Assembly: GCA_018651605.1 (NCBI GenBank)
Contig: JABIDS010000009.1
Location: 84,563 to 148,562 of the forward strand
DNA from: an archaeon
Lineage (GTDB): Archaea > Nanobdellota > Nanobdellia > Pacearchaeales > GW2011-AR1
Reading direction: 5' to 3'
Length of the DNA stretch: 64,000 nt
In this document: positions 1-64,000 of the stretch, piece by piece
Layout of the letters: each line of letters begins with the position of its first letter
Position numbering within the stretch: position 1 is the first letter of the stretch
Notes under the pieces: generated by a model
Databases searched by the model: none
What the model saw: the letters and a program-made list of their open reading frames with translations, nothing else
Told to the model about the DNA's origin: nothing
Position numbers and translations under genes: made by a program

Positions 1-1469
1 AGAAGTGGAAGAAGATTGGGGATTTGGGGTTGGTTGCTGAAAAGGTTATGGGAAAGAAAAAGCAAGGGACTTTATTTTCTAATATATTGATGACTAAGAA
101 GGTTTTGGAGAATTTGAGAAGACTTCCCGAGCTTAGTGGTAAGGGAGCTGTTGATAAGAAGATGTCTTTGATTTCTGAGTTGTTGACTTCTGCTTCTGGG
201 ATTGAGGCGAAATATATTATTAGGACTTTGTTGGGGCAACTTCGTATTGGTGTTGCGTCTGGGACTATAAGGGATTCTATTGCAGAGGCTTGTTTTAAAG
301 AGAAGACTAAGGAAAATGTTGAGGCTGTTCAAGATTCTTATGATAAGATTACTGATTTTGCTCTTGTGTTTGATAAGGCTTGTAAGGGTTTGAAGACTTT
401 GCATGCGACTAAATTGGTTCCTGGAAATCCTTTGAAAGCAATGCTTGCGCAGAAGGCAGATAGTATTGAAGATGGTTTTAAGAAAGTTGGAAGTCCTGCT
501 GTTTTTGAATATAAGTATGATGGGTTTAGGATGATGATTAATAAGGATAAGAATGGGGTGATAAAGATTTTTACTAGGAGATTGGATGAGGTTACTAATC
601 AGTTTCCAGATGTTGTGAAATATGTTAAGGAGCATATTAAGGCTAAGTCTTTTATTATTGACGGGGAGGCTGTTGGTTATGATTTGAAGACAAAAAAGTA
701 TAAGCCATTTCAGGCGATTTCTCAGAGGATTCGGAGGAAATATCATATTGAGAAATTGATTAAGGAATTGCCGATTGAGTTGAATATTTTTGATATTATT
801 TATTATGAAGGTAAGTCTATGATTAATGAACCTTTTTCTGAGAGAACTAAATTGATTAGAAAGATAATTAGAAATAATCCTTATCATCTTCGAACTGCGA
901 AGCAATTGATTACTGATGATGTGAAGAAGGCGAAGGAGTTTTATAAGCAGGCGTTGAAAGATAATCAAGAGGGTGTTATGATTAAGAATTTGGAGGCAGA
1001 GTATCGTCCGGGATTGAGAGTTGGACATATGTTGAAGTTGAAACCTGCTGAAAATGAATTGGATTTGGTGATAACTGGTGCAGAGTGGGGGAAGGGGAAG
1101 AGGGTTGGTATTTTGTCGTCATTTACTTTATCTTGTAGGGATTCTGTGAAGGGTGAATTTTTGGAGATTGGAAAAGCTTCTACAGGCTTAAAAGAGAAGG
1201 AAGAGTTAGGTTTGTCTTATGGTGAGTTGACTAAATTGTTGAAAGGGTTGATTGTTAAGGAGAAAGGGCGTGAGGTTTTGGTGAAACCTAAAGTTATTGT
1301 GACTATTCTTTATCAAAATATTCAGAGAAGTCCGACTTATAAGTCTGGGTTTGCTTTGAGGTTTCCGAGGATAATTGCTTTAAGAGAAGATAGGCATGCT
1401 GATGATGTTGCTACGTTGAAGGAGATTGGTGGAGATTATGAGAGGCATGAATTGAAGATTAGGTATTGA
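1..1469 (+). CDS. lig: ATP-dependent DNA ligase (5' end outside window)
   Basis: Frame 3 is open from the window edge. Adenylation motif KYDG occurs in FEYKYDGFRMMI, followed by EGVMIK and LKLKP ligase/OB motifs. Confidence 0.9.
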   Translation, partial: KWKKIGDLGLVAEKVMGKKKQGTLFSNILMTKKVLENLRRLPELSGKGAVDKKMSLISELLTSASGIEAKYIIRTLLGQLRIGVASGTIRDSIAEACFKEKTKENVEAVQDSYDKITDFALVFDKACKGLKTLHATKLVPGNPLKAMLAQKADSIEDGFKKVGSPAVFEYKYDGFRMMINKDKNGVIKIFTRRLDEVTNQFPDVVKYVKEHIKAKSFIIDGEAVGYDLKTKKYKPFQAISQRIRRKYHIEKLIKELPIELNIFDIIYYEGKSMINEPFSERTKLIRKIIRNNPYHLRTAKQLITDDVKKAKEFYKQALKDNQEGVMIKNLEAEYRPGLRVGHMLKLKPAENELDLVITGAEWGKGKRVGILSSFTLSCRDSVKGEFLEIGKASTGLKEKEELGLSYGELTKLLKGLIVKEKGREVLVKPKVIVTILYQNIQRSPTYKSGFALRFPRIIALREDRHADDVATLKEIGGDYERHELKIRY

Positions 1470-1479
1470 GGATTAAATT

Positions 1480-1695
1480 TTAATAAGGTCTTAGAGCGAT
1501 TCTTTCCTGATCTTGATGAGGTATTTTTCTAAAGACTTCTCCGCCTTCTTTATAGGTATCTAAGATTATTCTATAAAGTGTGAATGCTCTTCTAAAAACT
1601 TCTTCATCTTCAGACATTCCTTCTTGTTCTTTAATTTTATCTAAAAGTTTTGCTGCATCTGGTGAGACTTTTAACTCAATGGTTCTTCCTTTCAT
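1480..1695 (-). CDS. hypothetical small protein (71 aa)
   Basis: Clean ORF with codon style typical of minus-strand genes here. No recognisable motif. Confidence 0.45.
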   Translation of the reverse strand: MKGRTIELKVSPDAAKLLDKIKEQEGMSEDEEVFRRAFTLYRIILDTYKEGGEVFRKIPHQDQERIALRPY

Positions 1696-1761
1696 TTTAA
1701 ATATAATTATAAGGAGTTTATAATGATTTATATGTTCAACTCAATTCGAACTCATAACAAC

Positions 1762-1770
1762 TTTTATAAA
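1762..1770 (+). promoter_or_regulatory. TATA-box-like element for the 1792 gene
   Basis: ttttataaa is centred about 26 nt upstream of ATG 1792, the same geometry as several other genes in the window. Confidence 0.45.
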
Positions 1771-1791
1771 CTTGTGAATTGTTATCTAGGT

Positions 1792-2343
1792 ATGGTGAGG
1801 AAAAAATCTATGAATAAAATTGCTCTTTCTATATTAGTTAGTATTATATTAACTGTGATAATTGTTTCGCTTGTTAATGTTGGTTTGAGTATATTTATGG
1901 AGAGACCGGATTATTCTGATTTTTGTGGGGAGTTTAAAACTCAAGAAATAATGGATAGTCAGGAAAGTTGTGAGGCGATTGGTGGTAAATGGAATCCTGA
2001 GGGAAAGTCGTATCCTCCTGCTCGGGCTGTTGATGGTGATGTTCAAGTGATTGATGGATATTGTGATAGAGATTTCACATGTCGTGAAGAATTGGAAGAG
2101 GCTGAAGATGATTATGATCAAAAGAGATATTATGTTTTTGCTTTGATTGGTTTTACATTGTTGTTGATTGGTTTGTTTTCTAAGGAGATTTTAATTCAGA
2201 TAACTGGTTTGGCTTCTGGAGGTATTTTGGTTTTTGAAGGGATTGTGACTAATTTTGATAATAAGATTGTTACTTTTATTTCTCTTCTTTTGATATTTGT
2301 TGTGTTTGGAGTTTTGGCTTATAGGATTGTGAATAAGGATTAG
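1792..2343 (+). CDS. membrane protein, hypothetical
   Basis: Start moved to ATG 1792 (MVRKKSMNK). Has an N-terminal TM helix, a Cys-containing acidic ectodomain and C-terminal TM helices. Confidence 0.6.
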   Translation: MVRKKSMNKIALSILVSIILTVIIVSLVNVGLSIFMERPDYSDFCGEFKTQEIMDSQESCEAIGGKWNPEGKSYPPARAVDGDVQVIDGYCDRDFTCREELEEAEDDYDQKRYYVFALIGFTLLLIGLFSKEILIQITGLASGGILVFEGIVTNFDNKIVTFISLLLIFVVFGVLAYRIVNKD

Positions 2344-3512
2344 ATGTTTACTAAGTTCTCCCCTAAATAAAATCTTTCTCTTTGATTATATTCTGGTGTT
2401 GTTAAACATGCTAATGCGCCTTTTAATCCTATCTCGTTGTCAATAACTGCATAAACTGGGACTTTGTTTACCCATTCTCTTTGAGTTGGGCCGTTATCAA
2501 ATTCATTCATTATTACTCTTGCTATTCTTTTATCTAATTCTCCTGAACCTATTTTTGTTTCAATGTTTTTCATTAAAACTCCTCCTGTTCCATATATTCC
2601 ACCTTTTGCTCCTTCATGTAATGCTAAATCATGAAAAGCTCTTCCTAATGATTTCCAGACAAAATCCATTGTTTCTCCATAAATAGATCCTGGAACTTCT
2701 TTTGCTTTTTTTGCTATGTATGCTGTAGGAATTGTTTCAGTTAATGCTTTTTTGTATTCTGCAACTTCTGCTGGATTTGTTTCTTCTGATTTTAAGAATC
2801 TATTTGTATAAAGACAGTTAAAAATATCTTCAACTCCTCTTCCTGATAAGACTGCTTCTAAGTGAGGTACATCTGATTTATATTTTTTAGAAAGGTATTT
2901 TGAAATCATTATTTCTTTTTCGTCTGAGGGATTAATTGGTAAGAACTTGTGTCCTCCTTCAGAATCAAATGGGAAGTATAATTTTTTATCTCTGTCATAA
3001 TGTAATCTGGTTGTTCCTAATCCTGTTCCTGGGCCTTGTATTGCTATTGGTGCTTTTGGAATTGCTTCTTCTAATTTATTGTTTGTATGAAGTAGTTCAA
3101 GGACGTTTAAGTTCATCTTTCCTCTTTTGAATTCTGCAATAGAATAAGCTATTGCTTTGTAATCATTTATTAAAGCTGTTGGAATTTTGGTTGTTTTGGC
3201 ATTAACTGAAAAATCGCTGTTTGTCATTATACATTCTGATCCATCTTGGTTAATTGGTCCTGCAGGACTTAAAACCATTGCATTAATATTTTTTAATTTA
3301 GTTTCTCTAAGAATATCTTCTAAAACTTCGGTGTTGAAGTCTTTTGTTCTTTGCCCATTATAGTTTGCCTTAAAGATGCAATCTAAATTTTCATTGGTTT
3401 CTGAATATACTCCTATTAAAATATTTGTTGCACTTACATCTCCTGCGATATAGAATCTTGATGTTGCCTGAGGGATTTCTTTTCTTTCTAAAACTTTTTT
3501 TTCAGTAGGCAT
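2340..3512 (-). CDS. glk: glucokinase-family sugar kinase (Glk-like)
   Basis: N-terminal FYIAGDVSATNILIG matches the GDxGGTN-type phosphate loop. GPGTGLGT is typical of the Glk family. Confidence 0.6.
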   Translation of the reverse strand: MPTEKKVLERKEIPQATSRFYIAGDVSATNILIGVYSETNENLDCIFKANYNGQRTKDFNTEVLEDILRETKLKNINAMVLSPAGPINQDGSECIMTNSDFSVNAKTTKIPTALINDYKAIAYSIAEFKRGKMNLNVLELLHTNNKLEEAIPKAPIAIQGPGTGLGTTRLHYDRDKKLYFPFDSEGGHKFLPINPSDEKEIMISKYLSKKYKSDVPHLEAVLSGRGVEDIFNCLYTNRFLKSEETNPAEVAEYKKALTETIPTAYIAKKAKEVPGSIYGETMDFVWKSLGRAFHDLALHEGAKGGIYGTGGVLMKNIETKIGSGELDKRIARVIMNEFDNGPTQREWVNKVPVYAVIDNEIGLKGALACLTTPEYNQRERFYLGENLVNI

Positions 3513-3696
3513 TATTTTAGGTAGTGAATCTTATTTATTAAGACTATCCCAATATAAAATATCTTCACTATTATTTTATTTTTTTCACTATTACCTATTT
3601 TCCCTCGCTGTTTATTTCTCCTTACCGAAAGCTTTAAATAGGCATTTCCTTTATAAAGTTTATCATAAACGAAAATATAGTTACTATAAAATTACA

Positions 3697-4257
3697 ATGG
3701 CTACAATTAAATCTAAAACATCTTTAAAAATTCAAAATATTGTTGCGACGACTTCTTTGGGTAAAGATGTTCCTTTGACAAAGTTGGCGAAGACTATTCC
3801 TAATACTGAATATAATCCTGAGCAGTTTCCTGGTTTGGTTTTGAGAGTTAAGGAGCCTAAGTCTGCTGTTCTTGTTTTTTCGTCTGGGAATTTGGTTTGT
3901 ACTGGGACTAAATCAATTGCGCAGGTTAAGTTAGTTATTGAGCAGGTTATTAAGACACTTAAGAAAATAAATGTTAATGTTACTGAGAAGCCGAAGATTA
4001 CTGTGCAGAATATTGTTGCGTCTGGGAATATTAATATGATGTTGAATTTGAATTTTTTGGCTTTGGAGTTGGAGAATACTGAGTATGAGCCTGAGCAGTT
4101 TCCTGGTTTGGTTTACAAATTGATTGAACCTAATGCTACGTTTTTGTTGTTTAGTAATGGAAAGTTGGTTTGTACTGGGACTAAGAATAATCAACAGTTG
4201 AATGATTCTATGGAGCAGTTGTTAGAGCATTTGAAAGTTGCGATGAATAATAAGTAG
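3697..4257 (+). CDS. tbp: TATA-box binding protein
   Basis: Two direct repeats carry IQNIVAT/VQNIVAS, PEQFPGLV and LVCTGTK signatures. Confidence 0.95.
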   Translation: MATIKSKTSLKIQNIVATTSLGKDVPLTKLAKTIPNTEYNPEQFPGLVLRVKEPKSAVLVFSSGNLVCTGTKSIAQVKLVIEQVIKTLKKINVNVTEKPKITVQNIVASGNINMMLNLNFLALELENTEYEPEQFPGLVYKLIEPNATFLLFSNGKLVCTGTKNNQQLNDSMEQLLEHLKVAMNNK

Positions 4258-4363
4258 AGGTTTGTTTTTTTGAGAGGTTTAGTTTTGAAATGATGTAATT
4301 TTTATGATATGTTATGAGTTTTTAATTAGGTTTGAGTAGTCTTATAAAAACATATTTTAGAGT

Positions 4364-4645
4364 ATGGAATTATTTAAAAAGATTAATTGTAAACAGGATT
4401 GTATGACTGATAAATTCATTGGAAGGAGAATTGAAGAAAGGGAATTAGGAAAGGTTTTGGAAGGAGATTCTGCTGCAGAATTAGTTCTTGAAGGTAAACT
4501 TCCTTTTGCAGATGCTTGTAAGGAATATGGTAGAGAAAATATTGTTGCTTTAATTTATGCTCAACAAAAGGTTCAATATGGTGGAGGATTAAGGGCGATA
4601 AGTATGATGAGAAGATCAAGTCTCTATGAGGGAGATAGTTTTTGA
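4364..4645 (+). CDS. hypothetical protein (93 aa)
   Basis: ORF only. Uses A-ending codons, unlike neighbouring plus-strand genes. Confidence 0.4.
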   Translation: MELFKKINCKQDCMTDKFIGRRIEERELGKVLEGDSAAELVLEGKLPFADACKEYGRENIVALIYAQQKVQYGGGLRAISMMRRSSLYEGDSF

Positions 4646-4742
4646 TATTAATTTTTTTAATTTTAGATTAACCCCAACTCAAAACATCTTTCAAAAGATA
4701 TATATGTTTAAAAATAAATTGTTCTTTTTGATTTAGATAAAA

Positions 4743-5612
4743 ATGGGTATGTTTTCACTATTTAATGTAAGTAATACTGTGTATTTTCCAGGATGTGCGA
4801 CATATTTTAGATTTAAGGAGAATTTTGAGGTTTATCAGAGGGTTTTTTCTAGGATGGGGATTGGTTTTAGGTTGATTGATAAAAAGATTTGTTGTGGTGT
4901 TGATGCATTTGAGGCAGGTTATGAGGGTGAGGCGCGGAAGTTGGCTCGGCGGAATTTTGAGATATTTAAGGAAGAGGGGATTGATGGGATTATTACGAAT
5001 TCTCCTGAAGCATATAGAATGTTTTTGCAAAAATATCCTGATTTTTTGCCTGATTGGAATATTGAGGTTAAGAATGTTTGGAGTTTGATGCTTGAGAGAT
5101 TGAAGAATAAACCTAAATTGATAAAACATAAGGCAATGGAAGTTGTGACATATCATGATTCGTGTTCTCTTGGTAGGGGTTGTGGAAGTTATGATGATGT
5201 TCGTGAGATTTTGGAGTTGTTTGGTTATGAGGTTCGGGAAATGTCTGATTCAAGAGAAGAGAGTGTTTGTTGTGGGAGTTGTGGTGGATTGGTTGTGGTG
5301 AATCCTGAATTAGCTAATAAGATTGCTAAAGAAAGAATACTTCAGGCTAAAAGAATTGGTGTTAAGAAGATAGTAGTTTGTTCTATGAAAAATTATGAAT
5401 TGTTAGATAGAAATGCTGGTGATGATATGGAGATTGTTGAGCTTTCGGAGATTTTGGCTGTTGGTTTGGGTTTGAAAGTTAGAAGAGAAGAGAAGGAAGA
5501 ATATATTGATGGTGAAGAGAGAGTTATTAATGATACTCAGGCGAATATTAATATTGAGAGAGAGTTGAAGGATGAGGATTATTATGAAGGTAATGATGGG
5601 AGGGATAAATGA
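4743..5612 (+). CDS. cysteine-rich (CCG) domain Fe-S oxidoreductase subunit, GlcF/HdrB C-terminal-like
   Basis: Two CCG-type motifs (KICCGVDAFEAG, SVCCGSCGG) with FPGCATYF and YHDSCSLGR. Its stop overlaps the next ATG (ATGA). Confidence 0.75.
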   Translation: MGMFSLFNVSNTVYFPGCATYFRFKENFEVYQRVFSRMGIGFRLIDKKICCGVDAFEAGYEGEARKLARRNFEIFKEEGIDGIITNSPEAYRMFLQKYPDFLPDWNIEVKNVWSLMLERLKNKPKLIKHKAMEVVTYHDSCSLGRGCGSYDDVREILELFGYEVREMSDSREESVCCGSCGGLVVVNPELANKIAKERILQAKRIGVKKIVVCSMKNYELLDRNAGDDMEIVELSEILAVGLGLKVRREEKEEYIDGEERVINDTQANINIERELKDEDYYEGNDGRDK

Positions 5613-6001
5613 ATCAGAAATTAACAGAAAAAGTAACAGAAGAATTTAATAAAAGAACAGAAGAATTTGAAGGAGAGAGATTTGAAGGGATTAAAATTGT
5701 TGGTGTGCGTAGTTTAATTAGAGAATTAAATGCGAGGGGAAATTCAAGAATAAAATATGATTTAGAATTAGAAGTAACTGAGGAATGTAAGGACAGGGAT
5801 TATGCTAAAACTGCGCACCTTCGACCTGAAAAATTATTTATGTATAAAATTGTGCAAAAGAAAAATGATTCTTCTAAATATGTTGGAGTAATATATGAGT
5901 CCATGAAAAATCCTGAAAATTGTAGATTGCATTTTCAAACAAATGATAGAGAGTATGTGGAAGCACATTCTGAAATTGTATGGAGGAAAGCACAAAAATG
6001 A
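5609..6001 (+). CDS. hypothetical protein (130 aa) embedded in oxidoreductase operon
   Basis: ATGA start/stop overlaps with both neighbours. No motif. A-ending codon style differs from the flanking genes. Confidence 0.55.
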   Translation: MNQKLTEKVTEEFNKRTEEFEGERFEGIKIVGVRSLIRELNARGNSRIKYDLELEVTEECKDRDYAKTAHLRPEKLFMYKIVQKKNDSSKYVGVIYESMKNPENCRLHFQTNDREYVEAHSEIVWRKAQK

Positions 6002-7617
6002 AATTAAAAGAAACTGTTTGTTATAATTCTGATGCGTCTCGGATAGTTGGTAAAGCTGAGAAGGTTTTTTTTCCAAAGAATGTTGAGGAAGTTCAGCAAA
6101 TAATTAAGACAACAAATTTGGATATTGTTCCTCGTGGTGCTGGGAGTGGTTTGATGGGTGGTTGTGTTCCTAATAGTTCTGTTGTTGTTGATTTGTCAAA
6201 GATGAATAATGTTTCTGAGTTTAAATTTAAGGAGAGGAGTGTTAGGGTTGGAGCTGGAGTAACTATTAAGGAATTAAATGAGAAATTAAATCAAGTGGGA
6301 TTTGAATTTCCTATTAAAATTAATAATCCTGTTGCTACAATTGGTGGGGCTGTTGCTTTGAATTCTTTTGGAGAATATGGTTTGAAATATGGTTCTATTA
6401 AAGAATGGATTGAGGAGGTTGAGTTTGTTAATGGGCGAGGAGAGTTAATGAAAACTACTAAGGCTGATGTTTCAGATGTTTGTGGAATGGAAGGGACTAC
6501 TGGAATAATTTGTTCTGTAACATTAAGGGTTATTCCTAAAGTTAATAAATCTATATCTTTGTTTCAGTCTGATAATCTTGAAGAAGTATTTTCTATAGCT
6601 AGAAGACTTAAATTGGAAAAAGAAGTTATTATGATGGAGCTTTTTCCTCCAATGGTTTCTAAATTGTTGGGCTTTCCTGAAACTTATAATCTTGTTATAG
6701 AATTTGGTTCTGAGAGGGGAAAGATAAGGGGGAAGGAATATGACGAATTGTTGAAGGCGAAGGATAAGGTTTTTTCTGTTATGTTTTCTCAGGAATATTA
6801 TAATGTTGATGATCCTAAGTTTTTCTTTGATAAGGTTCGGGATTTTATTTCGTTTTTAGATTTGAATGAGATTCCTTATGTTAGTTATCTTGGGGCTGGA
6901 ATTGTTCATCCTTTTTTTAAGGATTTTGAGAAAAATAAAAAAAATGCTGTTGTTGATTTTATAAAAAAATCTCGGGCTAAGGTTTCTAAGTTTGGGATTG
7001 GTTCTGTTCGAAAGGAATTTTTGGATTCTTTTGAAAAGAAAGTTATTGAGAGGGTAAAATTGAGGCATGATCCTTTTGGGAAATTGAATAAGGGGAAGTT
7101 GATTGATGTTGATGCTCATGAGAAGAGGTTGGGTGTGGTTGGTTCGGAGGTTAAGAAGGTTAAGAGTGGTTTTGGGGGAGGGGTTGGTAGGGGTGGTGAA
7201 AAGGGGTTGGGAGCTGTTGGTTCTGAAGTTGAGGAAAGGAAACCGATTGTTAGGGATGTTGTGAAGAGGGTTGAGGAGGTTAAAAAGGTGGAGGTTTTGA
7301 AAAAGGTTGAACCTTTGGTTGAAGAGAAGAAAACTGTTAAGAGTATTTTGGAGAGTATGGAAAAGAAGAAGGAAATTGAAAGTGCTGCTATTAAGGATAA
7401 AGAATTTTCTAAACCTAAGACATCTGCAGAGGATTATAAAATTATTCAGGATATTATGAATAATCGGAAGGGTAGGGTTGAAGATAAGCCTGTTGATGAT
7501 TTTGAGAAAAAACCTGGGAATGAAGCTTCTTTGCCTAAGAAGGAAGAAGATAGTGATGATAAAGATTTGATTAATAGGATTATGACAAATAAATTTGAGG
7601 ATGATGATGAAAAATGA
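5998..7617 (+). CDS. FAD-binding oxidase (GlcD / D-lactate dehydrogenase-like) with long K/E/V-rich C-terminal tail
   Basis: VPRGAGSGLMGG FAD-binding PCMH motif; RHDPFGKLNKGKL matches the end of the FAD-oxidase C domain; about 160 aa of low-complexity tail follow. Start set to ATG 5998, which overlaps the upstream stop. Confidence 0.8.
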   Translation: MKLKETVCYNSDASRIVGKAEKVFFPKNVEEVQQIIKTTNLDIVPRGAGSGLMGGCVPNSSVVVDLSKMNNVSEFKFKERSVRVGAGVTIKELNEKLNQVGFEFPIKINNPVATIGGAVALNSFGEYGLKYGSIKEWIEEVEFVNGRGELMKTTKADVSDVCGMEGTTGIICSVTLRVIPKVNKSISLFQSDNLEEVFSIARRLKLEKEVIMMELFPPMVSKLLGFPETYNLVIEFGSERGKIRGKEYDELLKAKDKVFSVMFSQEYYNVDDPKFFFDKVRDFISFLDLNEIPYVSYLGAGIVHPFFKDFEKNKKNAVVDFIKKSRAKVSKFGIGSVRKEFLDSFEKKVIERVKLRHDPFGKLNKGKLIDVDAHEKRLGVVGSEVKKVKSGFGGGVGRGGEKGLGAVGSEVEERKPIVRDVVKRVEEVKKVEVLKKVEPLVEEKKTVKSILESMEKKKEIESAAIKDKEFSKPKTSAEDYKIIQDIMNNRKGRVEDKPVDDFEKKPGNEASLPKKEEDSDDKDLINRIMTNKFEDDDEK

Positions 7618-7964
7618 GTGTAGAGATTGAGAATGCAAAGCAGGAAATTGAAGAGATAATTGATAAGTGTATTAAATGTGGTTTATGTAAGTCGCGTTGT
7701 CCTGTTTTTAAAGTTATTAGGGAAGAGTGTGTTTCACCTAGAGGGAAGGTTAGTTTATTTGAGTCTGGTTTTTTTGATAAAATTGTTTATGATTGTACTT
7801 TATGTGGGGCGTGTGAGCAGGATTGTCCTTTGGGATTGAAACTTTGTGATGCATTTATTAATGCTAGGAAGATGTTGGTTTTTCAGAAAAAAGGAATTGA
7901 TGAGAATGAGGAAATGATTAGGAATTTGAATAAGAGAGGTAATGTTTTTGGTGAGAAGGAGTGA
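7614..7964 (+). CDS. 2x[4Fe-4S] ferredoxin-domain protein (GlcF N-terminal-like)
   Basis: CIKCGLCKSRCP and CTLCGACEQDCP cluster motifs. ATGA overlap with the upstream gene. Confidence 0.8.
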   Translation: MSVEIENAKQEIEEIIDKCIKCGLCKSRCPVFKVIREECVSPRGKVSLFESGFFDKIVYDCTLCGACEQDCPLGLKLCDAFINARKMLVFQKKGIDENEEMIRNLNKRGNVFGEKE

Positions 7965-8032
7965 ATATTATCTACTGAGTAGTTAGACTTTTGTTGAAGA
8001 AAGTTTTTAAATGATAAAATATTAAAAAATTT

Positions 8033-8425
8033 ATGACAGATATACGAGAAAAATACAAAGCTTATTTAAAACAAGCAGAAAGTTTACCAAAAGAAATGAA
8101 AAGACGCGGAATTCAATATGTGAATCCTAGATTTATGGAAACTGATTTTGTTGTTTATGTTGATGGAACTGCAGAAGTTCCAAGAAGAGCTGAATCTTTT
8201 TTGGAATATATTGGATTAAAATCAAGACCAATGAAAAGAATTGGGTTGGATAGTGTTGGAGAATTATTATATCACTTAACTTCTGATCCTAATCGATATA
8301 ACTGCGTTCCAAAAGATTTAAATCAAATTGATTCGTTTAATTTAGAAAGATTAACAAATGCACTTAGTTTAGAGGAAGATGTTGTTAGAAGCTCAAAAAA
8401 ACTAATAGAAGGTTTGGGATTTTAG
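8033..8425 (+). CDS. hypothetical protein (130 aa)
   Basis: ORF only, with A-ending codon style on the plus strand. Confidence 0.45.
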   Translation: MTDIREKYKAYLKQAESLPKEMKRRGIQYVNPRFMETDFVVYVDGTAEVPRRAESFLEYIGLKSRPMKRIGLDSVGELLYHLTSDPNRYNCVPKDLNQIDSFNLERLTNALSLEEDVVRSSKKLIEGLGF

Positions 8426-8841
8426 AAATTATCATTATCTCTTAATTCATTTGGTAATTGGTTGTAATTAATTTCATCAGCTATTTCATCTAAGTCTTGA
8501 TGTTTTTTGAAAGTTTTATTTTTTATACTGTATGCAATATCTTCTAATGCACCATCTGTAACCATATGTCCTAAAAATCTGAGAGATTCTAAAAATAGAA
8601 TGGGATTAGCATCACTAACCTCTCCGGTTTTAAAAGCTTTATATAAGAAAAATAAATCTAATATGTTGATGGTGTTTTTTACTATTATTCTCTGTACTTT
8701 CTTTATTTTGTAATTTATTAAAAAATCATTTGCTTCTTGTCCAAAAGTAAATTCTCTGAATATGTATTCTTCATTTTTGAACTTATCATAACCAAAACCA
8801 AAGAAGTAATCTATTGTTTTTCTAAAACTTGGAAGTTTCAT
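8422..8841 (-). CDS. hypothetical protein (139 aa), co-oriented directly downstream of uS10
   Basis: Its start lies 4 nt after the S10 stop. No motif. Confidence 0.5.
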   Translation of the reverse strand: MKLPSFRKTIDYFFGFGYDKFKNEEYIFREFTFGQEANDFLINYKIKKVQRIIVKNTINILDLFFLYKAFKTGEVSDANPILFLESLRFLGHMVTDGALEDIAYSIKNKTFKKHQDLDEIADEINYNQLPNELRDNDNF

Positions 8842-8844
8842 TTT

Positions 8845-9153
8845 TTATTCTTTCATCTCAATCTTGATTGTAACATCTCTTGATACATAGAGTCTCATTA
8901 CTGCGTGAAGAACTCGGTCATCAGAAGGTAGGTCGATAACTCTTGAATGTATTCGCATTTCAAAGTTATCAAAAGTAGCTGTTCCGTCTCCGCACGGTGA
9001 TTTTCGAGTAGTTATTTTTAGCTTTTTTGTTGGTAATGGAATAGGGCCGCTTATTTGTATTCCGAATTTATTAGCAATGTCTTTAATTTTATCGCATATT
9101 TCATTAAGTTTTCCTATATTCATACTTTTCAATTTTATTCTTACTTTTGCCAT
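8845..9153 (-). CDS. rps10: 30S ribosomal protein S10 (uS10)
   Basis: 102 aa; KIRIKL...GPIPLPTK...FEMRIHSRVIDL is the classic S10 pattern. Confidence 0.9.
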   Translation of the reverse strand: MAKVRIKLKSMNIGKLNEICDKIKDIANKFGIQISGPIPLPTKKLKITTRKSPCGDGTATFDNFEMRIHSRVIDLPSDDRVLHAVMRLYVSRDVTIKIEMKE

Positions 9154-9263
9154 TTTAGTACTCGTACAATTCTATATTAGGATTTTTTAATCCTGTAATC
9201 TGAAATTGTATAATAAGGTATCAAAAAAGAGGTTTTTAAAGTTTTTTGTTTGGGTTTTTGAGT

Positions 9264-9415
9264 TTTCTATCCCTGCGGAAAGCCGGTTTAGAGAATCTTC
9301 GATTCTCTAACTCTCTAACTCTCTTTGAGAGAGTTGGAGACTTCACACTTTCCCTTTCCTTCCCAGGTTTTGAAATCTTCTTAGGAATTTAATAGAGTAA
9401 GAGGTTTTCAGAGAA
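9264..9415 (+). repeat. mosaic intergenic repeat, module A copy with two nested hairpins
   Basis: ccctgcggaaagccgg...cacactttccctttccttcccaggttttgaaatcttcttagg aligns with 17715-17820. Extra hairpins lie at 9288-9310 and 9317-9335, inside the stem-1 loop. Confidence 0.8.
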
Positions 9416-9461
9416 TATTAAGTAAATAAAAGTTTATAAGGGACTAACTATCTGATAAATC

Positions 9462-9914
9462 ATGGAAGATTCACAAGAAAAATTAGATTTAATGATGAAA
9501 TGTTATTTAGGAAAATTTCATCCAGCTCTGGGTTGTGAACTTCAGATAAACTCATGGGGTTTTGGTAATAACATGCAAGGTTTGTTAAGTTGTTCTGAAA
9601 ATTATTTGTATCATCCTACTGAAACTATCTGGACGTTTAAAATGGGAAAATTTTATCAAAGGGCACAATCTGCATATGATTCTTTTCCATTTGATAAACT
9701 TGATCCTGAAGATAAGGATTTTAAAATTTTATTCGAGGTTAAAGATGAACTTCAGAAATTAGGTAATGCGTTAGAAACACTTATTGAGAGTACTGATCCC
9801 ACTTACTTCAGGGAAGTTAGTGCATTAATTAAAAATACAATAAGATTAGTTGAACCGGATTATAGGAATGCTGTAAAAGATTTGTGGTATAAATTAAATC
9901 AAAAACAATCTTAA
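9462..9914 (+). CDS. hypothetical protein (150 aa)
   Basis: ORF only, with A-ending codon style on the plus strand. Confidence 0.45.
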   Translation: MEDSQEKLDLMMKCYLGKFHPALGCELQINSWGFGNNMQGLLSCSENYLYHPTETIWTFKMGKFYQRAQSAYDSFPFDKLDPEDKDFKILFEVKDELQKLGNALETLIESTDPTYFREVSALIKNTIRLVEPDYRNAVKDLWYKLNQKQS

Positions 9915-9955
9915 TCAGATTAAACTTTTAAATTACTTATTTAAATTATAGGAGT

Positions 9956-11392
9956 TCAATAATTGTTAAGCTGAGTCGGTTGGACTTGTCCTCCGACGAG
10001 AGGGTTTATTTTTAAATTAGTAGTATTATCTATTAATTCTATAGCATTTTTTAATAAATTATTTGATGTTGTTTCATCTTTAGAATCTGCAATTATTCTT
10101 AGAACTTTGTCCTCTGTTTTAGATTGTCTAAACCAAATCCATGAATTATTTTTTATGAATTTTAATCCTCCGTTCTCACCTCCTGTTTGTTGAAGTTGGA
10201 AGCCTTTTGTTTGATAGTATTGAATTATATTTGGTGTAAGATTTTGAAAATCTGTTTTTAGTTTTATTTTTTCTTTGAGATAATAATATTTTGGTAGGTT
10301 GTTGATTAGTTTTTGGAGATTGGTTTGGTTTTGTGTTAGGATTTTTAGTAGGTAGAGGGTTGTTAGGATTCCATCTCGGCATTTTGAGTTTCCTAATATG
10401 ATTCCTCCGTTTGAGCCTTCTCCACCTAGAATTGAGTTTTGTCTTTGCATTTCGTTGATTATGTTTGTTTCTCCGACTTCGACTTCAATGAAGTTTGTGT
10501 TGTGTTTGTTTGCTATTTCTTTAACTAGATAACTTGTGGCATCGTTGACTATTATTGGTGGTTTGGAATCTGGGTTTGATGATGGGTTGGTTAGGAGATG
10601 ATTTGCGAATATGGCGAGAATTTGATTCCCATTGATTAGTTGTCCGTTTGGTAATAGAATTTCTACTCTGTCTGCATCGCAGTCAAATCCTATTGCGAAT
10701 TCTGTTTTTGTGTTGTTGAGTTGTTCTTTTAATGGTTTTAATGATTCTTGGTTTGGTTCTATTAATCTTGTGAATTTTCCATGGTTCATGTTGATGTAAG
10801 TTGCAGGTATTTGGAATTCATTGAAGATTTGTTTTGATGAGATTCCTGCACCTCCATTTGGGTCTACTAGGATTTCTATTCCTTGTAGGTTTATTTCTCC
10901 TATTATGTCTCTTAGGAAGCCAATGTAAGAACCTAGGGCGCTGTCTTGATAGTTTTCTATTGTTTGGTTGTCTAAATGAAGTGTTATTAGTTGTTGATCT
11001 TTTATTTGATTAAATGTTTGTATTACTTTTTCTATATCTTCTATGTTTAAGACTCCTCCGTCTTTTCCTAGGAATTTGAATCCATTGTATTCTGGTTCGT
11101 TGTGTGATGCAGTTATTATTATTCCTCCGTCGCAATTGAATGTTCTGACTGCGTTTTCTATTATGGGTGTTGAGGAGATTCCTAAGTCTAGGATTTCGCA
11201 GTTTAGGGTTTTGATTAGGGTGTTTAGAATTTCTTCACCTGATTCACGAGAGTCTCTGCCTATTGCTATTTTAGAATTGGGGTTTTGTTTTAGAAATGAT
11301 GTAAAATATGAATGAGCATATTTTTGAGCTATTTCGGGAGTCAAATCTTTTTTGTATACTCCTCTGATTCCTGAAAAGGATTGAATGAGCAT
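9956..11392 (-). CDS. phosphoglucomutase/phosphomannomutase family protein
   Basis: ITASHNEPEYNGFK (active-site Ser loop), GFDCDADR (Mg-binding loop) and GGEGSNGGII (sugar-binding loop). The last ~20 codons run through a repeat-derived hairpin. Confidence 0.85.
   Translation of the reverse strand: MLIQSFSGIRGVYKKDLTPEIAQKYAHSYFTSFLKQNPNSKIAIGRDSRESGEEILNTLIKTLNCEILDLGISSTPIIENAVRTFNCDGGIIITASHNEPEYNGFKFLGKDGGVLNIEDIEKVIQTFNQIKDQQLITLHLDNQTIENYQDSALGSYIGFLRDIIGEINLQGIEILVDPNGGAGISSKQIFNEFQIPATYINMNHGKFTRLIEPNQESLKPLKEQLNNTKTEFAIGFDCDADRVEILLPNGQLINGNQILAIFANHLLTNPSSNPDSKPPIIVNDATSYLVKEIANKHNTNFIEVEVGETNIINEMQRQNSILGGEGSNGGIILGNSKCRDGILTTLYLLKILTQNQTNLQKLINNLPKYYYLKEKIKLKTDFQNLTPNIIQYYQTKGFQLQQTGGENGGLKFIKNNSWIWFRQSKTEDKVLRIIADSKDETTSNNLLKNAIELIDNTTNLKINPLVGGQVQPTQLNNY
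9975..9997 (+). repeat. bulged-T hairpin module (repeat family fragment) inside the 3' end of the PGM ORF
   Basis: GTCGG-tt-GGA-cttg-TCC-t-CCGAC has the same architecture and inner stem-loop as 53294-53320 and 63610-63632. Confidence 0.7.
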
Positions 11393-11466
11393 GATTAGAA
11401 AAGTTGAAATTGGTATTTAAAGGTGGTGTAGGAAGAATATTTATAATATCTCTACCTTGCTAATTT

Positions 11467-12201
11467 ATGGTAAACATTTCTCTTCCATTAAGACTTTTAA
11501 TATTTGTTGGTGTGATATTTGGTTTGAGTTTGATTTCTATTTATTATCCTAGTTTTAATGGAGATGTTATTTATGAAAAGAAATCTGCGATTGTTTTGAG
11601 AGTTATTGATGGTGATACTATTGAGACAGATAGTGGGAAGATTAGATTGTTGGGTGTGAATACTCCTGAAAGAGGGCAGGCTTATTATTCTGATGCTAAG
11701 GGTTTTTTGGGTTATCTTGTTAATGAAAGTGTTGAGATTTTGAGGGATGTTGAGGATTTGGATAAATATGATAGAAAGTTGCGTTATGTTTTTTATGATG
11801 ATGTATTTGTTAATGGTTTGATTCTTGAGACTGGATTGGGTACTTCATTTATGTTAGAAGGGTTGGTTTATGGGGAGAAATTAAAGAGGGCTGAGGAGCA
11901 GGGGAGGATGAATGGTGTTAATCTTTGGGTTGGGTCTGATGATGAATGTTCTGAGTGTATTGTTCTTTTGGAGTTGAGTGCTGAGGAAGAATTTTTTGTT
12001 TTGGAAAATGTTTGTTTAAAAGATTGTAGTTTGGAAGGTTGGAGTGTGAAGGATGATGCAAATCATATTTTTAATCTTGAAAGTGTTGGTGCAGGAGAGA
12101 TTGTTCGTTATGATTCGAAAGGGCGTGTTTGGAATAATGCAGGAGATAGATTTTTTATGAGGGATAAAAGTGGTGGGTTGGTTGTTTTTTGGGAGTATTG
12201 A
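11467..12201 (+). CDS. membrane-anchored thermonuclease (SNase-like) with lamin-tail-like C-terminal domain
   Basis: N-terminal TM helix. VIDGDTIETDSGKIRLLGVNTPE is the SNase signature. The C-terminal EFFVLENVC...LEGWSVKDDANHIF resembles an LTD domain. Confidence 0.8.
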   Translation: MVNISLPLRLLIFVGVIFGLSLISIYYPSFNGDVIYEKKSAIVLRVIDGDTIETDSGKIRLLGVNTPERGQAYYSDAKGFLGYLVNESVEILRDVEDLDKYDRKLRYVFYDDVFVNGLILETGLGTSFMLEGLVYGEKLKRAEEQGRMNGVNLWVGSDDECSECIVLLELSAEEEFFVLENVCLKDCSLEGWSVKDDANHIFNLESVGAGEIVRYDSKGRVWNNAGDRFFMRDKSGGLVVFWEY

Positions 12202-12258
12202 TTAAGTATAATAATCTTTAAAAAGGAAATAACGTAAATGAGTTAATGGAAGGAACAA

Positions 12259-12879
12259 ATGGAAAAAAGTAATGCTGATAAATTAATTTCTGGAGTAACT
12301 AGGACTTATGATAATCTAAAAAATTCTACAGAATATATGGTATGTACAAATGGATTAGCTCTTGTTAAGACTCCAAAGGAACAGAGAAAATTTTTGCAAG
12401 AAAGAATTAATGTTTTGATGAAAGATGTTCGAAAACAAGGATTAGAAAAATTTGCGGTATCTTTGGAAGGAGAACATAATGAGGTGTTTAGAGAACAGGT
12501 TGAGGAGTTGTCGCAAAATGCAGGAATTCAAAATATTGGATATTCTAATTCAATATATCGTAATTTTAATATTGGTGGAGCAATTTGTGGAATCTTAGGG
12601 GGAATAGTTGCATATAATTATGGGTCAGAATTAGCGACAGGTTGTGCAGAATATTTAAATGATGCTTCTCACTTACTTGCTCCAATAACTGGAGCATTAC
12701 AATTTGTAGGATCTGTTAGCTCTGCTTTTGTTGGAGGGGTTATGGGTTGGGTTGGAGGAAGATTTGGTTCTGGAGTAGTAACATTGCCATTATCTCAAAT
12801 TAAATATCCTTTAGCAAAAGATAGTGGTACTTATCAAGACTTTTATAATCTGATAAGAAATGATAAGGTGGATGATTAA
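12259..12879 (+). CDS. hypothetical protein with Gly-rich hydrophobic C-terminal half
   Basis: ORF. Glycine-zipper-like segments GGAICGILGGIVAY and GGVMGWVGGRFGSG. A-ending codon style. Confidence 0.45.
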   Translation: MEKSNADKLISGVTRTYDNLKNSTEYMVCTNGLALVKTPKEQRKFLQERINVLMKDVRKQGLEKFAVSLEGEHNEVFREQVEELSQNAGIQNIGYSNSIYRNFNIGGAICGILGGIVAYNYGSELATGCAEYLNDASHLLAPITGALQFVGSVSSAFVGGVMGWVGGRFGSGVVTLPLSQIKYPLAKDSGTYQDFYNLIRNDKVDD

Positions 12880-13328
12880 TATTCTTTGTAACTTTTCTCT
12901 AGATAATATTGAATTGGTAGAACCATTCCGGCTACGAAATCTACCCAGCCTATGAAACTTAATGTGATTAATATCCAGTTTTTGAATAGGACTGAGATTA
13001 TGAATAATCCTCCCCATGCTATAAGTCCAGATAGGAATAAGATGACCCATGTCATTTTGTCTTTTCTTTTGATGATGAAATCTGAGAGGTACATTGTTGT
13101 TATTCCTGATGAGATTAAGAATAGTCCGATTAGGACGTTGAATAGATAGAACATGTAAGAGATGTCGTTGCTGTATCTTGCGAAGAATCCCCATAGTTGG
13201 TCTATTGAGCTGAAGTTTGCGTTCATGTTGAATTTTATGAAAAAGATGTAGAAGAATCCGAATAGAATCATGTAAATTCCATTATAGAAAGTTATTCTTG
13301 CGCCTTGTTTAACTAACTTGATGTTCAT
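12876..13328 (-). CDS. integral membrane protein (about 4 TM)
   Basis: Four hydrophobic helices in 150 aa. Confidence 0.6.
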   Translation of the reverse strand: MNIKLVKQGARITFYNGIYMILFGFFYIFFIKFNMNANFSSIDQLWGFFARYSNDISYMFYLFNVLIGLFLISSGITTMYLSDFIIKRKDKMTWVILFLSGLIAWGGLFIISVLFKNWILITLSFIGWVDFVAGMVLPIQYYLEKSYKEY

Positions 13329-13392
13329 TGATTTTTTAAGGGAAATGATATTTAAAAGTATTTGTGGAGGGGGTTGGTGTTGTTTAAGTGTT

Positions 13393-14583
13393 TTATTTTT
13401 TTATAATCCTATAAACCTCATCACCTTTTCTGCACTTAGGTAATTTTAATCCAACTTCATCACCTTTTTTTGCTGAGTTGATATCTTTGTGATTTATTTG
13501 CATTGAGTTTATTTTTGTTCTTATGAGTCCTGTTGTTTTTCCAATTATTAGAATGTTGTCGTTGAGTTTGAGAGGTCCTTTACTTATTTTTAATAAACCT
13601 ACATTTAGTTTTGGATAGTAGTGTGTGATTTTTCCGATGAACTGTTTTTTCTGAGTTGCTGAAGAGTGTTCAACTTTTGAAAAGTCGTCTGATGTTGGTG
13701 TATCTAATAGGAATCCTGATGAGAATCCTTTGTTATAGACTTTGTTTAGGTTTTTTAGAGATTGTTCTATTTCTTTTTTAGTTAGTTTTTTATCTATTGC
13801 TTTTCTGTAAGTTTTGACTACTGTGTCAACATATTCTGGTTCTTTGTTTCTTCCTTCTATTTTGAATGATTTTATTCCTGCGTTTTTTAGTTTTTCTATA
13901 AATGGTAATGCACATAAATCTTTTGGAGAGAGGATGTAATTGTTTTCTAATTTTAGTTCGTTGTTTTGATTGTCTTTGATTGTGTAGGGTCTTCTGCAAG
14001 GTTGGATACATTGTCCTCTGTTTGCAGATTGGTTAAATGCAAATTGTGAGATAAGGCATCTTCCTGAAACTGAGATGCACATTGCTCCGTGGATGAAAAC
14101 CTCTGTTGGGATTATTTTTGAGATTTGTTTTATTTGTTTTAAGTTTAATTCTCTTGCAAGGACTATTCTTTCGGCTCCTAATTTTTTATAGAATTTTGCT
14201 GTTTCTGTGTTTGAGATTGAGCATTGAGTTGATATGTGAAAAGGAACTTTGTATTTTTTGCATAAAAGCATTACAGATATGTCTGAACAGATTATTGCGT
14301 CTATGTATTTTTTTGATTTTTTTATTATTGTTTCTACTTTTTTTAATTCGTTGTCGTAGATTATTGTATTAAGGGTTAGGTATAGTTTTATTTTTTTGGT
14401 TTTTTGTTGGGAGAGTTTTTTTATTTTTGGTAAATCTTTTATTGTGAAATTTTTTGCTCTTGCTCGCATGTTGAAACCTTGGATTCCAAAATAGATTGCG
14501 TCTGCTCCTGCGTTTATCGCAGTTACTAATGTTGGGAAGTTTCCTGCTGGTGCAAGGAGTTCTGGTTTGTTTTGTTTTGCCAT
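13393..14583 (-). CDS. peptidase U32 family protein
   Basis: KPELLAPAGNFPTLVTAINAGADAIYFG N-terminus and EVFIHGAMCISVSGRC core are typical of the U32 family. Confidence 0.8.
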   Translation of the reverse strand: MAKQNKPELLAPAGNFPTLVTAINAGADAIYFGIQGFNMRARAKNFTIKDLPKIKKLSQQKTKKIKLYLTLNTIIYDNELKKVETIIKKSKKYIDAIICSDISVMLLCKKYKVPFHISTQCSISNTETAKFYKKLGAERIVLARELNLKQIKQISKIIPTEVFIHGAMCISVSGRCLISQFAFNQSANRGQCIQPCRRPYTIKDNQNNELKLENNYILSPKDLCALPFIEKLKNAGIKSFKIEGRNKEPEYVDTVVKTYRKAIDKKLTKKEIEQSLKNLNKVYNKGFSSGFLLDTPTSDDFSKVEHSSATQKKQFIGKITHYYPKLNVGLLKISKGPLKLNDNILIIGKTTGLIRTKINSMQINHKDINSAKKGDEVGLKLPKCRKGDEVYRIIKK

Positions 14584-14805
14584 AATTAATCTAAATTGAT
14601 TAAGTTTAAGAAGTTAATGGATTATCGTGATTATGCCTTGGGGAATAATTTATATAGATGTTATTCTTATATTTTTATATTTTTATATCTTATTAATAAA
14701 GAGGTTTGAGAAAATGGGAAAAATTATAAAATTTATTCAAGAAAGTTGGCCTTATTTTTTTATAGCTATATCTATAATAATTTTTATTGTTATGGGAACT
14801 TCTAA

Positions 14806-15213
14806 TTAAGCTAATTGTTCTACTAATGCTTTTTGTATCTCTGCTTGTTTGGTTTTTCCTGTTAAAACAAATTCGTTCAAGGCTTCTAAATCTATCATCT
14901 TTTCTAGAGGTAGATATCCTCCAACTTTTTGTCTTAATCTAAATCCTGTTTTAAACCGAAAAGGAGTTATTTTTACATCAGAAAATTCTAAATCTTCCAT
15001 TTCAAAAAGATATTTACCTAATTCTCTTCTTGCATGGCAAAGCATTTCTTTCTCTGCAGTTGTTTTTGTAGTTGTATTATATCTTTCTCTGACTTCTTCT
15101 CTTTGATCTGGATGTATTTCTTGTCCAAATGAAAATGTTGCTGTAAGAATTGTTTCATATTTATGTTTAGAATGCCCTCCATCTCTTAAATGCTTATAAC
15201 TATAATTATACAT
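14806..15213 (-). CDS. hypothetical protein (135 aa)
   Basis: ORF only. Confidence 0.45.
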   Translation of the reverse strand: MYNYSYKHLRDGGHSKHKYETILTATFSFGQEIHPDQREEVRERYNTTTKTTAEKEMLCHARRELGKYLFEMEDLEFSDVKITPFRFKTGFRLRQKVGGYLPLEKMIDLEALNEFVLTGKTKQAEIQKALVEQLA

Positions 15214-15262
15214 TTTATTTTAATGATTTTTTGTATTATAAATATTATTGCATTTGAAAACC

Positions 15263-15270
15263 TATATAAA
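15263..15270 (+). promoter_or_regulatory. TATA box for GTPase gene
   Basis: tatataaa is centred 26 nt upstream of ATG 15292, consistent with a leaderless transcript. Confidence 0.5.
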
Positions 15271-15291
15271 CAAAGATTTCTTTCCTATTTT

Positions 15292-16137
15292 ATGAGACAA
15301 AAACCTACAAACCATGAATCTTATTGGGGAGTTATAAGAAGAATTGTTGAAGAGTCTGATTTAGTTTTGGAAATATTGGATTCAAGATTAGTGGAGCTTT
15401 CGCGAAATGAGGAAGTTGAGGCGATTGTTGAAGAGATTGGTCGGCCTTTGATTTATGTTGTGAATAAATCTGATTTGGTTTCTAAAGAATCTTTGAATAA
15501 ACAAGTTGAGAAATTGAAAGAGAAAGGGAGTGTTGTTTTTATTTCTGCTAAGAGTCCTAAGAGTACGAAGGTTTTGCTTTATGCGATTAAAAAGGCTTTT
15601 AAAAAATATGGTAAGAGGGAGATTGTTGAGCGTGGGAAGTTTGACCCTAAGCCTATTTATCGTGAGGCTAAGGGTGAGATTGTTGTTGGGATTTTGGGTT
15701 ATCCTAATGTTGGGAAGTCTTCTATAATTAATGCTCTTGCTCATAAGAAAAAAGTTAAGGTTAGTAAGAAATCCGGGACGACTCATGGTATTCATTGGGT
15801 TAAAGCTAGTGACGAGATTAAATTGATTGATAGTCCTGGAGTTATTCCTTTGAAGAAGGATGATGAAGTTCGTTATGGTTTGATTGGTGCTAAGGATACA
15901 GAGAGATTGAAGAATCCGGAGTTGGTTGTGCATGCGATTGTTGAATTGTTTTTGAAGAATAATGTTAGAGCTTTTGAGAAATTTTATAAGATTGAAGTTA
16001 AGGGTTTGGATGTTTATGAGATTATTGAGAAGATTGGTCTGCGGAAAAGTTATTTATTGAAGGGTGGAAAGATTGATGAGAATCGTGTTTTTTTGGATAT
16101 TATTCGGGATTGGCAACAGGGGCGGTTGGGGTTGTAG
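15292..16137 (+). CDS. circularly permuted ribosome-biogenesis GTPase (YlqF/RbgA/MMR-HSR1 type)
   Basis: Motif order is G4 (VVNKSDL), then G1 (GYPNVGKSS), then G3 (DSPG). Start moved to ATG 15292; the upstream part of the track ORF is hydrophobic junk overlapping the promoter. Confidence 0.8.
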   Translation: MRQKPTNHESYWGVIRRIVEESDLVLEILDSRLVELSRNEEVEAIVEEIGRPLIYVVNKSDLVSKESLNKQVEKLKEKGSVVFISAKSPKSTKVLLYAIKKAFKKYGKREIVERGKFDPKPIYREAKGEIVVGILGYPNVGKSSIINALAHKKKVKVSKKSGTTHGIHWVKASDEIKLIDSPGVIPLKKDDEVRYGLIGAKDTERLKNPELVVHAIVELFLKNNVRAFEKFYKIEVKGLDVYEIIEKIGLRKSYLLKGGKIDENRVFLDIIRDWQQGRLGL

Positions 16138-16170
16138 GGGTTTAAGGTTGGAGGTGTTAGGGTTTAGAAT

Positions 16171-16486
16171 GTTTCCTCCTCCAGCAGAGAGCCGGCTTAC
16201 GCCTTTCCCTCTCTGCCCGTTGCAGTTTTGGTAAGTTGTTAGAGGGTTTATTTTTTCAGATGAGTTTTCTTTGGTTGTTATGAGTGCGAAGTAGGTTTTG
16301 TAGAGAGTTTAAGATTTGGGTGATTCAGAGAATTAAAAATTCTCTGACTTAGAAAAATAAGCTATAAGCCCTATTATTTTTCTAATTTTAGTATTTAGCG
16401 AAGCACCCTGACGAAGTCGGGTGCGAAAGCGATATAGGATAAATGAGTAGAGCGAATGTATCTACACGAGCGGAGCGAGTGTTTAG
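16171..16486 (+). repeat. mosaic intergenic repeat, full-length copy (modules A + linker + B)
   Basis: Aligns by eye with 53125-53379, 58123-58415 and 63441-63695. Stem 1 is at 16184-16216, the nested palindrome at 16325-16347 and the bulged-T hairpin at 16403-16424. Confidence 0.85.
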
Positions 16487-16508
16487 TTGTTTAATTTTAT
16501 AGTTATAA

Positions 16509-16516
16509 TTTAAAAA
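16509..16516 (+). promoter_or_regulatory. TATA box for HAD hydrolase gene
   Basis: tttaaaaa is centred 26 nt upstream of ATG 16538. Confidence 0.45.
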
Positions 16517-16537
16517 GTGTGTTTTCTTATTCTGTTT

Positions 16538-17182
16538 ATGAAAAAGGGTGATAAAATAAAGGCAGTTGTATTTGATATTGGAGGAGTTTTGCAGTTATAT
16601 AAGAATCCTTCGCATGTTAAAAGTGGGGCATCTAAAGGTATTCATGAAACTTTGGCTCGGAAGTTTAGACGGGATTTGGATTCTTGGTTTGATGCAATTG
16701 ATACGCCATATGGTGAGGCAATGGTTGCAGGGATTTCACGTAAGAAGGCTATCTCTACTATTTCTAAAAATCTTGGGATTTCTGAGGCTAAGTTAGTGAA
16801 AGGGTATTGTAAGACAATTAAGAGATTTTTTAGGAAAAATAAGAAGTTGTATAATATGGCTTTTAGATTGAAGAAGAAAGGTTATAGAATTGGGATTCTT
16901 TCAGATCAATGGTATCTTTCTCAGGATGCGCTTATGCCTGCTCGAGATATTAAGGAATTTAATCCAGTTATTGTTTCGTGTGATGCAAAGGTTAAGTTAA
17001 GAAAGCCAGATGTTAAAATTTATAAATTGTTGATTAAAAAGTTGAGGCTTAAGGCTGATGAGATTTTGTTTGTGGATAATAGGGAGTATAATTTGAAGCC
17101 TGCTCGTAAAATGGGGATGAAGGTTTTACTTTTTAAGGATAATGATAAGGTGATTAAGGAGTTGGAGGGGTTGTTAAAATGA
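16538..17182 (+). CDS. HAD-superfamily hydrolase
   Basis: Motif I in KAVVFDIGGVL; GILSDQ and VDNREYN resemble HAD motifs II-IV. Start moved to ATG 16538. Confidence 0.7.
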   Translation: MKKGDKIKAVVFDIGGVLQLYKNPSHVKSGASKGIHETLARKFRRDLDSWFDAIDTPYGEAMVAGISRKKAISTISKNLGISEAKLVKGYCKTIKRFFRKNKKLYNMAFRLKKKGYRIGILSDQWYLSQDALMPARDIKEFNPVIVSCDAKVKLRKPDVKIYKLLIKKLRLKADEILFVDNREYNLKPARKMGMKVLLFKDNDKVIKELEGLLK

Positions 17183-17694
17183 AATTATTGGTGGAGGAAT
17201 TTTTTGGGAAAACTTTTGAATATATTGATGGGATGAATATTTTTGTGATAAGATGGATTGTTAAATTTATTTTTTATTTGGTTTTTGTTTTGATCGGAGG
17301 TTATGTTTTGATTTCTGTTTTTAGGAAGGATTTTTTGCCTATTGTTGTTATTGTTGGTCTTCTGATTTTGGGAGAGGTTGCACATTATTTGAGGAAGAGT
17401 CGTGAGAAGGTTATGGTGTCGAGAGTTACTGAGAAGAATAGTTTGGATGAGAAGGTGAAGAATGGTGGGTTGTTGGTTAAGGGGAAGAATAAAGGGCTTG
17501 GGTTTAATAAGGTGAAGAATAAAAGTTTGGTTAAGAAAAAGGTGGTTAGTGGGAGTGGTGTTAAAGGTGTTGGTGGGAAGAAGGTTGGGAAGAAAAAGGT
17601 TAAAAGTAAAATTTTGAAGAAGAAAGTAATTAAGAATAAGAATTTGTTGAAGGTTAATAAGGCGAAGAATGAGGATATGTTGAAGGGTGTTTGA
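17179..17694 (+). CDS. membrane protein with lysine-rich C-terminal tail
   Basis: ATGA overlap with the HAD gene. Two TM helices are followed by a KKKV/GKK low-complexity tail. Confidence 0.55.
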   Translation: MKLLVEEFFGKTFEYIDGMNIFVIRWIVKFIFYLVFVLIGGYVLISVFRKDFLPIVVIVGLLILGEVAHYLRKSREKVMVSRVTEKNSLDEKVKNGGLLVKGKNKGLGFNKVKNKSLVKKKVVSGSGVKGVGGKKVGKKKVKSKILKKKVIKNKNLLKVNKAKNEDMLKGV

Positions 17695-17714
17695 TTGACA
17701 TTTTAGTTGGTGAA

Positions 17715-17820
17715 CTTCCTCCTCCACGGAAAGCCGTGTTTCGCACTTTCCCTTTCCTTCCGAGGTTTTGAAATCTTCTTAGGGATTTAATTTATGGAGG
17801 GGAGTTTTCTTTTTTGTTGT
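17715..17820 (+). repeat. mosaic intergenic repeat, module A only
   Basis: cttcctcctccacggaaagccgtgtttcgcactttccctttccttccgaggttttgaaatcttcttaggg...ggagttttctttttt. Confidence 0.8.
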
Positions 17821-17846
17821 ATTTGGTTTATTAGATTTTAGAATTA

Positions 17847-19307
17847 TTAATCATATCTAGATTTTCTTTCTCGTCTTGCTTTGTTTCTTCCAACTGGGTT
17901 TTTGTTGTCAGATCTTCTGTTGTCTCTGTTTCCGTAACTTCCACCTCTTGAGCCACCTGAACTTCTTCTGTCACCAGTTCTACCATAACTGCTTCCTCTG
18001 CTGTCTCTTCCCCCGTAACTTCCACCCCTACCGCTATCTCTTGAAGAACCACGCCCACCATATCCACCCCTAGAACTTCCACCTCTTGAATAACCTCCCC
18101 TTCTATCTCCTCCTCTTGAACCTGAACCTCTATCTCCTATATTGTGTCTTCTTGCATATCTTTGTCCTTTTGTTTCTGGCATCCACCTTATTCTTACTCT
18201 TGGGACGTAGGGAGTTTCTACATGTTCTATCTTGACTCCTTCTATGTCTAAGACATTTCTAAAATTATCATAATCTCGACTTGAGACAACATTAATTACT
18301 TTTCCTTCTTTTCCTGCTCTTGCTGTTCTTCCTATTCTGTGGATATATTCATTTGCGTCGTTTGGTGTGTCGTAATTATAAATATGACTAACTCCCTTTA
18401 TATCTAGTCCTCTTGCTGCGACATCTGTGCAAACTAAAACATGAACTTCTTTTGAATGGAATTGTTCTAAGATTCGGCTTCTTTTTTCTTGGCTGAATCC
18501 TCCGTGGATTGGTAATGATTCTATTCCCATGAACTTAAGATTGTTTGAGACAAAATCTACATTGCTTCGAGTGTTACAGAAAACCATTACTAATTTTGCT
18601 TTTTCTATTTCTAATAAATGTTTTAGTAAAGAGTATTTTAGATTGTCGTCTACATCGTAATAAATTTGTTTTAATTTGCTTGGGTCTACATGTGATTCTG
18701 CTGAGACTTCAATTGGGTTGTTCATGTAATCTTGAGCAAGTAATACTATATCTTGAGAGATTGTTGCTGAGAATAAAAGGGTTTGTCGTTTTTTTGGGCA
18801 GTTGTTGATTATTGTTTTGACGTCGTCTATGAAACCCATGTCTAACATTCTGTCTGCTTCATCTAGAACTAATGTTTTTATATTTGATAAGTCAATTGTT
18901 CCTCTTTCTATATGGTCTAGTATTCTTCCAGGTGTTCCTACAATAATGTCTGCGTATTCTAATTGTTTTATTTGAGGAATTATTGAAACTCCTCCATAAA
19001 TTGCAGAAATACTTAATGGATCGTGTTTTGAGAAATTGTCTAGTGCGTCTGCTATTTGATCTGCTAATTCTCTTGTAGGTGTTAGAACTAATGCTTGAAC
19101 TCCATAATCTTTTTTAGTGTTTTGTAAAATTCCTGAACCAAATGCTAGTGTTTTTCCTGAACCTGTTGATGCTCCAGCTATAACATCTTTTCCTTCTATA
19201 ACTAATTTAATAGTTTTTTCCTGTATTTCGCTAGGTTTTTCAAATCCGTGTTCTTCAAGAGATTTTAAGATTGGATCTGAAATTCCTAATTCTTTAAATG
19301 CTTGCAT
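17847..19307 (-). CDS. DEAD-box RNA helicase with RGG/RS-rich C-terminal tail
   Basis: AGASTGSGKTLAF, VLDEADRM, SAT and HRIGRTARAG motifs. The last ~100 aa are an Arg/Gly/Ser repeat. Confidence 0.9.
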   Translation of the reverse strand: MQAFKELGISDPILKSLEEHGFEKPSEIQEKTIKLVIEGKDVIAGASTGSGKTLAFGSGILQNTKKDYGVQALVLTPTRELADQIADALDNFSKHDPLSISAIYGGVSIIPQIKQLEYADIIVGTPGRILDHIERGTIDLSNIKTLVLDEADRMLDMGFIDDVKTIINNCPKKRQTLLFSATISQDIVLLAQDYMNNPIEVSAESHVDPSKLKQIYYDVDDNLKYSLLKHLLEIEKAKLVMVFCNTRSNVDFVSNNLKFMGIESLPIHGGFSQEKRSRILEQFHSKEVHVLVCTDVAARGLDIKGVSHIYNYDTPNDANEYIHRIGRTARAGKEGKVINVVSSRDYDNFRNVLDIEGVKIEHVETPYVPRVRIRWMPETKGQRYARRHNIGDRGSGSRGGDRRGGYSRGGSSRGGYGGRGSSRDSGRGGSYGGRDSRGSSYGRTGDRRSSGGSRGGSYGNRDNRRSDNKNPVGRNKARRERKSRYD

Positions 19308-19415
19308 TTTATTGTTTTAATTAATCACGAGAAATAGCTTTTGTATTTCTCTAACTTTTTAGATAATCTAAATTGTTAATTAATTTTTTGTATATTGAGA
19401 TTTAGTGTGGGGGGT

Positions 19416-19721
19416 TTATAAGGTTGTGGGTTTTCTATCAGGAAAAACAGATTGAGAAAGATTTTTACCCACCCTTAAATTACGAGCGTAAACTTTAGGT
19501 TGTCTTTTTATATAAGAATTAATTTTCCTTACAACCCTTCTAGTAGAAATTGCTAAAGAATTAGCCATTGACGTATTTTCTCTGTCTATTTCATCCATGT
19601 GTCTATAACCTTCTGCATAATCTCTACATAAAGAACAATTTTCGAGGGGTCTTTCTTCACATAACGGACAAATCACATTTTTTCCTGGAATGTATTTTTG
19701 AAATAGATTACTAATGCTCAT
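19416..19721 (-). CDS. hypothetical zinc-finger protein (101 aa)
   Basis: CPLC...CSLC pair near the N-terminus; basic C-terminus. Confidence 0.45.
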   Translation of the reverse strand: MSISNLFQKYIPGKNVICPLCEERPLENCSLCRDYAEGYRHMDEIDRENTSMANSLAISTRRVVRKINSYIKRQPKVYARNLRVGKNLSQSVFPDRKPTTL

Positions 19722-19755
19722 TTAATAATTAATAAAAAGGGATATTTAAGAATTG

Positions 19756-20544
19756 TTATTGTACTGTTGCTTTAATTATTGTGATGTCTTCTACAGGTTT
19801 ATCTCCTGGACCTGTTTGTGTGTTTGCAATTGTGTCAATAATATCCATTCCTTCAATAACTTTTCCGAATACAGGATGTTTGCTTGTTGATGGTTCTTTG
19901 TCCCAATCTAAGAATGTGTTATCTACAAGATTTATGAAGAATTGGCTTGAGCCTGTGTTTGGGCCTCTGTTTGCCATTGAGATTGTATATTTTAAGTTTG
20001 AGTTTCCTTGTATGTATTCGTCTTGAATTTCTGGAATTGATGAGTCGCCCATTCCTGTTCCTGTTGGGTCTCCTCCTTGAATCATGAAATTTTTAATTAC
20101 TCTATGAAATATTACTCCGTCATAGGTTCCTTTTTCGACTAGGGTTTTGAAATTGTTTGTTGTTATTGGACTGTTTGTGTAGAGTTCTATGACTATGTTT
20201 CCTTTATTTGTTTCTAATAATATTTTTGTTGATTGTGTTTCTTGTTCCATGTTGTTTACTACGTAGCCTATCATTTTTGAGCCTACGAAAATTATTAATA
20301 TGATAAGAAAAATGCCTGTTATAAGTTTTGTGATGTTTGTTTTTGGTGTTTGATTATTGATTTCTATATTGGTTTCTTGAGTTTGTGATTGAGTTGGTTG
20401 TGGTTGTTCTTGTGGATTTTCTGGTTGTGGTTCTGGTTTTGGTTGTTCTTCTGGTTGTGGTTCTGGTTTTGGTTGTTCTTCATGGGTTGGTTCTGGTTCT
20501 GAGATTTCTTTTGGATTTTGGTTTGAAGGGTTTGGTTCTTCCAT
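19756..20544 (-). CDS. cyclophilin-type peptidyl-prolyl isomerase, membrane-anchored, with P/E/Q-rich N-terminus
   Basis: FHRVIKNFMIQGGDP and SMANRGPNTGSSQFFI. The N-terminus carries an EEQPKPEPQP tandem repeat and one TM helix. Confidence 0.9.
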   Translation of the reverse strand: MEEPNPSNQNPKEISEPEPTHEEQPKPEPQPEEQPKPEPQPENPQEQPQPTQSQTQETNIEINNQTPKTNITKLITGIFLIILIIFVGSKMIGYVVNNMEQETQSTKILLETNKGNIVIELYTNSPITTNNFKTLVEKGTYDGVIFHRVIKNFMIQGGDPTGTGMGDSSIPEIQDEYIQGNSNLKYTISMANRGPNTGSSQFFINLVDNTFLDWDKEPSTSKHPVFGKVIEGMDIIDTIANTQTGPGDKPVEDITIIKATVQ

Positions 20545-20584
20545 GGTTAATTTAGATTAAAGTTGTTTATAAATTTAACTGGGT

Positions 20585-21859
20585 TTATCTCCAATTATTA
20601 TTTCCGAAAACTTCATCTAAGACATCCTTACTTGCGTTGTTGATATTGCATTTTTCGCAGAGGTTGTTTTTTAATTGGTATTTTGGAAGTTCTCTTTTGC
20701 AGTTGTTGCAAGAGGTTATGCAATTTATGCAGAGGTTTTCTGAATTTATGGTTCTTGTGTGGTCTTTACAGAATATTTTTCTGCAGTTGTTGCATTTTAT
20801 TTGACATTTGCATAATTTTATATTGCAGATTGAACATTCTTCGAGGTTGCATTTTTTGCAATAGATTTCGTTGCAAGAATTGCATCTGTCTCCGCAATTT
20901 TTGCATGTGATGTGTCCTGATGAGCATAGGATTATTTCGTTTATTTCTTCATTGCAATTGTTGCAAGTTATTGGGTTGAATTCTCTTGTTAGTGGGTTGA
21001 ATGTTAATTGTGTTGTTGTTTGAGAGGTTTCATTTTTTAGGGTTAGATTATATATGAAGATAGGGTAATAGATTATGGTTGTGTTCATGAGCTTGTTTTT
21101 AATGTTTAGGCTGTGTTTTTGCATTTCATCGTTTAGGAAAAATTTTTCTTCTTTTCTTAATTCTCGAATTTTTTCTTGAGGATTATTTGATTTGTTTTCT
21201 ATTTCATTTACGCTTGATTGATAGTGTTTTTGTATTCTGTCTGTTTCTTTTTTCAAGCATTTTTTTAATTCTTTTCCTACTGTTTGAGTTTTGTATTCTA
21301 TTAATGATTTTAATTTTTCTTTGGCAATTGTGTAATCTTTCTTTATGCTTTCGCTGGGTATTTCTTTTATGTTCCCTTCGCTAGTGTTGTAGCTTGTTAA
21401 ATAGAAATCTGTTACTTGATTGTCTTTTATGTAAATTGTGTTCATGATTTGTTCTCTTTCGTTTAGATATTGAAATGTTGTCATGAATGTGAATCTTGTG
21501 AAGAATTTTGGAGTTTCGGTTTTGTCTATGTTTAGAATTTGACAGTTTCTTAATGGGAATTTGTTTGTGATTTCTACTTTGGGTTCTAGGTTGAAATCTA
21601 TTTTTAGTAAGGTTGTTTGACATAGACTTTCTAGGTATTTGTTCATTGTTTTTAAGAGGTATGAGCCTTGAGTTATTAGTTCTGCTCCGTCTATGTTGTC
21701 TTCGCTGTTGAATGCTAGAATAAATGGTTCTGGTTTTCCTGCTAATTTTTGAAAATCTTCTGGTATGTTTTTTATGAATAGTAGGTTGTTTTTTGTTTCT
21801 ATTTCACAGTTGAGGTTTTTGAAGAAATTTATTGTGAAGGTTTTTATTGGGTTTTGCAT
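20585..21859 (-). CDS. hypothetical protein with C-terminal array of about nine CxxC pairs (multiple zinc ribbons)
   Basis: The last ~125 aa contain CNNC, CKNC, CNSC, CKKC, CSIC, CNNC, CINC, CNNC and CEKC. It lies directly downstream of the SNF2 helicase gene on the same strand. Confidence 0.6.
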   Translation of the reverse strand: MQNPIKTFTINFFKNLNCEIETKNNLLFIKNIPEDFQKLAGKPEPFILAFNSEDNIDGAELITQGSYLLKTMNKYLESLCQTTLLKIDFNLEPKVEITNKFPLRNCQILNIDKTETPKFFTRFTFMTTFQYLNEREQIMNTIYIKDNQVTDFYLTSYNTSEGNIKEIPSESIKKDYTIAKEKLKSLIEYKTQTVGKELKKCLKKETDRIQKHYQSSVNEIENKSNNPQEKIRELRKEEKFFLNDEMQKHSLNIKNKLMNTTIIYYPIFIYNLTLKNETSQTTTQLTFNPLTREFNPITCNNCNEEINEIILCSSGHITCKNCGDRCNSCNEIYCKKCNLEECSICNIKLCKCQIKCNNCRKIFCKDHTRTINSENLCINCITSCNNCKRELPKYQLKNNLCEKCNINNASKDVLDEVFGNNNWR

Positions 21860-21964
21860 GTTGGGAGAAGGAGTGGGTGGTTTTTAAGTTTTATACAGAT
21901 AAAATAAGAGCCTGTTCAAACCCAGACTTTCATGTGTAGGTGTCCCATTGTCTTTCTTATAATA

Positions 21965-23752
21965 CTATATCTCATCTAACAATTCTTGATTATAATTATT
22001 TTCTTCCCTATATGCCTCAATTCCTTCATCGATTAATTCTGCTATTTTGTCAACCTCTGAGGAAAACATTTCAAGGTTGTTTTTTGAATCAATGAAAGAG
22101 TTCATAAGTCGTTCCTCTATTTTGTTTACGCCTTTTTCGCTGTAGCCGTCGAGTCCTAGATTGAAAAGAATGATTGGTAGTTCTCCGATTACTAATCCGA
22201 CGCAACACATTTTATTTATTATTAAATCCACGACATGTTCTTCCATTGTTCCTTTTGTCGCAAGGCTGTAAATGTTCATGTCTCTTTTTTGTCCTATTCT
22301 GTCGAGTCTTCCTATTCTTTGTTCAACTGACATTGGATTCCAAGGGAGGTCGTAGTTGATTAGGCTGTTACAGAATTGAAAGTTTAATCCTTCGCATCCT
22401 GTTTCAGTGCTTATCATTATCTCTGCTGAGTTTTTGAATTCTAGGATTCTTTTTGTTTTTTCTTCTCTATCTAGTCCTCCTACAAATTCAATTACTTTGA
22501 GTCCTAATGGTCTTAATTGTTCTGCGATGTATCTTAGAGTTGTTGGATGTTTTGTGTAGATTAACATTTTTGAGTCAGGTATATTTGTAAAGTTGTCTTG
22601 GACTATGTCTAAGAGTTTGTTTATTTTTGAATCTGTTTTTAGATTGTTGTAGGCATTGAGGATTCTTTGTGCTCTGTCTTTTGTTTTTTCATGGTATTTT
22701 TCATTGTTAATCATATTTGTTAGAGATTCTTTTGCTGATGCTATTGAACTTGTTATCTTTGGTAGAATTGCGTAAACTGCTAGTTTGCCATTTATTTCGT
22801 TTCCTGATGCAGAGAAGTATTGTTTTTTTATTAGGTCGCACATTTCTTCGTAGACTTCCATTTCTGGTTTTGTCAAATCTACTGGGACAACTTTTGGGAT
22901 TCTTTTTGTATAATTTATTTTTGTTTCGCTTCTCTTTCTTCTTACCATTAATTGGTTTAGTTTTCTTTTTAGTTCATAGGGGTTTAGTGGATATCTTTTG
23001 TTTCCTCTGTTTAGGAAATTTTTTCTGAATTCTTGAACTGTTCCTAAGTGTCCTCTTTTTAAAATGTGTAGTAGATTGTATAATTCTAGTAGGTCATTTT
23101 GGAAAGGGGTTGCTGTTAGGATTAGGAATCTTTTCTTTTTTATTTTATCTACAAATCTCCATCTTGTTGTTGTTCTGGATTTTAATTTGTGTGCCTCGTC
23201 TACTACTAGTAAGTCCCATTGAATGTCGTGGGCGTCTTTGTGTCTGAATTCTCCTATTTCTCTGTTGTATGCTTTTACTCTGTCTATGGAGGCTATTGCG
23301 AAGTTAGTATTTTTCCAATCTTTATCACTTTCTATAATTGTGAAATCTAATTCAAATTTTTCTTTTAATTCTGCTACCCATTGGTCTACTAGTGAGGGCG
23401 GTGTGAGGATTAATATTTTTTTTGTGAATCCTCTCATAATGCATTCTTTTAAGACTATTCCTGTTGTTATTGTTTTTCCTAAACCTACTTCATCTGCTAA
23501 TAATGCGGTACAGTTGAAATCTTTTAAAATCTTTAATGCTCCTTCTTTTTGATAGGCGAAATGATATTCTAAATTTTTTTTGACAACATCCCAGGAGATT
23601 AGTTCGTTGATTTCATTTTTTTTGTTGATTTCTTCTGCGGAGACTTTTAGGCTTAGCATTTCTTGAGATGAGAAATCGTTTTTTTCTACTTTGTCGAAAA
23701 GCATATCTACATTGTCGTCTGCAAATGATTCGTTGATTATTATTTCGTCCAT
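21965..23752 (-). CDS. SNF2-family (Swi2/Rad54-like) helicase/ATPase
   Basis: LADEVGLGKTI (I), VVDEAHKLK (II), LTATPFQN (III), DLPWNPMSVEQRIGRLDRIGQ (V-VI). Confidence 0.9.
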   Translation of the reverse strand: MDEIIINESFADDNVDMLFDKVEKNDFSSQEMLSLKVSAEEINKKNEINELISWDVVKKNLEYHFAYQKEGALKILKDFNCTALLADEVGLGKTITTGIVLKECIMRGFTKKILILTPPSLVDQWVAELKEKFELDFTIIESDKDWKNTNFAIASIDRVKAYNREIGEFRHKDAHDIQWDLLVVDEAHKLKSRTTTRWRFVDKIKKKRFLILTATPFQNDLLELYNLLHILKRGHLGTVQEFRKNFLNRGNKRYPLNPYELKRKLNQLMVRRKRSETKINYTKRIPKVVPVDLTKPEMEVYEEMCDLIKKQYFSASGNEINGKLAVYAILPKITSSIASAKESLTNMINNEKYHEKTKDRAQRILNAYNNLKTDSKINKLLDIVQDNFTNIPDSKMLIYTKHPTTLRYIAEQLRPLGLKVIEFVGGLDREEKTKRILEFKNSAEIMISTETGCEGLNFQFCNSLINYDLPWNPMSVEQRIGRLDRIGQKRDMNIYSLATKGTMEEHVVDLIINKMCCVGLVIGELPIILFNLGLDGYSEKGVNKIEERLMNSFIDSKNNLEMFSSEVDKIAELIDEGIEAYREENNYNQELLDEI

Positions 23753-23829
23753 TGTTTCACCTTCTTGTAGTTTTTAGAAAAATTAGAGGGGTTTAACTTG
23801 GGATTAAAGGGGTTTCTGATTTTTCTGAT

Positions 23830-23874
23830 TCAGAGAAATGGTGGCGGTTCTTGGTAGAAATGCTATTTCTCTGA
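23830..23874 (+). repeat. TCAGAGAA palindromic module (10-bp stem, 25-nt loop)
   Basis: tcagagaaat...atttctctga, with the flanking gatt shared with the 16325-16347 copy. Confidence 0.65.
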
Positions 23875-23930
23875 TAAGAATTAGGTTAAAAAAAGAAAGG
23901 AGGTTTTTAAGGATTGGGGTGATTGTTGGA

Positions 23931-24335
23931 TTAAATATAAAATATTCCAATCTGAATTAATCCAATTAAGAATCCGATTAATCCTCCAATCCATGTTATG
24001 AATCTGAGTTCTTTTTGTGCAACTCTTAGAACTATTGATTCTAGTTGTGTTATGGATAGAGAATTTATTTGGTTTTCTACGGAGTTTTTTATGTATTGTA
24101 TTGTTGCTGTTCCGATTATTGGGATTTTTTCTATTTCTCTTAGATTTGATGGGATTAATTCTATTGAGACATCTCCGATTCTTTGAGCTAGTTGTTTTCT
24201 GTGTTTTGGTAATAATCCTTGGATTCCTAGGATTTTTGTTCTTGGGTGAAAGAGCATTTTTATTGCTAGGTAATTTGTTGAATATCCAATTATGAAACCG
24301 ATTAGGGGGATAAGGATTAGTTTGTAGTCTATCAT
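23931..24335 (-). CDS. small membrane protein, DUF445-like
   Basis: GYSTNYLAIKMLFHPR N-terminal motif plus a C-terminal TM helix. Confidence 0.55.
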   Translation of the reverse strand: MIDYKLILIPLIGFIIGYSTNYLAIKMLFHPRTKILGIQGLLPKHRKQLAQRIGDVSIELIPSNLREIEKIPIIGTATIQYIKNSVENQINSLSITQLESIVLRVAQKELRFITWIGGLIGFLIGLIQIGIFYI

Positions 24336-24425
24336 GATATGGAGTTGTTTGTATGGTTATTAAATTTGTTGGTGATGTTGATTATTTAGGCAAAGACTTA
24401 AAAAGGCTTTTTTCTACAAAAAAAT

Positions 24426-25064
24426 ATGGTAGTTGAAAAAAATAATAAAGTGACTGTTGAATATGAAGGTAGATTTGATAATAAAGATGGCGAGGTTTTT
24501 GATAGTTCTGAAGGAAAGGAGCCGTTGAATTTTGTAGTTGGGATTGGAATGGTTGTGCCTGGTTTTGATAATGCTATTATTGGAATGGATAAGGGGCAAG
24601 AGAAAGAGATTACTTTGACTAAAGATGAGGCATATGGAGATTATAGGGATGAATTGAAGCAAAAGGTTCCTAGGAATGTTATACCTCAAGATCAGAAGCC
24701 TGAAGTTGGTATGATGATGATTATGGCTACACCTCAAGGACAGCAAATGCCTGCTAAAATTACTGAAGTTACAGATGAAGAGATTACTTTGGATATTAAT
24801 CATCCTTTGGCTGGGAAGGCACTTTATTTTAAAATAAAATTAGTAGATTATTCTGAGATGGATTCTGAGGAGTTGAAGAAGATGACTCAACCTCAGGAGC
24901 ATAATTGTAGTTGTTCTGAAGATGATGCTTGTAAAACTGGAGAGGAAGATTGTAAGTGTTCTGAAGATGGTAAGTGTGTAGATGATTCTAAGGTTGAAGA
25001 TGGTGTGGTTGGTGGGGATAAGAAAGATGAAGTTTCTATTGAAGATTTAGCTGAGGGAAAATAG
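24426..25064 (+). CDS. FKBP-type peptidyl-prolyl isomerase (SlyD-like) with acidic Cys-containing tail
   Basis: VTVEYEGRF...GEVFDSS, VPGFDNAIIGMDKGQ, INHPLAGK. Confidence 0.85.
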   Translation: MVVEKNNKVTVEYEGRFDNKDGEVFDSSEGKEPLNFVVGIGMVVPGFDNAIIGMDKGQEKEITLTKDEAYGDYRDELKQKVPRNVIPQDQKPEVGMMMIMATPQGQQMPAKITEVTDEEITLDINHPLAGKALYFKIKLVDYSEMDSEELKKMTQPQEHNCSCSEDDACKTGEEDCKCSEDGKCVDDSKVEDGVVGGDKKDEVSIEDLAEGK

Positions 25065-25112
25065 TAATTCTAATAATTAAAGATTTATAAAGAGTAGAGA
25101 ATAATATATAAT

Positions 25113-26810
25113 ATGGGAAAACAAAAATTTCAAAAGAATAAAGGAAAATTTAAGAAAGATAATTTTAAAGGTAAAGGGAATTCTGGTGAGGGTGGATTTA
25201 GAAAGAGTTTTGGTAAGGCTGGTTTTAAAGATAAACCTCGATTTCAAGAGAATCCAGAGTTGGTTGATATTTGTGATGTGAGTTCTGATTTAGCTAAGCA
25301 AACTATTGAAGTAAAGGGTTTGGTTGAGAGAGTTGTGCAGACTGGTGGGCCGACTGTTTTTATGATTTCTGATGGAACTGGGACTTTGGGTTTGAAAGGA
25401 TTTGAAGGACCTGGTGAAAGGGCATATCCTGAGATTGAAGAAGGAGATAGTGTTAAGGCGATTGTAAGTATTGGGGAGTTTAATGGGGAGCTTGAGGGAG
25501 ATATTAAGAAGATTTCAAAGTTGAGTGAAAAAGAGCATGAAGGTTATTTGAAGAAAATTTTAGATATTCAGAAAGAACGTGCTAAGGTTGAGGAAATTGA
25601 TTTTTTAGTTAAGAGTCCTATTCTGGATAAGTTGAAGGATAATTTTTTTAAGGCGGCTATGGAGATTCGGCTTGCGATAATTCAGGGGCGTCCGATAATT
25701 GTTAGACATCATAATGATACTGATGGTTATAGTGCTGGTTTTGCTTTGGAGAGGGCTATTTTGCCTTTGATTTTGAAGGAGCATAGTTCTGATAAAGCTG
25801 GTTGGGAGTTTTTTTTAAGGGCTCCGTGTGCTGCGCCGTTTTATGAAATTGATGATTCTATTAGAGATGCTGCGCAGTCGTTGAGAAATGTTGCAAAGTT
25901 TTCAAATAAAATGCCATTAGTTGTTATTGCAGATAATGGTTCTAGTCCTGAGGATTTGCTTGGGATAAAACATGGTAAAGTTCATGGGATGGAGTTTATT
26001 GTTATTGATCATCACTTTTCTGATGAGGATGTTATTACTGATGAAGTTTTAGTTCATATTAATCCTTTTTTAGTTGGTGAGAATGGTTCTGCGTTTTCTG
26101 CTGGAATGCTTTGTACTGAGCTTGCGAGATTAATTAATAATGTTGATAATTTAGAGCAGATTCCTGCGATGGCTGGGTTTGCTGATAGAATTGATTTGGA
26201 AAATCCTGCTGTTATGGAGGATTATTTGAAGATTGCTAAGAAACAGGGTTATACTAAGGATTTGTTGCATGATATTTCTAAGGTTATTGATTTTGTTTCT
26301 GCGAAGGTTCGGTTTATGGAAGTTCGTGAATATATGGAGGCTGTTTTTGGTGAGCCAAGAGAGAAGCAAAAGGCTTTGGTTGGTTTGTTGGCGCCGCATA
26401 TAAAGAAGTTGGAGAAGAAGGGTTTGGCTATTTCAAATGCTAATGCTACTACTGAGGAAATTGGTAAGACTACTTTGCAGATTATTGATATTGATAAGAC
26501 TTTTCCTGGTTTTGGTTTTTATCCTAAGCCTGGTATGGCTGTTGGAATGACTCATGATGATTTGCAGAAAACTAAGGGTGTTACTAGTTTGGTTTCAATT
26601 GGTTTGATGAATACTGCGATTACTATTCGTGCAACTGATGGTGCTAATTTTTCTGTTCATGATTTGATAACTTTTTTGAATAAAAAATTGCCTAATGCTT
26701 TTGTTGAAGGTGGTGGGCATAAGAATGCGGGGAGTATTAATTTTATTCCTAGTAAGAAGGATGAAGTTATGGCAGGACTGAGGGAGTTTATTGGGGAGAG
26801 AAAGGGGTAG
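25113..26810 (+). CDS. RecJ/GAN-like DHH-family nuclease with N-terminal K-rich segment and OB-fold
   Basis: HHNDTDGYSAG, ADNGS, VIDHHF (DHH) and GGGHKNAGS (DHHA1). The OB-like segment is VKGLVERVVQTGGPTVFMISDGTG. Confidence 0.8.
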   Translation: MGKQKFQKNKGKFKKDNFKGKGNSGEGGFRKSFGKAGFKDKPRFQENPELVDICDVSSDLAKQTIEVKGLVERVVQTGGPTVFMISDGTGTLGLKGFEGPGERAYPEIEEGDSVKAIVSIGEFNGELEGDIKKISKLSEKEHEGYLKKILDIQKERAKVEEIDFLVKSPILDKLKDNFFKAAMEIRLAIIQGRPIIVRHHNDTDGYSAGFALERAILPLILKEHSSDKAGWEFFLRAPCAAPFYEIDDSIRDAAQSLRNVAKFSNKMPLVVIADNGSSPEDLLGIKHGKVHGMEFIVIDHHFSDEDVITDEVLVHINPFLVGENGSAFSAGMLCTELARLINNVDNLEQIPAMAGFADRIDLENPAVMEDYLKIAKKQGYTKDLLHDISKVIDFVSAKVRFMEVREYMEAVFGEPREKQKALVGLLAPHIKKLEKKGLAISNANATTEEIGKTTLQIIDIDKTFPGFGFYPKPGMAVGMTHDDLQKTKGVTSLVSIGLMNTAITIRATDGANFSVHDLITFLNKKLPNAFVEGGGHKNAGSINFIPSKKDEVMAGLREFIGERKG

Positions 26811-26834
26811 TCCTGAATTTGTTTAGGGGGTTTG

Positions 26835-27098
26835 TTAAGGGTCGTTAGTTTGTTTAAACCAATCTAATTTTTCCCATTTTGATAATTGTTTAATTGCATA
26901 TTCACATTTGCAGGCATCTGATTTATCTTTGCATTCTTGAACTCTGAGTAATTCTTTGAATCCTTTTCTTCCTACGTATTTACTTCCTTTTCCAATTTCA
27001 TGGGCTTTCATTCTCGCATCTATGTTGTTTGTTACACCTGTATAAAATGAGCCGTCACAGCATTCTAGAAGATATACACACCAGATTTTGTTTGTCAT
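26835..27098 (-). CDS. GIY-YIG nuclease family protein (small, stand-alone)
   Basis: CVYLLECCDGSFYTGVTNNIDARMKAHE matches the GIY-YIG core. Confidence 0.8.
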   Translation of the reverse strand: MTNKIWCVYLLECCDGSFYTGVTNNIDARMKAHEIGKGSKYVGRKGFKELLRVQECKDKSDACKCEYAIKQLSKWEKLDWFKQTNDP

Positions 27099-27136
27099 AG
27101 GATAAATAATTATTTAGAACTAATTAAGCTTGTTGT

Positions 27137-27604
27137 TTATTCAGCTTTATCTTCTTTTGTATCTGTTTTTTCTTCAGATTGATTTTCTTGGTTGTCTTCT
27201 TCCTCTTCATATTCTTCATCTTCAAGTTCTAAATCTTCTAAAACTGAAAGTATTTTATCAAGTTTTTTGTTAAGTGTTTCAAATTGTTCTTGAGATATTC
27301 CTGATTGAGATGGTCTATCTTGGTTTCTTGAATTGTTGCTTCTTGAGTCACTATTATTCCTAAAACAATCGCTGCATAAAACTGGTTTGTTTCCTGAAGG
27401 TTTAAATGGAACTTGACATTCTTTTCCACATTTGTCGCATGTAACATCATGCATTTCTTGAGATCTTCGGTCACTTCTTCCAGAATTTCTGTCTCGTCCA
27501 AATCCTCCTCTTCCTCCAGAACGATTGTTGTTTCCAAATCTACTTGGACCACGTCTATCATCTCTACCTGATCTGTTTCCATTGTTTGGTCTAAAGTTTC
27601 CCAT
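27137..27604 (-). CDS. CxxC-x17-CxxC zinc-ribbon protein with RGG-rich N-terminus and acidic tail
   Basis: CDKCGKECQVPFKPSGNKPVLCSDC; N-terminal RGG/RS repeats; C-terminal E/D run. Confidence 0.7.
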   Translation of the reverse strand: MGNFRPNNGNRSGRDDRRGPSRFGNNNRSGGRGGFGRDRNSGRSDRRSQEMHDVTCDKCGKECQVPFKPSGNKPVLCSDCFRNNSDSRSNNSRNQDRPSQSGISQEQFETLNKKLDKILSVLEDLELEDEEYEEEEDNQENQSEEKTDTKEDKAE

Positions 27605-27732
27605 AGAGATTTATCATAATGTTAGTATATAAAGTTATGTTATTGGATGAAAATAACTTAGAGGGTTATTTAGATATAACTAATTAGTAGTAACATAACA
27701 AGGTTTATATACCTAGATTTTTCTGTTTAATT

Positions 27733-29319
27733 ATGGAATTCAAACAATTAAAACTTATAGACCCTATATTGAGGGCTTTGGAAAAAAAAGGATATGTAGA
27801 GCCAACTTTGATTCAAGAGAAGACTATTCCGTTGTTGTTAGATAATAGGGATGTGATTGGGATAGCTCAGACTGGAACTGGGAAGACTGCTGCGTTTGTT
27901 GTGCCTATTTTGCAAAGATTGCATGAGGGAAAGGAGAATGTTAGGGCGACAAAACCTAAGGCATTGATTTTGGCTCCGACAAGGGAATTAGCTGTTCAGA
28001 TATCTGAGAGTTTTAATGATTATGGGACTTTTCTTGGTCTTAAACGTACGACTGTGTATGGTGGTGTTGGATTAAGGCCTCAGATAAAAGATTTGCAACG
28101 TGGAACAGATATAATTATTGCAACTCCTGGAAGATTGCTTGATTTAATGAGTCAGGGGGTTGTGGATTTGAGAGAGATAGAATTTTTTGTTTTGGATGAG
28201 GCAGATAGAATGTTGGATATGGGATTTTTGAGAGATATACAGAAAATTGCTTTGGCATTACCAAAAGTAAAGCAGTCGTTGTTTTTTTCTGCGACAATGT
28301 CTCAAGATATTACTAGATTGACTCAGAAGTTTTTGAGGGACCCTGTTAGGATGGAGGTAACTCCTCAGTCTACTCCTGTGGAAAAAATAGAGCAGTCTGT
28401 TTTTTTTATTGATCCTGAAAATAAAATTGAGTTATTGTTTGATTTAATTGAGAGTCAAAAAATGAGTTGTATGTTGGTGTTTGTAAAGACAAAACATAAG
28501 GCAGATAAGATTTCTAAAATGTTGAATCATAATCGTATAAGTTCTGATGCTATTCATGGGAACAAGTCGCAGATTCAAAGAATGCGTGCTTTGAAGGATT
28601 TTAAGGCTGGAAAAGTAAAAGTTTTAGTGGCAACAGATATTGCAGCTAGAGGAATAGATGTTGAGAATATTAGTCATGTTGTGAATTTTGATTTGCCTAA
28701 TGAGCCTGAAAATTATGTTCATAGAATTGGGAGAACTGCTCGAGCTGGAACTGAGGGTATTGCTTATTCTTTTTGTTCGTCTGAAGAAAGAGATTTTCTT
28801 AATCAAATAGAAAGAATAACTAAAACTAAAACTAATCAAATGGAGCATAAGTATCATTCGAACAAAGCTAAGAATGCTGTTGGTGTTGATGCTAAGCCTA
28901 GGCCAAGAGGGCAAGGGTTTCAAGGAAGAAATGGAAGTAGATTTAGTCGTGGTGGGAATGGTTCTAGAGGTAGAAGTTTTGGTGGTGGTTCTAAGAGTGG
29001 TTTTGGTGGGGGTAAAAGTGGTGGGAATGGTTTTGGTGGTAATCGTGGCGAAAGTCGTAGTGGTTTTGGAAGTTCTAATAATAGTGGAAGTAGATTTAAT
29101 CGAGATTCAAGTGAAAAAAGATTTAGTAATGATAGTGGAAGTTCAAATAATAATGGGAGAAGTCAGAGTGTTAGAAAAAAATTTGATAAAAGATTTATGG
29201 GAAGTGGGAAAAATACTAAAAGTAAATATGGTAAAAATAAAGGGAATAGATCTCGGTTTGGTTCAAAAGTATCTGGTTCAAGTAGAGTGAGATCTGGAAG
29301 AACTAGTAGTAGAAGGTAA
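27733..29319 (+). CDS. DEAD-box RNA helicase with G/S/R-rich C-terminal tail
   Basis: AQTGTGKTAAF, VLDEADRM, SAT and HRIGRTARAG motifs, with about 150 aa of Gly/Ser/Arg/Asn tail. Confidence 0.9.
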   Translation: MEFKQLKLIDPILRALEKKGYVEPTLIQEKTIPLLLDNRDVIGIAQTGTGKTAAFVVPILQRLHEGKENVRATKPKALILAPTRELAVQISESFNDYGTFLGLKRTTVYGGVGLRPQIKDLQRGTDIIIATPGRLLDLMSQGVVDLREIEFFVLDEADRMLDMGFLRDIQKIALALPKVKQSLFFSATMSQDITRLTQKFLRDPVRMEVTPQSTPVEKIEQSVFFIDPENKIELLFDLIESQKMSCMLVFVKTKHKADKISKMLNHNRISSDAIHGNKSQIQRMRALKDFKAGKVKVLVATDIAARGIDVENISHVVNFDLPNEPENYVHRIGRTARAGTEGIAYSFCSSEERDFLNQIERITKTKTNQMEHKYHSNKAKNAVGVDAKPRPRGQGFQGRNGSRFSRGGNGSRGRSFGGGSKSGFGGGKSGGNGFGGNRGESRSGFGSSNNSGSRFNRDSSEKRFSNDSGSSNNNGRSQSVRKKFDKRFMGSGKNTKSKYGKNKGNRSRFGSKVSGSSRVRSGRTSSRR

Positions 29320-29342
29320 AATTTTTAATCCTTAATAATATT

Positions 29343-29486
29343 TTATCTATTTTCATTAGCTAATTTTATTTTTCCGCAATCTTCTTTGCATTTGCAGTTA
29401 CGGCAGATTCCTGAATTATCTGACCATTCGTTTGTTCCGTAACAAGCCTTTGTTGATTGCATTTGTTCTAATTTGTTTTTAGTCAT
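29343..29486 (-). CDS. possible small Cys-rich protein (47 aa)
   Basis: Hand-translated: MTKNKLEQMQSTKACYGTNEWSDNSGICRNCKCKEDCGKIKLANENR. Below the length cutoff of the ORF track. Confidence 0.3.
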   Translation of the reverse strand: MTKNKLEQMQSTKACYGTNEWSDNSGICRNCKCKEDCGKIKLANENR

Positions 29487-29545
29487 AGAATATTAGGTAT
29501 TTTAGGGTTTATATTTGCTTGGTATTGCTAATGAGTATCCAAAAG

Positions 29546-29553
29546 TTTAAAAA
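29546..29553 (+). promoter_or_regulatory. TATA box for tRNA-Asp
   Basis: tttaaaaa ends 27 nt upstream of the tRNA 5' end. Confidence 0.5.
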
Positions 29554-29579
29554 TGCTTAATGATAGGGTATTTTATCAA

Positions 29580-29651
29580 GCCCCGGTAGTATAGCGGTTA
29601 GTACTCTACCCTGTCACGGTAGCATCCCGAGTTCAATTCTCGGCCGGGGCG
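29580..29651 (+). tRNA. tRNA-Asp (GUC)
   Basis: Cloverleaf read by hand: acceptor gccccgg/ccggggc, D stem gtat/gtac, anticodon stem ctacc/ggtag with loop ctGTCac, T arm ccgag-ttcaatt-ctcgg. No encoded CCA. Confidence 0.9.
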
Positions 29652-29721
29652 TTTTCTTTACTAAGGTTTTCAAGGGAGAGATTTGGGGGGGAGAGTTTAA
29701 TTCGAGCATTTGCACTTTAAA

Positions 29722-29770
29722 GGTTATCAAGGGTTTAGAAAGGGAAAAGTGGAAGTGCGAGTAAGCCTGG
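29722..29770 (-). repeat. mosaic repeat, truncated module A fragment in inverted orientation
   Basis: The reverse complement ccaggcttactcgcacttccacttttccctttctaaacccttgataacc parallels gccgtgtttcgcactttccctttcc...ttgaaatc. Confidence 0.6.
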
Positions 29771-29784
29771 GTGTTTTTGAAGTT

Positions 29785-32700
29785 TTATCTACGTTTTTTA
29801 GTGATTTTCCACATTTTCTTTTTTGAAATTATTTTAAATATTAGAATAATTAAAAGTATTATTATCGCTGTTATGCCTGGGGTCCATCTTGTTGGTTTAG
29901 AAGTTTTTTCTTCAGTTAATTTTTCAACTTCTTCTTCATATCCTACTATTGCAAAATAACTAAAGCCAGGGGTTATTGTTTCATAATATGCATAATCACT
30001 ATCTTTATTCAAAAAATTTGTTTCAAGTTTTTCCCACTCTGATGAATATCTTAGTATTTTAACTGATTCTGGTTTAAATTTTTCATCAAACCACGATGAT
30101 GAAATTTTGAATTCGATTATTGCTTTGCTTATTTCTTTGTTGTCAATATTTTTTGTGTTGATAATTAAGTATTGGTATATTTTTCCTTTTGGTTTTGGCA
30201 TATCTAATAAGTTATTTATTGAAGAAACCTCTATTCTACTATTAATTTTTGAATTCTTTAATTTTAAAGTAATTTTATTAATGGCAATTTTTTCTTTGTC
30301 AATATTTAGATCATATTTTTTATTTGCTTCCATTTTACTCCAAACATTAATTATTGTTTCAATTTTGTTTGACTGTGTTGTTGAGATGGATCCTCCTGAG
30401 CTCGAGGTTGTTGTTGGCGAGATACTTTGTTCAATATTAGAACCATAGTAAATTGTAACACTTTCAGATATTGTTGAATTGTCCTTTGTTTGAACATATA
30501 TTTCGCTTGTGTTCTCTGCTCTTATTTTTTTGCTTAGTCTATGTGATGCTCCAGTCCTAACTCTAAAAGTTCCGTGGTATTCGTTTGTGTTTATTCCTGT
30601 TTCGTATGCTTTTATTGGAACTGCAATTGAGGAATCTGTACTATTTATGAGTACGGTAATAATGTCTTTTATTCCTGGGTCTCCTCCTGTTGCAGCAATA
30701 TTAACATATAATGGATCATTAATATTAACATAAACTATTCCTGAATTGTCCGAACCTGTATAATCCGATTCATCAGTTATTTTTATTGTGGAGATTGTTT
30801 TTGCAACAAAATCTTCTCCTGTACCATAGATTAGATAGATTCTTCCAGCATCATTTGCCCCGTAGTCATTATTAGTTGAGTCAATAACAAAGTCTTCATA
30901 CCCATCATTATTAATATCTCCTAGGCCATCCATTTCATAGGCTCCATCATCCTCATATTCTCCAATCCATGAAGCATTTGCATTGCTTATACTTGTTCTC
31001 ATTGAAAGTCCTGTTGGGCTTCCATAAACTAATTGCACTTCTCCAACTGATCCTAAGTCTGGCCTATAATTACCCATAAATAAATCATCCCACCCATCAC
31101 CATTTACATCACCAATAAATGAGTTTGATGACAGAGAATCACCACTGCGTTCGCCATACCATGAAGCATTTGCCGAACTAACATTATAGTTTCCAGCGTA
31201 AGATATTGGACTGCCGAATATTAAATATGTTTGACCTGCTCCAGATGCACCATAATCATTACTGCCACTATAAAAAATAATGTCAGCAATCCCATCTCCA
31301 TTAATATCTCCTGAGGATGCACTCCTAGCCCAATCCCCATCTGCTTCACCATACCATGAAACACTAACATCACTAACATTTGTTCTCATAGAAAATCCAT
31401 TTGATGAACCATAAACTAGATATATTTGTCCAGAATCATAGATTCCCATTGGAGATGTGAGCAATAAATCATCGTATCCGTCGTTATTAATATCTCCTGC
31501 ATAACTTGTGCCATATCCCAACCAGTCAGAAGCTTTTGCGCCATACCAGGAGGCATTCACTTCACTTACATTATAGTTTCCAGCGTAAGATATTGGACTA
31601 CCTAATATTAAATATGTTTGACCTGCTGAGTCTCCACCATAATCATCTCTAAAATGGTCAATAACAAAGTCGTCATACCCATCTCCATTAAAATCTCCTA
31701 TTCCTTCTGCCAGTGTATTCTCACTACTTTCAATAGATTCACGACTCCAAGAGGCATTTGCAGTACTGACATTTATTCTTCCAGAAAATATAGTTTCTCT
31801 TCCGTATATTAAATTAGTTCTCCCTATCCCTTCTTTTGCTACTGATGTATATCCATATGAGGGAATTAATAGATCATCATAACCATCCCCATTTATATCC
31901 CCTGCATATGACGTGCCTCTTCCAAGATCATCTTTACGATAGGCACCATACCACGAAGCATTTGATTCATTTACATTCATTGTACCACTAAATGTGTTAG
32001 TATTCCCATAAAAGAGATATACACTTCCAGTGTCAGATCCTCCATAACTATTATCTTCAGAGTATAAAATAAAATCTGAGTAACCATCATTATTAATGTC
32101 TCCAACATAGCTCCCACCCTCTAAATTGTCTCCACTATTTTCTCCATACCAACTTGCATTTGCCCCACACAATAGAGACATTTCATCTTCAAAATCAGTC
32201 CTGCCCCCACAATAATATATGCTATAGTTTTCATCTCCAAAAGCACAATTCCCTCCAATATCGCAAAGATAATAATTCCAATAATTTTCTCCAAAAGAAC
32301 TAAGCTCTATAGTCATATTACTATTGTTTTTTGTTCCTGTAATTTCTGTTGTTGAGAAATTATATAGTCCTTCCCGATCCCAAACATAAAGAGTCGCATT
32401 CTTTAAGTCAATAGAGGTAAAAGGATTAGAACTTAAATTCGCAACGAAATATTGTGTAGCCTCATAAGTGTAATCTTCTCCATCTAGGGGAGATATTAGT
32501 TCTACCTCTAATTCATTTAATCTGTATATTGTAACATTTGTTTCTTGTGTTTGATTACTTTTGCTCATATTACTGGTTAGATTAACATAAGAATAAAAGT
32601 TAAAAGTATTAGAACCCGCTGTTGCATTTACCCAGAAGGTAACCACTTCACTTTCTCCTTCAGAAATTGAGATATTGTATGGATTAGTTGACATATTTGT

Positions 32701-33729
32701 ATAGAAAGGAATTGCCCCAGTAGTTGTATTAATGAGGCCCCCAACATCTATATATAAACTATAATCTTCAACCTCGTTATAATCAGGAGCATTACAAGCA
32801 AGTTCATTTTCACCATATTCTGCAACGAGTCTAAACATTGTCGGTCCTGGAGCCGCACCTACAGGAACTGTAATATTTTTAGAGATTACGGTTCCATCGG
32901 TAGCTGTTCCACCCATTTCGTATCTTTCAGTAGTCTCGCTAAATACTTGGTCCTGATTCCAATCAAAAAAAGCTACTACATAATCAGTATAACCGTCATC
33001 AACATACAATGTAACATTTAATTCATAAGTTGTACCAAGAGTTAATAAGGTTATATTACTTGTCGCATCCAGATATCCTTCATTATCTCCTGAAGTATAA
33101 TCTATTTCATTAAATACTACTCTATCAATATATTCACCATAAGAGGTGTCTCCGCCAGTATTACTGCAATAAGTACTAGCATTAACGTCTGAACCTACGC
33201 CTGTCAAGAGTGCTAGACTCACATTAACCTCTCCACAACTTCCAGTTAAACAAGTTACATTAATGGTATAATTAAAAAAGTTATTTTGACTAATATTAAT
33301 ATTGCTTGTGGGATAAATAATTTCTAATCCTATTGATGAAGTATTTGTTGTCAAACTATAAATTGCTGTTTGATTCCAATTGTTTGATGTGTCATTTGCA
33401 TACCATCTATAGCCGATTACAGTTCCCTCTGTTTCATTTAGTGTTTTTGTTAGGTTTGCCCAAGAAGGTGTTGTGCTAAATGCTGTCCAGGTATCATTAA
33501 TCCAACTTCCAGTATTATTAGTTGAAAAAATATATCCTCCTGTAGGGTGTAGTGCTGTTCCATCTGTCCAATAAGAATAAAATTTTGCTGTGGAGTTTGC
33601 CAAGGTGGTGTTTACTCCAAAAAGGGAATATGCTGGATCTGCGTTTACCATTATGGTGAGAAAGATTAGTGTGATTATAATTAATGTAAGTGCTAATGTA
33701 GTCTTATGATGTCTTGTGCCTCTTTTCAT
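29785..33729 (-). CDS. giant surface protein: signal/TM, sequon-rich region, GEVED-like domain, ~7 FG-GAP repeats, PGF-pre-PGF-like domain, C-terminal TM anchor
   Basis: Repeated GDINxDGYDD calcium-loop motifs; FDWNQDQVF (GEVED-like); PGFSYFAIVG followed by a TM helix and KKK; many N-x-S/T sequons. Confidence 0.85.
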   Translation of the reverse strand: MKRGTRHHKTTLALTLIIITLIFLTIMVNADPAYSLFGVNTTLANSTAKFYSYWTDGTALHPTGGYIFSTNNTGSWINDTWTAFSTTPSWANLTKTLNETEGTVIGYRWYANDTSNNWNQTAIYSLTTNTSSIGLEIIYPTSNINISQNNFFNYTINVTCLTGSCGEVNVSLALLTGVGSDVNASTYCSNTGGDTSYGEYIDRVVFNEIDYTSGDNEGYLDATSNITLLTLGTTYELNVTLYVDDGYTDYVVAFFDWNQDQVFSETTERYEMGGTATDGTVISKNITVPVGAAPGPTMFRLVAEYGENELACNAPDYNEVEDYSLYIDVGGLINTTTGAIPFYTNMSTNPYNISISEGESEVVTFWVNATAGSNTFNFYSYVNLTSNMSKSNQTQETNVTIYRLNELEVELISPLDGEDYTYEATQYFVANLSSNPFTSIDLKNATLYVWDREGLYNFSTTEITGTKNNSNMTIELSSFGENYWNYYLCDIGGNCAFGDENYSIYYCGGRTDFEDEMSLLCGANASWYGENSGDNLEGGSYVGDINNDGYSDFILYSEDNSYGGSDTGSVYLFYGNTNTFSGTMNVNESNASWYGAYRKDDLGRGTSYAGDINGDGYDDLLIPSYGYTSVAKEGIGRTNLIYGRETIFSGRINVSTANASWSRESIESSENTLAEGIGDFNGDGYDDFVIDHFRDDYGGDSAGQTYLILGSPISYAGNYNVSEVNASWYGAKASDWLGYGTSYAGDINNDGYDDLLLTSPMGIYDSGQIYLVYGSSNGFSMRTNVSDVSVSWYGEADGDWARSASSGDINGDGIADIIFYSGSNDYGASGAGQTYLIFGSPISYAGNYNVSSANASWYGERSGDSLSSNSFIGDVNGDGWDDLFMGNYRPDLGSVGEVQLVYGSPTGLSMRTSISNANASWIGEYEDDGAYEMDGLGDINNDGYEDFVIDSTNNDYGANDAGRIYLIYGTGEDFVAKTISTIKITDESDYTGSDNSGIVYVNINDPLYVNIAATGGDPGIKDIITVLINSTDSSIAVPIKAYETGINTNEYHGTFRVRTGASHRLSKKIRAENTSEIYVQTKDNSTISESVTIYYGSNIEQSISPTTTSSSGGSISTTQSNKIETIINVWSKMEANKKYDLNIDKEKIAINKITLKLKNSKINSRIEVSSINNLLDMPKPKGKIYQYLIINTKNIDNKEISKAIIEFKISSSWFDEKFKPESVKILRYSSEWEKLETNFLNKDSDYAYYETITPGFSYFAIVGYEEEVEKLTEEKTSKPTRWTPGITAIIILLIILIFKIISKKKMWKITKKRR

Positions 33730-33968
33730 TATAATACCTCGTTCTTCATTTTTATGGTTAGTAAAAACAGATATATAAAATTATTTATTTTTTTAACTAG
33801 AAGAAGCATGGGGAATTGAGAATAATCTATCACTCCCCATCATTGTAATTCAGAAAATCAAATCCACCAATTAACAGGATTGAGTAAAAATACTACTTTC
33901 CTGTACAGGCGTTTTCTTATACTTTTTCCCAACAAATTTAAATAAGCCCTAAACCTGTTATGTAAAAG

Positions 33969-35024
33969 ATGGTAGTTAGAAGAAAAAATGAGAAGATTAA
34001 GAGAAAACCTTCTAGAAAACAATTGGCATCTCAACAATCAGTTGTTGAACAAAAAGATGCGTCTGCTATGACATTTTTTTTGACAATGATTTTAATTTTT
34101 ATGATTATTGCTCTTTTAGGAGTGTCTGTTTATTTTATTTATCTTAATATGCCTGGCGAGGCCTTGAGATTGAATGTTGAATTGCCTGAGATTAATAATG
34201 AGAATACTGTGTTAAGGTCGTCTTTTTCAGAGCAGTTTTATCCTAATATGAAATTTAATCATAATAATATTTCTTATAGTATGGATTTTAATTGTGGAGA
34301 TGTAAAGAAAGAGAGGATGCTTAGTGCTTTTGGAGATATTTCTTTGAAAATTCCTATTGTGAATTTTATTGAGGTTCGTGATAATCCGGATATTGAAGTG
34401 AGTTGTTCTGGTGAGGAGAAGGAATCGTTGAGGGAGGATTTTTTTATTGCTGGTGAAGGTGGGGCAAGGGAAATAATTCAAACAGATAAATATAATGTTA
34501 TAACTGAAGGGGTTATATTATTATATGATGATGATGGAAATAATGATTTACAGGAATGTGAATGGCCTAATGTTGAGATTCATGAGCTTATGCATGTTTT
34601 TGGATTTAATCATTCTGAAGATGAGCAAAGTATAATGTATCCTTATTTAGAGGATTGTGAGCAGGTTTTGGATTTAGCTATAGTTGAGAGATTGAGAGAG
34701 CTTTATTCTGAAGAGAACTTAGCAGATTTATATTTTGAAGAAGTGAATGTTATAAAACGGGGGAGGTATCTTGATTTTAATTTGACTGTTAAGAATTCTG
34801 GGTTAATTAATGCTAAAAATGTTAGTATAAGTATTTTGGATGAGGGGAAGATTATTGAAGAGAATGATTTGGGGGAGATAAATTATGGTGCAGGTATTTC
34901 TTTGAGTATTTCTGGTTTGAAATTAGCTCGGAAAAATCCAGAGGAGATAATGTTTGTAATTGATAAAGATGACAATATAAAAGAGATGGATGATAAAAAT
35001 AATATAGTAAAAATAAAGTTATAA
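33969..35024 (+). CDS. membrane-anchored matrixin-like zinc metalloprotease with CARDB-like C-terminal domain
   Basis: HELMHVFGFNH (HExxHxxGxxH) followed by the Met-turn SIMYP. N-terminal TM helix. Confidence 0.8.
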   Translation: MVVRRKNEKIKRKPSRKQLASQQSVVEQKDASAMTFFLTMILIFMIIALLGVSVYFIYLNMPGEALRLNVELPEINNENTVLRSSFSEQFYPNMKFNHNNISYSMDFNCGDVKKERMLSAFGDISLKIPIVNFIEVRDNPDIEVSCSGEEKESLREDFFIAGEGGAREIIQTDKYNVITEGVILLYDDDGNNDLQECEWPNVEIHELMHVFGFNHSEDEQSIMYPYLEDCEQVLDLAIVERLRELYSEENLADLYFEEVNVIKRGRYLDFNLTVKNSGLINAKNVSISILDEGKIIEENDLGEINYGAGISLSISGLKLARKNPEEIMFVIDKDDNIKEMDDKNNIVKIKL

Positions 35025-35047
35025 AAAATAAAAATAAGTTAAAAGAA

Positions 35048-35296
35048 TTATTCGGCAGACTCTTCTGCTTTTTCTTCTTCTGGCGCTTCTTCAGTTGCTT
35101 CTGCTTCTTCAGCTGCAGGTTCTTCTGCTGCTTCTTCAGCTGCAGGTTCTTCTTCAGTTGCTTCTTCAGCTGCAGGTTCTTCTTCAGTTGCTTCTTCAGT
35201 TTCTTCTGCTGCTTCTTCAGCTGCAGGTTCTTCTTCAGTTGCTTCTTCAGCTTCTGCTTCAGGCGCTTCTTCTTGTGTTTTTTCTTCTTCTTCCAT
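35048..35296 (-). CDS. acidic tandem-repeat protein (82 aa)
   Basis: ATEEEPAAEE decapeptide repeats from a 30-nt DNA repeat. TATA-like ttttataaat lies about 30 nt upstream of the ATG on the minus strand. Confidence 0.5.
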   Translation of the reverse strand: MEEEEKTQEEAPEAEAEEATEEEPAAEEAAEETEEATEEEPAAEEATEEEPAAEEAAEEPAAEEAEATEEAPEEEKAEESAE

Positions 35297-35425
35297 TTTT
35301 TTTTAAGAACAAATTTAATTAATTTATAAAATAGGTTTTACTTTTTAAACCTTTGTGAAATAGATTTACTCTTTTGCAGAGTGACAGATTGGTAGGTTGG
35401 GTTGTTAGAAGGTTTTGGTTGAGAA

Positions 35426-35593
35426 TTATTTATTTTTTGGAAGATTATCTGAAATGGATTTTTCTAAATCATCTTTGGCTTTTTTCCATTTTTTTGTTTT
35501 GCTTTTGACTTCTGTTTCTAGTTCTTCATCATTTACTTGATAATCTCGATTACTGCATGTTGCTTGTTGGAATTCTAGTTCTTTGAATTTCAT
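35426..35593 (-). CDS. possible small protein (55 aa)
   Basis: Hand-translated MKFKELEFQQATCSNRDYQVNDEELETEVKSKTKKWKKAKDDLEKSISDNLPKNK. Below the track cutoff. Confidence 0.3.
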   Translation of the reverse strand: MKFKELEFQQATCSNRDYQVNDEELETEVKSKTKKWKKAKDDLEKSISDNLPKNK

Positions 35594-35745
35594 TTTATGT
35601 TATTTGTAAGGGAAGGATATATTTAAGTTTTTGGATTGGAGGTGGGGGTTTGGTTGTTGTAATGTTATGAAAGAGTTTATTGATTGGGAGAAGATTTAAA
35701 TATGGTAAGTTTTTACTTAGATTAGCTCTGTTAGTGGAGTTTAAA

Positions 35746-35818
35746 CCCTCGATCGTATAATGGTTTATTACAGGCGGCTGTAGACCGCTTAATGCGAGTT
35801 CGATTCTTGCTCGAGGGA
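35746..35818 (+). tRNA. tRNA-Tyr (GUA)
   Basis: Acceptor ccctcga/tcgaggg with the C1-G72 pair typical of archaeal tRNA-Tyr; anticodon stem ggcgg/ccgct with loop ctGTAga; T arm gcgag-ttcgatt-cttgc; discriminator A. Confidence 0.85.
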
Positions 35819-35819
35819 T
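35808..35819 (+). repeat. attL core (tgctcgagggat) at 3' end of tRNA-Tyr
   Basis: Exact 12-bp repeat of 50573-50584. Extends to 18/21 matches (35799-35819 vs 50564-50584). Confidence 0.75.
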
Positions 35820-35845
35820 TGATGTATATGTTCGTGTTTGGTAAG

Positions 35846-35853
35846 ATTTATAA
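35846..35853 (+). promoter_or_regulatory. TATA box for integrase gene
   Basis: atttataa is centred 26 nt upstream of ATG 35876. Confidence 0.45.
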
Positions 35854-35875
35854 GGAAAAGGTTAGTAGATAATTC

Positions 35876-36970
35876 ATGGCGTTAGAAAACCAATACAAAA
35901 GAAGAAAAGAAGAATTATTAAATAATGTTTCTCCTTCAAATAAAAAATTATTTAATAAGTTCTTTGAATGGGAAGAGAACAAATTAAAGAGGAGTAATGG
36001 TATCTCAGAAATAGACGAAAGAAGCTATAAAACCCTTATTCTCTACATTCATTATTTTAAAAATTTAAATAAATGGTTTAAAGGAAAAGATTGGAAGAAG
36101 CTAACAAAAAAAGATATTAGAAAAGTATATGATGATTTAGAAGAGGGAAGAATAAAAAAATCCAATGGGGAACCTATGAAAGACAAGGTTTCTTATTACA
36201 ATAAAGTTTTCAAATCCAAGCCTTTTTCTCTTGCAGGAAAAAAAGATATTGCAGAAGAGGTTATTGAATTTACAGCCCCACAAATAGAACCAGTAAGATT
36301 TATTACTGAAGAAGATTTTAAAAAATTAGTTAAGGTTGTAGGTTTAAATTTTAAATTAATGTTTTGGTTGTTATGGGACATAGGAGAAAATGTAGGGTCT
36401 ATATTAGATTTAAGAAAAAAGAACTTTGTTAGAAAGATTGATGAAAATAAAGAACCAGAATATCATGTAATTCTTAACAAAGAAATTCTTAAAAGAAGTA
36501 GAACTCCTAGAACTGAACCAACACATTATAAGGAAACTGTTGAATTATTAGATTTAGTTTTACGAGACTTAAAAGATGATGATAAAATCTTTAATTTCGG
36601 AATGAGATATGCTGAACAAATTATGAAAAAAGCAGTTAATAAAACTAAAATTAAATGTAAACCTTCTGGAGAACAACCAACTATCAAAGATTTAAGAAGT
36701 GGAATGGCTTGTCATCTTTTATCAGAATGGGGATTTTCCACAGATGAACTTAAATCAAGATTAGGACATAAACCTTCTAGTAGGGCTATAGATAAATATG
36801 TTAATTATCTTGCTTTAAATAAGGTCCAACCAAAAAGAAAAATTTATGAGAGCAATATTAAACAATTGGAAACAGAAATTAAAGAGATGAGAGAAAGAGA
36901 AAAAATAAAAGATAGGAAAGTTCAAAAGCTTCAGGAGTTCTTAGATAAAATGGAGAAGAGGTTTAAATAA
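35876..36970 (+). CDS. tyrosine recombinase / integrase
   Basis: C-terminal catalytic pattern: DLRSGMACHLL (R, H), RLGHKPSS (H) and IDKYVNY (Y). Sits next to the tRNA att site. Confidence 0.8.
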   Translation: MALENQYKRRKEELLNNVSPSNKKLFNKFFEWEENKLKRSNGISEIDERSYKTLILYIHYFKNLNKWFKGKDWKKLTKKDIRKVYDDLEEGRIKKSNGEPMKDKVSYYNKVFKSKPFSLAGKKDIAEEVIEFTAPQIEPVRFITEEDFKKLVKVVGLNFKLMFWLLWDIGENVGSILDLRKKNFVRKIDENKEPEYHVILNKEILKRSRTPRTEPTHYKETVELLDLVLRDLKDDDKIFNFGMRYAEQIMKKAVNKTKIKCKPSGEQPTIKDLRSGMACHLLSEWGFSTDELKSRLGHKPSSRAIDKYVNYLALNKVQPKRKIYESNIKQLETEIKEMREREKIKDRKVQKLQEFLDKMEKRFK

Positions 36971-37602
36971 TTTGAACAAAAGTTCTTCTAAAGAATAAAT
37001 ATTCACACATAGTTTATTGGGGAGTTCTATTATCTTCATATATCCGTGAAACAATTAGAGATTTTGAAAACATGAAACTAATTTTCTACTTCTCATATTA
37101 TAATCTTCCTTATTTTATTTATAGTCTTTCTTTATCCATTTTCTTTTACGTTTTTTAATTGCTTCTTTTTTATCAAGTTCCTTTTCATTCTTATTTCATT
37201 CTATGAATTCTTTAGTATCTATTTCTTGCTGGAAAAAATCTTTGAGCATCTGGCACATTTGTATTTTCTTCTGCGTTCTAGAAGTACTAAAGATTAAAAG
37301 CAGTTTGGACATTTTGGTTGTAGATTTAATTTTTGCATGAGTGTTAATAGGTGGAGAAGTATTTACGTTTTGTTGAAATAGTAGCTTTTTTCTAGACCAA
37401 AAGACTTTTAAAAGGTATATACCTTGTATATTAGAGTATTTTCAGTTATGACTTAAAGAGTATACAGATTAATAAAAAGGTAAATGTAACCTTAAGTAAG
37501 CAAGAAATAAACGTCCCTTTTTTTCACAAATAAATGAGGATTTTTTTATTTATAAAACCTTGTAATCACTTTAAAACAACACTAAATTTTAAAACAAAAA
37601 AA

Positions 37603-38481
37603 ATGAAGATAAAAACACAAAGGAGTGAGAAAAAGATGGATGATGTAAATTTAGTCCAGCTTCCAAGCAATCAATTTGTTATTCCAAATAGTCAGGAAAT
37701 AGATTTGTCAAAGGTTTGTAATCAGAAGATTATAACTATGCCTTTTGCAGTTAAAGGTTTTAAATTCAGTTCAAGAAACATGAATAAATTTAACTCTTCT
37801 AATGTGAGCGAACAAAGGCAAGGATATAAAGAACTTTGTAACTTATATCCGAATTCAAAATTTCTTTTACATATCCAAGTCAAAGAAAAAACTGAATTTA
37901 CTGATGAACAAATAGAATTTATCGAGAAAGTTCAAGAGATTGAACAAAGTCCTTTTTTCTGTGTTTATGAGAAATCATACAAACAATCGGAAAAAGAACT
38001 TAAATCTCAGTTGATAGAGGCAAGAAAAAAATATCCTGACAAGGAAATAGTTCCAGCAGTAGAAATCTATACAAGATATAATGCGGAGAAGGTTAATGTT
38101 ATGTCTGAGCTTAATATCAAGAAATGTATTGTAATTTACAGGAACTATATCAAATATGAAGAAGAGTGGAAGGAATTAATGGGACTACTTGACACCATGG
38201 AAATTTCTCGTTTTGTTTTTGGTGTTAATCCACGTATGAGAAGGAAAAACAGGGCGTCGGTTTTATTAGCCCCATTAAGATATGGTGCTAATTATGTATG
38301 TCATGGACTTCCTTGGAGCGGTGGAAAAGGAAATGTCTATCTTTTAGATAACTGGGTTTACAAAGTTACTCAGAGAGCAACATATCCTATAAGCCGAGTA
38401 GATGCTTTGAATAAAGTAAATACATTGACACCAGAAATAAAAACATTAAGTGTAGAGCAAATTGAAACCTTGCTTTACTGA
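37603..38481 (+). CDS. hypothetical protein (island)
   Basis: ORF. Start moved to ATG 37603, downstream of the TATA-like tttatttataaaa. No motif. Confidence 0.5.
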   Translation: MKIKTQRSEKKMDDVNLVQLPSNQFVIPNSQEIDLSKVCNQKIITMPFAVKGFKFSSRNMNKFNSSNVSEQRQGYKELCNLYPNSKFLLHIQVKEKTEFTDEQIEFIEKVQEIEQSPFFCVYEKSYKQSEKELKSQLIEARKKYPDKEIVPAVEIYTRYNAEKVNVMSELNIKKCIVIYRNYIKYEEEWKELMGLLDTMEISRFVFGVNPRMRRKNRASVLLAPLRYGANYVCHGLPWSGGKGNVYLLDNWVYKVTQRATYPISRVDALNKVNTLTPEIKTLSVEQIETLLY

Positions 38482-38676
38482 TAGAGAAATATAGGGATGC
38501 TTATTGTATGCCTTATCCCACTCTAATAAAATTTTTTCTTTTATTTCTTTTTTTCTTTTTTTAGTTATTCTTCCTTCTATAAATGCTTTATCTACTTTCC
38601 GTCTTAGTGCTACAAGCATTATACATTTTCTTTTAAATTCAAGATGCCTTTCTTGTTTTTCATTATGGTTTTCCAT
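38446..38676 (-). CDS. hypothetical basic protein (76 aa, island)
   Basis: Start moved to ATG 38676 (MENHNEKQ), overlapping the stop of the upstream RHH ORF. Confidence 0.4.
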   Translation of the reverse strand: MENHNEKQERHLEFKRKCIMLVALRRKVDKAFIEGRITKKRKKEIKEKILLEWDKAYNKHPYISLSVKQGFNLLYT

Positions 38677-38842
38677 TGCTAATATCAATAAAAGGTTTAT
38701 TATTGAATACCCAATTTTCAATTATTTTTTTCATTAATTCAGAACGAGAATTACATCCATATAGTTTGAAAGCTCCGTCTAATAATTTTATGTTATTTTT
38801 CCCAACCGTGAATGAAACCTGATTTTCTTTTTTACTAACCAT
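38663..38842 (-). CDS. ribbon-helix-helix (CopG/Arc-like) DNA-binding protein (59 aa)
   Basis: Hand-translated MVSKKENQVSFTVGKNNIKLLDGAFKLYGCNSRSELMKKIIENWVFNNKPFIDISNGKP shows a beta-strand plus two-helix RHH pattern. Below the track cutoff. Confidence 0.55.
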   Translation of the reverse strand: MVSKKENQVSFTVGKNNIKLLDGAFKLYGCNSRSELMKKIIENWVFNNKPFIDISNGKP

Positions 38843-38947
38843 TTTATTGGTAACTTACCTTTAATTTTAAATGTAATGTTAATTTATAAATGTTTGTAAC
38901 TTACCTCTAATAGAAACATTTAAATAATAATATATACTAAGTATACT

Positions 38948-39136
38948 ATGGAAAAGAAAAAAATTGACATAGACCTTAGAGTTAGTTTAGATGAAGGAGA
39001 CGAAATGATAGAGAGAGATATAAGAAAATTTGGAAATGCAAGTCACGTAATATTGCCTCAGAAACATGAAGGGAAAAAAGCAATCATAATAATTACTGAG
39101 GAGATAAGGGATGAAACTAATTTAGTCAAGAGATAA
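38948..39136 (+). CDS. small AbrB/SpoVT-like (DUF2080-like) protein
   Basis: KFGNASHVILPQKHEGKKAIIII resembles the FGNSxxVxLPKxxxGKxV swapped-hairpin motif. Confidence 0.5.
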   Translation: MEKKKIDIDLRVSLDEGDEMIERDIRKFGNASHVILPQKHEGKKAIIIITEEIRDETNLVKR

Positions 39137-39145
39137 GTAAATCTA

Positions 39146-39403
39146 TCAAATTCGAAACTCTTTCAACTCCACCAACAACTCAAGATACTTCTTTCCCCTA
39201 TCACTAATAACATAATAGCTCTTCTTGTGACCTTTATCTTCCCTAACAATTAAATCTTTCTCTAATAAGTATTTCAATGCTGTCTGCAAAGTATCATGAC
39301 TCAAACCAATATCTTTATACAAACTGGCATAATTTTCATTTTTCTTATTTAACATATATAATATTTTATACAAACATTCAACAATTTTTATTTTAAATAT
39401 CAT
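39146..39403 (-). CDS. winged-helix transcriptional regulator (85 aa)
   Basis: YASLYKDIGLSHDTLQTALKYLLEKDLIVRED...YYVISDRGKKYL shows the wHTH pattern. Confidence 0.6.
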   Translation of the reverse strand: MIFKIKIVECLYKILYMLNKKNENYASLYKDIGLSHDTLQTALKYLLEKDLIVREDKGHKKSYYVISDRGKKYLELLVELKEFRI

Positions 39404-39460
39404 ACGGGAAAACCGATGTATTTATATATAACTATTACATAGAATTATCTATGCAATACA

Positions 39461-39880
39461 ATGGAGGTATTTAATATGAAAGTTGAAAGATTAATTTTAA
39501 GTTTGTTGTTATTTGTAGCAGTTTTTGTAGCTTTATTCTTTTTCATGCAATCAAATGAAGGATTTACGGGTAATGTTGTAGGAATAGATAGTAAAGCAAA
39601 AAAGATTGTAAATACGATAACACCTATTAAAAGTGATGCAGATAAGTGTGCAGAGAAGTATTTCTCATGTATTCAAAGATGTCCTCCTTCTTTATTAGAT
39701 GCAAGACTTTTGAGTTATACATGTTTTGTTTCATGTGCAGGGACTTATGGCGAAGAATGTGGAGAGGTAGGTTATGATTTGAGTTATAGTAATGAGGCGA
39801 AGATTGATTGTTTAGGTGAATGCATGACAGATTCTAAAATAATGACTTATAAAATAAACTGTATGGATAATTGTTTGTAG
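39461..39880 (+). CDS. secreted cysteine-rich protein
   Basis: Signal/TM helix followed by about 10 Cys in 90 aa. An alternative start is ATG 39476. Confidence 0.55.
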   Translation: MEVFNMKVERLILSLLLFVAVFVALFFFMQSNEGFTGNVVGIDSKAKKIVNTITPIKSDADKCAEKYFSCIQRCPPSLLDARLLSYTCFVSCAGTYGEECGEVGYDLSYSNEAKIDCLGECMTDSKIMTYKINCMDNCL

Positions 39881-39902
39881 ATAATTTTTCTTTTTTATTA
39901 TT

Positions 39903-40835
39903 TTATAATTCTATTTCAACCCAAACTAAATAATGGTCTGATTGTTCTTTAGTTATTTCTGTATAAATTCCATCATCAACATATTCTTCATTCATATCAT
40001 CATTTATAATAATTCTATCATAAGCACAATCTGTTTGTGAAACAGTTGTATCTTCACCATCTTCAATTAGATAATTCCAATCTACAAAATCTCCAGCCTT
40101 TCCATCATCATAACTACAATCTAAATTAAAATCTCCAATAATTAGGACATTTCCTGAATCCTCAACTAAATTTTCAAGTAAATTAATATCTTCTTCTACA
40201 CTATCAGGACTTGTATGATAATTCCAAGCAGTTAATTCATAATCATCAATAAGAAATTCAACCTTTAGTGGTGGTCTTTGAACTTCATCTTGATATTCTG
40301 AAGTATAATCAGTTAATGTTGCTTCAATACTTTTCTTATAGATAACTCCATATTGTTCTTTGCTTGTAGATTGACCTGCTCTTTGAGATATTTGACAATC
40401 ATAATCTTCTAATGAACTACAAAGAGTATTGAATGAACTTCCATCTTTATCTCGGATTTCTTGAAGGAAAAATATGTCATAATCTTCTATTAATGGAACA
40501 AAAAAACTTGAACCTAATTTACCCCATTTAGAATCTCCAAATATCTGTGCATTAAAGTTTGCTATCTTAATGTTTTGTGAATTAGGTTCTGGTTCATCTA
40601 TTACTTCTTTCTCTTCTTTATCGTCATCTTTCTCTTGTTCTTCTTCATCCTCACCATCCTCAAAAAATTCTTCTTTTGTTTCTTCAATAAAATCTTTAGT
40701 GTTTTCTGTTTGTTCTTCAATAATTCTAATAGTATTCCCTGTAATAGTATTAGTATCACTTGGAATCAAATAAAAGAAACTTCCAATTCCAATTACCAAT
40801 AAAAATATTAGTGTGAATAGTAATTTTTTAGCCAT
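39903..40835 (-). CDS. secreted endonuclease/exonuclease/phosphatase-family nuclease (DNase I-like)
   Basis: N-terminal TM/signal and acidic linker; IANFNAQIFG, FFLQEIRD, IIGDFNLDC and C-terminal SDHYLVWVEI are the EEP catalytic motifs. Confidence 0.8.
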   Translation of the reverse strand: MAKKLLFTLIFLLVIGIGSFFYLIPSDTNTITGNTIRIIEEQTENTKDFIEETKEEFFEDGEDEEEQEKDDDKEEKEVIDEPEPNSQNIKIANFNAQIFGDSKWGKLGSSFFVPLIEDYDIFFLQEIRDKDGSSFNTLCSSLEDYDCQISQRAGQSTSKEQYGVIYKKSIEATLTDYTSEYQDEVQRPPLKVEFLIDDYELTAWNYHTSPDSVEEDINLLENLVEDSGNVLIIGDFNLDCSYDDGKAGDFVDWNYLIEDGEDTTVSQTDCAYDRIIINDDMNEEYVDDGIYTEITKEQSDHYLVWVEIEL

Positions 40836-40836
40836 T

Positions 40837-41016
40837 TTATTTTTTTCTTAACTTATTTGCATATTCGACCTCTAATCTCTCATTTTTTTTAAAAGATTTA
40901 AGTAATCTAACAATTATAGAATTATAAGTTTCACCTTCCCCCAATCTTAAATTTTCAAGTTCTTCCTTAGTTTCCCTTGATACGACAATTTTAGGATTTT
41001 GTGGATAAGCTATCAT
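40837..41016 (-). CDS. small CopG/VapB-antitoxin-like protein (59 aa) immediately upstream of the DNase gene
   Basis: Hand-translated MIAYPQNPKIVVSRETKEELENLRLGEGETYNSIIVRLLKSFKKNERLEVEYANKLRKK follows the IxVSxETxxxLxxLxxGEsYxxVIxxLL pattern. Its stop lies 1 nt before the DNase ATG. Confidence 0.5.
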   Translation of the reverse strand: MIAYPQNPKIVVSRETKEELENLRLGEGETYNSIIVRLLKSFKKNERLEVEYANKLRKK

Positions 41017-41069
41017 AATATATTGTAATGTATTAGATATAAAAGGATTTAGTTAGGGGATTAAGATAG

Positions 41070-41393
41070 TTAGAATGAAGGCTTTTTATAATAAGGAATA
41101 AAGAGATTCCGATTCATTAAAATTCTAAAGATAACAATAAGAAGGAAGATAAAAATCAAGAAGATAAAAATTATGTTCATATAAATGGAAGGATTACTGC
41201 TCATCATTATTACATTATATACTCTTGATATAGCCATCCATGCAAGAAACAAAAAGAGCCATATGAAAAACATATCCTTAAAACCCCAATTTTTAGGTTC
41301 TATATTCATTGTTCTCCTATAGTTTGTTGGGATGTGATAACTCTCCTTCAATTCAAAAAACTTTTTCTTCAAATTAGCATGTACTTTTTTCAT
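41070..41393 (-). CDS. membrane protein (island)
   Basis: Start moved to ATG 41393 (MKKVHANL), which overlaps the upstream stop (ATGA). Two TM helices. Confidence 0.5.
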   Translation of the reverse strand: MKKVHANLKKKFFELKESYHIPTNYRRTMNIEPKNWGFKDMFFIWLFLFLAWMAISRVYNVIMMSSNPSIYMNIIFIFLIFIFLLIVIFRILMNRNLFIPYYKKPSF

Positions 41394-41539
41394 TTTCTCC
41401 TCAACCAACTCAAAGCATAAATCAAACTAATCACTAACAAGAACACTCCAGCAATCTTAATATAATGCCCACCAGCCAATAAACCAATACCAGCAATTAA
41501 AGAGATTATGAATAATCCTAAATCATTATTAGATTTCAT
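41390..41539 (-). CDS. small membrane protein (49 aa)
   Basis: Hand-translated MKSNNDLGLFIISLIAGIGLLAGGHYIKIAGVFLLVISLIYALSWLRRK, with two TM helices. Confidence 0.4.
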   Translation of the reverse strand: MKSNNDLGLFIISLIAGIGLLAGGHYIKIAGVFLLVISLIYALSWLRRK

Positions 41540-41540
41540 T

Positions 41541-41729
41541 TTAACTTGAAACCCATTTTTTAAATCTGCCTGCCATAGTAATCAAACCTAATACCGCTAA
41601 AATAATTCCTATAAACATCATAATTCCACCAATTTTTGAACCTTCAAATAAAAAAGGTACAGTTCCTTTAAAAAATAAGAGAAAACCTAAAACAAACATT
41701 ACTGCCCCAGTTAATAATTTGACTACCAT
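41541..41729 (-). CDS. small membrane protein (62 aa)
   Basis: Two TM helices, tightly packed in the operon. Confidence 0.5.
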   Translation of the reverse strand: MVVKLLTGAVMFVLGFLLFFKGTVPFLFEGSKIGGIMMFIGIILAVLGLITMAGRFKKWVSS

Positions 41730-41774
41730 TTTCTTTAATTCCTAGTAAAAACTACAAAATCAAACTTTATTAAA

Positions 41775-42023
41775 TTAACCTTTAGTAATAATTTTATCTA
41801 ACTTATCTTCAATCCTTTGTAATTGGGAATCTTCCCTAAGTTTCTTCCTACACCATTCAGAAAGAGAAATATTTTCATTTTTAGCCCTATCTTTCATCCT
41901 ATTGAGAGTATCCGTATCAATCATAAAGTGTATCTGAGAATTCTTTTTTAATGACGAATTAATATATTCTAAATTTTCTATTATCTCTTGCCCTATATCT
42001 TTTTTTCCTTGCCATTTATTCAT
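41775..42023 (-). CDS. ribbon-helix-helix-like protein (82 aa)
   Basis: HFMIDTDTLNRMKDRAKNENISLSEWCRKKL shows the RHH pattern. Confidence 0.5.
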   Translation of the reverse strand: MNKWQGKKDIGQEIIENLEYINSSLKKNSQIHFMIDTDTLNRMKDRAKNENISLSEWCRKKLREDSQLQRIEDKLDKIITKG

Positions 42024-42250
42024 TTCATTCTCCTCCGATTATTCCAACGAATAACCTTGATAGGTCGAACAGTTATTAAAAGCAAAATAGAAATAATAAG
42101 GAGGGAGATTAAGAACAATGACATATCGCCTAACCATCGATACTCTGTTCCCCAGGATTTTATTATTAAATCAATTAATATGATTGGAAGTGCCATTATA
42201 GCAAAATAAAAAATACCTTCAAGAAACATCTCTTTTAGTGCCTTTTTCAT
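42020..42250 (-). CDS. small membrane protein (76 aa)
   Basis: Two TM helices. A 4-nt overlap with the downstream RHH gene. Confidence 0.5.
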   Translation of the reverse strand: MKKALKEMFLEGIFYFAIMALPIILIDLIIKSWGTEYRWLGDMSLFLISLLIISILLLITVRPIKVIRWNNRRRMK

Positions 42251-42304
42251 TTTAATTAAGGATATTCTTCATTTATTAAATTAACTAAACAATTACTTAC
42301 TTGT

Positions 42305-42841
42305 TTAATCATAAAAAATTTCTTCAGGTTCATCGATTCTTTCTTGAATTAATTCTGCTAACCAATCTGCAGTTTCTTCTAAATTTTCAATTATAGAAAT
42401 ATTAGGTATTCTTTGAGTATGGTAGCCTTTTGATAATGAATAAATTGTTCTCTTCATATCTGCCAATGCCTGTCTAGAATTAGTATTATGGTGTCTGCCA
42501 TCTACTTCTATATTAAATTTAGCTTTTGGAATAGCAATATCAATAGTTTTATGTCCGTCCCATTTTTCTAATTCTGCAGGAATACCTCTTTTTATCAGTT
42601 CAAAATACAATGTTCTTGATTCACTGGTGGATTTTTTCAATTTCTTTTTACTTATATAATGAACTTCCTTATCATCATCTCTTTCATCATAATCATCTTC
42701 ATATTCTTCATCATAATCTTCTTGGCATCCCTCACATAATATCTTACCAAAATTTTCTTTTGAATCCTCCATAATACTTCTAGTTATTACTTCCTTACAT
42801 TCTGAACAATAATACTCATAATCCATGAAATAATTAAACAA
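42305..42841 (-). CDS. zinc-ribbon + DUF559/Vsr-like restriction-endonuclease-fold protein
   Basis: N-terminal CSEC...CEGC and an acidic linker. The C-terminal IDIAIPKAKFNIEVDGRHH resembles the DUF559 core (D...EVDG..H). Confidence 0.6.
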   Translation of the reverse strand: MFNYFMDYEYYCSECKEVITRSIMEDSKENFGKILCEGCQEDYDEEYEDDYDERDDDKEVHYISKKKLKKSTSESRTLYFELIKRGIPAELEKWDGHKTIDIAIPKAKFNIEVDGRHHNTNSRQALADMKRTIYSLSKGYHTQRIPNISIIENLEETADWLAELIQERIDEPEEIFYD

Positions 42842-42941
42842 TACCTAGTTAAATAATTTTCTAAATAATCATCTGATTATTTATTAGAAAAAACTTAAAT
42901 ATGCTTAAAATCTCTCTAAAATAAAGAAATGATTAAGGAAA

Positions 42942-43541
42942 ATGAAATTTCAAGAAAAATTATCCACTAAACAAATTCAATCAATTTTTTTAATTAGTGT
43001 TTCATTAATTTTATTTTATTCTTTAAGAAGTAAACCAGAACAGAGTGCAGAAATTCTTTTCTTGTTTATTTTTGTTATGTTTGGAGTTTCAATATTAAAT
43101 TTATTTCAAGAGAGCCATAAGAGATACAAAATATTAAGGTCTGAGACTATAGGAGATACGGGAGATTATGATAGCAAAGCAGAAAAAATAGTTGCAGATT
43201 ATTTCAAAGCAAAATCAATTAAATTTTATTTGCATCCTAAGGTTAAAGTTCCTAAAAAGATATGGATTTTTGACAATCCTTTTAGCAAGAGAGTATTAAA
43301 ACCTGATTTTTTCCTTCCTCAGTATAATGCGTTTGTAGAATATTGGGGTATGCTAGATGATGAAAATTACAAAAGAAAATCTGAATTAAAAAAGAAAGCA
43401 TACCGAGAAAATGATATTGATTTTATTTCCTTAACCCCAAGAGACTTAGAAGAAAGGCATAGGTTAGATTGGAATTTTACTCAGAAACTTCTTAGTTTAA
43501 TTAGAGACAGAGAAGGAAATGGATTGGAGTGGAGAAAATAA
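42942..43541 (+). CDS. membrane-anchored PD-(D/E)XK-like nuclease-fold protein
   Basis: Two N-terminal TM helices. KPDFFLPQYNAFVEYWGM matches the PDF...E-x-WG pattern seen in restriction-endonuclease-like domains. Confidence 0.5.
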   Translation: MKFQEKLSTKQIQSIFLISVSLILFYSLRSKPEQSAEILFLFIFVMFGVSILNLFQESHKRYKILRSETIGDTGDYDSKAEKIVADYFKAKSIKFYLHPKVKVPKKIWIFDNPFSKRVLKPDFFLPQYNAFVEYWGMLDDENYKRKSELKKKAYRENDIDFISLTPRDLEERHRLDWNFTQKLLSLIRDREGNGLEWRK

Positions 43542-43662
43542 GGGTTAGCCATTGGAAGCAAAACAATCACATGATTGTTTATTACACATAAACATCCTTA
43601 TGAAAATAACTACTTAAAATTAATTGTTTTAATCTTATTCTTTTGTTAATCTTTGCTAAATT

Positions 43663-44991
43663 TTATAACATTTTTATTTTTGAAATTAACAAATTTCGAA
43701 TATCTCCACCACTACAATAAACACTATTTGAACCCTTTCCTAGAAGAAATTCTTCTTCCCTAAGACCCAACGCCCTAAGAACTGCCATAAGTGATACTTC
43801 TGAAAATTTATATTTACTTTCACTTAAACATTTTTCATAATAAAATAAACTAATATTCGCCCCAATAATTTTGTTATCTTCTAAAACATATTCTTGATTA
43901 ATTGCAGGAGTTCCATCAAGCCAAAAATCCGTTTCATAAGAAAATGATTCTTTACTTATATTTTCATATTTTTTACAATAAAATTTAAGGTTTGAGGATT
44001 CCTTATCGCCTTCATAAATTAATAATTCTTTTAACGCATTTATTTCGATTTCTTTTATGGCATTTTTGATGTTATCAGTAGCATAATCTTCACAACCCAA
44101 TATTGAGTAAGTTACTGGATAATTATTCCATAAATAATTTTTCTTTTCTAAAATTTCTTCCTCTTTTTTTAATTCTACTTCATATTCTAAATCATACGGA
44201 TATATATTCAAGTTTGAACAATCTCCTTTAATTTCTCCATTAGAGTAGATGTGCTTTAAACAATTTATTGTATCTGCATCTATCTCTTTTATTTTACAAG
44301 TTTGAATAGAAATTTTTAAAGGGAACATTATCTGATTAGGAGTATCATAAACATGTCTAAATCCGAAGGTATGCAATATTTCATGAATTTCTGTCTGTGG
44401 AAAATCAAGACATTTTCCATTATAACTTCCCAGATAATTTGAAAAGAAAATTACTTCCCCAGTATTTATTTTATTTTTGTTAAAATCAGTAATTCCTCCG
44501 ACTCCTAAGACTTCCCATCCATCATAATTTTGATAAGTCCCATTAGAATCATAAAGTCCTTGAATTTTAAGTTTAGGATTTTCAGTTTCACTAACTTCCT
44601 TGAAGGTAATTAATCCTTCAGTTTCTTCTTCAATAATATTTAGTGCCTCTTTAATTCTTTTAACTTGCTTATTTCTAGAAATTCCATCCCTATACCAACT
44701 TTGACTTGATTCAGAATAGATGCCTAATGATGAGATATTTAAACTATAAGTTATAGGCATTTCTCTCCAATGCATTTCATTAACTTTTGAAAATGAATCA
44801 TTAATCAAATAATTTTTATTTTCTTTATCATAATCCTCATACGAATATTTCTTAGGAGTTTCTTCCAGATTTATTTTTGATGAATAAAAAAAAGCCAAAA
44901 CTAAAAAAATCATAAATACTAAAATAATTAAGAAATTTTTAAAACTATCTCTCTTTACATTTTTCCCCATTTTATTTTTTTCCCAATTCAT
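43663..44991 (-). CDS. secreted/anchored metzincin zinc metalloprotease (matrixin-like)
   Basis: HEILHTFGFRH (HExxHxxGxxH) plus the Met-turn QIMFP. N-terminal TM helix. Paralogous motif block to 33969-35024. Confidence 0.8.
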   Translation of the reverse strand: MNWEKNKMGKNVKRDSFKNFLIILVFMIFLVLAFFYSSKINLEETPKKYSYEDYDKENKNYLINDSFSKVNEMHWREMPITYSLNISSLGIYSESSQSWYRDGISRNKQVKRIKEALNIIEEETEGLITFKEVSETENPKLKIQGLYDSNGTYQNYDGWEVLGVGGITDFNKNKINTGEVIFFSNYLGSYNGKCLDFPQTEIHEILHTFGFRHVYDTPNQIMFPLKISIQTCKIKEIDADTINCLKHIYSNGEIKGDCSNLNIYPYDLEYEVELKKEEEILEKKNYLWNNYPVTYSILGCEDYATDNIKNAIKEIEINALKELLIYEGDKESSNLKFYCKKYENISKESFSYETDFWLDGTPAINQEYVLEDNKIIGANISLFYYEKCLSESKYKFSEVSLMAVLRALGLREEEFLLGKGSNSVYCSGGDIRNLLISKIKML

Positions 44992-45178
44992 TCATTAATT
45001 ACATTATATATTATAAAAATAGAGAGAGTGAGTATTTATTAAATTAACCCTTAGAAGTCCAAACAATCACCTGATTGTTTATTGTGAAGATTTGGATGGT
45101 TTTTAGAAGTAGAAATGAGTGATTTTAGGAGGTAGATTATTTAGTAAAGTTTTTATATCATATTTTATTAAATAATCT

Positions 45179-45346
45179 ATGAAATATAAGGGATTAATGG
45201 GATTAGTTATGATTATAATTGGAATTACCATAGTTTTAAAATTCCCCACATCAATGAATGGTTTTGGTATACTAATAGGTATGGGGCTTATTGTTATTGG
45301 AGGCCCTCTTACATTAACAAGCTTTATGAAATTTGTTACCAAATAA
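45179..45346 (+). CDS. possible small membrane protein (55 aa)
   Basis: Hand-translated MKYKGLMGLVMIIIGITIVLKFPTSMNGFGILIGMGLIVIGGPLTLTSFMKFVTK. More protein-like than the antisense 85-aa track ORF. Confidence 0.35.
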   Translation: MKYKGLMGLVMIIIGITIVLKFPTSMNGFGILIGMGLIVIGGPLTLTSFMKFVTK

Positions 45347-45381
45347 CTCATTTTCCCCATCTTTGATAATATCCACTCTTT

Positions 45382-45606
45382 CTAAATATTCATAAACCTC
45401 TCAACCGCTTCTTTTGCCCTTTTTGAAGATATCTTAAATCTTTTCATTAATAATTTGTAAGTGTTAGAATTTATCTTCTCTTCTACATATAATGGAACTA
45501 AAAAATCCCAAAAGTTTCCAAAGTGTGGGGAATCGCAGGGTTCTATTAATTCAGCATTTACTATTTGTCTTGTTTCAGGAGACCATACTTTTATTTTTTT
45601 TACCAT
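45382..45606 (-). CDS. hypothetical protein (74 aa, island)
   Basis: ORF abutting the upstream gene. Confidence 0.45.
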   Translation of the reverse strand: MVKKIKVWSPETRQIVNAELIEPCDSPHFGNFWDFLVPLYVEEKINSNTYKLLMKRFKISSKRAKEAVERFMNI

Positions 45607-46116
45607 CTACCCTTCCTTCCAAAACCAATATTTTCTTAGGTTGTGGTGATTTGAAATTCGCGCCCGTAATCCCTCTGAATGTTCAGTAATAATTATATCT
45701 GCCTTTTTACAAAAACTACAATGAAATTTATTTTTTCTTGCAGTCGGCATTCTCATTTGAAAATGGCCTTGGTATGCAATCAAATTAATAGCAAGTTCTC
45801 CAATCTTCTTACAAGTGCTTAAATCTTCTGGATTAACAATTGCAAGAGAAGGCTTATCTGCTTGAGAGTCAAGAATAACAACCCGAAAACATTTTTTATT
45901 ATGTCTTAATCTGAGGTGTTTTGGAATCCTCATATAACTATCATGAGGCAAATCACAAACCTCATGAAACTGAACTTTTAAAGGGTCATTCTTATCTCTT
46001 TTAGAAACATAAGGGATGAAGTTCCCATGCTTATTCATACGCTTTTTCTTAACAGGTTTTCCTGCATAAGTCTTTGGTTTCTTATGAGTTCCACCTTTAT
46101 CTGACCTAGTTTTCAT
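45607..46116 (-). CDS. hypothetical basic protein (169 aa, island)
   Basis: ORF with a K/R-rich N-terminus and His/Cys-containing core. No family recognised. Confidence 0.5.
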   Translation of the reverse strand: MKTRSDKGGTHKKPKTYAGKPVKKKRMNKHGNFIPYVSKRDKNDPLKVQFHEVCDLPHDSYMRIPKHLRLRHNKKCFRVVILDSQADKPSLAIVNPEDLSTCKKIGELAINLIAYQGHFQMRMPTARKNKFHCSFCKKADIIITEHSEGLRARISNHHNLRKYWFWKEG

Positions 46117-46206
46117 ATCAATTTCTCGGAATTCCTAATAAAATTCCGAACCCCCTTATAAATAATTCCGAACCCCATAATTAACATTTTACCGTCTATA
46201 AACATC

Positions 46207-46530
46207 CTAAAAATCCTCCTGAAGCTCATCTTTCATACCTATTCCGAATTCCGAATTTGCACATGTGTCCCCATAAGAGAATAAGATTAATCTATTGAGA
46301 TTAGTCTTTATCCTCGCTATTTTATTTAATCTTGGGAGCATTAAGATTGATTTATGTGGGTTTTTTCTCTCAGACCGCTGGGAATCCTTTAATGTGAGTG
46401 TACACATATTTGAGGTTTTTTTATTACCTATTGGTCTTATATGAACTTTTTCCATTTCTTCAGAAATTTGATTTTTAGTAATCCCAAACTTCCCTACCCT
46501 AGTGCAATTGAACTTTTTATTAATACTCAT
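46207..46530 (-). CDS. hypothetical protein (107 aa, island)
   Basis: ORF only. Confidence 0.45.
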   Translation of the reverse strand: MSINKKFNCTRVGKFGITKNQISEEMEKVHIRPIGNKKTSNMCTLTLKDSQRSERKNPHKSILMLPRLNKIARIKTNLNRLILFSYGDTCANSEFGIGMKDELQEDF

Positions 46531-46657
46531 TTTTATTTTAAAGTATCACTCCTTAATTTATTTTTCGTATATCTTGCCTCATATTTAAGTTTAGTTTTTG
46601 TTTCTCTTTCTCTTTCCAATTTATTTTCTTTTGTTGTTGTCATTTTATTTTAAAAGA

Positions 46658-46672
46658 AGGGGCAATGCCCCT
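46658..46672 (-). terminator. GC-rich hairpin followed by T-run on the minus strand
   Basis: aggggc-aat-gcccct is the only GC-rich hairpin in this AT-rich spacer. On the minus strand it is followed by tctttt, downstream of the putative Rep operon. Confidence 0.3.
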
Positions 46673-46730
46673 CCAATTCTCGCAGGCAACTAATAAACCA
46701 ATTGGTAATTTAATTCGCGAGTATATTTGT

Positions 46731-46853
46731 TCATTCTAAATCATCTCCAATGAGGTGCTCATCCATTTTATTTGAACATTCCTTACAGAGTTCTGAAATA
46801 TATTCTGTCTTCTCTTTCAAACATCCATTACATTTTATTTTATTTTTTTTCAT
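46731..46853 (-). CDS. possible zinc-ribbon peptide (40 aa)
   Basis: Hand-translated MKKNKIKCNGCLKEKTEYISELCKECSNKMDEHLIGDDLE (CxxC...CxxC). Its start overlaps the upstream stop. Confidence 0.35.
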   Translation of the reverse strand: MKKNKIKCNGCLKEKTEYISELCKECSNKMDEHLIGDDLE

Positions 46854-47008
46854 TATATTTCTCCAAATTCTTTTAATAATCTCCTTTGTTGATTTAGTTC
46901 TAGGGTTTCTTTTTCTTTTTCTGAATAATCTTCAGGATAGTTTTTCCTTCTGCGTTTTGAATCCAAAAGCATGGACTCAAGTATTTTGTTGTCAGTTTGC
47001 TCGGTCAT
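46853..47008 (-). CDS. possible small protein (51 aa)
   Basis: Hand-translated MTEQTDNKILESMLLDSKRRRKNYPEDYSEKEKETLELNQQRRLLKEFGEI. Confidence 0.3.
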   Translation of the reverse strand: MTEQTDNKILESMLLDSKRRRKNYPEDYSEKEKETLELNQQRRLLKEFGEI

Positions 47009-47057
47009 TTTTGGTTACCATCACCCCTAGGATTTAGTAGCCTCTTTTAATCACCTC

Positions 47058-49187
47058 TTATATTTTTGCTTCTTTCAATTCATTTATTAATTTTATTTTA
47101 TTATCTTGAAGAAGAATTTGAGACATCTCTTTTCCTAAATCTCCTAAATCTTCAATAGAATATTCCTTATCGGGTTCAAGAGTAATTTTTATCTCTTGCC
47201 CTTTTTTATATCCTGCGATGTTTAAGGATTCTAGAGGTGTAAACTTGCCTACTCCACCCTCCAAACCAAGTGTCAAAGTGTCAGAAGTGTCAGATTTACG
47301 CTTAATTTTCTTATTTTTTTTTTCAAGTGTCAGATTACTTACTGACACCTTCTTATTAAGTGTCAAGTAAGTGTCAGTATACCATTTATTTATTTTATCG
47401 TCGTTATACTTACACCCTGACACCTCTGACACTATTTTTAATATATTCTCTTTAACTACAAACCCTTGTCTTAATAAAATCTCTATGACCTTATAAAAAT
47501 CCAATCGATATCCCCTTTGATTTCCAGTAGGGTTTTCTCTAAAATCAGTAAATCCAAGACTGCTTAATATCATACCAATTTTAGTGTTTGAAATATCATA
47601 ATGTCTAGGACTTTGCTCATCTAGTTCACTAGTAAATTGATTTTTTATGAATTCTACAGATAAAAACTTTTCAACTTCATGTTGACTAAACAATTTAATT
47701 ACCGTTTGAGCCATTATCATCTCCCAACTTTGTTCATCAAAATTAAAATCTCTTATCTCAAATAATCTAACTAAAAAAGAACCTATTTTCTTTTCTAAGT
47801 TCTTATTAATACAACTAGCTAATGCAATCAATGGCTTTGCCAATACCCATTGTCTATTCGCTAATCCATAATCATTTTTAATATTTTTTAGTGAATCTTC
47901 ATATTTTTTATAATTCAATAAACCACAAATATAAATTTTATTTCTTATAGAGCAATATTTAGAATCATCTTCAGGAGGAGGTTCAATATTTCCTCTTAAA
48001 TCTCCTTTTGGTGCTTTAATCATATGCAATGCCACGCTTCTTTGTCCCAAAGCTCCTCTTAGAGGTTTTATAGAACCTATTGCAGAATCCCCTGCAGGGT
48101 CAAATTCATCTGTTTGATTTATATTTTTATCATTTTGTCTAGGAACAGTATTCCCTTTTTCATAACTTCCATTAAGATATTCAACAAGTTCAGAATCCCC
48201 TGTAGTCTTCTTTTTAGAATCATCAAAAAGTCTTTCCATTTCTTCCATAAATAATGTAGCTTTGTTATGATGTCTGTATCTGAAAAAATTTGCAGGAGTG
48301 GGGCATAAGAATTTTTTCCCATTAAAAGAAAGATTTGCTCCAATTCTCATTCCTTTAGATTTTGCAACTCCTGAAATACCTTCATGTTTAATAATTAAGA
48401 ATTTGTCATTTAAATCCCAGAAATAAGTTTTTAAATCTCTTAATGGAAGAAGAAAATACCACATATCATTTTCAAAAACCATCCCCTCATCATAGAATTT
48501 TTTAACGTCATTAAACACTTTTTCAAAGGTGTAGTCTTTTTTATTTAAATTACCCTCGCAAAAAAATTTAATAGAATTCAAACTCCACCTATTTCTTTTT
48601 AAGGTCATAATAGAATCAAAAACAAAGTTAACATCCTCAGGCTTATTATTTTCAGTAATTATTTTTCCATTTTCAAGAACAATCCCTGGAGATAATTCAG
48701 TAGTTTGTATTAATTTGCCTCTCTGCTTTTTTAAAATTAATTCATTAACCTTAATTCCATAATATCTATAGTTCTTATTTTTTATTTTTATCTTACCAAC
48801 TGCGTGGTCAAGAACCTGAGGTAATTCTGAATCATCTAAGATAAATTTATTTAAATCTTTATTAAACTCTTCTTTTTCTTTTCCCTCTAATCTTTCTTTC
48901 AAATCTTCATTATATTCATCTACAAATCTATCCGCATTTTCTTGACTTACCCTCATATAAACACAACTCTTCTCATTAGTTTTCAGCATCTTTTTATCTT
49001 GGAAAGCAACTTCTTTATTGTCTGGGTCTTCTCTAGGCAATTGTTTTAAGTGTTTTGTTAGAGTTTCCTTATCACTCAACCATTTCGCATATTTTTCTTT
49101 CTTAACTTGTTCTTCATCTGTTAAGTATTCTTTAAATTCAACCCTCTCAACATTTTCTTTAGTTGTCATTTTCAACACCTTTTTCAT
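47058..49187 (-). CDS. large island protein (709 aa), candidate replication protein
   Basis: Largest island ORF, heading an operon behind RHH/HTH genes. Degenerate P-loop-like GISGVAKSKG is followed ~43 aa later by LFMEEME (SF3-helicase-like spacing). An iteron array lies inside its 3' part. Function is inferred only. Confidence 0.6.
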   Translation of the reverse strand: MKKVLKMTTKENVERVEFKEYLTDEEQVKKEKYAKWLSDKETLTKHLKQLPREDPDNKEVAFQDKKMLKTNEKSCVYMRVSQENADRFVDEYNEDLKERLEGKEKEEFNKDLNKFILDDSELPQVLDHAVGKIKIKNKNYRYYGIKVNELILKKQRGKLIQTTELSPGIVLENGKIITENNKPEDVNFVFDSIMTLKRNRWSLNSIKFFCEGNLNKKDYTFEKVFNDVKKFYDEGMVFENDMWYFLLPLRDLKTYFWDLNDKFLIIKHEGISGVAKSKGMRIGANLSFNGKKFLCPTPANFFRYRHHNKATLFMEEMERLFDDSKKKTTGDSELVEYLNGSYEKGNTVPRQNDKNINQTDEFDPAGDSAIGSIKPLRGALGQRSVALHMIKAPKGDLRGNIEPPPEDDSKYCSIRNKIYICGLLNYKKYEDSLKNIKNDYGLANRQWVLAKPLIALASCINKNLEKKIGSFLVRLFEIRDFNFDEQSWEMIMAQTVIKLFSQHEVEKFLSVEFIKNQFTSELDEQSPRHYDISNTKIGMILSSLGFTDFRENPTGNQRGYRLDFYKVIEILLRQGFVVKENILKIVSEVSGCKYNDDKINKWYTDTYLTLNKKVSVSNLTLEKKNKKIKRKSDTSDTLTLGLEGGVGKFTPLESLNIAGYKKGQEIKITLEPDKEYSIEDLGDLGKEMSQILLQDNKIKLINELKEAKI
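47269..47432. repeat. iteron-like array: 10 copies of GTGTCA(G)/CTGACAC
   Basis: Direct copies start at 47269, 47277, 47286, 47326, 47359 and 47370. Inverted copies lie at 47342-47348, 47417-47423 and 47426-47432. A perfect inverted repeat, gtgtcag-8nt-ctgacac, spans 47327-47348. Confidence 0.8.
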
Positions 49188-49494
49188 CTTCTGATGATTT
49201 GTTTATTCTATTAAAATTATCAATATTTTCAAAACACAATGTTAATTTAACAGGATTTATACTCCAACCTTCTGCGATTTGATAGATAAGTTTTGCAGTT
49301 TTTGGTAAGTCATATCCTACCAAAATTTGTCTTACTCTTCCTTGAGAAATTCCTGCCTTTATTCCTGCTTCCTTATAATCTCGAAATCTTAACCTCAGGT
49401 ATGTTTTCAAATCATTTGCGTTTAAATCATCATTAAGTAGGTATTTATTAGAGATGATATTGTTAATATTTGGGTTTGATTGTGAATTTTTCAT
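49159..49494 (-). CDS. HTH DNA-binding protein (111 aa)
   Basis: YKEAGIKAGISQGRVRQILVGY shows the helix-turn-helix pattern. Confidence 0.55.
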   Translation of the reverse strand: MKNSQSNPNINNIISNKYLLNDDLNANDLKTYLRLRFRDYKEAGIKAGISQGRVRQILVGYDLPKTAKLIYQIAEGWSINPVKLTLCFENIDNFNRINKSSEDEKGVENDN

Positions 49495-49495
49495 C

Positions 49496-49651
49496 TTAAA
49501 CGGCCTTGATTGCAGAATTTAATTTCTGATTTTCTCTTAAGATTTTATTTAAAGGGATTTCAATATCATTCTCAATTATAAAAGTTAATTTTGGAAATCT
49601 CTCTCGAAATTCATCGTTAATAAAAGGTTTTTTATTTGATTCAAATTGCAT
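49496..49651 (-). CDS. possible small protein (51 aa)
   Basis: Hand-translated MQFESNKKPFINDEFRERFPKLTFIIENDIEIPLNKILRENQKLNSAIKAV. Packed between two genes with overlapping or abutting codons. Confidence 0.35.
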   Translation of the reverse strand: MQFESNKKPFINDEFRERFPKLTFIIENDIEIPLNKILRENQKLNSAIKAV

Positions 49652-49790
49652 TTTGTTTTTCCTGAATTTTTTGTAACACTAAAAATCTAATAAAAGAGGA
49701 TGTTGATAATCCAGAATCCTCTGCAATTTTTAATATTCTTTTTTTATTTTTATCGTCTATAAAAAATGTTATTGATTTTCCTTTTTCCAT
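49641..49790 (-). CDS. ribbon-helix-helix protein (49 aa)
   Basis: Hand-translated MEKGKSITFFIDDKNKKRILKIAEDSGLSTSSFIRFLVLQKIQEKQNAI is a classic RHH. First gene of the minus-strand operon. Confidence 0.55.
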   Translation of the reverse strand: MEKGKSITFFIDDKNKKRILKIAEDSGLSTSSFIRFLVLQKIQEKQNAI

Positions 49791-49929
49791 TTTACTAATA
49801 ACCTATGGTATTTTATAGTACTTTAAGGTAGATATGGTTTATAAACATTTCTATCATATAGTTTTATAGTTTACCATAATGTTTATATATTGATTTAGAC
49901 TTCTAATTTAAATATTATCCAAAAACAAG

Positions 49930-50532
49930 ATGGTTCAAAAACAAATTAACTCAAATGAAGAAGGTGTAAAGAATCTTTTTTTTGACAAAGAAACTCTTGA
50001 AAATGATTTTGAAGGTCTGATGACTTCTCTAACAGATATTGAACAAGGAGTAATAAAGATTTTATATGAGAAAAAACACGCTATGACAATGAGTAAAATA
50101 AGAGGTCTTTTAGTTGATGCTTATTTTCATTACTTAATAGAATTTTATGAAGAAAATACTAAAAAAAAGATTAACAACTTGGCTGAAAAGTCTATTAAAT
50201 GGAGACCTAATTTAGAATTAACATTTTTACAGGCAGAAAAGGTCATGCAAGGAATTACTAAAAAGATGAAAGAAAGGGGTGATAAAGCATTGTATGAGAG
50301 CCAGAGACTAAAAGAAATCAATGATGTTATGATTAATAATGGAATTATACTTCCTTCTAGGAATCTTGTTAATTCCTCCTTGATTAATCTAAAAAGAATG
50401 GGCTTAGTTTCTTTTAGATATGTTATTCCAACCAATTCTCTTAATAAGGAGGATTTTAATAAAAAAGATAGATATCAAAGAGAAATATGGTTCTTAAATC
50501 CTAAATTTTATACTTTTCTAAAAAAGTTATAA
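49930..50532 (+). CDS. hypothetical protein with wHTH-like segments (200 aa)
   Basis: IEQGVIKILYEKKHAMTMSKIRGLL and SSLINLKRMGLVSFRY resemble winged-helix recognition regions. Confidence 0.5.
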   Translation: MVQKQINSNEEGVKNLFFDKETLENDFEGLMTSLTDIEQGVIKILYEKKHAMTMSKIRGLLVDAYFHYLIEFYEENTKKKINNLAEKSIKWRPNLELTFLQAEKVMQGITKKMKERGDKALYESQRLKEINDVMINNGIILPSRNLVNSSLINLKRMGLVSFRYVIPTNSLNKEDFNKKDRYQREIWFLNPKFYTFLKKL

Positions 50533-50572
50533 TCCCTTAATTGTTTAAAACCCGAACTATAACTTCTATTAC

Positions 50573-50584
50573 TGCTCGAGGGAT
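50573..50584 (+). repeat. attR core (tgctcgagggat)
   Basis: Exact 12-bp copy of the tRNA-Tyr 3' end (35808-35819). Confidence 0.75.
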
Positions 50585-50630
50585 ATCCTGTTTTCTATAA
50601 ATTTAAAAACTTGAATATCTTTAGAATTGT

Positions 50631-51320
50631 ATGGAAGAGGGGATGTTAGAAGCAGCAAAGGTATTAGAATCTGAATCTAGAAATAATGGTTTTCTATTGA
50701 TTGTTTTTTTGATTTTGAGTTTTATGATTATGGTTGTGATTTCGATTTTTGGGTTTTTTTATTTTGGTGGAGATTCTGATGAAGGTAATAAATCTTTTTC
50801 TAATGATAGTTTGTTACAAAGTAATGTAAGTGCAGGTTCTGTTGTGAATGTTAGTGATGGAGGTGGGGAAGGTGTTAATGGATCTTTGGTGGGAGATGAT
50901 AATTCTAGTGATGAGGGTGTTAATGAGTCTGTTTTTGATGATGGAAGTGTTCCTAATCCGACAGGTTCTATAAAAATTTTTAAGATAAAAGATGATGAAG
51001 GAGAATATTTTTGTAATAATGTTACAAATTCTGAGCATGGAGTAAGGGTTTATACTTATAGGATTGTGAATGGGGTTAAGAATTTGTCAGAAGAATTTGT
51101 GGATAGTGCTAAAGTGAATAATTTGTGTGACCATTTTAATGTTAATGTGACTAATTATTATATAAAATGGGAATGGGAGGCTGTTGAAGGTATTGATGGC
51201 TATAGAATTTATCAGCATTATGCTCTTAATAATATTACTAAAAATTATAATTATTATGTTGATATGAAGGTTGGTTTTCATTCGTTAATTGATATGGGTT
51301 TGGATTTCTGGGTTTCTTGA
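50631..51320 (+). CDS. membrane-anchored secreted protein, hypothetical (FN3-like C-terminus)
   Basis: TM helix, G/S/D/N-rich linker, then YYIKWEWEAVEGIDGYRIYQ. Uses the chromosomal G/T-ending codon style. Confidence 0.6.
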   Translation: MEEGMLEAAKVLESESRNNGFLLIVFLILSFMIMVVISIFGFFYFGGDSDEGNKSFSNDSLLQSNVSAGSVVNVSDGGGEGVNGSLVGDDNSSDEGVNESVFDDGSVPNPTGSIKIFKIKDDEGEYFCNNVTNSEHGVRVYTYRIVNGVKNLSEEFVDSAKVNNLCDHFNVNVTNYYIKWEWEAVEGIDGYRIYQHYALNNITKNYNYYVDMKVGFHSLIDMGLDFWVS

Positions 51321-51383
51321 TTGATTGGGATATAACTATTTTATTATATCAAAATTTATAATAGGAGTATTTTATTTTAGTAT

Positions 51384-51674
51384 ATGGATAGGAAGAATTT
51401 GGCTGATAAATTAAAGTTTGTTGCGCAGACTGGGTTTTTGGTTCCTGCGATTGGTGAAGGGATTTATGGTGGTTCTCTTTTGATTTATGATTTTTGGATT
51501 AATGATTGTTTTTATTTTAAAGAACAAGTTACAAATGTTATTGGTGAGGTTAATTATGATGGATTTCAGTTGATTGCTCCAATTGTTGGAATTGGAAGTT
51601 ATATCTATTCTGTAGGGTATTGTTCTAATAAAATAAATAAGTTTGTTGATAAAATTGTTGGGATAGATAATTAG
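51384..51674 (+). CDS. hypothetical small membrane protein (96 aa)
   Basis: ORF with hydrophobic segments. Confidence 0.45.
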   Translation: MDRKNLADKLKFVAQTGFLVPAIGEGIYGGSLLIYDFWINDCFYFKEQVTNVIGEVNYDGFQLIAPIVGIGSYIYSVGYCSNKINKFVDKIVGIDN

Positions 51675-53041
51675 TTTCTCTTTTCATTAATATAAAATGC
51701 TCTGTTAGAATTTGTGTCTTTTAATTTTCCGTCTCTTTCATAAACTGCTCTTGCTGAGGGTAGTTCGAATCTTCCTATGACGCCTATTTTTGAATAAATA
51801 ATATAACTAAATACTCTTTCTTCTCCTTTGTTTAATGAGTCAATTTCCCAGCTTAATCTGTGATTGGTTAGGTCTATTTCATTTGGAGGAATTGCTCCGA
51901 ATCTTTCGTATAGTTTTACTAATGGTGGTAATTTATCAATGAGTCTGATTTTTGTTATGTGATTTTTTGCTTTAATCCTCAATGTTACTTTTAGAGCGAA
52001 TTGTCCTCCTTTTGTTTTGACAAATGATACGTTTTTGTTTAAGGTTAGATGGTTTGTTGAAGATTTTTTTGAAAGATATATTATTCCGAAGATTAGTAGG
52101 AATATGAATACTGGATAGAACCAATTTGTGGTTGAGATTATTTTTAGTTCTTCATTTGAGACAAGTTCTTTTTCCCAGATGTAGTATCTTCCAAATCCTT
52201 TGAATCCTGACTTAGTTGGTTCAATGTTGAAATTAGTGAATAGAGCTGTTATTAGGTTTTTTTCTATTCTTATGCTTACACTTTTTTTTACATTTCCTAC
52301 GTTGTGTCTGATAATTTCTTGTCTTTTTTTAATTAATCCTGAAGATGATTCGCTTGAATATAAATCTTCTTTTTCTAGGAAATTAATCATTGCTTCTTTG
52401 GTTGCTGATTTGTCTTGGTATTTTATTTTTGTGTTTGTTAAATAAGAGCCTGCTTCTAATGGTTTTATTTTTTCCTTGTCTAATTGTATCTCTATTTCTT
52501 TTATTTCTAGTGATTCTAATGTAAGTGTTTCTTTTTGTTCGAAAAATGCTGAGCTGAATTCTAGATTTAGGTTTTTGAAATCTTTTGATATTCTGTTTTT
52601 AATTGAAACTTGTATTGTATTTGAGTTTGGGTTTATGTTTGCAAAGGTTATGTCAAATGATGATTCTAAGTCTGCTACATTTAGTGTTAAGGTTTTCTTT
52701 TGTATGTCTTCTTCTGAATCTTTTATTATGTATTCAAATGTAAAAAATCCTTTTTTTGATAAAAGTGCTTTTTGTGGCATGGCTGAGATTCTTATTGTTT
52801 TTGTTTGTTGAGAGTTTATTGTGAAGGAATCTGGTTCTATGTCTACACCTACTAAAGAGTAGATTTCAAAATTATCTGAATCTTGGTTGTTTGTTATTAC
52901 TAAGTCGAAGATTGCTGGTTCGTTTAAATCGCTGATTGCAGTGTTTGATATTGGGATTGTGTTTATGTCTAAGTTTGTTGCTGAAAGAAGATTTAAGTTA
53001 ATTAATAATATTAGTGAGATTAAAATGTGGAGGTGTTTCAT
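51671..53041 (-). CDS. secreted/membrane protein with DUF11-like beta-sandwich C-terminal region
   Basis: N-terminal signal and an internal TM helix. The C-terminal LSWEIDSLNKGEERVFSYIIYSKIGVIGRFELPSA pattern is DUF11-like. Confidence 0.6.
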   Translation of the reverse strand: MKHLHILISLILLINLNLLSATNLDINTIPISNTAISDLNEPAIFDLVITNNQDSDNFEIYSLVGVDIEPDSFTINSQQTKTIRISAMPQKALLSKKGFFTFEYIIKDSEEDIQKKTLTLNVADLESSFDITFANINPNSNTIQVSIKNRISKDFKNLNLEFSSAFFEQKETLTLESLEIKEIEIQLDKEKIKPLEAGSYLTNTKIKYQDKSATKEAMINFLEKEDLYSSESSSGLIKKRQEIIRHNVGNVKKSVSIRIEKNLITALFTNFNIEPTKSGFKGFGRYYIWEKELVSNEELKIISTTNWFYPVFIFLLIFGIIYLSKKSSTNHLTLNKNVSFVKTKGGQFALKVTLRIKAKNHITKIRLIDKLPPLVKLYERFGAIPPNEIDLTNHRLSWEIDSLNKGEERVFSYIIYSKIGVIGRFELPSARAVYERDGKLKDTNSNRAFYINEKRN

Positions 53042-53124
53042 TTGATGAAAACATAATGAAGATATATAAATATTTTTGTGGGTGGTTGTATATTATAGGG
53101 TTATTGGGTTGAAAAATTATTGAA

Positions 53125-53379
53125 TTTCCGCCCCTGCGAAAAGCCGGTTTCACCTTTTCCTTTTCGCGCCTTTGCAGTCTTGAAATTTTGTTAGAGGGTT
53201 ACTTTTTGCAGATGAGAAGATTAGGTTTTGTCATGAATGCTAAAAATGTTTTTCATAGCTTCTGATATTTAGAAGATTTCAAAAAAATTAGAAATTTGGG
53301 TTGGACTTGTCCTCCCAAATTGATATAAAATAAGATGAGCGGAGCGAATGAATCTACGCGAGCGATAGCAAGCATTTAG
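53125..53379 (+). repeat. mosaic intergenic repeat, full-length copy
   Basis: Stem 1 at 53136-53167 (gcgaaaag/cttttcgc); bulged-T hairpin at 53294-53320; 3' block gatataaaataagatgagcggagcgaatgaatctacgcgagcgatagcaagcatttag. Confidence 0.85.
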
Positions 53380-53406
53380 CTAATGAGGATAATTATTAAA
53401 AATAAG

Positions 53407-53904
53407 CTAACTCTTAGCCTCCAAAGCTAAGAATGCTTTGGATTGGTCGATTAGTTCGAGTAATTCTTCGACAAGTCTTTGTTCATAATCATCAACTCTG
53501 TTTCTTATTAGGTATCTATCATAAACTCCTCTTAAGAATTTGAAGAAAGGTTTGTTTTCCCATCTATTTTCGTAGTCTTTTTCTATAACTGCTGTAAAGC
53601 TGACTTCTAATGTTCCTGAGTTCATTTTTACTTTTTTGCCTTCTCTTTGGACTTCGACGTCTTTCATTCCTAGAATCATCCATCTTATTTTTATTCTAAA
53701 TTGGAAATAATCAGAGATTTTTCTAAATGCTTCCCATTCTATTTCTATTTCTTTTGCATCTCCTGCAACTTTTTCAGAGTATTTTTTTTCTGTTAAATCA
53801 TAGCCTTCACTGATTATCCAATCGTATGCAAAACTATAATAATCTTTGAAATGAAAAATTCCTCCGTGTTTTATCTTCCCTTTGTAAATCTGATCTTTTT
53901 CCAT
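53407..53904 (-). CDS. hypothetical protein (165 aa)
   Basis: ORF only. Confidence 0.5.
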   Translation of the reverse strand: MEKDQIYKGKIKHGGIFHFKDYYSFAYDWIISEGYDLTEKKYSEKVAGDAKEIEIEWEAFRKISDYFQFRIKIRWMILGMKDVEVQREGKKVKMNSGTLEVSFTAVIEKDYENRWENKPFFKFLRGVYDRYLIRNRVDDYEQRLVEELLELIDQSKAFLALEAKS

Positions 53905-53978
53905 TTTTTTGTTGTTATATAATAGTTAAAGAAGTTGTCTATTTAAATATTTTCATCTGTATGTTTTTAGATGATTTG

Positions 53979-54536
53979 TTATTCTCCCATCTCTTTACAT
54001 CTTTCGCATAATTTTTTTCCGTCAACACTGTATAATAAATCAAATCTTTCGCATTCTTCACATATTCCTTCTTCAAAATTTTCCCTTACTGTTTCTCCTT
54101 TTAGGGCGTAGCCTTCTTTTGCGATTTGAAATAATTCTGGTTGGATTTTTAAGATGTCTTTAAGAGTTAGATATCCAATGACTTTTTTATTTACTGTTAC
54201 AGGTAATCTTCGGAATTTAACTCTTTTCATTAATTTTACTGCGTCGTAAATATCTGCGGACGGTTTTATTGTTGTTATTTTTCTTATACAAATGTCTCCT
54301 ACTTTAATGCCGCTTAAATCCTTTTTTTTGCTTAATGCCCAGATTATGTCTTTTTCAGTTAGTATTCCTCTTAATAGTCCTTTTTCTACAACTATTAAAC
54401 TTCCTACTCTTTTTTTGACCATTAATTTAACTGCTTCTAAAACTTGTGCATCAAAATTTATAGAAATAAAGTTTCTTGCCATGACATCTCCAACCTTGAC
54501 TCCGACTTTGACTGAAAAAGGGTTCCATTTTTTCAT
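53979..54536 (-). CDS. CBS-domain pair protein with C-terminal zinc ribbon
   Basis: Two CBS repeats (VGDVMARNFISI..., VGDICIRKITTI...). C-terminal CEECERF...CERC. Confidence 0.8.
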   Translation of the reverse strand: MKKWNPFSVKVGVKVGDVMARNFISINFDAQVLEAVKLMVKKRVGSLIVVEKGLLRGILTEKDIIWALSKKKDLSGIKVGDICIRKITTIKPSADIYDAVKLMKRVKFRRLPVTVNKKVIGYLTLKDILKIQPELFQIAKEGYALKGETVRENFEEGICEECERFDLLYSVDGKKLCERCKEMGE

Positions 54537-54619
54537 GAAATATGGAGTTATTGAGGGTATTTATAGTTGGTTAGGGATTAAAGTATGTTTTGTAGAATAT
54601 ATATTCTTGTTTGTGAATC

Positions 54620-54627
54620 TTTAAAAG
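54620..54627 (+). promoter_or_regulatory. TATA box for thermosome gene
   Basis: tttaaaag is centred 26 nt upstream of ATG 54649. Confidence 0.45.
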
Positions 54628-54648
54628 TTGATTTGGGTTTTGATTTTT

Positions 54649-56271
54649 ATGAGCGACAAACAACCGATTTATATTTTGCCTGAAAGTACTGAGAGAACTG
54701 TAGGTAAGGATGCTCAGAGGAATAATATTTTGGCTGCGAAGTTGGTTGCTGATTCTGTGAAAACGACTTTGGGGCCTAAGGGAATGGATAAGATGCTTGT
54801 TGATTCTGTTGGAGAGATTACTGTTACGAATGATGGTGTTACTATTTTGGAGAAAATGGAGATTGAGCATCCTGCGGCTAAGATGATGGTGGAGATTGCG
54901 AAGACTCAGGAGACAGAGGTTGGTGATGGGACGACGACTGCTGTAATGCTTGCTGGAAAACTTTTGGAAAATGCAGAGAAACTTTTAGATATGAAGATTC
55001 ATCCAACTGTGATTACTAAGGGATATAATTTGGCTGAGAGAAAAGCTAAGGAACTTTTGGAGGAGTTGAGTACTGGTGTGAGTATTGAGAGAGAAGATGT
55101 TTTGAAGCATATTGTTATGACTGCTATGACTGGAAAAGGTGCTGAAAGTGTTAAGGAGAAATTTGCAGATATAATTATTAAGGCAATTAAACAGATTCAG
55201 GAAGATGGGAATGTTGATTTGACTAATATTAAAATTGTTAAGAATAAGAGTAATAGTGTTGAGGATAGTGAGTTGATACGTGGTGTTGTTGTTGATAAAG
55301 TTCGGACGTCTATTGATATGCCTTCTAAGGTTGAGAATCCGCGGATTGCTTTGATTTCTGATGCTTTGGAGATAAAGAACCCTGAAGGAGATACGAAGAT
55401 TTCTATTTCAGAGCCTGCGCAATTGCAGAGTTTTATGGATAGAGAAGAAGAGAATCTTAAGAGGATTGTTGAGAAGATTAAGTCTGTAAATGCAAATGTG
55501 ATTTTTTGTCAGAAGGGAATTGATGATGTTGTTCAGTATTATTTGGCTAAGGAGAATATTTATGCTTGTAGGCGTGTTGCGAAGTCTGATATGGAAAGTT
55601 TGGCTTTTGCTACTGGTGGGAAAATTATCACGAACTTGAATGAAATTTCTATTGAGCAATTGGGTAAGTGTGAAAGTATTGAGGAAGTTAAACAAGGAGA
55701 TGATTCAATGACTTATGTTACTGGTTGTGAGAATCCAAAGGTTTTGAGTATTTTGGTTAAGGGCGGTAGTGAGCATGTTTTAGATGAGATTGAGAGAGCG
55801 ATGATGGATGGTTTGGGTGATGTTGCAGCTGTTATTAAAGATAAGAAAATTGTTGCTGGGGCAGGTGCTATTGAGATTGAATTATCTAAGAGATTGAGAG
55901 GTTTTGCAAATACTTTGTCTGGTAGGGAACAGTTGGCTGTTCAGGAATTTGCAAATGCTTTAGAGTTTATTCCTTTGACTTTGGCTGAAAATGCTGGGTT
56001 GGATCCAATTGATATTTTAACTGAGTTGAAATCTAAACATGATAATGGTGAGGTTTCTGCAGGGATTAATATTTTTAATAATAGAATTGAAGATACTTTG
56101 GTTCAGGGAATAATTGAACCTGCTAAAATTAAGAGACAGGCATTGAGTTCTGCTACTGAGGTTGCGATTATGATTTTAAGGATTGATGATGTTTTGGCTT
56201 CGAAATCTTCAGGGAATTCTAGAGGTGTTGGTTCTGGTGGTGGGATGGGTGGAATGATGGGGATGGATTAA
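54649..56271 (+). CDS. ths: thermosome subunit (group II chaperonin)
   Basis: [40 protein letters not shown] and a [11 protein letters not shown]-terminus. Start moved to ATG 54649. Confidence 0.95.
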
Positions 56272-56280
56272 AAGATTGGT

Positions 56281-56425
56281 TCGCTTTCGCTCACAACTTA
56301 TTTTATGTCAAAGTGCCTGACTTTGTCAAGGCACTTTTCTAATTTTCTTGATATCTGTTAAAATTTAATATTTTATGGAGATTAGTTTTCTTTTTGATTG
56401 TTGTTATGGTTTGTGGTTTTAAGTG
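56281..56425. repeat. rearranged mosaic repeat copy (module B hairpin inverted, module A tail forward)
   Basis: 56281-56340 is the reverse complement of hairpin-GCGAaAGCGA..ATAAAATAAG..GAGCGAA. It is followed by the forward agttttctttttgattgttgttatgg. Confidence 0.65.
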
Positions 56426-56510
56426 AATGATTTATATTAATATTTTTTAATAACTTTAAAGTGGTAATAATCGAAAAGTTTATAAAGTCTTTATTTATTG
56501 AAATGTTAAT

Positions 56511-57014
56511 ATGACTGAAGAACAAACACAATCTCAATTTATCTTTTGGGTAAAAGAAGCGGGAGTCTTTAGACCTGCTGAATTGAAAATGCCTGAGAAT
56601 ACAACTACTTATGGTTTAGAAAAAAATATAGAATTAAGAGAACAAGATATTCCTTTAGATTCATTAAATTTATTAAGTTCTGTTTATCTGGGGGATATAA
56701 ATATCTTTAAAGGACAACTAGAAGGATATGCCTCTAAAGATGTTTTTAAGGAATTTAAATCTCATGTATATGGAACAGTTTCTAATATTGTAAAACTTGC
56801 TGAAGGAGTTGCAAAAGAACAAGGAGCTCCATATTTTGCAGTAAATGTTGTTCAAACACCTAAGGATAGAACTTGGAAATTTGAGAGAAATAGAGATTTA
56901 TTAAAATACGTTGCAGCTATAAATTTCACAAGTATAGTAAAACCATTTAATGAGCCAAAAGGACCCTCAGAATTTGTCCTTTGTCCTACTGCACAATTAT
57001 ATGTATCAAAATAA
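56511..57014 (+). CDS. hypothetical protein (167 aa)
   Basis: ORF with A-ending codon style on the plus strand. Confidence 0.5.
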   Translation: MTEEQTQSQFIFWVKEAGVFRPAELKMPENTTTYGLEKNIELREQDIPLDSLNLLSSVYLGDINIFKGQLEGYASKDVFKEFKSHVYGTVSNIVKLAEGVAKEQGAPYFAVNVVQTPKDRTWKFERNRDLLKYVAAINFTSIVKPFNEPKGPSEFVLCPTAQLYVSK

Positions 57015-57065
57015 TTAGATTCTTCTTAAGATAACATTTAAATATGCTTTACACTTTTCTATTTT

Positions 57066-58103
57066 ATGTTAGATCAATATATTTCAAATGATTATCTTCG
57101 GGCATTAGTTGTAATGATAATACTTTTTATTGTAATTAGGTTGGGTTTATATTTTGTTACGAAGATTGCGATTTTTTTGACTAGGAAAACAAAGAGTGAT
57201 TTGGATGATAAATTAATTGAACGGTCTTCGAATCATTTGCATCTTTTGACATTGTTTATTGTTTTGTTTTTTGGTATTGGTGAAATATCTTTGGCAGAGA
57301 ATGTGAAATTTATTGTGTATAATATTATTCATTCTTTGATGGCCGTAGTTTTAGCGCATCTTATTTATGTTGTCTTGGATTTGTTGTTTATTAGGGCGGT
57401 GAGTTTGATTTCTCAGAGAACTAAGACTCGAGTGAATCAGAGTTTGGTTGCTTTATTTCATAGTTTTTTGAGTGTTGTTCTGATTCTTTTAGTTGTGATT
57501 TATATTCTTGATTTATGGGGATTTGAGATTGGACCTTTACTTGCTGGTTTGGGAATTGCTGGTTTGGCTATTGCTCTTGCATTGCAACCTATACTAAGTA
57601 ATATTTTTTCAGGAGCTTCAGTGATATTGGATAAGTCTGTGAAGGTTGGAGATTTGGTTTATTTAGAATCTCAGAGTATTAAGGGAAGGATTGAAAAAAT
57701 TGGATTGAGAAGCACGCAGATAAGAACTTTTGATAATGAATTGATAATTATTCCGAATAATAAATTGGCTGATGGTGTGATTCAGAATGTTGCTTTGCCT
57801 GAGCCTAAGACTAGGGTGACTGTTCCGTTTGGTGTTGCTTATGGTTCTGATATTGCACAAGTTAAGAAGATTGTTCTGGGAGAGATTGGTAGGATTAAGG
57901 ATTTTGTGAATGAACCTGAGCCTGTTATTAGATTTAGTGAGATGGCGGATTCTTCTTTGAATTTTACTGCTTATTTTTATGTTAATAGTTTTGAAAATAG
58001 GGCTAGTGCTTTAGATGAAGCAAATACTCGGATCTATAATGCTTTGAATAAAGCAGGTATTGAGATTCCGTTTCCGCAGATGGATGTTAGGGTGGAGAAA
58101 TAG
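57066..58103 (+). CDS. mechanosensitive ion channel (MscS family)
   Basis: Multiple TM helices, then VKVGDLVYL...IRTFDNELIIIPNNKLADGVIQN, the MscS beta-domain signature. Confidence 0.8.
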   Translation: MLDQYISNDYLRALVVMIILFIVIRLGLYFVTKIAIFLTRKTKSDLDDKLIERSSNHLHLLTLFIVLFFGIGEISLAENVKFIVYNIIHSLMAVVLAHLIYVVLDLLFIRAVSLISQRTKTRVNQSLVALFHSFLSVVLILLVVIYILDLWGFEIGPLLAGLGIAGLAIALALQPILSNIFSGASVILDKSVKVGDLVYLESQSIKGRIEKIGLRSTQIRTFDNELIIIPNNKLADGVIQNVALPEPKTRVTVPFGVAYGSDIAQVKKIVLGEIGRIKDFVNEPEPVIRFSEMADSSLNFTAYFYVNSFENRASALDEANTRIYNALNKAGIEIPFPQMDVRVEK

Positions 58104-58122
58104 AGGTTTGGTTGATTGAGGG

Positions 58123-58415
58123 GTTTCCGCCACCGCGAAAATCCGTTCCTTACGTCACTTTCCCATTTTCTTACCGAGTCTTGAAATGTTGAGGAAGGGT
58201 TTATTTTTGAAGATGAGTTTTCTTTTGATTGTTATGAGAACTTAGTTTTTTACGAGTGATTAAGATTTAGGAGATTTCAGTATTTAGCGAAGCGGACTGG
58301 CGCAAGCCGTCCGCGAGAGCGATATAGAATAAGATGAGCGGAGCGAATGAAACTTGTGGAAGAGGGATATAAGCGAACGAAGTGAGTTATCTACGCGAGC
58401 GAAGCGAGCGTTTAG
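58123..58415 (+). repeat. mosaic intergenic repeat, full-length copy (with a 37-nt insertion in module B)
   Basis: Bulged-T hairpin with a GCAA loop at 58292-58314. The segment acttgtggaagagggatataagcgaacgaagtgagtt is inserted between gagcgaatgaa and atctacgcgagcg. Confidence 0.85.
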
Positions 58416-58431
58416 GTATTTTTATTTTTTA

Positions 58432-60312
58432 CTAACTATCAATCAATTCCTTCATCCTATCAGTCAAAAACCTTGTGAATTTTCCTCTTCCGTTTGTTAG
58501 GTGGAGGTTTTCTTTTGCTCTTGAAAGTGCAACATAAAATAATCTTTTTTCTTCTTCCTCTTTATCGTAATCTTCTATTTTAATCATTTCAATTATTGGA
58601 TGGTCTGAGGCTTTGCATGGGAAGTTTTGTTCATTGCATCCTATTATGAAAACAACTTTGGCTTCTAGTCCTTTTATTGCGTGGATTGTTGCAAGTGTGA
58701 TTTCTCCTTGTTTTGCAGTTAGGAGGGATTTTTCTTCTTCACTTCTGATTATGTGTTGGATTTTTTTTTCTTTCATTAATTTTGAAAGTGTATTTAGTTG
58801 TCTGTTTGTTCTTGCTAGGATGAATATTTCTTGTTTGTCTATTGTGGAGTTTTGTATCTTGTTTATTATGAAATTCATTTCTTGGGTTTCTGAATCAAAG
58901 TTTGAGAGAGTTATTTTTCCATTATCTTCTAATGAATGGTTTAAGTCTGGAAGGTTCATGTCTCTTATTGATTCGTTGAAGAAATTAATGATGTTTTTGG
59001 TGCTTCGGTAATTTTTTGTTAGGCTTATTGTTTCAGGATTTGTATGTGTTTTTTCAAAGTTTAGAATGTAGTTTATGTCTGAGCCTCTCCATCCGAAGAT
59101 TGATTGTCGTGGGTCTCCTACTGAGAAGAAATTTGGGGCGTTGAAGAGATTAAGGAATTTGATTTGGGTTGAGTTGACATCTTGGTATTCGTCTACAAGA
59201 ATGTGTTCAAATTCTGGGATGAATTCTTTATTTTCGGTTAGGAATTTCATTGCGTCTAAAACTTGGTCTGAGTAATCTCTTAATCCTGCACGGAACATAT
59301 ATTCTTTTAAATATTTACAAATATTGTAAATCATCTTTGCTATTTCTTTGTCGTCTTCATCTGCCTCTTCTGAAAAATCGTAAAGATCTAAATTTTTATA
59401 TTTGAAATATTCTAAAATAAAAAAACAATCATTCATGAAAATGCTTGCTAGTTGTTCTTTTGTTTTTAATCTTTTTTGGGCTACTGAAAAATATTTGTCT
59501 ATTGCTTCATTCATTTTTAAATTTAGATTTTGTAATGCTCCACTTAGTGCTATAACCTTGTTTCCATAGCTCATTATTTTAACATTTCTTCCGTAAATTA
59601 ATTGTCCATATTTTTGTAGAATCTTTTCGCAGAAAGAATTGAATGTTTCTACTTGGACGTCATTAATGTTTAGTTGGTTTAGTCTTGTTATCATTTCTTG
59701 ACGAGCTTTTCTTGTGAAAGTTACTGCGAGTATTTTTTCTGGGTTGATTCCTTTGAATTTTACTAAGAACTCTATTCTTTTTGTTAGTGCTGTGGTTTTT
59801 CCTGAGCCTGCTCCTGCAATGCATAATATTTTTTGGTTGCTAGAGATGATTGCTTTTTTTTGTTCGTCGTTGTAGTTATTTAGAAAAAAATCTAATTCTT
59901 TGAAAATTTCTCTGTCTTTGTCTGTTATTATTGTTTTTTTGAAGATGAAATTGTTTTTTAATTTTTTAGAATTTAATGTTGGGTTTTGAAATTCTTTTAT
60001 TCCTTTTTGTGTTAATTTTAAGTATTTCATAAATCTGTTGTTGTTTGCTTCTACGAATTCTAAGAGATTGTTGCTTACTAGGTTGTTTATGATTTTTTCT
60101 AGTTGTTCTTTAGTGGTTTTAGAGAGGATTCCGAATTCTTCTAGGAGGTTGAGTCTGTTTAGTTTTATAGATTTGTTATTTGGATTTCCTTGTAAAAAAT
60201 CTATGAGAAGTTTTTTTCCGACGCCGAAGGGGATTTTTTGAATTGTTTTTAAAATTATTAAATAATCTTGAGAGTCATCTCTTTTGTAGGTTGGGATTGG
60301 TTGTGAGTTCAT
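58432..60312 (-). CDS. UvrD/PcrA-family SF1 helicase with N-terminal winged-helix-like domain
   Basis: IAGAGSGKTT (Walker A), LVDEYQDVN, GDPRQSIFGWRG, and TIHAIKGLE...LFYVALSRAK. About 150 aa of extra N-terminus. Confidence 0.85.
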   Translation of the reverse strand: MNSQPIPTYKRDDSQDYLIILKTIQKIPFGVGKKLLIDFLQGNPNNKSIKLNRLNLLEEFGILSKTTKEQLEKIINNLVSNNLLEFVEANNNRFMKYLKLTQKGIKEFQNPTLNSKKLKNNFIFKKTIITDKDREIFKELDFFLNNYNDEQKKAIISSNQKILCIAGAGSGKTTALTKRIEFLVKFKGINPEKILAVTFTRKARQEMITRLNQLNINDVQVETFNSFCEKILQKYGQLIYGRNVKIMSYGNKVIALSGALQNLNLKMNEAIDKYFSVAQKRLKTKEQLASIFMNDCFFILEYFKYKNLDLYDFSEEADEDDKEIAKMIYNICKYLKEYMFRAGLRDYSDQVLDAMKFLTENKEFIPEFEHILVDEYQDVNSTQIKFLNLFNAPNFFSVGDPRQSIFGWRGSDINYILNFEKTHTNPETISLTKNYRSTKNIINFFNESIRDMNLPDLNHSLEDNGKITLSNFDSETQEMNFIINKIQNSTIDKQEIFILARTNRQLNTLSKLMKEKKIQHIIRSEEEKSLLTAKQGEITLATIHAIKGLEAKVVFIIGCNEQNFPCKASDHPIIEMIKIEDYDKEEEEKRLFYVALSRAKENLHLTNGRGKFTRFLTDRMKELIDS

Positions 60313-60352
60313 TTTAGAATTAGAAGGTTATGGTTTTTAAAATGTGGTGAGG

Positions 60353-61327
60353 TTAGTCGAATAGTTCGCTTAGGCTTTCTCCAATACTTATTCTATAAAT
60401 TGCTTCTCCAAGTAAGGGGGCAAAAGAGATAGTTTCAATAAAATCATTCTCAGGAATTTTTAAAGTATCTCCAATGTATAATTTATCTATATACTTATCA
60501 ATACCTTCAAATCCTTTAGTAAATAATCCATGAGTGCAATATACAATAACTTTTTTTGCTCCATGGTCTTTGCAAGATTTTGCTGCATCTTTAGAAGTCC
60601 CTCCAGAATCCCACATATCATCAACCATCAAAACATTTTTACCTTCAACATTTCCCAAAATTCCTAAACTTCCTCCAACTTCTCCTGGAACTTTTCTATA
60701 TTTATCTCCCATTGCTAAATCTGTAATTCCTAATTTATCTGCACAATTTCTTGCTCTTTTTATTCCTCCTTCATCTGCACTCATAACAATAAGGTCTTCT
60801 AAAATTCCAGGATTATACTTATTTAAATGAGATTCTAACACTGGATGAGAATCTAGTCCATCAAAAGGTATTTTATAAAAACCTTGTATTGCAGGATTAT
60901 GAACATCTAAAGTCAAAACCCTATCTGCATAAAGTCCAACAACATCTGCTACAACTTGAGCTCCAATAGGCACTCTTGATTCATCTTTTACATCTTGTCT
61001 TGCAAATCTTAAATAAGGAAAAACATCTATAATCTCATGAGCCGATGAATTTTTTAAGGCATGATTTACTAAGCAAAGTTCTGTAAACCAACGAAAAGGT
61101 TCCAAATTAGAATCATGAATCAAGAAACAATCTCTTTTTCTAATATCTTTCTCAATCTTTGGTTTAATTTCTCCATCCCTAAAACTATACTTTTTAGAAT
61201 GACTATCAATTTTCCTTAATTCAAATTCTATTCCTTTTTTATTTAGTATATATTCATGAATTCTACAAGCTAATCCCCAAGTTTTACCTTTAGGATTTGC
61301 AATAATGGAACATTTATTATCTACCAT
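60353..61327 (-). CDS. prs: ribose-phosphate pyrophosphokinase (PRPP synthetase)
   Basis: LDVHNPAIQGFYKIPFDGL and the PRPP loop VDDMWDSGGT. Confidence 0.85.
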   Translation of the reverse strand: MVDNKCSIIANPKGKTWGLACRIHEYILNKKGIEFELRKIDSHSKKYSFRDGEIKPKIEKDIRKRDCFLIHDSNLEPFRWFTELCLVNHALKNSSAHEIIDVFPYLRFARQDVKDESRVPIGAQVVADVVGLYADRVLTLDVHNPAIQGFYKIPFDGLDSHPVLESHLNKYNPGILEDLIVMSADEGGIKRARNCADKLGITDLAMGDKYRKVPGEVGGSLGILGNVEGKNVLMVDDMWDSGGTSKDAAKSCKDHGAKKVIVYCTHGLFTKGFEGIDKYIDKLYIGDTLKIPENDFIETISFAPLLGEAIYRISIGESLSELFD

Positions 61328-61390
61328 CTTTTACCTAAAAAACAAAAATTAATTTATAAACATTATAGCAATGAAAGATATACATTAGGT

Positions 61391-63175
61391 TTATTTGATG
61401 TATCCGCCTTTTTGGAGGTTCCAGAGTTTTTTGTATTCTCCTTTTTGTTGGATTAGTTCTGAATGTTTTCCCATTTGGATTATTCTACCTTTTTTTAAGA
61501 CGATGATTCTATCTGCGTTCATGATTGTTGAAAGTCTGTGTGCGATTATTACAGATGTTCTGCCTTTTAGTAATTTTTGAAGGTCTTTTTGGATTTCATT
61601 TTCTGTTTCTGAATCTAATGCAGATGTGGCTTCATCTAGAACTAATATTTTTTTGTTTGCTAAGATTGCTCTTGCTATTGAAACTCTTTGTTTTTCTCCT
61701 CCTGAAAGTTTGACTCCTCTTTCTCCTACAATTGTGTTTTCTTTGTCTTGAAAGTTTTCTATTACCTTATCTAATTGTGCAAATTTTATTGCTGATAAAA
61801 CTTGTTTTCTTGTTGCTTTTGGATTTGAGAACTTTATGTTGTTGTATATTGTGTCGTCGAATAAAACGCATTCTTGAGGAACAATTCCTGTTTCACTTCT
61901 AATTGATTCTTGTTTGAATTCTCGGATATCTTTGTTGTCAATTAAAATACTTCCTTGATTGACGTCATAAAACCTGTTTAATAGTTTTACTAGTGTTGTT
62001 TTTCCGCAACCAGAATGTCCTACAAATGCGACTTTTTCGTTTTCATTTATTTTTAGATTGAAATCTTGGAGGAATTTTCTACGCCCATAATTGAAATTTA
62101 CATTTTTGAATTCAATTGTTCCTTTTGATATCTTTAAGTTTGGTGCGTTGTTTTTGTCTTTTATTTCATTTTCAAATCTATTGTATTCAAATAATTCTTG
62201 GAAGTCTGCCATTGAACGATAAAATCCTCTTAATCCGTGGACAAATCCGAATATGTATACTAGGAGTCCTGCGAATGTTGTGTAAATGAATGTTAATGTT
62301 CCTAGGCTTATTTGTCCATTTAAGAATTTTACTAGAGAGAAGTAAAGTAAGACAAATGTTCCTGTTCCTAAGATTAGGGATTGTCCTGCGCTCATCCATC
62401 GGAAGTAGTCCCAGTTTTTTAGGTAAAAGGCTCGTGTTGTGTCTGATAGTTTGACGAATTTGTCTTCTACTACTTTTTCTTTTCCGTAGTATTTTACAGA
62501 GTCTATGTTTGTAAAAATATCTGCGACGTTTCCTTTTTCAACATCTTCTGCTTTGTTTGCTTCTATGTTTGATTTTTCTTGGAGTCTTTGCAAGATAAAA
62601 CTGTAACTAATGAAAATTATTACGGTGATTAACATAATCATTGCTGAAAATGTTTCTAGGTAGATTAAGGAGAAGAAAACTAATGTTAGTTGTAAGATTA
62701 GAGTTATGAAATTGAATGAGATTATGTCTGTCATTCTTTCTACTGCTCCTGCGCCTCTGCCGATTCTGGAAATTAAGCTTCCTGTTTTGTGTGTTGTGTG
62801 GAAGTTGTGGTCTAATTTTAATATATGGTTGAAGAATTTTCTTTTTAAATCTGTGATGACATTATTTTCAAGTCTGTTTAGGAAATGAATTCTTAACCAA
62901 TTTGAAATTGATGTTAGGATGAAGAAGGTGATGAAAACTGCTCCAACAATTATTAAGATGTTTGTGAAGGCTGTTCTGGTTAATATTCCTGTGTTGAAAT
63001 CTGTTCCATTGTCAATTATTACTTTGAATAAAAATTTGTCTACAATGACTCTTATTTCTTTTATTAATACGAAAAGCACGACTAGGAACATTAGTAATTT
63101 GTATTTTTTTAAAAGATTCCAATATATTCTGAAGTTGTATTTGAAGTCTATTTCTTTTGATGATTTTGTTCTCAT
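61391..63175 (-). CDS. ABC transporter, fused permease/ATPase (MsbA/multidrug-exporter type)
   Basis: Six TM helices at the N-terminus; GHSGCGKTT, LSGGEKQRVSIARA, ILVLDEATSALD. Confidence 0.9.
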   Translation of the reverse strand: MRTKSSKEIDFKYNFRIYWNLLKKYKLLMFLVVLFVLIKEIRVIVDKFLFKVIIDNGTDFNTGILTRTAFTNILIIVGAVFITFFILTSISNWLRIHFLNRLENNVITDLKRKFFNHILKLDHNFHTTHKTGSLISRIGRGAGAVERMTDIISFNFITLILQLTLVFFSLIYLETFSAMIMLITVIIFISYSFILQRLQEKSNIEANKAEDVEKGNVADIFTNIDSVKYYGKEKVVEDKFVKLSDTTRAFYLKNWDYFRWMSAGQSLILGTGTFVLLYFSLVKFLNGQISLGTLTFIYTTFAGLLVYIFGFVHGLRGFYRSMADFQELFEYNRFENEIKDKNNAPNLKISKGTIEFKNVNFNYGRRKFLQDFNLKINENEKVAFVGHSGCGKTTLVKLLNRFYDVNQGSILIDNKDIREFKQESIRSETGIVPQECVLFDDTIYNNIKFSNPKATRKQVLSAIKFAQLDKVIENFQDKENTIVGERGVKLSGGEKQRVSIARAILANKKILVLDEATSALDSETENEIQKDLQKLLKGRTSVIIAHRLSTIMNADRIIVLKKGRIIQMGKHSELIQQKGEYKKLWNLQKGGYIK

Positions 63176-63440
63176 TTTGGTCTCTTACTTTTTTAAAGTA
63201 GTTAATTTTTTGGGATGGGTTTAAATATTAGATTGTCTCGTGGTTTTTATGTTATATTCAGATAATGAATCTTTGGATAAGATGTTTGAAAAGGGTGATG
63301 ATGGTGATGCGGATGATGAAGATGAGGTGGATGGGGATAGTTAGGGGATGAGGGATTGGAGTGATTCTTAATAGAAAGTTGATATGTGATTTAAAGTTTT
63401 CGGTTTGATTTCAAGAGGCTCGGTTTAAGGGGGTTTGGAT

Positions 63441-63695
63441 TTTCCTCCACCGCAGAAAGCCGTGCTCGCACTTTCCCTTTCTGCCCTTAGTAATCTTGAA
63501 ATCTTGTTAGAGAGTTATTTTATTCAGAGGAGTTTTCTTTTGGTTGTTATGAGGGTTAAAAAGTTTTGTATAAATATTAAGACTTAGAAGATTTCAGTAT
63601 TTTAGTGAAGCAGACTGGACTTGTCCGTCTGCGAGAACGACATAAAATAAGTGAGTGGAGCGAATGAATCTACGCGAGCGATAGCGAGTGTTGAG
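63441..63695 (+). repeat. mosaic intergenic repeat, full-length copy
   Basis: Stem 1 at 63452-63484 (gcagaaag/ctttctgc); bulged-T hairpin with a CTTG loop at 63610-63632. Confidence 0.85.
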
Positions 63696-63726
63696 ATAGT
63701 TTTTTTTATAATTTCTAGAAATCTTT

Positions 63727-64000
63727 TTATTCCCTATCTTCTGCGCAACAGATTAAAGAGTTCATGCAATTTTCAACGCAACCTAAGTTTTTTTCGTTTT
63801 CATTGCATTCTAAATCAAATGATTTGTCTACTATTCTTCCGCCTTCTACTGTGCATTCTGCGATTGTGATTATGTTTTCATCTACGACTTCCCAGTCATT
63901 TATGTAGATTAATTCTTTTTCTTCTTTATTATCTACGCTTACTACAAAACATCCTGGGCATTCTACGGGGTTTATGTTTTCTATTGTTGGTGGGTCTTGG
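63727..64000 (-). CDS. cysteine-rich hypothetical protein (3' part; 5' end outside window)
   Basis: Hand-translated open frame ...ECPGCFVVSVDNKEEKELIYINDWEVVDENIITIAECTVEGGRIVDKSFDLECNENEKNLGCVENCMNSLICCAEDRE, with the stop at 63727-63729. Absent from the track because no start codon lies in the window. Confidence 0.5.
   Translation of the reverse strand, partial: QDPPTIENINPVECPGCFVVSVDNKEEKELIYINDWEVVDENIITIAECTVEGGRIVDKSFDLECNENEKNLGCVENCMNSLICCAEDRE

Follow-up and report, generated by a model that had tools for sequence, protein, structure and literature searches.

A probable plasmid-like cryptic element integrated at tRNA-Tyr in a Woesearchaeota-like (DPANN) archaeon

We analysed a 64-kb stretch of DNA (the window) from a tiny, symbiotic archaeon in which an intact tRNA-Tyr gene is followed by an integrase gene, and in which the 3′ end of the tRNA recurs 14.8 kb further on. 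Between the two copies we counted ~27 open reading frames (about 30 in the initial annotation), and a function could be assigned to only about half of them. The locus contains the following features:

35746..35818, plus strand: tRNA-Tyr (GTA), the integration target, still intact (ARAGORN; Rfam RF00005, 54.4 bits)
35808..35819, plus strand: attL core TGCTCGAGGGAT, the final 11 nt of the tRNA and 1 nt beyond
35876..36970, plus strand: integrase of tyrosine-recombinase type, not split by integration (phrog_216 integrase, 2e-4)
37603..38481, plus strand: opening gene of a recurrent four-gene cassette; 292-aa product with a TIM-barrel-like fold (mechanical ORF start at 37534)
38446..38842, minus strand: two small overlapping cassette ORFs (76 and 59 aa)
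38948..39136, plus strand: DUF2080 protein, 62 aa, last cassette gene (PF09853, 8.4e-6, above cutoff)
39146..39403, minus strand: winged-helix regulator, HTH_45 (PF14947, 7e-8)
39461..39880, plus strand: 139-aa Cys-rich protein with an N-terminal hydrophobic segment seen in its sequence
39903..40835, minus strand: nuclease/phosphatase of the endonuclease-exonuclease-phosphatase (DNase I-like) superfamily (PF03372, Exo_endo_phos, 2.6e-11)
40837..41016, minus strand: DUF7557, small VapB/RHH-like DNA-binding protein (PF24434, 2.4e-6)
41070..42250, minus strand: four small proteins (112, 49, 62 and 76 aa), each with two transmembrane segments predicted from sequence
41775-42023, minus strand: 82-aa RHH-like protein within the membrane-protein run (NikA-like, 3e-4)
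42305..42841, minus strand: Zn-ribbon plus DUF559, Vsr-like endonuclease fold (PF04480, 4.7e-5, above cutoff; phrog_9529, 2e-7; PADLOC mREase_II, 9e-4)
42863-42885, 43561-43583 and 45061-45083: three copies of the palindrome AAACAATCA-NN-TGATTGTTT, with a weaker copy at 42287-42306
42942..43541, plus strand: PD-(D/E)xK-type nuclease-domain protein with an N-terminal membrane anchor (PADLOC PDC-S69, 3.9e-10, and HEAT_CxxC_PD-DEXK, 1.2e-8; phrog_945 endonuclease, 1.5e-4)
43663..44991, minus strand: membrane-anchored metzincin (matrixin-like) protease (PF00413, Peptidase_M10, 9.3e-7; HExxHxxGxxH)
45382..46530, minus strand: three ORFs (74, 169 and 107 aa) with no assigned function
47058..49187, minus strand: 709-aa replicative helicase/initiator, placed in the SF3 (D5/P4/DUF3631-like) class by modelled fold, motifs and relatives' domain fusions
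49159..49790, minus strand: three small ORFs upstream of the helicase and co-oriented with it (49-aa RHH/CopG-like, 51-aa, 111-aa weak HTH)
49930..50532, plus strand: 200-aa protein at the right end, no family match
50573..50584, plus strand: attR core TGCTCGAGGGAT, followed on the right by sequence orthologous to that right of tRNA-Tyr in the relative L009

The core repeat consists of 11 nt of the tRNA (the acceptor 3′ strand and discriminator A) and one trailing T. Searching both strands of the 64-kb window with one mismatch allowed, we found it at two sites only, 35808-35819 and 50573-50584, where 0.09 were expected by chance; none of 100 shuffles contained two matches. It is the sole repeat of at least 10 nt of the tRNA-Tyr 3′ region downstream in the window. 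The initial annotation had proposed this repeat at 50573-50584, and the copy there proved exact, with no third one; the 18/21 extension that it had also described (35799-35819 versus 50564-50584) can be read directly off the sequence. The element thus delimited spans positions 35820-50584 of the window (14,765 bp). Both junctions were reproduced in two independent assemblies, the left one in contig L012 (window 35147-38923, 99.6% identity) and the right one in contig L014 (window 46076-50964, 99.94%). Because attL and attR recur there, the 12-nt repeat is not an assembly artefact, an outcome that had been named at the outset as one to check for. No junction of an excised form (attP) was found in the metagenome and IMG/VR contig collections; as these also lack the source contig itself, this result does not speak against excision.

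An empty site is present in L009, a Ca. Woesearchaeota metagenome-assembled genome whose tRNA-Tyr is 97% identical to that of the window. In L009 the tRNA is followed after 40 bp by a homologue of window 50631-51320, the gene right of attR, and the intervening sequence aligns with that right of attR. Since tRNA-Tyr directly adjoins the homologue of the attR-flanking gene, we take this to be the unoccupied site. The initial annotation had suggested looking in relatives both for such a site and for the same gene block as an ancestral region; L009 has the former and lacks the latter. It is a distant relative, with flank genes of 43-59% amino-acid identity and a rearranged upstream flank.

The element is also compositionally foreign. 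Its GC content is ~0.28, versus ~0.33 outside, and its plus-strand genes differ from host plus-strand genes in AAA/(AAA+AAG) (0.76 versus 0.51), GAA/(GAA+GAG) (0.74 versus 0.46), and the shares of TTA (0.53 versus 0.25) and TTG (0.15 versus 0.58) among Leu codons. This contrast had been noted before, but its reading as a general host preference for AAG/GAG did not hold: host minus-strand genes are even richer in AAA/GAA than the element. What the element lacks is the host's extreme strand asymmetry. In host genes of both orientations, G+T is in strong excess on the plus strand at third codon positions (keto excess +0.53 for plus-strand and +0.29 for minus-strand genes), whereas the values for element genes are +0.04 and -0.08, and the excess is missing in 25 of the 25 element genes scored. 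The bias switches at the att sites; on the left the change lies within 35024-35876 and on the right within 50532-50631. The L009 orthologues of the flank genes are encoded on the opposite strand, and their bias is fully re-equilibrated. The bias must therefore accumulate more quickly than the two genomes have separated, which makes the element younger than their divergence. This supports the recent acquisition proposed initially, recent being meant on the evolutionary timescale of the host.

We regard it as extremely improbable that the region is no mobile element at all but an ancestral or host-owned variable region, its 12-nt repeat arising by chance or by assembly chimera. The core is indeed short, the contig is metagenomic with low coverage (~3.4-3.9x in ENA contigs), and the neighbouring chromosomal gene is likewise a matrixin (33969-35024). 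However, this gene is only 24% identical to the element's metzincin, and such a reading leaves aside the repeat statistics, the empty site exactly at the junction, the two further assemblies with both junctions, the sharp compositional break at both ends, and the position of the integrase beside the tRNA, which is shared by other members of its family.

The integrase ATG lies 57 nt past tRNA-Tyr, with TTTATAA ~26 nt upstream of it, as initially described (a start 57 nt after the tRNA with its own TATA box). The protein belongs to a large divergent DPANN family (614 homologues, some matching PF00589), with no match among IMG/VR viral contigs. In the two other family members that we fetched, P0153 and P0112, the integrase gene likewise lies 63 nt after a tRNA (tRNA-Glu and tRNA-Ser, respectively) on the same strand. 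Its motifs are D-x-G-E-N where Arg-I is expected, then KxxR, GH and Y308. Like the pNOB8-type non-suicidal archaeal integrases and XerA (PMC8371274), it is encoded by an intact gene beside attL and associated with integration at a tRNA 3′ end, and its box II Arg, GH and catalytic Tyr align with those of XerA 4A8E. Unlike them, it has K-D-L-R in box II (SSV1-type KxxR) instead of YxxR or HxxR, and the canonical first catalytic Arg is absent at the aligned position (XerA 4A8E alignment, hhalign and family alignments), where 119 of the 121 members of the family have Asn, inside the invariant D-x-G-E-N motif. The integration event itself suggests that the enzyme is catalytically competent.

The 709-aa protein, initially a candidate Rep, is by its modelled fold and the domain fusions of its relatives a helicase of the primase-helicase class (SF3, D5/P4-like), which upholds that proposal. 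It has 63 homologues (2578 representative clusters), across which the Walker A (G270-ISGVAKS, with K276 and S277) and Walker B (E315, E316) motifs contain invariant residues. The model (pLDDT 76.6) matched ASFV PrimPol, poxvirus D5/E5, Cch and MCM in Foldseek searches of the PDB, and phage primase-helicases in BFVD (E down to 2e-21), while no match at the sequence level was found in Pfam or among PDB sequences. With the D5/P4-alpha/DUF3631-type primase-helicases (vaccinia D5, MPXV E5, ASFV C962R, SCCmec Cch) it shares a D5N plus SF3 fold over residues ~110-600 (probability 1.0, E 6e-6 to 1e-3 versus PDB) and the conserved Walker A Lys/Ser and Walker B Glu-Glu; it differs in having no primase part, and whole-chain TM-scores are low (~0.25-0.47). 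Longer relatives are fused to Prim-Pol/AEP and a CHC2 Zn ribbon. The family is absent from IMG/VR, with no INPHARED or PLSDB match, and within the element we identified neither a primase or polymerase nor an origin. The three ORFs upstream (RHH_1/RelB/NikA matches of 3e-4 to 6e-3; Sigma70_r4, 1.6e-3) probably make up the regulatory portion of the replication module; similar small-ORF strings likewise precede the helicase in loci L001-L008.

Among the other genes, HMM searches supported most of the domains read initially (Exo_endo_phos, Peptidase_M10, DUF559, PD-(D/E)xK, HTH_45, DUF2080, DUF7557 and two weak NikA/RHH matches), but not the RHH at 38663-38842 or the wHTH at 49930-50532; the latter, 200-aa protein had no match in Pfam, PHROGs, NCBIfam or PADLOC. 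The statement that almost all genes lack recognisable homologues was too strong, since the integrase, the helicase and the TIM-barrel protein (15 metagenomic hits) all have metagenomic families. The DNase I-like protein has an N-terminal hydrophobic helix and is predicted to be membrane-anchored or secreted. The 139-aa Cys-rich protein is probably exported, and matched no family in Pfam, PHROGs or PADLOC. The metzincin motif reads HEILHTFGFRH.

No capsid, terminase, portal, or packaging or conjugation ATPase was found with Pfam, PHROGs, NCBIfam or PADLOC, in agreement with the initial annotation as regards capsid and packaging ATPase. The integrase, the cassette, the wHTH with the 169-aa protein, and the helicase module recur in differing sets of other loci, indicating a mosaic, and no structural module is common to the related loci. 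We conclude that this is probably a cryptic, plasmid-like integrative element that was acquired recently and inserted site-specifically at the tRNA-Tyr 3′ end. The cryptic integrated elements of Thaumarchaeota are mostly <20 kb, have short direct repeats (att down to 8 bp), often at tRNA genes, and share only the integrase universally; their replication proteins are of AEP, SF3-helicase or MCM types, and the rest are RHH/wHTH regulators and hypothetical cargo without viral or conjugative hallmarks (PMC6563490). Our element resembles them in size, short repeats at a tRNA, integrase, SF3 helicase, RHH/wHTH proteins and lack of such hallmarks; it differs in its DPANN (Woesearchaeota-like) host, in integrase and helicase families that are other and uncharacterised, and in a free-standing helicase that has no primase domain. 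Its gene content places it best as a plasmid-like 'cryptic integrated element' sensu Krupovic et al. 2019, not as a recognisable provirus or conjugative element. The kind of element is well known; its particular gene families are uncharacterised.

An alternative that we consider unlikely is a provirus: the element would derive from an undescribed DPANN virus without a tail, spindle-shaped or pleomorphic and containing a membrane. The two-transmembrane proteins (41070-42250 and a fifth, with two hydrophobic helices, at 45179-45346) and the exported proteins would then be virion components, the integrase would serve lysogeny, and the helicase would be the replication module. Small archaeal viruses typically combine such a size (14.8 kb) with integration at a tRNA and a backbone of integrase and SF3 helicase; the BFVD matches indicate that this helicase type is widespread among viruses; and in spindle-shaped viruses the major capsid proteins are, like the five proteins here, tiny with two hydrophobic helices. 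Capsid proteins of non-tailed archaeal viruses are not detectable by sequence, and the spindle-shaped virus families are not known to need a packaging ATPase. However, no PHROG or Pfam match links a protein of the element to a structural one. The small membrane proteins have no PHROG or Pfam match and are conserved in none of the 15 related loci, although a gene for the capsid would be expected to form the conserved core; the absence of both enzyme families from IMG/VR, the lack of an INPHARED match for the helicase, and an integrase that, unlike the SSV type, is not split (suicidal) also argue against a provirus.

Small CopG/RHH and DNA-binding proteins encoded upstream of a large SF3-helicase replication protein are characteristic of the pRN-family plasmids of Sulfolobales (integrated or satellite relatives: pXQ1, pSSVi, pSSVx), some of which integrate at tRNA genes. 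Our element has the same arrangement, but pRN RepA carries an N-terminal prim-pol domain absent from our helicase, the SSV-type integrase of pSSVi is split on integration whereas ours is intact, and no sequence similarity to this family was detected (no PLSDB match). A virus satellite classically measures 10-15 kb, sits at a tRNA and encodes an integrase, a P4/D5-type helicase and many small regulators but no structural genes. The element has such genes, with many small regulators, and such a site, and it could be a satellite functionally like pSSVi, P4 or PICI, its own integrase and helicase replicon borrowing a capsid from a helper virus; we hold this to be very unlikely. We know of no helper virus, and no gene common to the element and any known virus was detected; the present data do not separate a satellite from an ordinary integrative plasmid. 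A satellite lifestyle exists in archaea: pSSVi and pSSVx are packaged by a helper virus, and SRCE satellites have been proposed for nanohaloarchaea (bioRxiv 10.1101/2025.02.15.638363).

For the plasmid-like integrative element we propose that the integrase (35876-36970) would recombine an attP bearing the 12-nt core with chromosomal attB. Crossover within the core would keep the tRNA intact at attL and leave the second core copy to mark attR. While integrated, the element would be replicated passively and is presumably silenced by its many small RHH/wHTH proteins. After excision, the resulting circle would rely for its replication on the element's own module (the small RHH, 51-aa and HTH proteins and the 709-aa helicase). 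Lacking a primase domain, the helicase would need to recruit host primase and polymerase. The remainder would be shuffled cargo: the exported DNase I-like nuclease, the metzincin, the Cys-rich exported protein, the small membrane proteins, the two nuclease-fold proteins and the TIM-barrel/DUF2080 cassette.

This cassette has the same arrangement in L010 and L011. A protein identical to its 292-aa product is P0184; Foldseek matched the model (pLDDT 71.8) best to TIM barrels (E ~2e-5), by which we rejected it as a capsid or Rep candidate. The 76-aa and 59-aa ORFs, which have no Pfam match, are called as genes in L012 and L013. Elements L001, L002 and L004, which bear the helicase, encode a homologue of the HTH_45 regulator at 40% identity, and homologues of the 169-aa protein adjoin serine-recombinase genes in related elements. 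Finally, the palindrome is absent from the 18 other loci; its four matches here (0.18 expected) flank the DUF559, PD-(D/E)xK and metzincin cargo genes and are candidate operators or terminators.

The 14,765-bp block at window positions 35820-50584 is a young, precisely delimited element integrated at tRNA-Tyr of a DPANN archaeon. Its backbone is formed by an integrase and a primase-less SF3 helicase, both from large uncharacterised families. The interpretation given in the initial annotation is supported and its finding is real, with about 27 ORFs counted between the repeats where some 30 genes had been proposed. The element is an integrative element of known type; its unusual points are an integrase family that apparently lacks the first catalytic arginine (Arg-I), and the strand bias of the host, which acts as a 'clock'. 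The main features, in window coordinates, are:

35746-35818, plus strand, tRNA-Tyr (GTA), found by ARAGORN and Rfam
35808-35819, attL, core 12-mer made of the last 11 nt of tRNA-Tyr and one further base
35876-36970, plus strand, integrase, 364-aa ORF
37603-39136, four-gene cassette beginning with a 292-aa protein
42287-42306, 42863-42885, 43561-43583 and 45061-45083, palindrome sites
45607-46116, 169-aa protein
47058-49187, minus strand, 709-aa predicted helicase
49930-50532, 200-aa protein
50573-50584, attR, second copy of the core 12-mer

The end of tRNA-Tyr had been claimed to recur exactly at attR. Indeed, the two copies of TGCTCGAGGGAT are identical and are the only sites in 64 kb on both strands with one mismatch allowed (0.09 expected); two matches occurred in none of 100 shuffles, and the match widens to 18 of 21 positions when read directly from the sequence. 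With a query of the final 45 nt of the tRNA and 10 nt more, the core was the sole repeat of at least 10 nt downstream of tRNA-Tyr. One att copy is the 3′ end of an intact tRNA gene, direct repeats flank the element, and GC content changes from ~0.33 outside to ~0.28 inside it.

A relative with an empty tRNA-Tyr site, which the initial annotation had suggested looking for, was found. A search with 25 nt from the 3′ part of tRNA-Tyr, across genomes taken one per species, returned a single contig, L009, from a Ca. Woesearchaeota MAG, whose tRNA-Tyr is 97% identical to that of the window. In L009 a homologue of the window gene at 50631-51320 (43% amino-acid and up to 72% nucleotide identity) follows 40 bp after tRNA-Tyr, and the intergenic stretch can be aligned to what lies immediately right of the attR core. 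This unoccupied site with the right-flank homologue indicates that the 14.8-kb block is missing exactly between the two repeat copies. A second locus, L008, in which homologues of both flank genes are adjacent, was not used as an empty site, because it has no tRNA between them and their orientation differs. Both junctions are present in independent ENA assemblies of two other samples: one contig (L012) spans attL, matching window 35147-38923 at 99.6%, and another (L014) spans attR, matching 46076-50964 at 99.94%. These assemblies and the empty site effectively exclude an assembly artefact, which had been raised as a way in which the element could be refuted, or a chance repeat. We also searched for the recombination junctions (attP, ...CTATTACTGCTCGAGGGATTGATGTATATG...; attB, ...TTCTTGCTCGAGGGATATCCTGTTTTC...). 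Neither attP nor any of the four att junctions matched JGI metagenome contigs or IMG/VR; since the integrated junctions were equally absent there, these collections do not contain the source data.

Around tRNA-Tyr and the adjoining 229-aa gene, blocks are rearranged between the window (33969-53041) and L009 (1-8000). The window order is matrixin, tRNA, element, 229 aa, 456 aa (minus strand) and thermosome; that of L009 is thermosome (minus strand), 461 aa (plus strand), tRNA, 237 aa and, further on, matrixin (minus strand). Inside the element, ~630 nt without a convincing ORF (36970-37600) separate the integrase from the TIM-barrel gene. Short minus-strand reading frames there resemble a frameshifted remnant, and the stretch could contain an attP arm, an origin or a decayed gene.

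The element had been said to have a foreign codon style. It does differ from the host, though less in its choice of codons than in a missing host strand imprint. Host plus-strand genes have G3 of 0.25 and A3 of 0.22, and minus-strand genes have G3 of 0.06 and A3 of 0.48. In terms of the plus strand, host third positions are G+T-rich in either orientation, with a keto excess of +0.53 for plus-strand and +0.29 for minus-strand genes. For all 25 element genes scored, the keto excess was near zero (+0.04 and −0.08); it falls from 0.48 to −0.06 across attL and rises from 0.11 to 0.57 across attR. The element, thus, shows not so much 'different codons' as the absence of the host replication-strand imprint. 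L009 has the same strand bias as the window, and flank genes that lie on opposite strands in the two have, in each, taken on the full bias of the strand they occupy, inverted genes included. The imprint therefore builds up faster than the genomes of the window and L009 have diverged, and the element is younger than their divergence. The strand bias of the host is an unusual built-in clock with which recent arrivals can be spotted.

Host codon usage depends strongly on gene orientation, and the asymmetry in the window is extreme, as in 25113-26810 (plus strand) versus 58432-60312 (minus strand): C3 is near 0 in plus-strand genes and G3 is 0.03-0.09 in minus-strand genes. Cumulative GC skew climbs over nearly the entire window. 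Three nominal host genes, 29785-33729 (minus strand), 56511-57014 (plus strand) and 60353-61327 (minus strand), lack this bias, with a keto excess of −0.01, −0.06 and −0.08 where neighbouring genes have +0.3 to +0.67. One of them encodes a 1314-aa FG-GAP/GEVED surface protein. The three may likewise be recent arrivals, or they may have been inverted recently.

The integrase gene starts 57 nt past tRNA-Tyr, and the TATA box ascribed to it corresponds to TTTATAA ~26 nt upstream of the ATG. The protein was assigned to an integrase family in PHROGs (2e-4); Pfam did not recognize it. It has at least 614 homologues of 46-71% identity, of which the named ones are labelled Pacearchaeota or archaeon and some match PF00589; a search of IMG/VR with the integrase alignment found no relatives. 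We aligned the protein to three references: a canonical integrase (BLASTP), XerA 4A8E (profile search) and a small PF00589-type profile (hhalign, probability 46%). All three alignments agree on K271-D-L-R274 as box II, H298 as the second histidine and Y308 as the nucleophile, and all three put Asn172, within the invariant D168-x-G-E171-N172, at the position of the box I arginine. Among the 121 sequences of the family alignment, Y308, R274 and H298 are kept in 119-121, and K206, R209, R212 and Y308 are invariant. Position 172 is Asn in 119 of the 121 and Arg in none. The catalytic tyrosine, box II arginine and His/Trp position thus mark the protein as a putative tyrosine recombinase in which the first catalytic arginine is not seen. 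Because the reference alignments are individually weak, replacement of Arg-I by Asn in this family is probable rather than proven; the invariant R209 and R212 might stand in for it. The element is natural evidence that an integrase family with Asn where the 'essential' first arginine would stand is probably active.

In two other family members that we fetched (among L015-L018), the integrase gene begins 63 nt past a same-strand tRNA, tRNA-Glu in one and tRNA-Ser in the other. This layout, common to the window and the fetched members, points to a tRNA-targeting family of varied specificity. No att repeats of at least 10 nt were found in the ~11 kb fetched for the loci L015-L018, which leaves the elements there without defined ends. 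The integrase ORF of the window is intact and lies wholly outside the att core. Since integration has not split the gene, it was not of the SSV-type 'suicidal' kind (for the suicidal and non-suicidal categories, see PMC8371274), and with attP not inside int an SSV-type integrase, as of a Fuselloviridae provirus, was rejected. The family, like SSV1-type enzymes, has a KxxR box II, yet its gene is not split on integration.

The other backbone gene encodes the 709-aa protein for which a Rep function had been suggested. It has no sequence match in Pfam, PDB sequences, NCBIfam or PADLOC, and was identified only via fold comparison and the domain fusions of its relatives (63 close homologues; 2578 representative clusters at E ≤ 1e-3). 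An AlphaFold model built from 34 sequences (pLDDT 76.6; confident core ~110-600) had its best PDB matches in the helicase portions of ASFV PrimPol C962R, poxvirus D5/E5 and SCCmec Cch, with MCM and ORC/Cdc6 ranking next. In a viral fold library it matched phage primase-helicases (E 2e-21) and DUF927, NrS-1-like, D5-type and P4-type proteins. The invariant residues, namely a strand-loop-helix with G270-ISGVAKS (K276, S277), a strand followed by E315 and E316, and N346, R350 and R383, fit a P-loop ATPase. The model thus predicts an SF3/AAA+ (D5/P4-type) helicase core with Walker A and Walker B motifs, in keeping with the suggested Rep.

At their N-termini, longer relatives have Prim-Pol, AEP or BT4734-like domains, and they also contain a CHC2 zinc ribbon; one matches DUF3631 over the helicase part. 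The 709-aa protein itself has no AEP/prim-pol or DnaG-type primase domain, residues 1-110 being low-confidence helices without a primase match. Three small co-oriented ORFs lie upstream of the helicase gene, encoding a 49-aa RHH/CopG-like protein, a 51-aa protein and a 111-aa protein with a weak HTH. In homologous loci, too, the helicase gene is preceded by a comparable string of small ORFs; a tyrosine integrase is usually close by, and in many cases so is a serine recombinase. Helicase searches of PLSDB plasmids and INPHARED phages (tblastn) gave no match, and searches of IMG/VR with the protein and its alignment found no relatives at the sensitivity used. Serine recombinases were seen in the helicase-family elements at L001 16269-17467, L006 20164-21385 and L008 14873-15571. 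In L001 and L006 the recombinase adjoins a homologue of the 169-aa protein; the window element has the 169-aa gene and no serine recombinase.

The 292-aa protein (true start 37603) has a predicted TIM-barrel fold, and on this model we rejected it as a primase, Rep or capsid in favour of a TIM-barrel-like enzyme fold. Its cassette, consisting of a ~290-aa TIM-barrel-like protein, two small reverse ORFs and a DUF2080 protein, recurs at L010 10001-11536, where it adjoins an integrase in a terminase-bearing region, and at L011 9044-10558, where it adjoins an IS240-type transposase. The secreted DNase, the metzincin and the two nuclease-fold proteins read from the sequence were all borne out by matches: a putative exported EEP (DNase I-like) nuclease, a predicted metzincin with HExxHxxGxxH, a Zn-ribbon/DUF559 protein and a PD-(D/E)xK protein similar to candidate defence nucleases. 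Also assignable were a DUF7557 protein and a regulator of the HTH_45 type. DPANN mobile elements are poorly charted. Given the tiny genomes of DPANN archaea and their dependence on host cells, genes brought in by such elements may influence the way these archaea feed on their hosts; the exported nuclease and protease of this element are examples. Across 15 related loci, recurrence is limited to the integrase, the cassette, HTH_45, the 169-aa protein and the helicase, each in a different subset. The metzincin has weak matches only, to matrixin-like genes, and the small membrane proteins do not recur across the 15 loci; a PHROGs search with the latter was uninformative.

As had been noted from the sequence, no capsid or packaging ATPase could be recognized: capsid, portal, terminase and packaging or conjugation ATPases all went undetected in Pfam, PHROGs, NCBIfam and PADLOC. 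A Caudoviricetes provirus was rejected, HK97-fold capsid, portal and terminase being unmatched for any ORF of at least 139 aa (Pfam, PHROGs). Just two unassigned ORFs reach ~200 aa, the 292-aa TIM barrel and the 200-aa protein. An integrative conjugative element was likewise rejected, as no domain of a VirB4, VirD4 or FtsK-type transfer ATPase or of a mating-pore module was detected in any ORF. For the Fuselloviridae markers, a VP1-like major capsid protein and a DnaA-like AAA+ ATPase, there was no PHROG or Pfam match, and the helicase is the only AAA+ ATPase of the element; short, hydrophobic capsid proteins are not picked up by sequence. Since spindle-shaped and pleomorphic archaeal viruses have tiny hydrophobic capsid proteins, which searches by sequence miss, the element might be a non-tailed provirus, a reading that we consider distinctly unlikely. 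A satellite using a helper virus, as pSSVi and pSSVx do (bioRxiv 10.1101/2025.02.15.638363), seems less probable still. It is improbable, if somewhat less so, that the element represents a non-tailed virus lineage or satellite of Woesearchaeota-like DPANN, with virion or transfer proteins among its small membrane and exported ones, and that independently its integrase family is active without the first catalytic arginine (D-x-G-E-N). Cryptic integrated elements are typically <20 kb with short att sites and have the integrase as their sole universal gene (Krupovic et al. 2019; PMC6563490). The lack of a conserved structural module and the mosaic make-up favour a plasmid-like cryptic integrated element in this sense, and gene content leads us to prefer this reading. 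Cleanly delimited and apparently young, the element can seed searches for related ones: its ends are exact, an empty site is known, and both backbone families are conserved.

Searches inside the element for iterons, tandem repeats and Rfam RNAs as an origin or regulatory RNA gave nothing convincing beyond 20-nt palindromes. The palindrome AAACAATCA-NN-TGATTGTTT occurs inside the element only, in three copies and one weaker copy (4 matches versus 0.18 expected), which flank the DUF559, PD-(D/E)xK and metzincin genes. Its possible roles are operator, bidirectional terminator and boundary of a cassette. Elsewhere in the window, an ~85-nt intergenic sequence (9275-9357, plus strand) is 82% identical to L009 4587-4668, which has a different neighbourhood. 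It folds as a pair of stable hairpins (−34.5 kcal/mol, z = −4.8), has no credible Rfam match (chance level only, E 0.8), and could be either a mobile hairpin element or a small RNA.

Follow-up and report, generated by a model that had tools for sequence, protein, structure and literature searches.

A predicted surface DNase I-family nuclease carried by an integrated element of a DPANN archaeon, and the minimal RHH gene that precedes it

In a Pacearchaeota-type DPANN archaeon with a genome of about 1 Mb, a mobile element integrated at tRNA-Tyr carries, as accessory cargo, a gene for a 310-aa nuclease of the DNase I family, directly preceded by a gene for a 59-aa RHH protein. We regard it as quite likely that the nuclease is an anchored enzyme serving DNA salvage and that the small protein is a generic regulator, the two being encoded in a leaderless operon in which no inhibitor takes part. 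The suggestion that the nuclease comes with a small inhibitor of its own was not borne out, and the best reading of the locus is the ordinary one of a cargo nuclease accompanied by a generic regulator.

The integrated element and its cargo

The features on which the analysis rests are listed below, with positions numbered along the window, that is, the whole stretch of 64,000 nucleotides that was analysed.

35746-35818, plus strand: tRNA-Tyr (GTA), the integration target (ARAGORN)
35799-35819: attL, the 3' end of tRNA-Tyr (direct repeat D20, read in the sequence)
35876-36970, plus strand: integrase-like gene, 364 aa, the first gene of the element (weak phrog_216 match)
39903-40835, minus strand: DNase gene, 310 aa (ORF exactly as described in the first-pass annotation)
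39906-40574, minus strand: predicted DNase I-type catalytic (EEP) domain, residues 88 to 310 (PF03372, DNase I chains, AF2 and Foldseek)
40575-40754, minus strand: predicted acidic disordered linker, about residues 28 to 87 (AF2 pLDDT)
40770-40832, minus strand: N-terminal hydrophobic helix, residues 2 to 22, a probable uncleaved signal-anchor (sequence and AF2)
40833-40839, minus strand: junction TAA-A-ATG, formed by the stop codon of the 59-aa gene, one base and the start codon of the DNase gene
40837-41016, minus strand: 59-aa minimal RHH gene of the DUF7557 family (PF24434 match, jackhmmer and AF2)
41037-41044, minus strand: TATA-like element TTTTATAT, position -28 relative to the ATG of the 59-aa gene, the probable promoter for both genes (scan of the locus)
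43663-44991, minus strand: matrixin-like (M10) metalloprotease, anchored, 442 aa (PF00413)
50564-50584, plus strand: attR, an 18/21 copy of the 3' end of tRNA-Tyr with the exact 12-mer TGCTCGAGGGAT

Both ORFs were found where the first-pass annotation had placed them, and the motifs NFNAQIFG, LQEIRD, GDFNLDC and SDHYLVWVEI, together with the hydrophobic N terminus and the acidic linker, could all be read in the translation of the 310-aa protein. Judged by their sequence matches, both ORFs exceed chance, the nuclease on its PF03372 score and its DNase I scores of about 1e-17 and the 59-aa ORF on its PF24434 match and its relatives. The latter had been presented as previously uncalled, but the gene is already called on 11 contigs in public collections.

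That the nuclease is encoded on an island had been merely asserted, and it is now confirmed by the att repeats and by an empty site in a congener. In particular, the insert at tRNA-Tyr measures 14.8 kb and is bordered at both ends by att repeats (35799-35819 and 50564-50584) that are identical at 18 of 21 positions and share an exact 12-mer. In the congener (G016), an M10/CARDB gene, tRNA-Tyr and, after about 630 nt, a homologue of p456 follow one another, whereas the distance from tRNA-Tyr to p456 is 15.85 kb in the window. Furthermore, the GC content falls from about 33% to about 28% in the island. The 364-aa integrase-like gene begins 57 nt after the tRNA; its match to the phrog_216 integrase is weak (E=2e-4), and no match was obtained in Pfam or NCBIfam. 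Two further nuclease-fold genes lie on the element 1.5 kb from the DNase gene.

Relatives of the nuclease and its probable role in the host

The nuclease was found in 11 of 151 related genomes, a patchy distribution for a family that many DPANN archaea possess and that comprises hundreds of uncharacterised proteins from Woese-, Pace-, Nano- and Micrarchaeota, annotated as 'endonuclease/exonuclease/phosphatase family' or 'deoxyribonuclease-1-like'. They are 45 to 67% identical to the 310-aa DNase, share its invariant residues and have a hydrophobic segment or a lipobox at the N terminus. Different from the family at large, the 310-aa DNase is part of a subclade in which the acidic linker is long; those members of the subclade whose context is known all have mobile-element surroundings, frequently including an M10 protease, and the 310-aa DNase is the only copy with a DUF7557 gene in front of it. 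The seven closest relatives all have integrase, resolvase, HNH or restriction-modification genes around them, the flanking genes differing from locus to locus, and three loci (L001, L002 and L137) have an M10 protease homologue close to the DNase; the protease thus co-travels with this DNase clade. A Cys-rich partner was also considered, namely the convergent anchored 139-aa protein of the window (39461-39880) and a 90-aa protein encoded upstream of the DNase of L001, and was rejected in view of the absence of phmmer similarity between the two and of the differing flanks of the seven closest loci.

The description of the host as a nucleotide scavenger received some support, since the PurC and PyrF families, markers of de novo purine and pyrimidine synthesis, are absent here, while each of the 14 control genomes has them; the genome being about 84% complete, this absence is no more than suggestive. 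For the DNase, a nutritional role appears most likely: extracellular DNA, or DNA derived from the host, would be fragmented by the enzyme for uptake and salvage, and the matrixin-like protease of the same element would do likewise for protein. The occurrence of surface relatives of DNase I in nucleotide-auxotroph DPANN archaea fits the published proposals that genome-reduced DPANN cells live on foreign DNA (PMC7414124). The present nuclease would be one more case of a known pattern, in which genome-reduced, nucleotide-auxotroph DPANN archaea have close relatives of animal DNase I at their surface. What the locus adds is that the subclade with the acidic tether is carried by integrative elements that also bring a matrixin-like protease, so that secreted 'feeding' enzymes would become cargo that these symbionts can exchange.

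It is also possible to hypothesize that the nuclease serves the mobile element, either by destroying incoming free DNA and competing elements or by attacking the DNA of the archaeon's own host cell at the contact site, with salvage as a secondary effect. The nuclease is cargo of an element and keeps company with integrase, resolvase, HNH and restriction-modification genes throughout its clade; its distribution among related genomes is patchy, and the two other nuclease-fold genes are only 1.5 kb away, all of which would agree with such a function. We nevertheless consider it rather unlikely, because the wider family (forms of about 260 aa) has spread over many DPANN lineages, frequently on contigs that are long, the host is devoid of the nucleotide synthesis markers and a secreted protease as travelling companion is easier to reconcile with a feeding set than with DNA exclusion.

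Among bacteria, the secreted DNases borne on prophages or islands, such as those of streptococcal prophages, are enzymes of the His-Me finger fold with a role in immune evasion. The archaeal locus shares with these prophages and islands the presence of an exported DNase (predicted here) as cargo of an integrated element, but the enzyme belongs to another fold family, is found in an archaeal episymbiont and has a likely role in scavenging.

The 59-aa protein and its connection with the nuclease gene

The 59-aa ORF had been described as antitoxin-like on the basis of its RHH pattern, and its assignment to an RHH family of the antitoxin type holds: it matches PF24434 (DUF7557) with 27.3 bits, the gathering score being 25, and jackhmmer started from it recovers 40 of 40 DUF7557 genes of related genomes. 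When 1.84 billion proteins were searched exhaustively, 13 relatives appeared at E<=1e-3, the closest of which are 43 to 59 aa long, share 46 to 61% identity and the signature QNPKIVV...ETYDSVIVRL, and are stand-alone mini-proteins found in varied mobile-element contexts, within arrays of small genes. The AF2 model (pLDDT 84.9) consists of an extended segment (residues 1 to 13) and two helices (14 to 22 and 31 to 58), for which Foldseek retrieved as best matches the N-terminal domain of SeqA and the RHH chains of ParD and PrpA, at E>=0.6, below significance. In the alignment, the beta-alpha-alpha core corresponds to DUF7557 and is followed by a 17-residue basic tail, while the ParE-linked members of the family continue for 35 to 45 more C-terminal residues with a conserved motif, a segment that the 59-aa protein does not have. 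Furthermore, the motif TTIQ/K, typical of the beta-strand in the family, is replaced by PKIVVS, so that DNA binding by the 59-aa protein is an assumption.

In this clade, 20 of the 29 downstream partners of DUF7557 genes are ParE toxins, and a spacing of 1 nt between stop and start codons is also common in the DUF7557-ParE pairs of relatives. It follows that DUF7557, an uncharacterised family for which no paper was found in the searched literature, may be read as a family of RHH antitoxins or regulators. The 59-aa protein, which is of the same Pfam family as the DUF7557-ParE pairs, has in common with the antitoxins of ParDE/RelBE type (ParD, RelB, CopG-like) the predicted beta-alpha-alpha RHH core, the position of its gene as the first of two and the 1-nt spacing; different from them, it is not followed by ParE or RelE and is devoid of the C-terminal toxin-binding segment. 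No toxin gene lies directly downstream, the next gene being that of the DNase. The protein would thus represent the RHH DNA-binding core only, the longer family members being ParE antitoxins, and we suggest that it most likely functions as a generic regulator of the element, that is, as a transcriptional (auto)regulator of the operon or of the element rather than as a nuclease inhibitor, with DNA binding predicted from its family.

The connection between the two genes was expected to be one of co-translation. Read on the minus strand, the junction is ...AAA TAA A ATG GCT, with 1 base separating the stop codon of the 59-aa gene from the start codon of the DNase gene. Genome-wide, TATA-like 8-mers form a sharp peak at -29/-30 (502 genes), and the 59-aa gene has the TATA-like sequence TTTTATAT at -28 of its ATG and no SD, while the scan at the ATG of the DNase gene revealed no TATA at the right spacing and no SD. 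Together, the box in front of the 59-aa gene and the lack of a promoter or SD proper to the DNase gene suggest a leaderless two-gene mRNA with coupled translation. From the TATA peak and the scan of the locus, we therefore judge it most likely that the genes are co-transcribed and translationally coupled, as had been anticipated. The 59-aa gene would be the first cistron, with the transcript starting at its own ATG, and ribosomes would reach the DNase cistron of this mRNA through termination-reinitiation at TAA-A-ATG.

Other sequence elements of the locus were considered and set aside. A direct repeat CTAACTA (at -57 and -40 of the ATG of the 59-aa gene) was evaluated as an operator, but the window contains 10 copies of the 7-mer where 8.8 would be expected, and a repeated 7-mer within 60 nt is not unusual, so that the repeat is not significant. 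The similarity between the starts of the DNase and M10 protease genes (repeat D4) is A-rich, falls inside the first codons of the M10 ORF and was judged a coincidence. A bacterial-type scan, in which 14 promoter-like sites turned up where 20.8 were expected and terminators were missing, relies on a bacterial model and is uninformative for an archaeon.

The features in which the 59-aa protein departs from its family could indicate a decaying orphan antitoxin of the ParDE type, whose toxin has been lost or replaced and whose gene supplies the DNase with nothing but a promoter and the delivery of ribosomes and would be devoid of any regulatory function proper. Indeed, no full-length protein in the set is shorter, the sequence being truncated behind the RHH core; at about 20 bits to each, none of the subgroups in related genomes is nearer to it than the others; and the beta-strand motif of the protein deviates from that of the family. 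We hold this explanation to be improbable, since the relatives of 43 to 59 aa (46 to 61% identity) constitute a coherent subfamily, and their shared signature argues for a minimal form maintained under selection rather than for decay; moreover, the AF2 model is confident (pLDDT 84.9) and the ORF is intact in 11 of 11 contigs, though these are near-clonal.

The first-pass annotation had left the small partner as either a regulator or an inhibitor, and only the first option stays plausible. For the second, the 59-aa protein would be a dedicated cytoplasmic inhibitor of the DNase, similar to an antitoxin or immunity protein, in a module derived from a toxin-antitoxin system with the DNase in place of ParE. 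Until the nuclease is exported, it would shield the DNA of the cell itself, in the manner of barstar with barnase or NuiA with NucA. The prevalent association of DUF7557 with ParE (20 of 29 downstream partners), for which its members are mostly antitoxins, the stop/start spacing of 1 nt, the same as in the DUF7557-ParE pairs, and the seeming co-expression of the two genes, with the antidote first, are the elements that would favour it. However, a DUF7557 gene adjacent to the DNase was found at 0 of about 90 other distinct DNase loci, which indicates that the DNase family manages without an inhibitor, and a DNase was found in 0 of 4 contexts of the closest relatives of the 59-aa protein; the sole DUF7557 match near a DNase (L136) lies 1.7 kb off and on the opposite strand. 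The C-terminal segment of the ParE-linked members, through which a partner would be bound, is missing as well. In addition, the DNase needs a disulfide and a Ca2+ site and is probably exported co-translationally, so that it is likely to be inactive in the cytoplasm. An inhibitor of this kind is thus very unlikely.

The pair of genes occurs on 11 contigs, all of which represent one near-clonal element; assemblies ERZ4200981 and ERZ27237544 and run SRR3724533 come from samples that contain it. The presence of the 59-aa gene beside the DNase gene is thus a one-off pairing, and most likely not that of a dedicated partner; the absence of the pair from related loci is the result that the first-pass annotation had itself named as contrary to a conserved pair. 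In barnase-barstar, Anabaena NucA-NuiA and the colicin DNases with their immunity proteins, the inhibitor is conserved along with its nuclease and is of a type other than RHH. The present locus resembles these systems in that a small protein is encoded beside an exported nuclease, presumably with co-expression, but differs from them in that the pair is confined to a single near-clonal element.

A pairing limited to one element could still correspond to a newly formed module resembling toxin-antitoxin or immunity systems, where the DNase has taken the place of ParE behind a stripped-down antitoxin and where the RHH protein both represses the operon and restrains the nuclease before export. We assign little credence to such a module, which borders on the implausible; if true, it would provide the element with a function of addiction or attack and would represent a cargo swap of a toxin-antitoxin system of a type not described in archaea.

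Family assignment, predicted fold and probable export of the nuclease

According to the first-pass annotation, the protein should be an exported nuclease of the DNase I type in which the catalytic set is complete, a prediction that agrees with the residue alignment, the matches in the PDB and the Foldseek search. The 310-aa protein matches PF03372 with E=2.6e-11 and 44.1 bits (cut-off 24.5), and its only significant phmmer matches in the PDB are chains of DNase I and DNase1L3 (4e-17 to 5e-15), bovine and human DNase I and DNase1L3 being the best solved relatives. The catalytic and metal-binding residues N95, E126, E160, H207, D235, N237, D273 and D300/H301 are the equivalents of N7, E39, E78, H134, D168, N170, D212 and D251/H252 of DNase I, and are invariant or nearly so in alignments of 30 and 48 sequences, bovine DNase I included. 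Over the same 30 and 48 sequences, C240 and C270, which correspond to the essential disulfide C173-C209 of DNase I, are kept. D262, T264, S266 and T268 align to Ca2+ site I (D201/T203/T205/T207), with D262 and T264 conserved, while the archaeal enzyme has neither Ca2+ site II nor the C101-C104 loop in the alignment. As regards the contacts with DNA, R128, R187, N237, Y242 and Y272 are retained (R41, R111, N170, Y175 and Y211 in DNase I), whereas R9 is replaced by Q97 and Y76 by a serine (about S157, a position assigned by eye) throughout the aligned archaeal family.

The AF2 model has a pLDDT of 84.8, mostly above 90 in the catalytic domain, and is closest to the four-layer alpha/beta sandwich of DNase I. 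In Foldseek, the top 10 matches are all of the DNase I/DNase1L3 type (target TM 0.73 to 0.79, E about 1e-17), and other EEP enzymes follow at E 1e-11 or weaker. On the evidence of sequence and model, the 310-aa protein is a genuine member of the DNase I family, predicted to be a Ca2+/Mg2+-dependent endonuclease. Although PF03372 is functionally broad and the DNA contacts R9 and Y76 are not kept, the possibility that the EEP domain is that of another phosphoesterase (for example a sphingomyelinase, a phosphatase or an AP endonuclease) is extremely small, given that the significant sequence matches in the PDB are solely to DNase I chains, that by fold DNase I is about five orders of magnitude ahead of the other EEP enzymes and that the DNase I-specific disulfide, Ca2+ site I and the contacts R41, R111, N170, Y175 and Y211 are conserved.

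Compared to vertebrate DNase I and DNase1L3 (PDB 1DNK, 4AWN and 7KIU), the identity is about 26 to 31% over the whole catalytic domain, and the catalytic residues, the C173-C209 disulfide, Ca2+ site I, most of the DNA contacts, the predicted fold and export (predicted here) are shared. Besides the missing C101-C104 loop and Ca2+ site II and the replaced R9 and Y76, the archaeal enzyme is distinguished by being borne on a mobile element and by having, in place of a cleaved signal peptide, a probable uncleaved membrane anchor and an acidic tether of about 60 residues.

In correspondence to the N terminus, the sequence MAKK-LLFTLIFLLVIGIGSFFYLI comprises a basic n-region and a 20-residue hydrophobic helix, with no obvious cleavage motif; the helix (residues 2 to 22) is modelled by AF2 at a pLDDT of about 90. 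The 87 residues that precede the catalytic domain include 26 D/E, and the linker is predicted to be disordered, with pLDDT below 50 for residues 28 to 43 and 57 to 71. The DNase is thus probably anchored at the surface by its uncleaved N-terminal helix, a topology suggested by the sequence and the model. Once exported, the enzyme would be held by this helix on the outer face of the membrane, at the end of an acidic and flexible tether some 60 residues long. Among the relatives of the DNase, the acidic linker is restricted to the closest clade, and an N-terminal hydrophobic segment is present in every relative aligned, with a lipobox-like Cys in some.

The predicted nuclease and its relatives

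The nuclease gene and the small gene ahead of it were both confirmed at the positions proposed by the first-pass annotation:

40837-41016, minus strand, RHH59 (59 aa)
39903-40835, minus strand, DNase (310 aa)

All motifs quoted there were found in the 310-aa translation, whose Pfam match is to the broad family PF03372 only; in a search of all PDB sequences, the only significant matches were bovine and human DNase I and DNase1L3 (4e-17 to 5e-15). Residue conservation was evaluated in two alignments, one of bovine DNase I with 29 archaeal relatives and one of 48 sequences. The DNase I catalytic and metal residues (N95, E126, E160, H207, D235, N237, D273, and D300/H301), the pair C240/C270, which aligns to the essential C173-C209 disulfide of DNase I, and the positions of Ca2+ site I are invariant or nearly so, and every catalytic or metal residue of DNase I is present in the 310-aa protein, as the proposal of a full catalytic set had implied. 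Among the DNA contacts of DNase I, R41, R111, Y175, and Y211 are retained in the archaeal nuclease, whereas R9 and Y76 are not.

The AlphaFold2 model of the protein (pLDDT 84.8) presents the following regions:

Residues 2-22, N-terminal helix, confident
Residues 28-43 and 57-71, acidic stretches, low confidence
Residues 88-310, compact domain

The best 10 Foldseek matches of this model were all of the DNase I type (target TM 0.73 to 0.79, E ~1e-17), with other EEP enzymes at 1e-11 or weaker. The conserved disulfide and Ca site, together with a hydrophobic N terminus of 20 residues in which no cleavage site is obvious, indicate an enzyme at the outer face of the membrane, with the flexible acidic linker as its probable tether. 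From sequence and model, a surface-anchored DNase I-type nuclease is a well-supported prediction.

A word-index search returned 289 relatives, mostly at ~50% identity, the named ones being Pacearchaeota, Nanoarchaeota, or "deoxyribonuclease-1-like", and a pattern scan of species-representative genomes returned 99, which belong chiefly to Woese-, Pace-, Nano-, and Micrarchaeota, a few being labelled otherwise. The gene is present once in the window's genome and, across its genus, family, order, and class, occurs in 11 of 151 genomes (the window's own included), so it is widespread yet accessory. In the catalytic-domain tree, the window copy falls in a clade of 8, all with a D/E-rich N-terminal region of 87 to 110 residues. 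The nuclease is a new addition to a large family that is recognisable, though uncharacterised.

The tRNA-Tyr element and its cargo

Between 36 and 53 kb of the window, the GC content drops from ~33% to ~28%, and the limits of an integrated element could be recognized:

35746-35818, tRNA-Tyr gene, ending at 35818
Last 21 bases of tRNA-Tyr and 50564-50584, att repeat (18/21 match, exact 12-mer)

The first gene past the tRNA bears a weak likeness to integrases (phrog_216, E = 2e-4). The decisive test was provided by the congener G016, where the order is M10/CARDB gene, tRNA-Tyr, homologue of the neighbouring gene p456, p165, CBS, and thermosome, and where tRNA-Tyr and p456 are ~630 nt apart, versus 15.85 kb in the window; this empty site and the att repeat establish the proposed island location of the DNase. 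The thermosome marks the window's organism as archaeal, and its genome (~1.0 Mb, 24 contigs, 84% complete) yielded neither PurC nor PyrF, families present in all 14 control genomes. The DNase is well supported as cargo of a tRNA-Tyr integrative element of this DPANN archaeon, which is probably nucleotide-dependent.

When the site was compared with congener loci (L169-L174), tRNA-Tyr and the adjoining p456 gene were convergent in the window and in G016 and in tandem in four other congeners. The window's 229-aa gene (50631-51320) lies 47 nt past attR, and its homologue in the related genome G044 lies 43 nt past tRNA-Tyr. The site resembles a hotspot of recombination.

The genes accompanying the DNase, here and at the loci of its relatives, are as follows:

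43663-44991, anchored matrixin-like M10 protease (442 aa)
L001 1353-2642, L002 1376-2260, L137 3318-4184, M10 homologues
L001 4946-5988, L138 2697-3149, L134 2392-2793, L002 5419-6120, HNH endonuclease genes
39461-39880, plus strand, anchored protein of 139 aa with 10 cysteines, convergent with the DNase (stop codons 22 nt apart)

Four close relatives have long flanks, and in three of them (L001, L002, L137) homologues of the M10 protease occur 1.4 to 2.8 kb from the DNase on mobile-element-like contigs; the remaining DNase loci and 118 kb of control DNA yielded none. The protease and the acidic-linker DNase clade may form an exchangeable set of secreted hydrolases. At four of the seven closest loci, the gene directly following the DNase encodes an HNH endonuclease; two of these HNH genes are clearly homologous and specify a C-terminal membrane helix. 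In their place, the window presents, 1.5 kb from the DNase, a gene for a DUF559-like nuclease and one for a nuclease-like protein tethered to the membrane. The 139-aa protein matches no family, and none of the fetched loci contains a homologue of it. Its gene has a TATA box at -40 of the first ATG and a GGAGG ahead of the second, so that its start may be at 39476.

A 23-nt palindrome, AAACAATCAC(A/C)TGATTGTTTATT, recurs in three intergenic copies in the element (42863-42885, 43561-43583, and 45061-45083), flanking the M10 protease gene and the two genes with a nuclease fold. A role as operator or terminator is possible.

Expression and conservation of the RHH59-DNase arrangement

The two frames are separated by 1 base (AAA-TAA-A-ATG-GCT). 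A 59-codon open frame is expected in ~0.6% of cases per frame in 28%-GC DNA, as estimated from base composition, and RHH59 reaches 27.3 bits against the DUF7557 profile (Pfam gathering score, 25); a chance origin of the frame is unlikely. Contrary to what had been stated, the gene is not new to annotation: the exact protein is already in public gene calls on 11 contigs, with PF24434 attached.

In the window's genome, 502 genes have 60 nt or more of free DNA ahead of them, and TATA-like 8-mers upstream of these genes show a sharp peak at -29/-30 relative to the ATG (102 at -29, versus ~5 to 12 per position elsewhere), which indicates that leaderless transcripts are typical of first cistrons. 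A minority of genes have SD-like motifs at -14 to -10. For RHH59, a perfect TTTTATAT was found at -28 and no motif resembling a Shine-Dalgarno sequence; at the DNase ATG, an SD is lacking, as is a TATA at suitable spacing. The simplest reading is that a single leaderless mRNA, starting at 41016, would carry both genes, with the DNase translated by termination-reinitiation, a process documented in archaea. Read-through from five small upstream genes (42250-41070) is also possible.

Three comparisons indicate that the two genes are not a unit. We compared 97 other DNase loci (~90 distinct, seven having been fetched by two routes), in which the DUF7557 HMM found one match (L136), 1.7 kb from the DNase and on the opposite strand, and no adjacent DUF7557 gene. 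In the four contexts available for the closest mini-RHH kin, the neighbours are of other kinds and tblastn found no DNase: one is a DUF5906 replication-protein neighbourhood, another has a Band_7 gene, and the remaining two are dense arrays of small genes that match no known family. Over 0.6 to 1.8 kb, the 11 contigs that carry both genes show 0 to 2 base differences from the window and are one near-clonal element in several samples. The annotation itself had taken lack of conservation to speak against its proposal, and the idea of a nuclease with a small inhibitor is not supported by these sequence comparisons. A minimal RHH protein, probably a regulator, happens to precede the DNase in this one element.

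RHH59 within the DUF7557 family

The word-index search with RHH59 returned only RHH59 itself. Seeded with RHH59, jackhmmer found the central ORF of each of the 40 DUF7557 loci taken from related genomes (L094-L133), so that its membership of the family is real. The family profile has matches in 109 of 151 related genomes, where as many as 8 copies can be present, and its shared core, namely strand (TTIQ/K), helix (ETKxRLDxLK), turn, and helix (ETYDEvIxrL), is the RHH pattern. Downstream partners were ParE_toxin (ParE/RelE-type) in 20 of 29 cases and MazF/PemK in one, which indicates that DUF7557 is, in this clade, mainly the antitoxin of ParE-type pairs; many of these partners start after exactly 1 base, like the DNase after RHH59. 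At the level of family membership, the antitoxin-like RHH pattern attributed to the 59-aa ORF is borne out. DUF7557 (PF24434), which has no described function and of which no mention was found in the literature searched, lends itself to annotation as an RHH antitoxin family in this group of archaea. One subgroup, with a basic tail, is found on its own beside varied genes (Endonuc_Holl, UPF0489).

Different from the other members, RHH59 reads PKIVVS in the strand and ends 17 residues past the RHH core, where ParE-linked members present a further conserved segment of 35 to 45 residues; its score against any of the 40 proteins is only ~20 bits. Its closest kin, obtained by exhaustive phmmer against 1.84 billion representatives, are 13 proteins, mostly of 43 to 59 aa and 46 to 61% identity, with the common signature QNPKIVV...ETYDSVIVRL. 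The AlphaFold2 model of RHH59 (pLDDT 84.9) has the expected topology, and Foldseek listed the SeqA N-domain and ParD/PrpA RHH chains at a best E of 0.6, the fold being too small for confirmation. Mini-RHH-like stretches were also noticed inside very long proteins, six in P0125 (1053 aa) and two in P0131 (1635 aa), and such apparent reuse of an RHH-like segment within large proteins is unusual.

Follow-up and report, generated by a model that had tools for sequence, protein, structure and literature searches.

Why should an archaeal chromosome carry ten copies of one heptamer within the coding sequence of a single gene? The gene, hereafter rep, encodes a 709-aa protein on the minus strand (47058-49187) of the 64,000-nucleotide stretch of DNA analyzed here as a whole (the window), and the array (47270-47432, assigned to neither strand) combines ten heptamers with two A/T-rich stretches and a single palindrome and encodes residues 586-640. 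The original prediction of ten heptamers in 164 bp holds for nine copies, which all contain GTGTCA, while the tenth is a variant with one mismatch, CTTACAC at 47409-47415, that is kept in homologues. On the plus strand, GTGTCAA is found at 47270 and 47360 and GTGTCAG at 47278, 47287, 47327 and 47371, that is, six direct copies and not the seven that were announced next to a list of six starts; CTGACAC, the minus-strand orientation, occurs at 47342, 47417 and 47426, which confirms the three inverted copies proposed and makes them four if the variant is counted. The spacings between direct copies (8, 9, 40, 33 and 11 nt) and the perfect palindrome GTGTCAG-attactta-CTGACAC at 47327-47348 had been given correctly, whereas the array had been misplaced between an A/T-rich run and the gene end: this run (47294-47326) sits within the array, and the stop codon (47058-47060) lies about 210 nt past it.

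The clustering exceeds what base composition produces. GTGTCAG occurs eight times in the 64-kb window and seven of these copies fall within the array, as opposed to an average of 2.55 copies in shuffled sequences, which never reached eight; for GTGTCA, nine of the 15 copies in the window are confined to the 163-bp array. First-order Markov simulations (100 sequences of 64 kb) never placed more than three heptamers in any 164 nt. When the count was extended to the lineage-specific heptamers of 26 homologous loci, 109 were found in arrays and 15 outside, a roughly 290-fold difference in density (19.6 per kb inside versus 0.067 per kb outside). A heptamer common across the genome would have spoken against a dedicated site, and both the single other GTGTCAG of the window and the low density outside the 26 arrays turned out in favor of the prediction.

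Read along the coding (minus) strand, the array resolves into blocks of opposite orientation. A forward triplet (47409-47432) is made of F1 (GTGTCAG, 47426-47432), F2 (GTGTCAG, 47417-47423) and F3 (GTGTAAG, 47409-47415), spaced by 9 and 8 nt and encoding the peptide VSEVSGCK. It is followed by a central spacer (47378-47408, assigned to neither strand) of 81% A+T, a candidate unwinding element, and then by the reverse copies R1 (CTGACAC, 47371-47377) and R2 (TTGACAC, 47360-47366), which occupy 47360-47377 and form part of WYTDTYLTL. The homologous spacer is only modestly A/T-rich, with a mean of 74% A+T over 26 loci against 68% for the gene. The palindrome lies on the far side of R2, inside a segment (47294-47348) that is absent from the other homologues, all other rows of alignment A3 showing a gap; the same segment includes the second A/T run (47294-47326, 85% A+T, T-rich on the plus strand), which is specific to the window element. 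Three further reverse copies on the coding strand, R4-R6 (47270-47293: CTGACAC at 47287-47293, CTGACAC at 47278-47284 and TTGACAC at 47270-47276), encode SDTSDTLTL, and directly past the last copy stands a G-rich box, GGAGGGTGGAGTAGG on the coding strand (47248-47264). A stretch of 12 nt with at least eight G follows the array in 38% of the 26 loci, as against 1% of background windows.

The position of the array is identical in 26 homologous genes and so is its architecture, which recurs in one locus of a distant subfamily with a different iteron, TCRTCACA: the triplet F1-F3, at offsets fixed at 34, 43 and 51 in all homologues, is followed by the A/T-rich spacer and then by R1-R3 and R4-R6 in opposite orientation, all at fixed offsets. 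Within a lineage the same variant is common to all copies in both orientations, a concerted variation that yields GTGTCAG, GTGTCCG, TTGTCCG, TTGTCAG, ATGTCAG or GTGTCAA around an invariant TGTC core. Copy numbers differ between the two sides (three forward versus five to eight reverse), and the array is degenerate in the two smallest circular contigs, L018 and L021.

One could argue that the repeats reflect a needed peptide motif (VSEVS, SDT, LTD), for instance in a phosphorylated or flexible linker, and that the repetition in the DNA is a by-product. In this respect most homologues conserve VSEVS, WYTDTF and SDTLTD well, and residues 579-608 are modelled as confident helices. However, three frames and both orientations are used to read the heptamer, whose reading in different frames had been noticed originally, so that it gives V-S (GTG TCA), G-C-K (G TGT AAG), x-D-T (nCT GAC ACn) or L-T-L (CTG ACA CTT), and the segment encoded by the bulk of the array is modelled with a pLDDT below 50. 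Furthermore, the DNA is preserved in two lineages that have shifted the frame: in L016, L017 and four other proteins the F1-F3 peptide VSEVSECK is replaced by RCQGCQGCK, which is the same motif in another frame, and in P0060 it reads QKCQKCPK. The array reaches or crosses the stop codon in L007 and L024, and in L024 one copy lies past it. Synonymous-codon identity, expressed as observed over expected, rises to 1.4-1.83 only at residues 577-641 and stays at 0.9-1.2 elsewhere in the gene; against this 1.4- to 1.8-fold increase, and with a valine codon that is always GTG in the array and GTG in 16% of the valine codons of these genes, a peptide requirement is a very improbable explanation. Selection acts on the DNA of the array, and the claim that the constraint bears on DNA and not on a peptide is upheld by the frame shifts, by the copy past the stop codon and by the raised synonymous conservation; in the homologues the DNA repeat is kept even where the peptide differs (L016, L017 and L024).

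Selection on DNA may in principle act on a folded strand, and the inverted copies could serve to fold the rep mRNA or an antisense RNA, or to form a cruciform or a stem-loop origin comparable to that of the Sulfolobus plasmid pRN1, where a 100-nt stem-loop downstream of orf904, the primase-helicase gene, is the origin (PMC4234260). The array region folds far better than shuffled sequences (RNA, -54.2 kcal/mol, z = -6.1; DNA, z = -5.1). In the window, F1-F2 together with the R4-R6 block form a 17-nt inverted repeat of 94% complementarity, the pairing of F1-F2 with R4-R5 being perfect over 16 nt in L009, and forward and reverse copies change together. RNA structure was weighed seriously in view of wobble-compatible differences in L014 and L015, and was set aside as the main reading on the results of a consensus fold and a count of such differences: RNAalifold on 26 sequences kept a single 7-bp helix (-3.1 kcal/mol), and of the deviations from the lineage consensus, no more than 3 out of 54 in forward copies and 16 out of 111 in reverse copies are compatible with wobble pairing. 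Moreover, the unequal numbers of forward and reverse copies all share the lineage variant, and the F1-F2 spacing of 9 nt faces an R4-R5 spacing of 8 nt in many loci. An invariant TGTC core fits base-specific protein contacts, whereas pairing does not need it, and no Rfam family matched the array. Taken together, a function through folding appears improbable, at about one chance in ten, and a protein that reads the bases is the better candidate.

Which protein, then, would read the heptamer? The product of rep itself found no match in Pfam, PHROG, NCBIfam or PDB sequences (the last searched with the single sequence and with a profile), and fold comparison was the only informative approach. The AlphaFold2 model of the 709-aa protein (pLDDT 82.7) comprises a beta domain (residues 124-192), a P-loop ATPase (about 203-400), a helical region (409-500), a winged-helix-like domain (507-608), a disordered linker (609-662) and a small C-terminal domain (663-709). 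Foldseek matched the model to ASFV PrimPol helicase, SCCmec Cch (5dgk), SaPI PriRep (7pds), poxvirus E5/D5, ORC and MCM, as well as to phage primase-helicases, with ORC and Cdc6 among the weaker matches. The modelled fold is that of a replicative SF3/AAA+ helicase-initiator followed by a winged helix. The ATPase core (47988-48581, minus strand) carries a putative Walker A-like motif, EGISGVAKSKG, and a putative Walker B-like motif, LFMEEME, in which K276, S277 and K278 and E316 and E318, respectively, are invariant columns of alignments A1 and A2. The winged-helix-like domain of the model is encoded at 47364-47669 (minus strand) and contains the wing PTG555NQRGY. Some homologues possess an N-terminal primase domain (PF01896); Rep of the window is devoid of a PrimPol domain, and a tblastn search of the window for a separate primase with the PrimPol domains of relatives hit only the conserved part of rep itself. 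The suggestion that the repeats are the iterons of an origin or partition site inside a rep gene is thus supported, the product being by its modelled fold a replicative helicase-initiator.

Residue 555, in the wing, is a glycine in 23 of 23 loci with TGTCA and an arginine or lysine in three of three loci with TGTCC, and no other non-trivial column of Rep separates the two classes perfectly. The closest relatives of L027 (66-67% identical) combine G555 with TGTCA. Among 63 proteins, an F3 dipeptide CQ or CK goes along with G555 in 42 of 42 cases, and CP or RP with a residue other than glycine in five of six. A search for a similar code at the first iteron position, which is G or T, gave no correlated Rep column except the codon encoded by the iteron itself. 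Glycine or arginine/lysine at residue 555 opposite A or C at position 6 of the iteron is a candidate specificity determinant. The covarying loci represent few independent lineages; with no more than about 90 nt separating the wing codons from the array, co-inheritance of the linked segment could contribute.

The same variation bears on another possibility, namely that the repeats are sites for a different DNA-binding protein of the element, a small RHH or HTH protein acting in partition, copy-number control or repression. Sites at which RHH proteins act in partition and repression, such as those of omega of pSM19035, typically consist of 7-bp heptads arrayed in both direct and inverted orientation. 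Small RHH, HTH or MazE-like genes adjoin rep in several elements, RHH and HTH genes being found just upstream of it in related ones; in the window this position (49159-49651, minus strand, the same orientation as rep) is occupied by two small genes of 111 aa, with a weak HTH-like match, and 51 aa. Yet the array is tied to rep in every context whereas the neighboring small genes vary, circles of 5.5-6 kb carry little besides rep and int, position 6 of the iteron covaries with a residue of the winged helix of Rep, and a search of the promoter region (49652-49930) for heptamer copies found none. A small regulator is for these reasons an unlikely reader, if the most plausible one after Rep.

The genomic context points to a mobile element. 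A tRNA-Tyr gene (35746-35819, plus strand) is adjoined by a divergent tyrosine integrase (35876-36970, plus strand), which had no direct Pfam match and came to light solely through a tblastn search that used as query the PF00589 integrase from L018, a circular contig (E = 4e-6, 22% identical over 301 aa). The 3' end of the tRNA gene, TGCTCGAGGGAT (35808-35819), is a candidate left attachment site and a second copy in an intergenic gap (50573-50584, plus strand) a candidate right one, so that the element would tentatively extend over 35808-50584, or about 14.8 kb. These borders are tentative because only a 12-nt repeat was found, with a rough chance expectation of about 0.1; a search for tRNA-Tyr attachment repeats of at least 14 nt returned none. 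Terminal overlaps typical of circular assemblies are present in three contigs with rep (L018, L021 and L031; 5.5, 5.9 and 8.5 kb), which otherwise carry a tyrosine integrase and a small number of short ORFs, so relatives of the element apparently exist as small circles. Of the ten TGTCAG in the 8.5-kb circle, nine lie in its array. GC and AT skews of the three circular contigs were dominated by coding-strand bias and gave no origin signal. Since integrative elements have attP, pac or cos sites and a tyrosine integrase is present, the array might be such a recombination or packaging site. Nevertheless, the element is integrated with array and rep intact in its interior, the candidate attachment repeat is the 3' end of tRNA-Tyr, no capsid or terminase genes were recognized and a scan of the IMG/VR viral contigs found no relatives, all of which leaves this role scarcely credible.

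We therefore favor, with a probability of roughly two in three, that the array is the iteron-type origin of an integrative element of about 15 kb, inserted at tRNA-Tyr in an archaeal Woesearchaeota-like chromosome, and that it resides in the 3' coding part of the element's own helicase-initiator gene. The array combines a motif clustered beyond chance, a cis link to the initiator gene and an iteron-initiator covariation, the last in few independent events; binding by Rep, melting, helicase loading and origin activity are our inference. An origin is preferred to a partition site or an operator because of the SaPI-like layout and of the covariation with the winged helix of Rep. The winged helix, encoded just upstream of the array, would recognize the heptamer nTGTCnn (here GTGTCAG). 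F1-F3 would face the oppositely oriented R1-R2, and then R4-R6, across the A/T-rich spacer, and protomers on both sides, oriented towards each other, could build two hexameric rings. These rings would melt the A/T-rich DNA and load themselves, as proposed for SaPI Rep proteins. Priming may be provided in relatives by the PrimPol domain fused to the N-terminus of Rep, which the window copy lacks. Such a DNA signal would be tolerated within an ORF because the greater part of it is translated into a disordered linker, which separates the winged helix from a variable C-terminal domain.

The closest parallel in layout is offered by the SaPIs, whose origins consist of 6-12 penta- or hexanucleotide iterons around a central AT-rich region, with at least two iterons on each side in opposite directions, are located at the 3' end of rep and are recognized by a Rep helicase that loads itself and binds them through its C-terminal winged helix (PMC9371898). 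Like SaPI/PICI elements (SaPI1 Rep1, SaPI5 PriRep5), the window element is integrated and has its own initiator-helicase, an ATPase ring with a C-terminal winged helix that matches PriRep (7pds) by fold only, and its iterons flank an A/T-rich center in opposite directions (F1-F3 versus R1-R6). On the other hand, sequence similarity to the window Rep was not detectable in Pfam or in single-sequence and profile searches of the PDB, the host is an archaeon and dependence on a helper phage is not indicated. The SaPI iterons lie just downstream of rep, whereas those of the window are translated, inside the ORF and about 210 nt before its stop, and are heptamers with an invariant TGTC core. A precedent for an origin in an initiator gene is lambda ori, whose iterons and AT-rich tract sit in the middle of gene O and, as in the window, encode a linker-like part of the initiator, extra iterons adding residues (PMC7466680). 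O differs in that it is not a helicase and recruits DnaB via P, and its origin has four 19-bp direct iterons in mid-gene, whereas the window has heptamers of both orientations within the 3' part of the gene for a helicase.

As in the window, a small archaeal plasmid, pRN1, encodes a Rep with a winged helix, in this case a PrimPol-SF3 helicase fusion, and has an essential cis element with a long inverted repeat at the 3' end of rep (PMC4234260). The pRN1 element is non-coding, conserved in structure and not in sequence, and free of an iteron array, whereas the window family keeps a sequence motif and no consensus structure, and PrimPol is found only in some of its members. Inverted repeats beside an A/T tract are known from two further systems. 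At the polyomavirus core origin, short inverted GAGGC repeats direct the head-to-head assembly of two SF3 hexamers through the helicase's own origin-binding domain in large T antigen, but that DNA-binding domain is unrelated, the origin non-coding and the host eukaryotic. The ORB and mini-ORB repeats of archaeal oriC are likewise inverted around an A/T-rich unwinding element and read by the AAA+ winged-helix protein Orc1/Cdc6, and the G-rich string that adjoins the ORB repeat may parallel the G-rich box of the window; ORBs differ in being longer, non-coding and chromosomal, and Orc1/Cdc6 is not itself the helicase.

Replication origins of archaeal plasmids and viruses are known in very few cases, and our search of the literature for origins of DPANN mobile elements found none described. 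The array and its Rep, which is unannotated in the family databases searched, make up a testable candidate origin and its probable reader in widespread integrative elements, a minimal replicon that might be tested as the backbone of a vector, and a signature that could help to find related elements in metagenomes. They also provide a natural case of overlapping codes, in which codon choice is constrained by a DNA signal that acts in cis and persists through frame shifts. It is tempting to go further and to suppose, at somewhat less than even odds, that a large unannotated superfamily of archaeal mobile-element helicase-initiators (2,910 cluster representatives at E ≤ 1e-3; 1,469 at E ≤ 1e-10) may harbor the cognate origin within sequence that is translated, in the form of inverted arrays with a 9-nt period in the codons of the linker that follows the winged helix, each subfamily with its own iteron (GTGTCAG, TTGTCCG, TCRTCACA and others deduced from peptide pairs such as SSQSSQ...CDECDE). 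If this were true, origins would have been predicted for the first time in plasmids and integrated elements of the DPANN type, with a readable protein-DNA recognition pair in wing residue 555 and iteron position 6, and transcription of rep might possibly be coupled to the firing of the origin that it contains.

The ten heptamers that the original prediction had placed at 47269-47432 are borne out by the window sequence, as are the spacings between copies and the palindrome at 47327-47348, but the claimed split of seven direct and three inverted copies is actually six and four. On the plus strand, GTGTCAA starts at 47270 and 47360 and GTGTCAG at 47278, 47287, 47327 and 47371, while the opposite orientation comprises exact CTGACAC copies at 47342, 47417 and 47426 and a one-mismatch CTTACAC at 47409-47415, which is conserved in homologues. 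The array had also been put between an A/T run and the end of the gene, whereas the run (47294-47326) is itself part of the array, and about 210 nt more separate the array from the stop codon. GTGTCAG occurs eight times in 64 kb against 2.55 expected, with seven of these eight copies inside the array, and the array holds 9 of the 15 copies of GTGTCA; among 100 simulated Markov sequences of 64 kb each, no 164-nt window contained more than three heptamers.

The array covers codons 586-640 of rep, the 709-aa ORF on the minus strand (47058-49187). We fetched 34 homologous loci and analysed the 26 with unique complete genes. On the coding strand, heptamer offsets are fixed across these 26 loci, with forward copies at 34, 43 and 51 and reverse copies at 90, 101, 108 and then about 132-150, and the heptamer of each lineage is about 290 times denser inside the array than elsewhere. 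That the constraint is on the DNA rather than on a peptide, as had been proposed, is upheld by several observations. Synonymous-codon identity between homologues reaches 1.4-1.83 times expectation at residues 577-641 only, against 0.9-1.2 times along the gene, and the motif occurs in three reading frames. A pair of indels in L016, L017 and four further proteins shifts the frame so that the three forward copies (F1-F3) encode RCQGCQGCK and not VSEVSECK, while the F1-F3 peptide of the homologue P0060 is QKCQKCPK; in L024, one copy even lies beyond the stop codon. Homologues keeping the peptide with loss of the DNA repeat, the case that had been named beforehand as refuting, were looked for, and the reverse was seen. 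The array is real and is selected as DNA.

The heptamers might alternatively act through a folded single strand, either RNA or DNA, as the window array folds well (z of -6.1 as RNA and -5.1 as DNA) and some heptamer variants appeared wobble-compatible. However, RNAalifold retained a single 7-bp helix across 26 sequences (-3.1 kcal/mol), wobble pairing could accommodate just 3 of the 54 forward deviations from the lineage consensus and 16 of the 111 reverse ones, and the lineage variant is common to all copies despite their unequal numbers (three forward versus five to eight reverse). A cruciform, as put forward for pRN1, may still contribute. The TGTC core is invariant and positions 1, 6 and 7 change in concert, giving GTGTCAG, GTGTCAA, GTGTCCG, TTGTCCG, TTGTCAG and ATGTCAG; such a pattern fits a duplex motif that is strand-symmetric and has a protein as its reader.

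The 709-aa Rep has no match in Pfam, PHROGs, NCBIfam or PDB sequences. Its AlphaFold model, built with 63 homologues as input (pLDDT 82.7), comprises a beta domain, a P-loop ATPase (EGISGVAKSKG with invariant K276, S277 and K278; LFMEEME), a helical region, a winged-helix-like domain (residues 507-608), a disordered linker (residues 609-662) and a small C-terminal domain. Foldseek matched the model to the helicase regions of ASFV PrimPol, SCCmec Cch (5dgk), SaPI PriRep (7pds), mpox E5, vaccinia D5, ORC/Cdc6 and MCM, and additionally to phage primase-helicases. An N-terminal primase domain (PF01896) is present in some homologues but not in the Rep of the window, where a tblastn search for a separate primase found none. 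The tails C-terminal to the array vary by subfamily, being zinc-finger-like, of an EEIKKAGY type or of the window's own type, and in some family members the ORF stops at the array. We infer that the origin marks where rep ended ancestrally, and that ORFs have been extended across it into tails that vary.

An iteron origin embedded in the gene of its own initiator-helicase is the reading that we favour for the array, and we give it roughly two chances in three. SaPI origins contain 6-12 short iterons around an AT-rich centre, with at least two oppositely pointing iterons per side, which serve as binding sites for the C-terminal winged helix of a Rep helicase that loads itself (PMC9371898), and the layout of the window array matches this description. 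In SaPI and pRN1, however, the element lies directly downstream of rep, whereas the window array is translated, like the lambda ori within gene O (PMC7466680). Two rings would load head-to-head across the A/T-rich spacer at 47378-47408, and the insert specific to the window, which includes the A/T run and the palindrome (47294-47326 and 47327-47348), may be an extra unwinding or binding module. A G-rich box follows the array on the coding strand (GGAGGGTGGAGTAGG at 47248-47264), and similar boxes (for instance GGGGGGTGGGGT) stand 20-40 nt past the last reverse copy in L028, L031, L033, L009 and L032; a stretch of 12 nt with eight or more G is found in 38% of the 26 loci versus 1% of background windows. 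The box could be part of the origin, as a G-string or G-quadruplex, or merely encode a Gly-rich linker.

As to which protein reads the motif, we scanned all columns of the Rep alignment against heptamer position 6, with three TGTCC-type loci (L027, L029 and L030) and 23 TGTCA-type loci. The sole non-trivial column that separates them perfectly is that of residue 555, which lies in the wing (PTG555NQRGY) of the winged helix and is G in 23/23 TGTCA loci and R, K and R in the three others. The nearest relatives of L027 (66-67% identical) combine G555 with TGTCA, and it is mainly in the wing that the winged helix of L027 departs from theirs. Among 63 proteins, G555 is present in 42/42 whose third forward copy (F3) encodes CQ or CK, while for the six with CP or RP residue 555 is R, K or H in four, N in one and G in one. 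The change from TGTCA to TGTCC places a G on the complementary strand, and a basic residue is a plausible reader of guanine. This covariation, behind which stand few independent events, is suggestive of Rep itself reading the iterons; linkage may contribute to it, since only about 90 nt separate the wing codons from the array.

Searching 1.84 billion representatives with a profile recovered 2,910 relatives at E<=1e-3, of which 1,469 pass E<=1e-10. Distant members (P0065-P0185) show a peptide repeat of three-residue period right after the winged helix and then a second set (SSQSSQSSQ...NDECDE, SSQSSQ...CDECDE, SSLSSLSS...GNEGNEG, STSSTS...VDEVDE), and the DNA behind such pairs can be mutually reverse-complementary. 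L034, the one distant locus judged from DNA, the others being judged from peptides, bears this out. Its array (2974-3115) consists of three TCATCACA with a spacing of 9 nt, then a gap of 39 nt, then four exact reverse copies (one TGTGATGA and three TGTGACGA) with degenerate ones; all seven TCRTCACA octamers of its 6.36 kb fall inside 142 nt. This array, together with the peptides, argues that the architecture reaches beyond the subfamily with different iterons.

The host is an archaeon, as the window encodes a thermosome subunit (54628-56271), an archaeal GlmM and a Hef-associated nuclease. Species-representative genomes with Rep homologues are Candidatus Woesearchaeota MAGs and one bin labelled Methanosarcinales. 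A divergent tyrosine integrase (35876-36970) adjoins tRNA-Tyr, and a 12-nt direct repeat, TGCTCGAGGGAT, provides candidate att sites at the 3' end of this tRNA gene (35808-35819) and in an intergenic gap (50573-50584), pointing to an integrated element about 14.8 kb long; its borders are tentative, the right one being uncertain because the low-GC region continues to about 54 kb. Next to rep, related elements have integrases of PF00589 along with small genes of the RHH or HTH type. Terminal direct repeats of 123, 55 and 30 nt in L018 (5991 bp), L021 (5553 bp) and L031 (8540 bp) are typical of circular assemblies, and these contigs hold rep, int, small ORFs and little else. They look like small integrative plasmids that are complete, encoding Rep (as a PrimPol-helicase or a helicase), a tyrosine integrase and a few small ORFs, and the family thus appears to exist both integrated and as small circles.

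Matrixin-like (Peptidase_M10) proteins are encoded outside the element next to tRNA-Tyr (33969-35024, with a CARDB domain) and inside it (43663-44991), and a CARDB/Peptidase_M64 gene lies near rep of L034; such genes may be cargo common to host and element. The element also carries three nuclease-like genes (39903-40835, 42305-42841 and 42942-43541), whose products are of the Exo_endo_phos family, DUF559/REase-like and HNH or resolvase-like. Beside the related element of L027, an intein with a LAGLIDADG endonuclease splits the host gyrase A/topoisomerase IV gene (658-4452). In window positions 1-30000 the 2-kb GC skew reaches +0.58 and tracks gene orientation, an unusually strong purine bias of the coding strand. 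A 595-aa SNF2-like helicase (21965-23752), with partial matches below cut-offs to the DISARM DrmD and DpdE models, may be a defence-system component of the host chromosome.

Iteron origins as such are a known kind. What is new is an unannotated archaeal Rep family, the in-frame placement of the array inside a helicase gene with a motif kept through frame shifts, and a candidate recognition pair formed by a wing residue and an iteron position.
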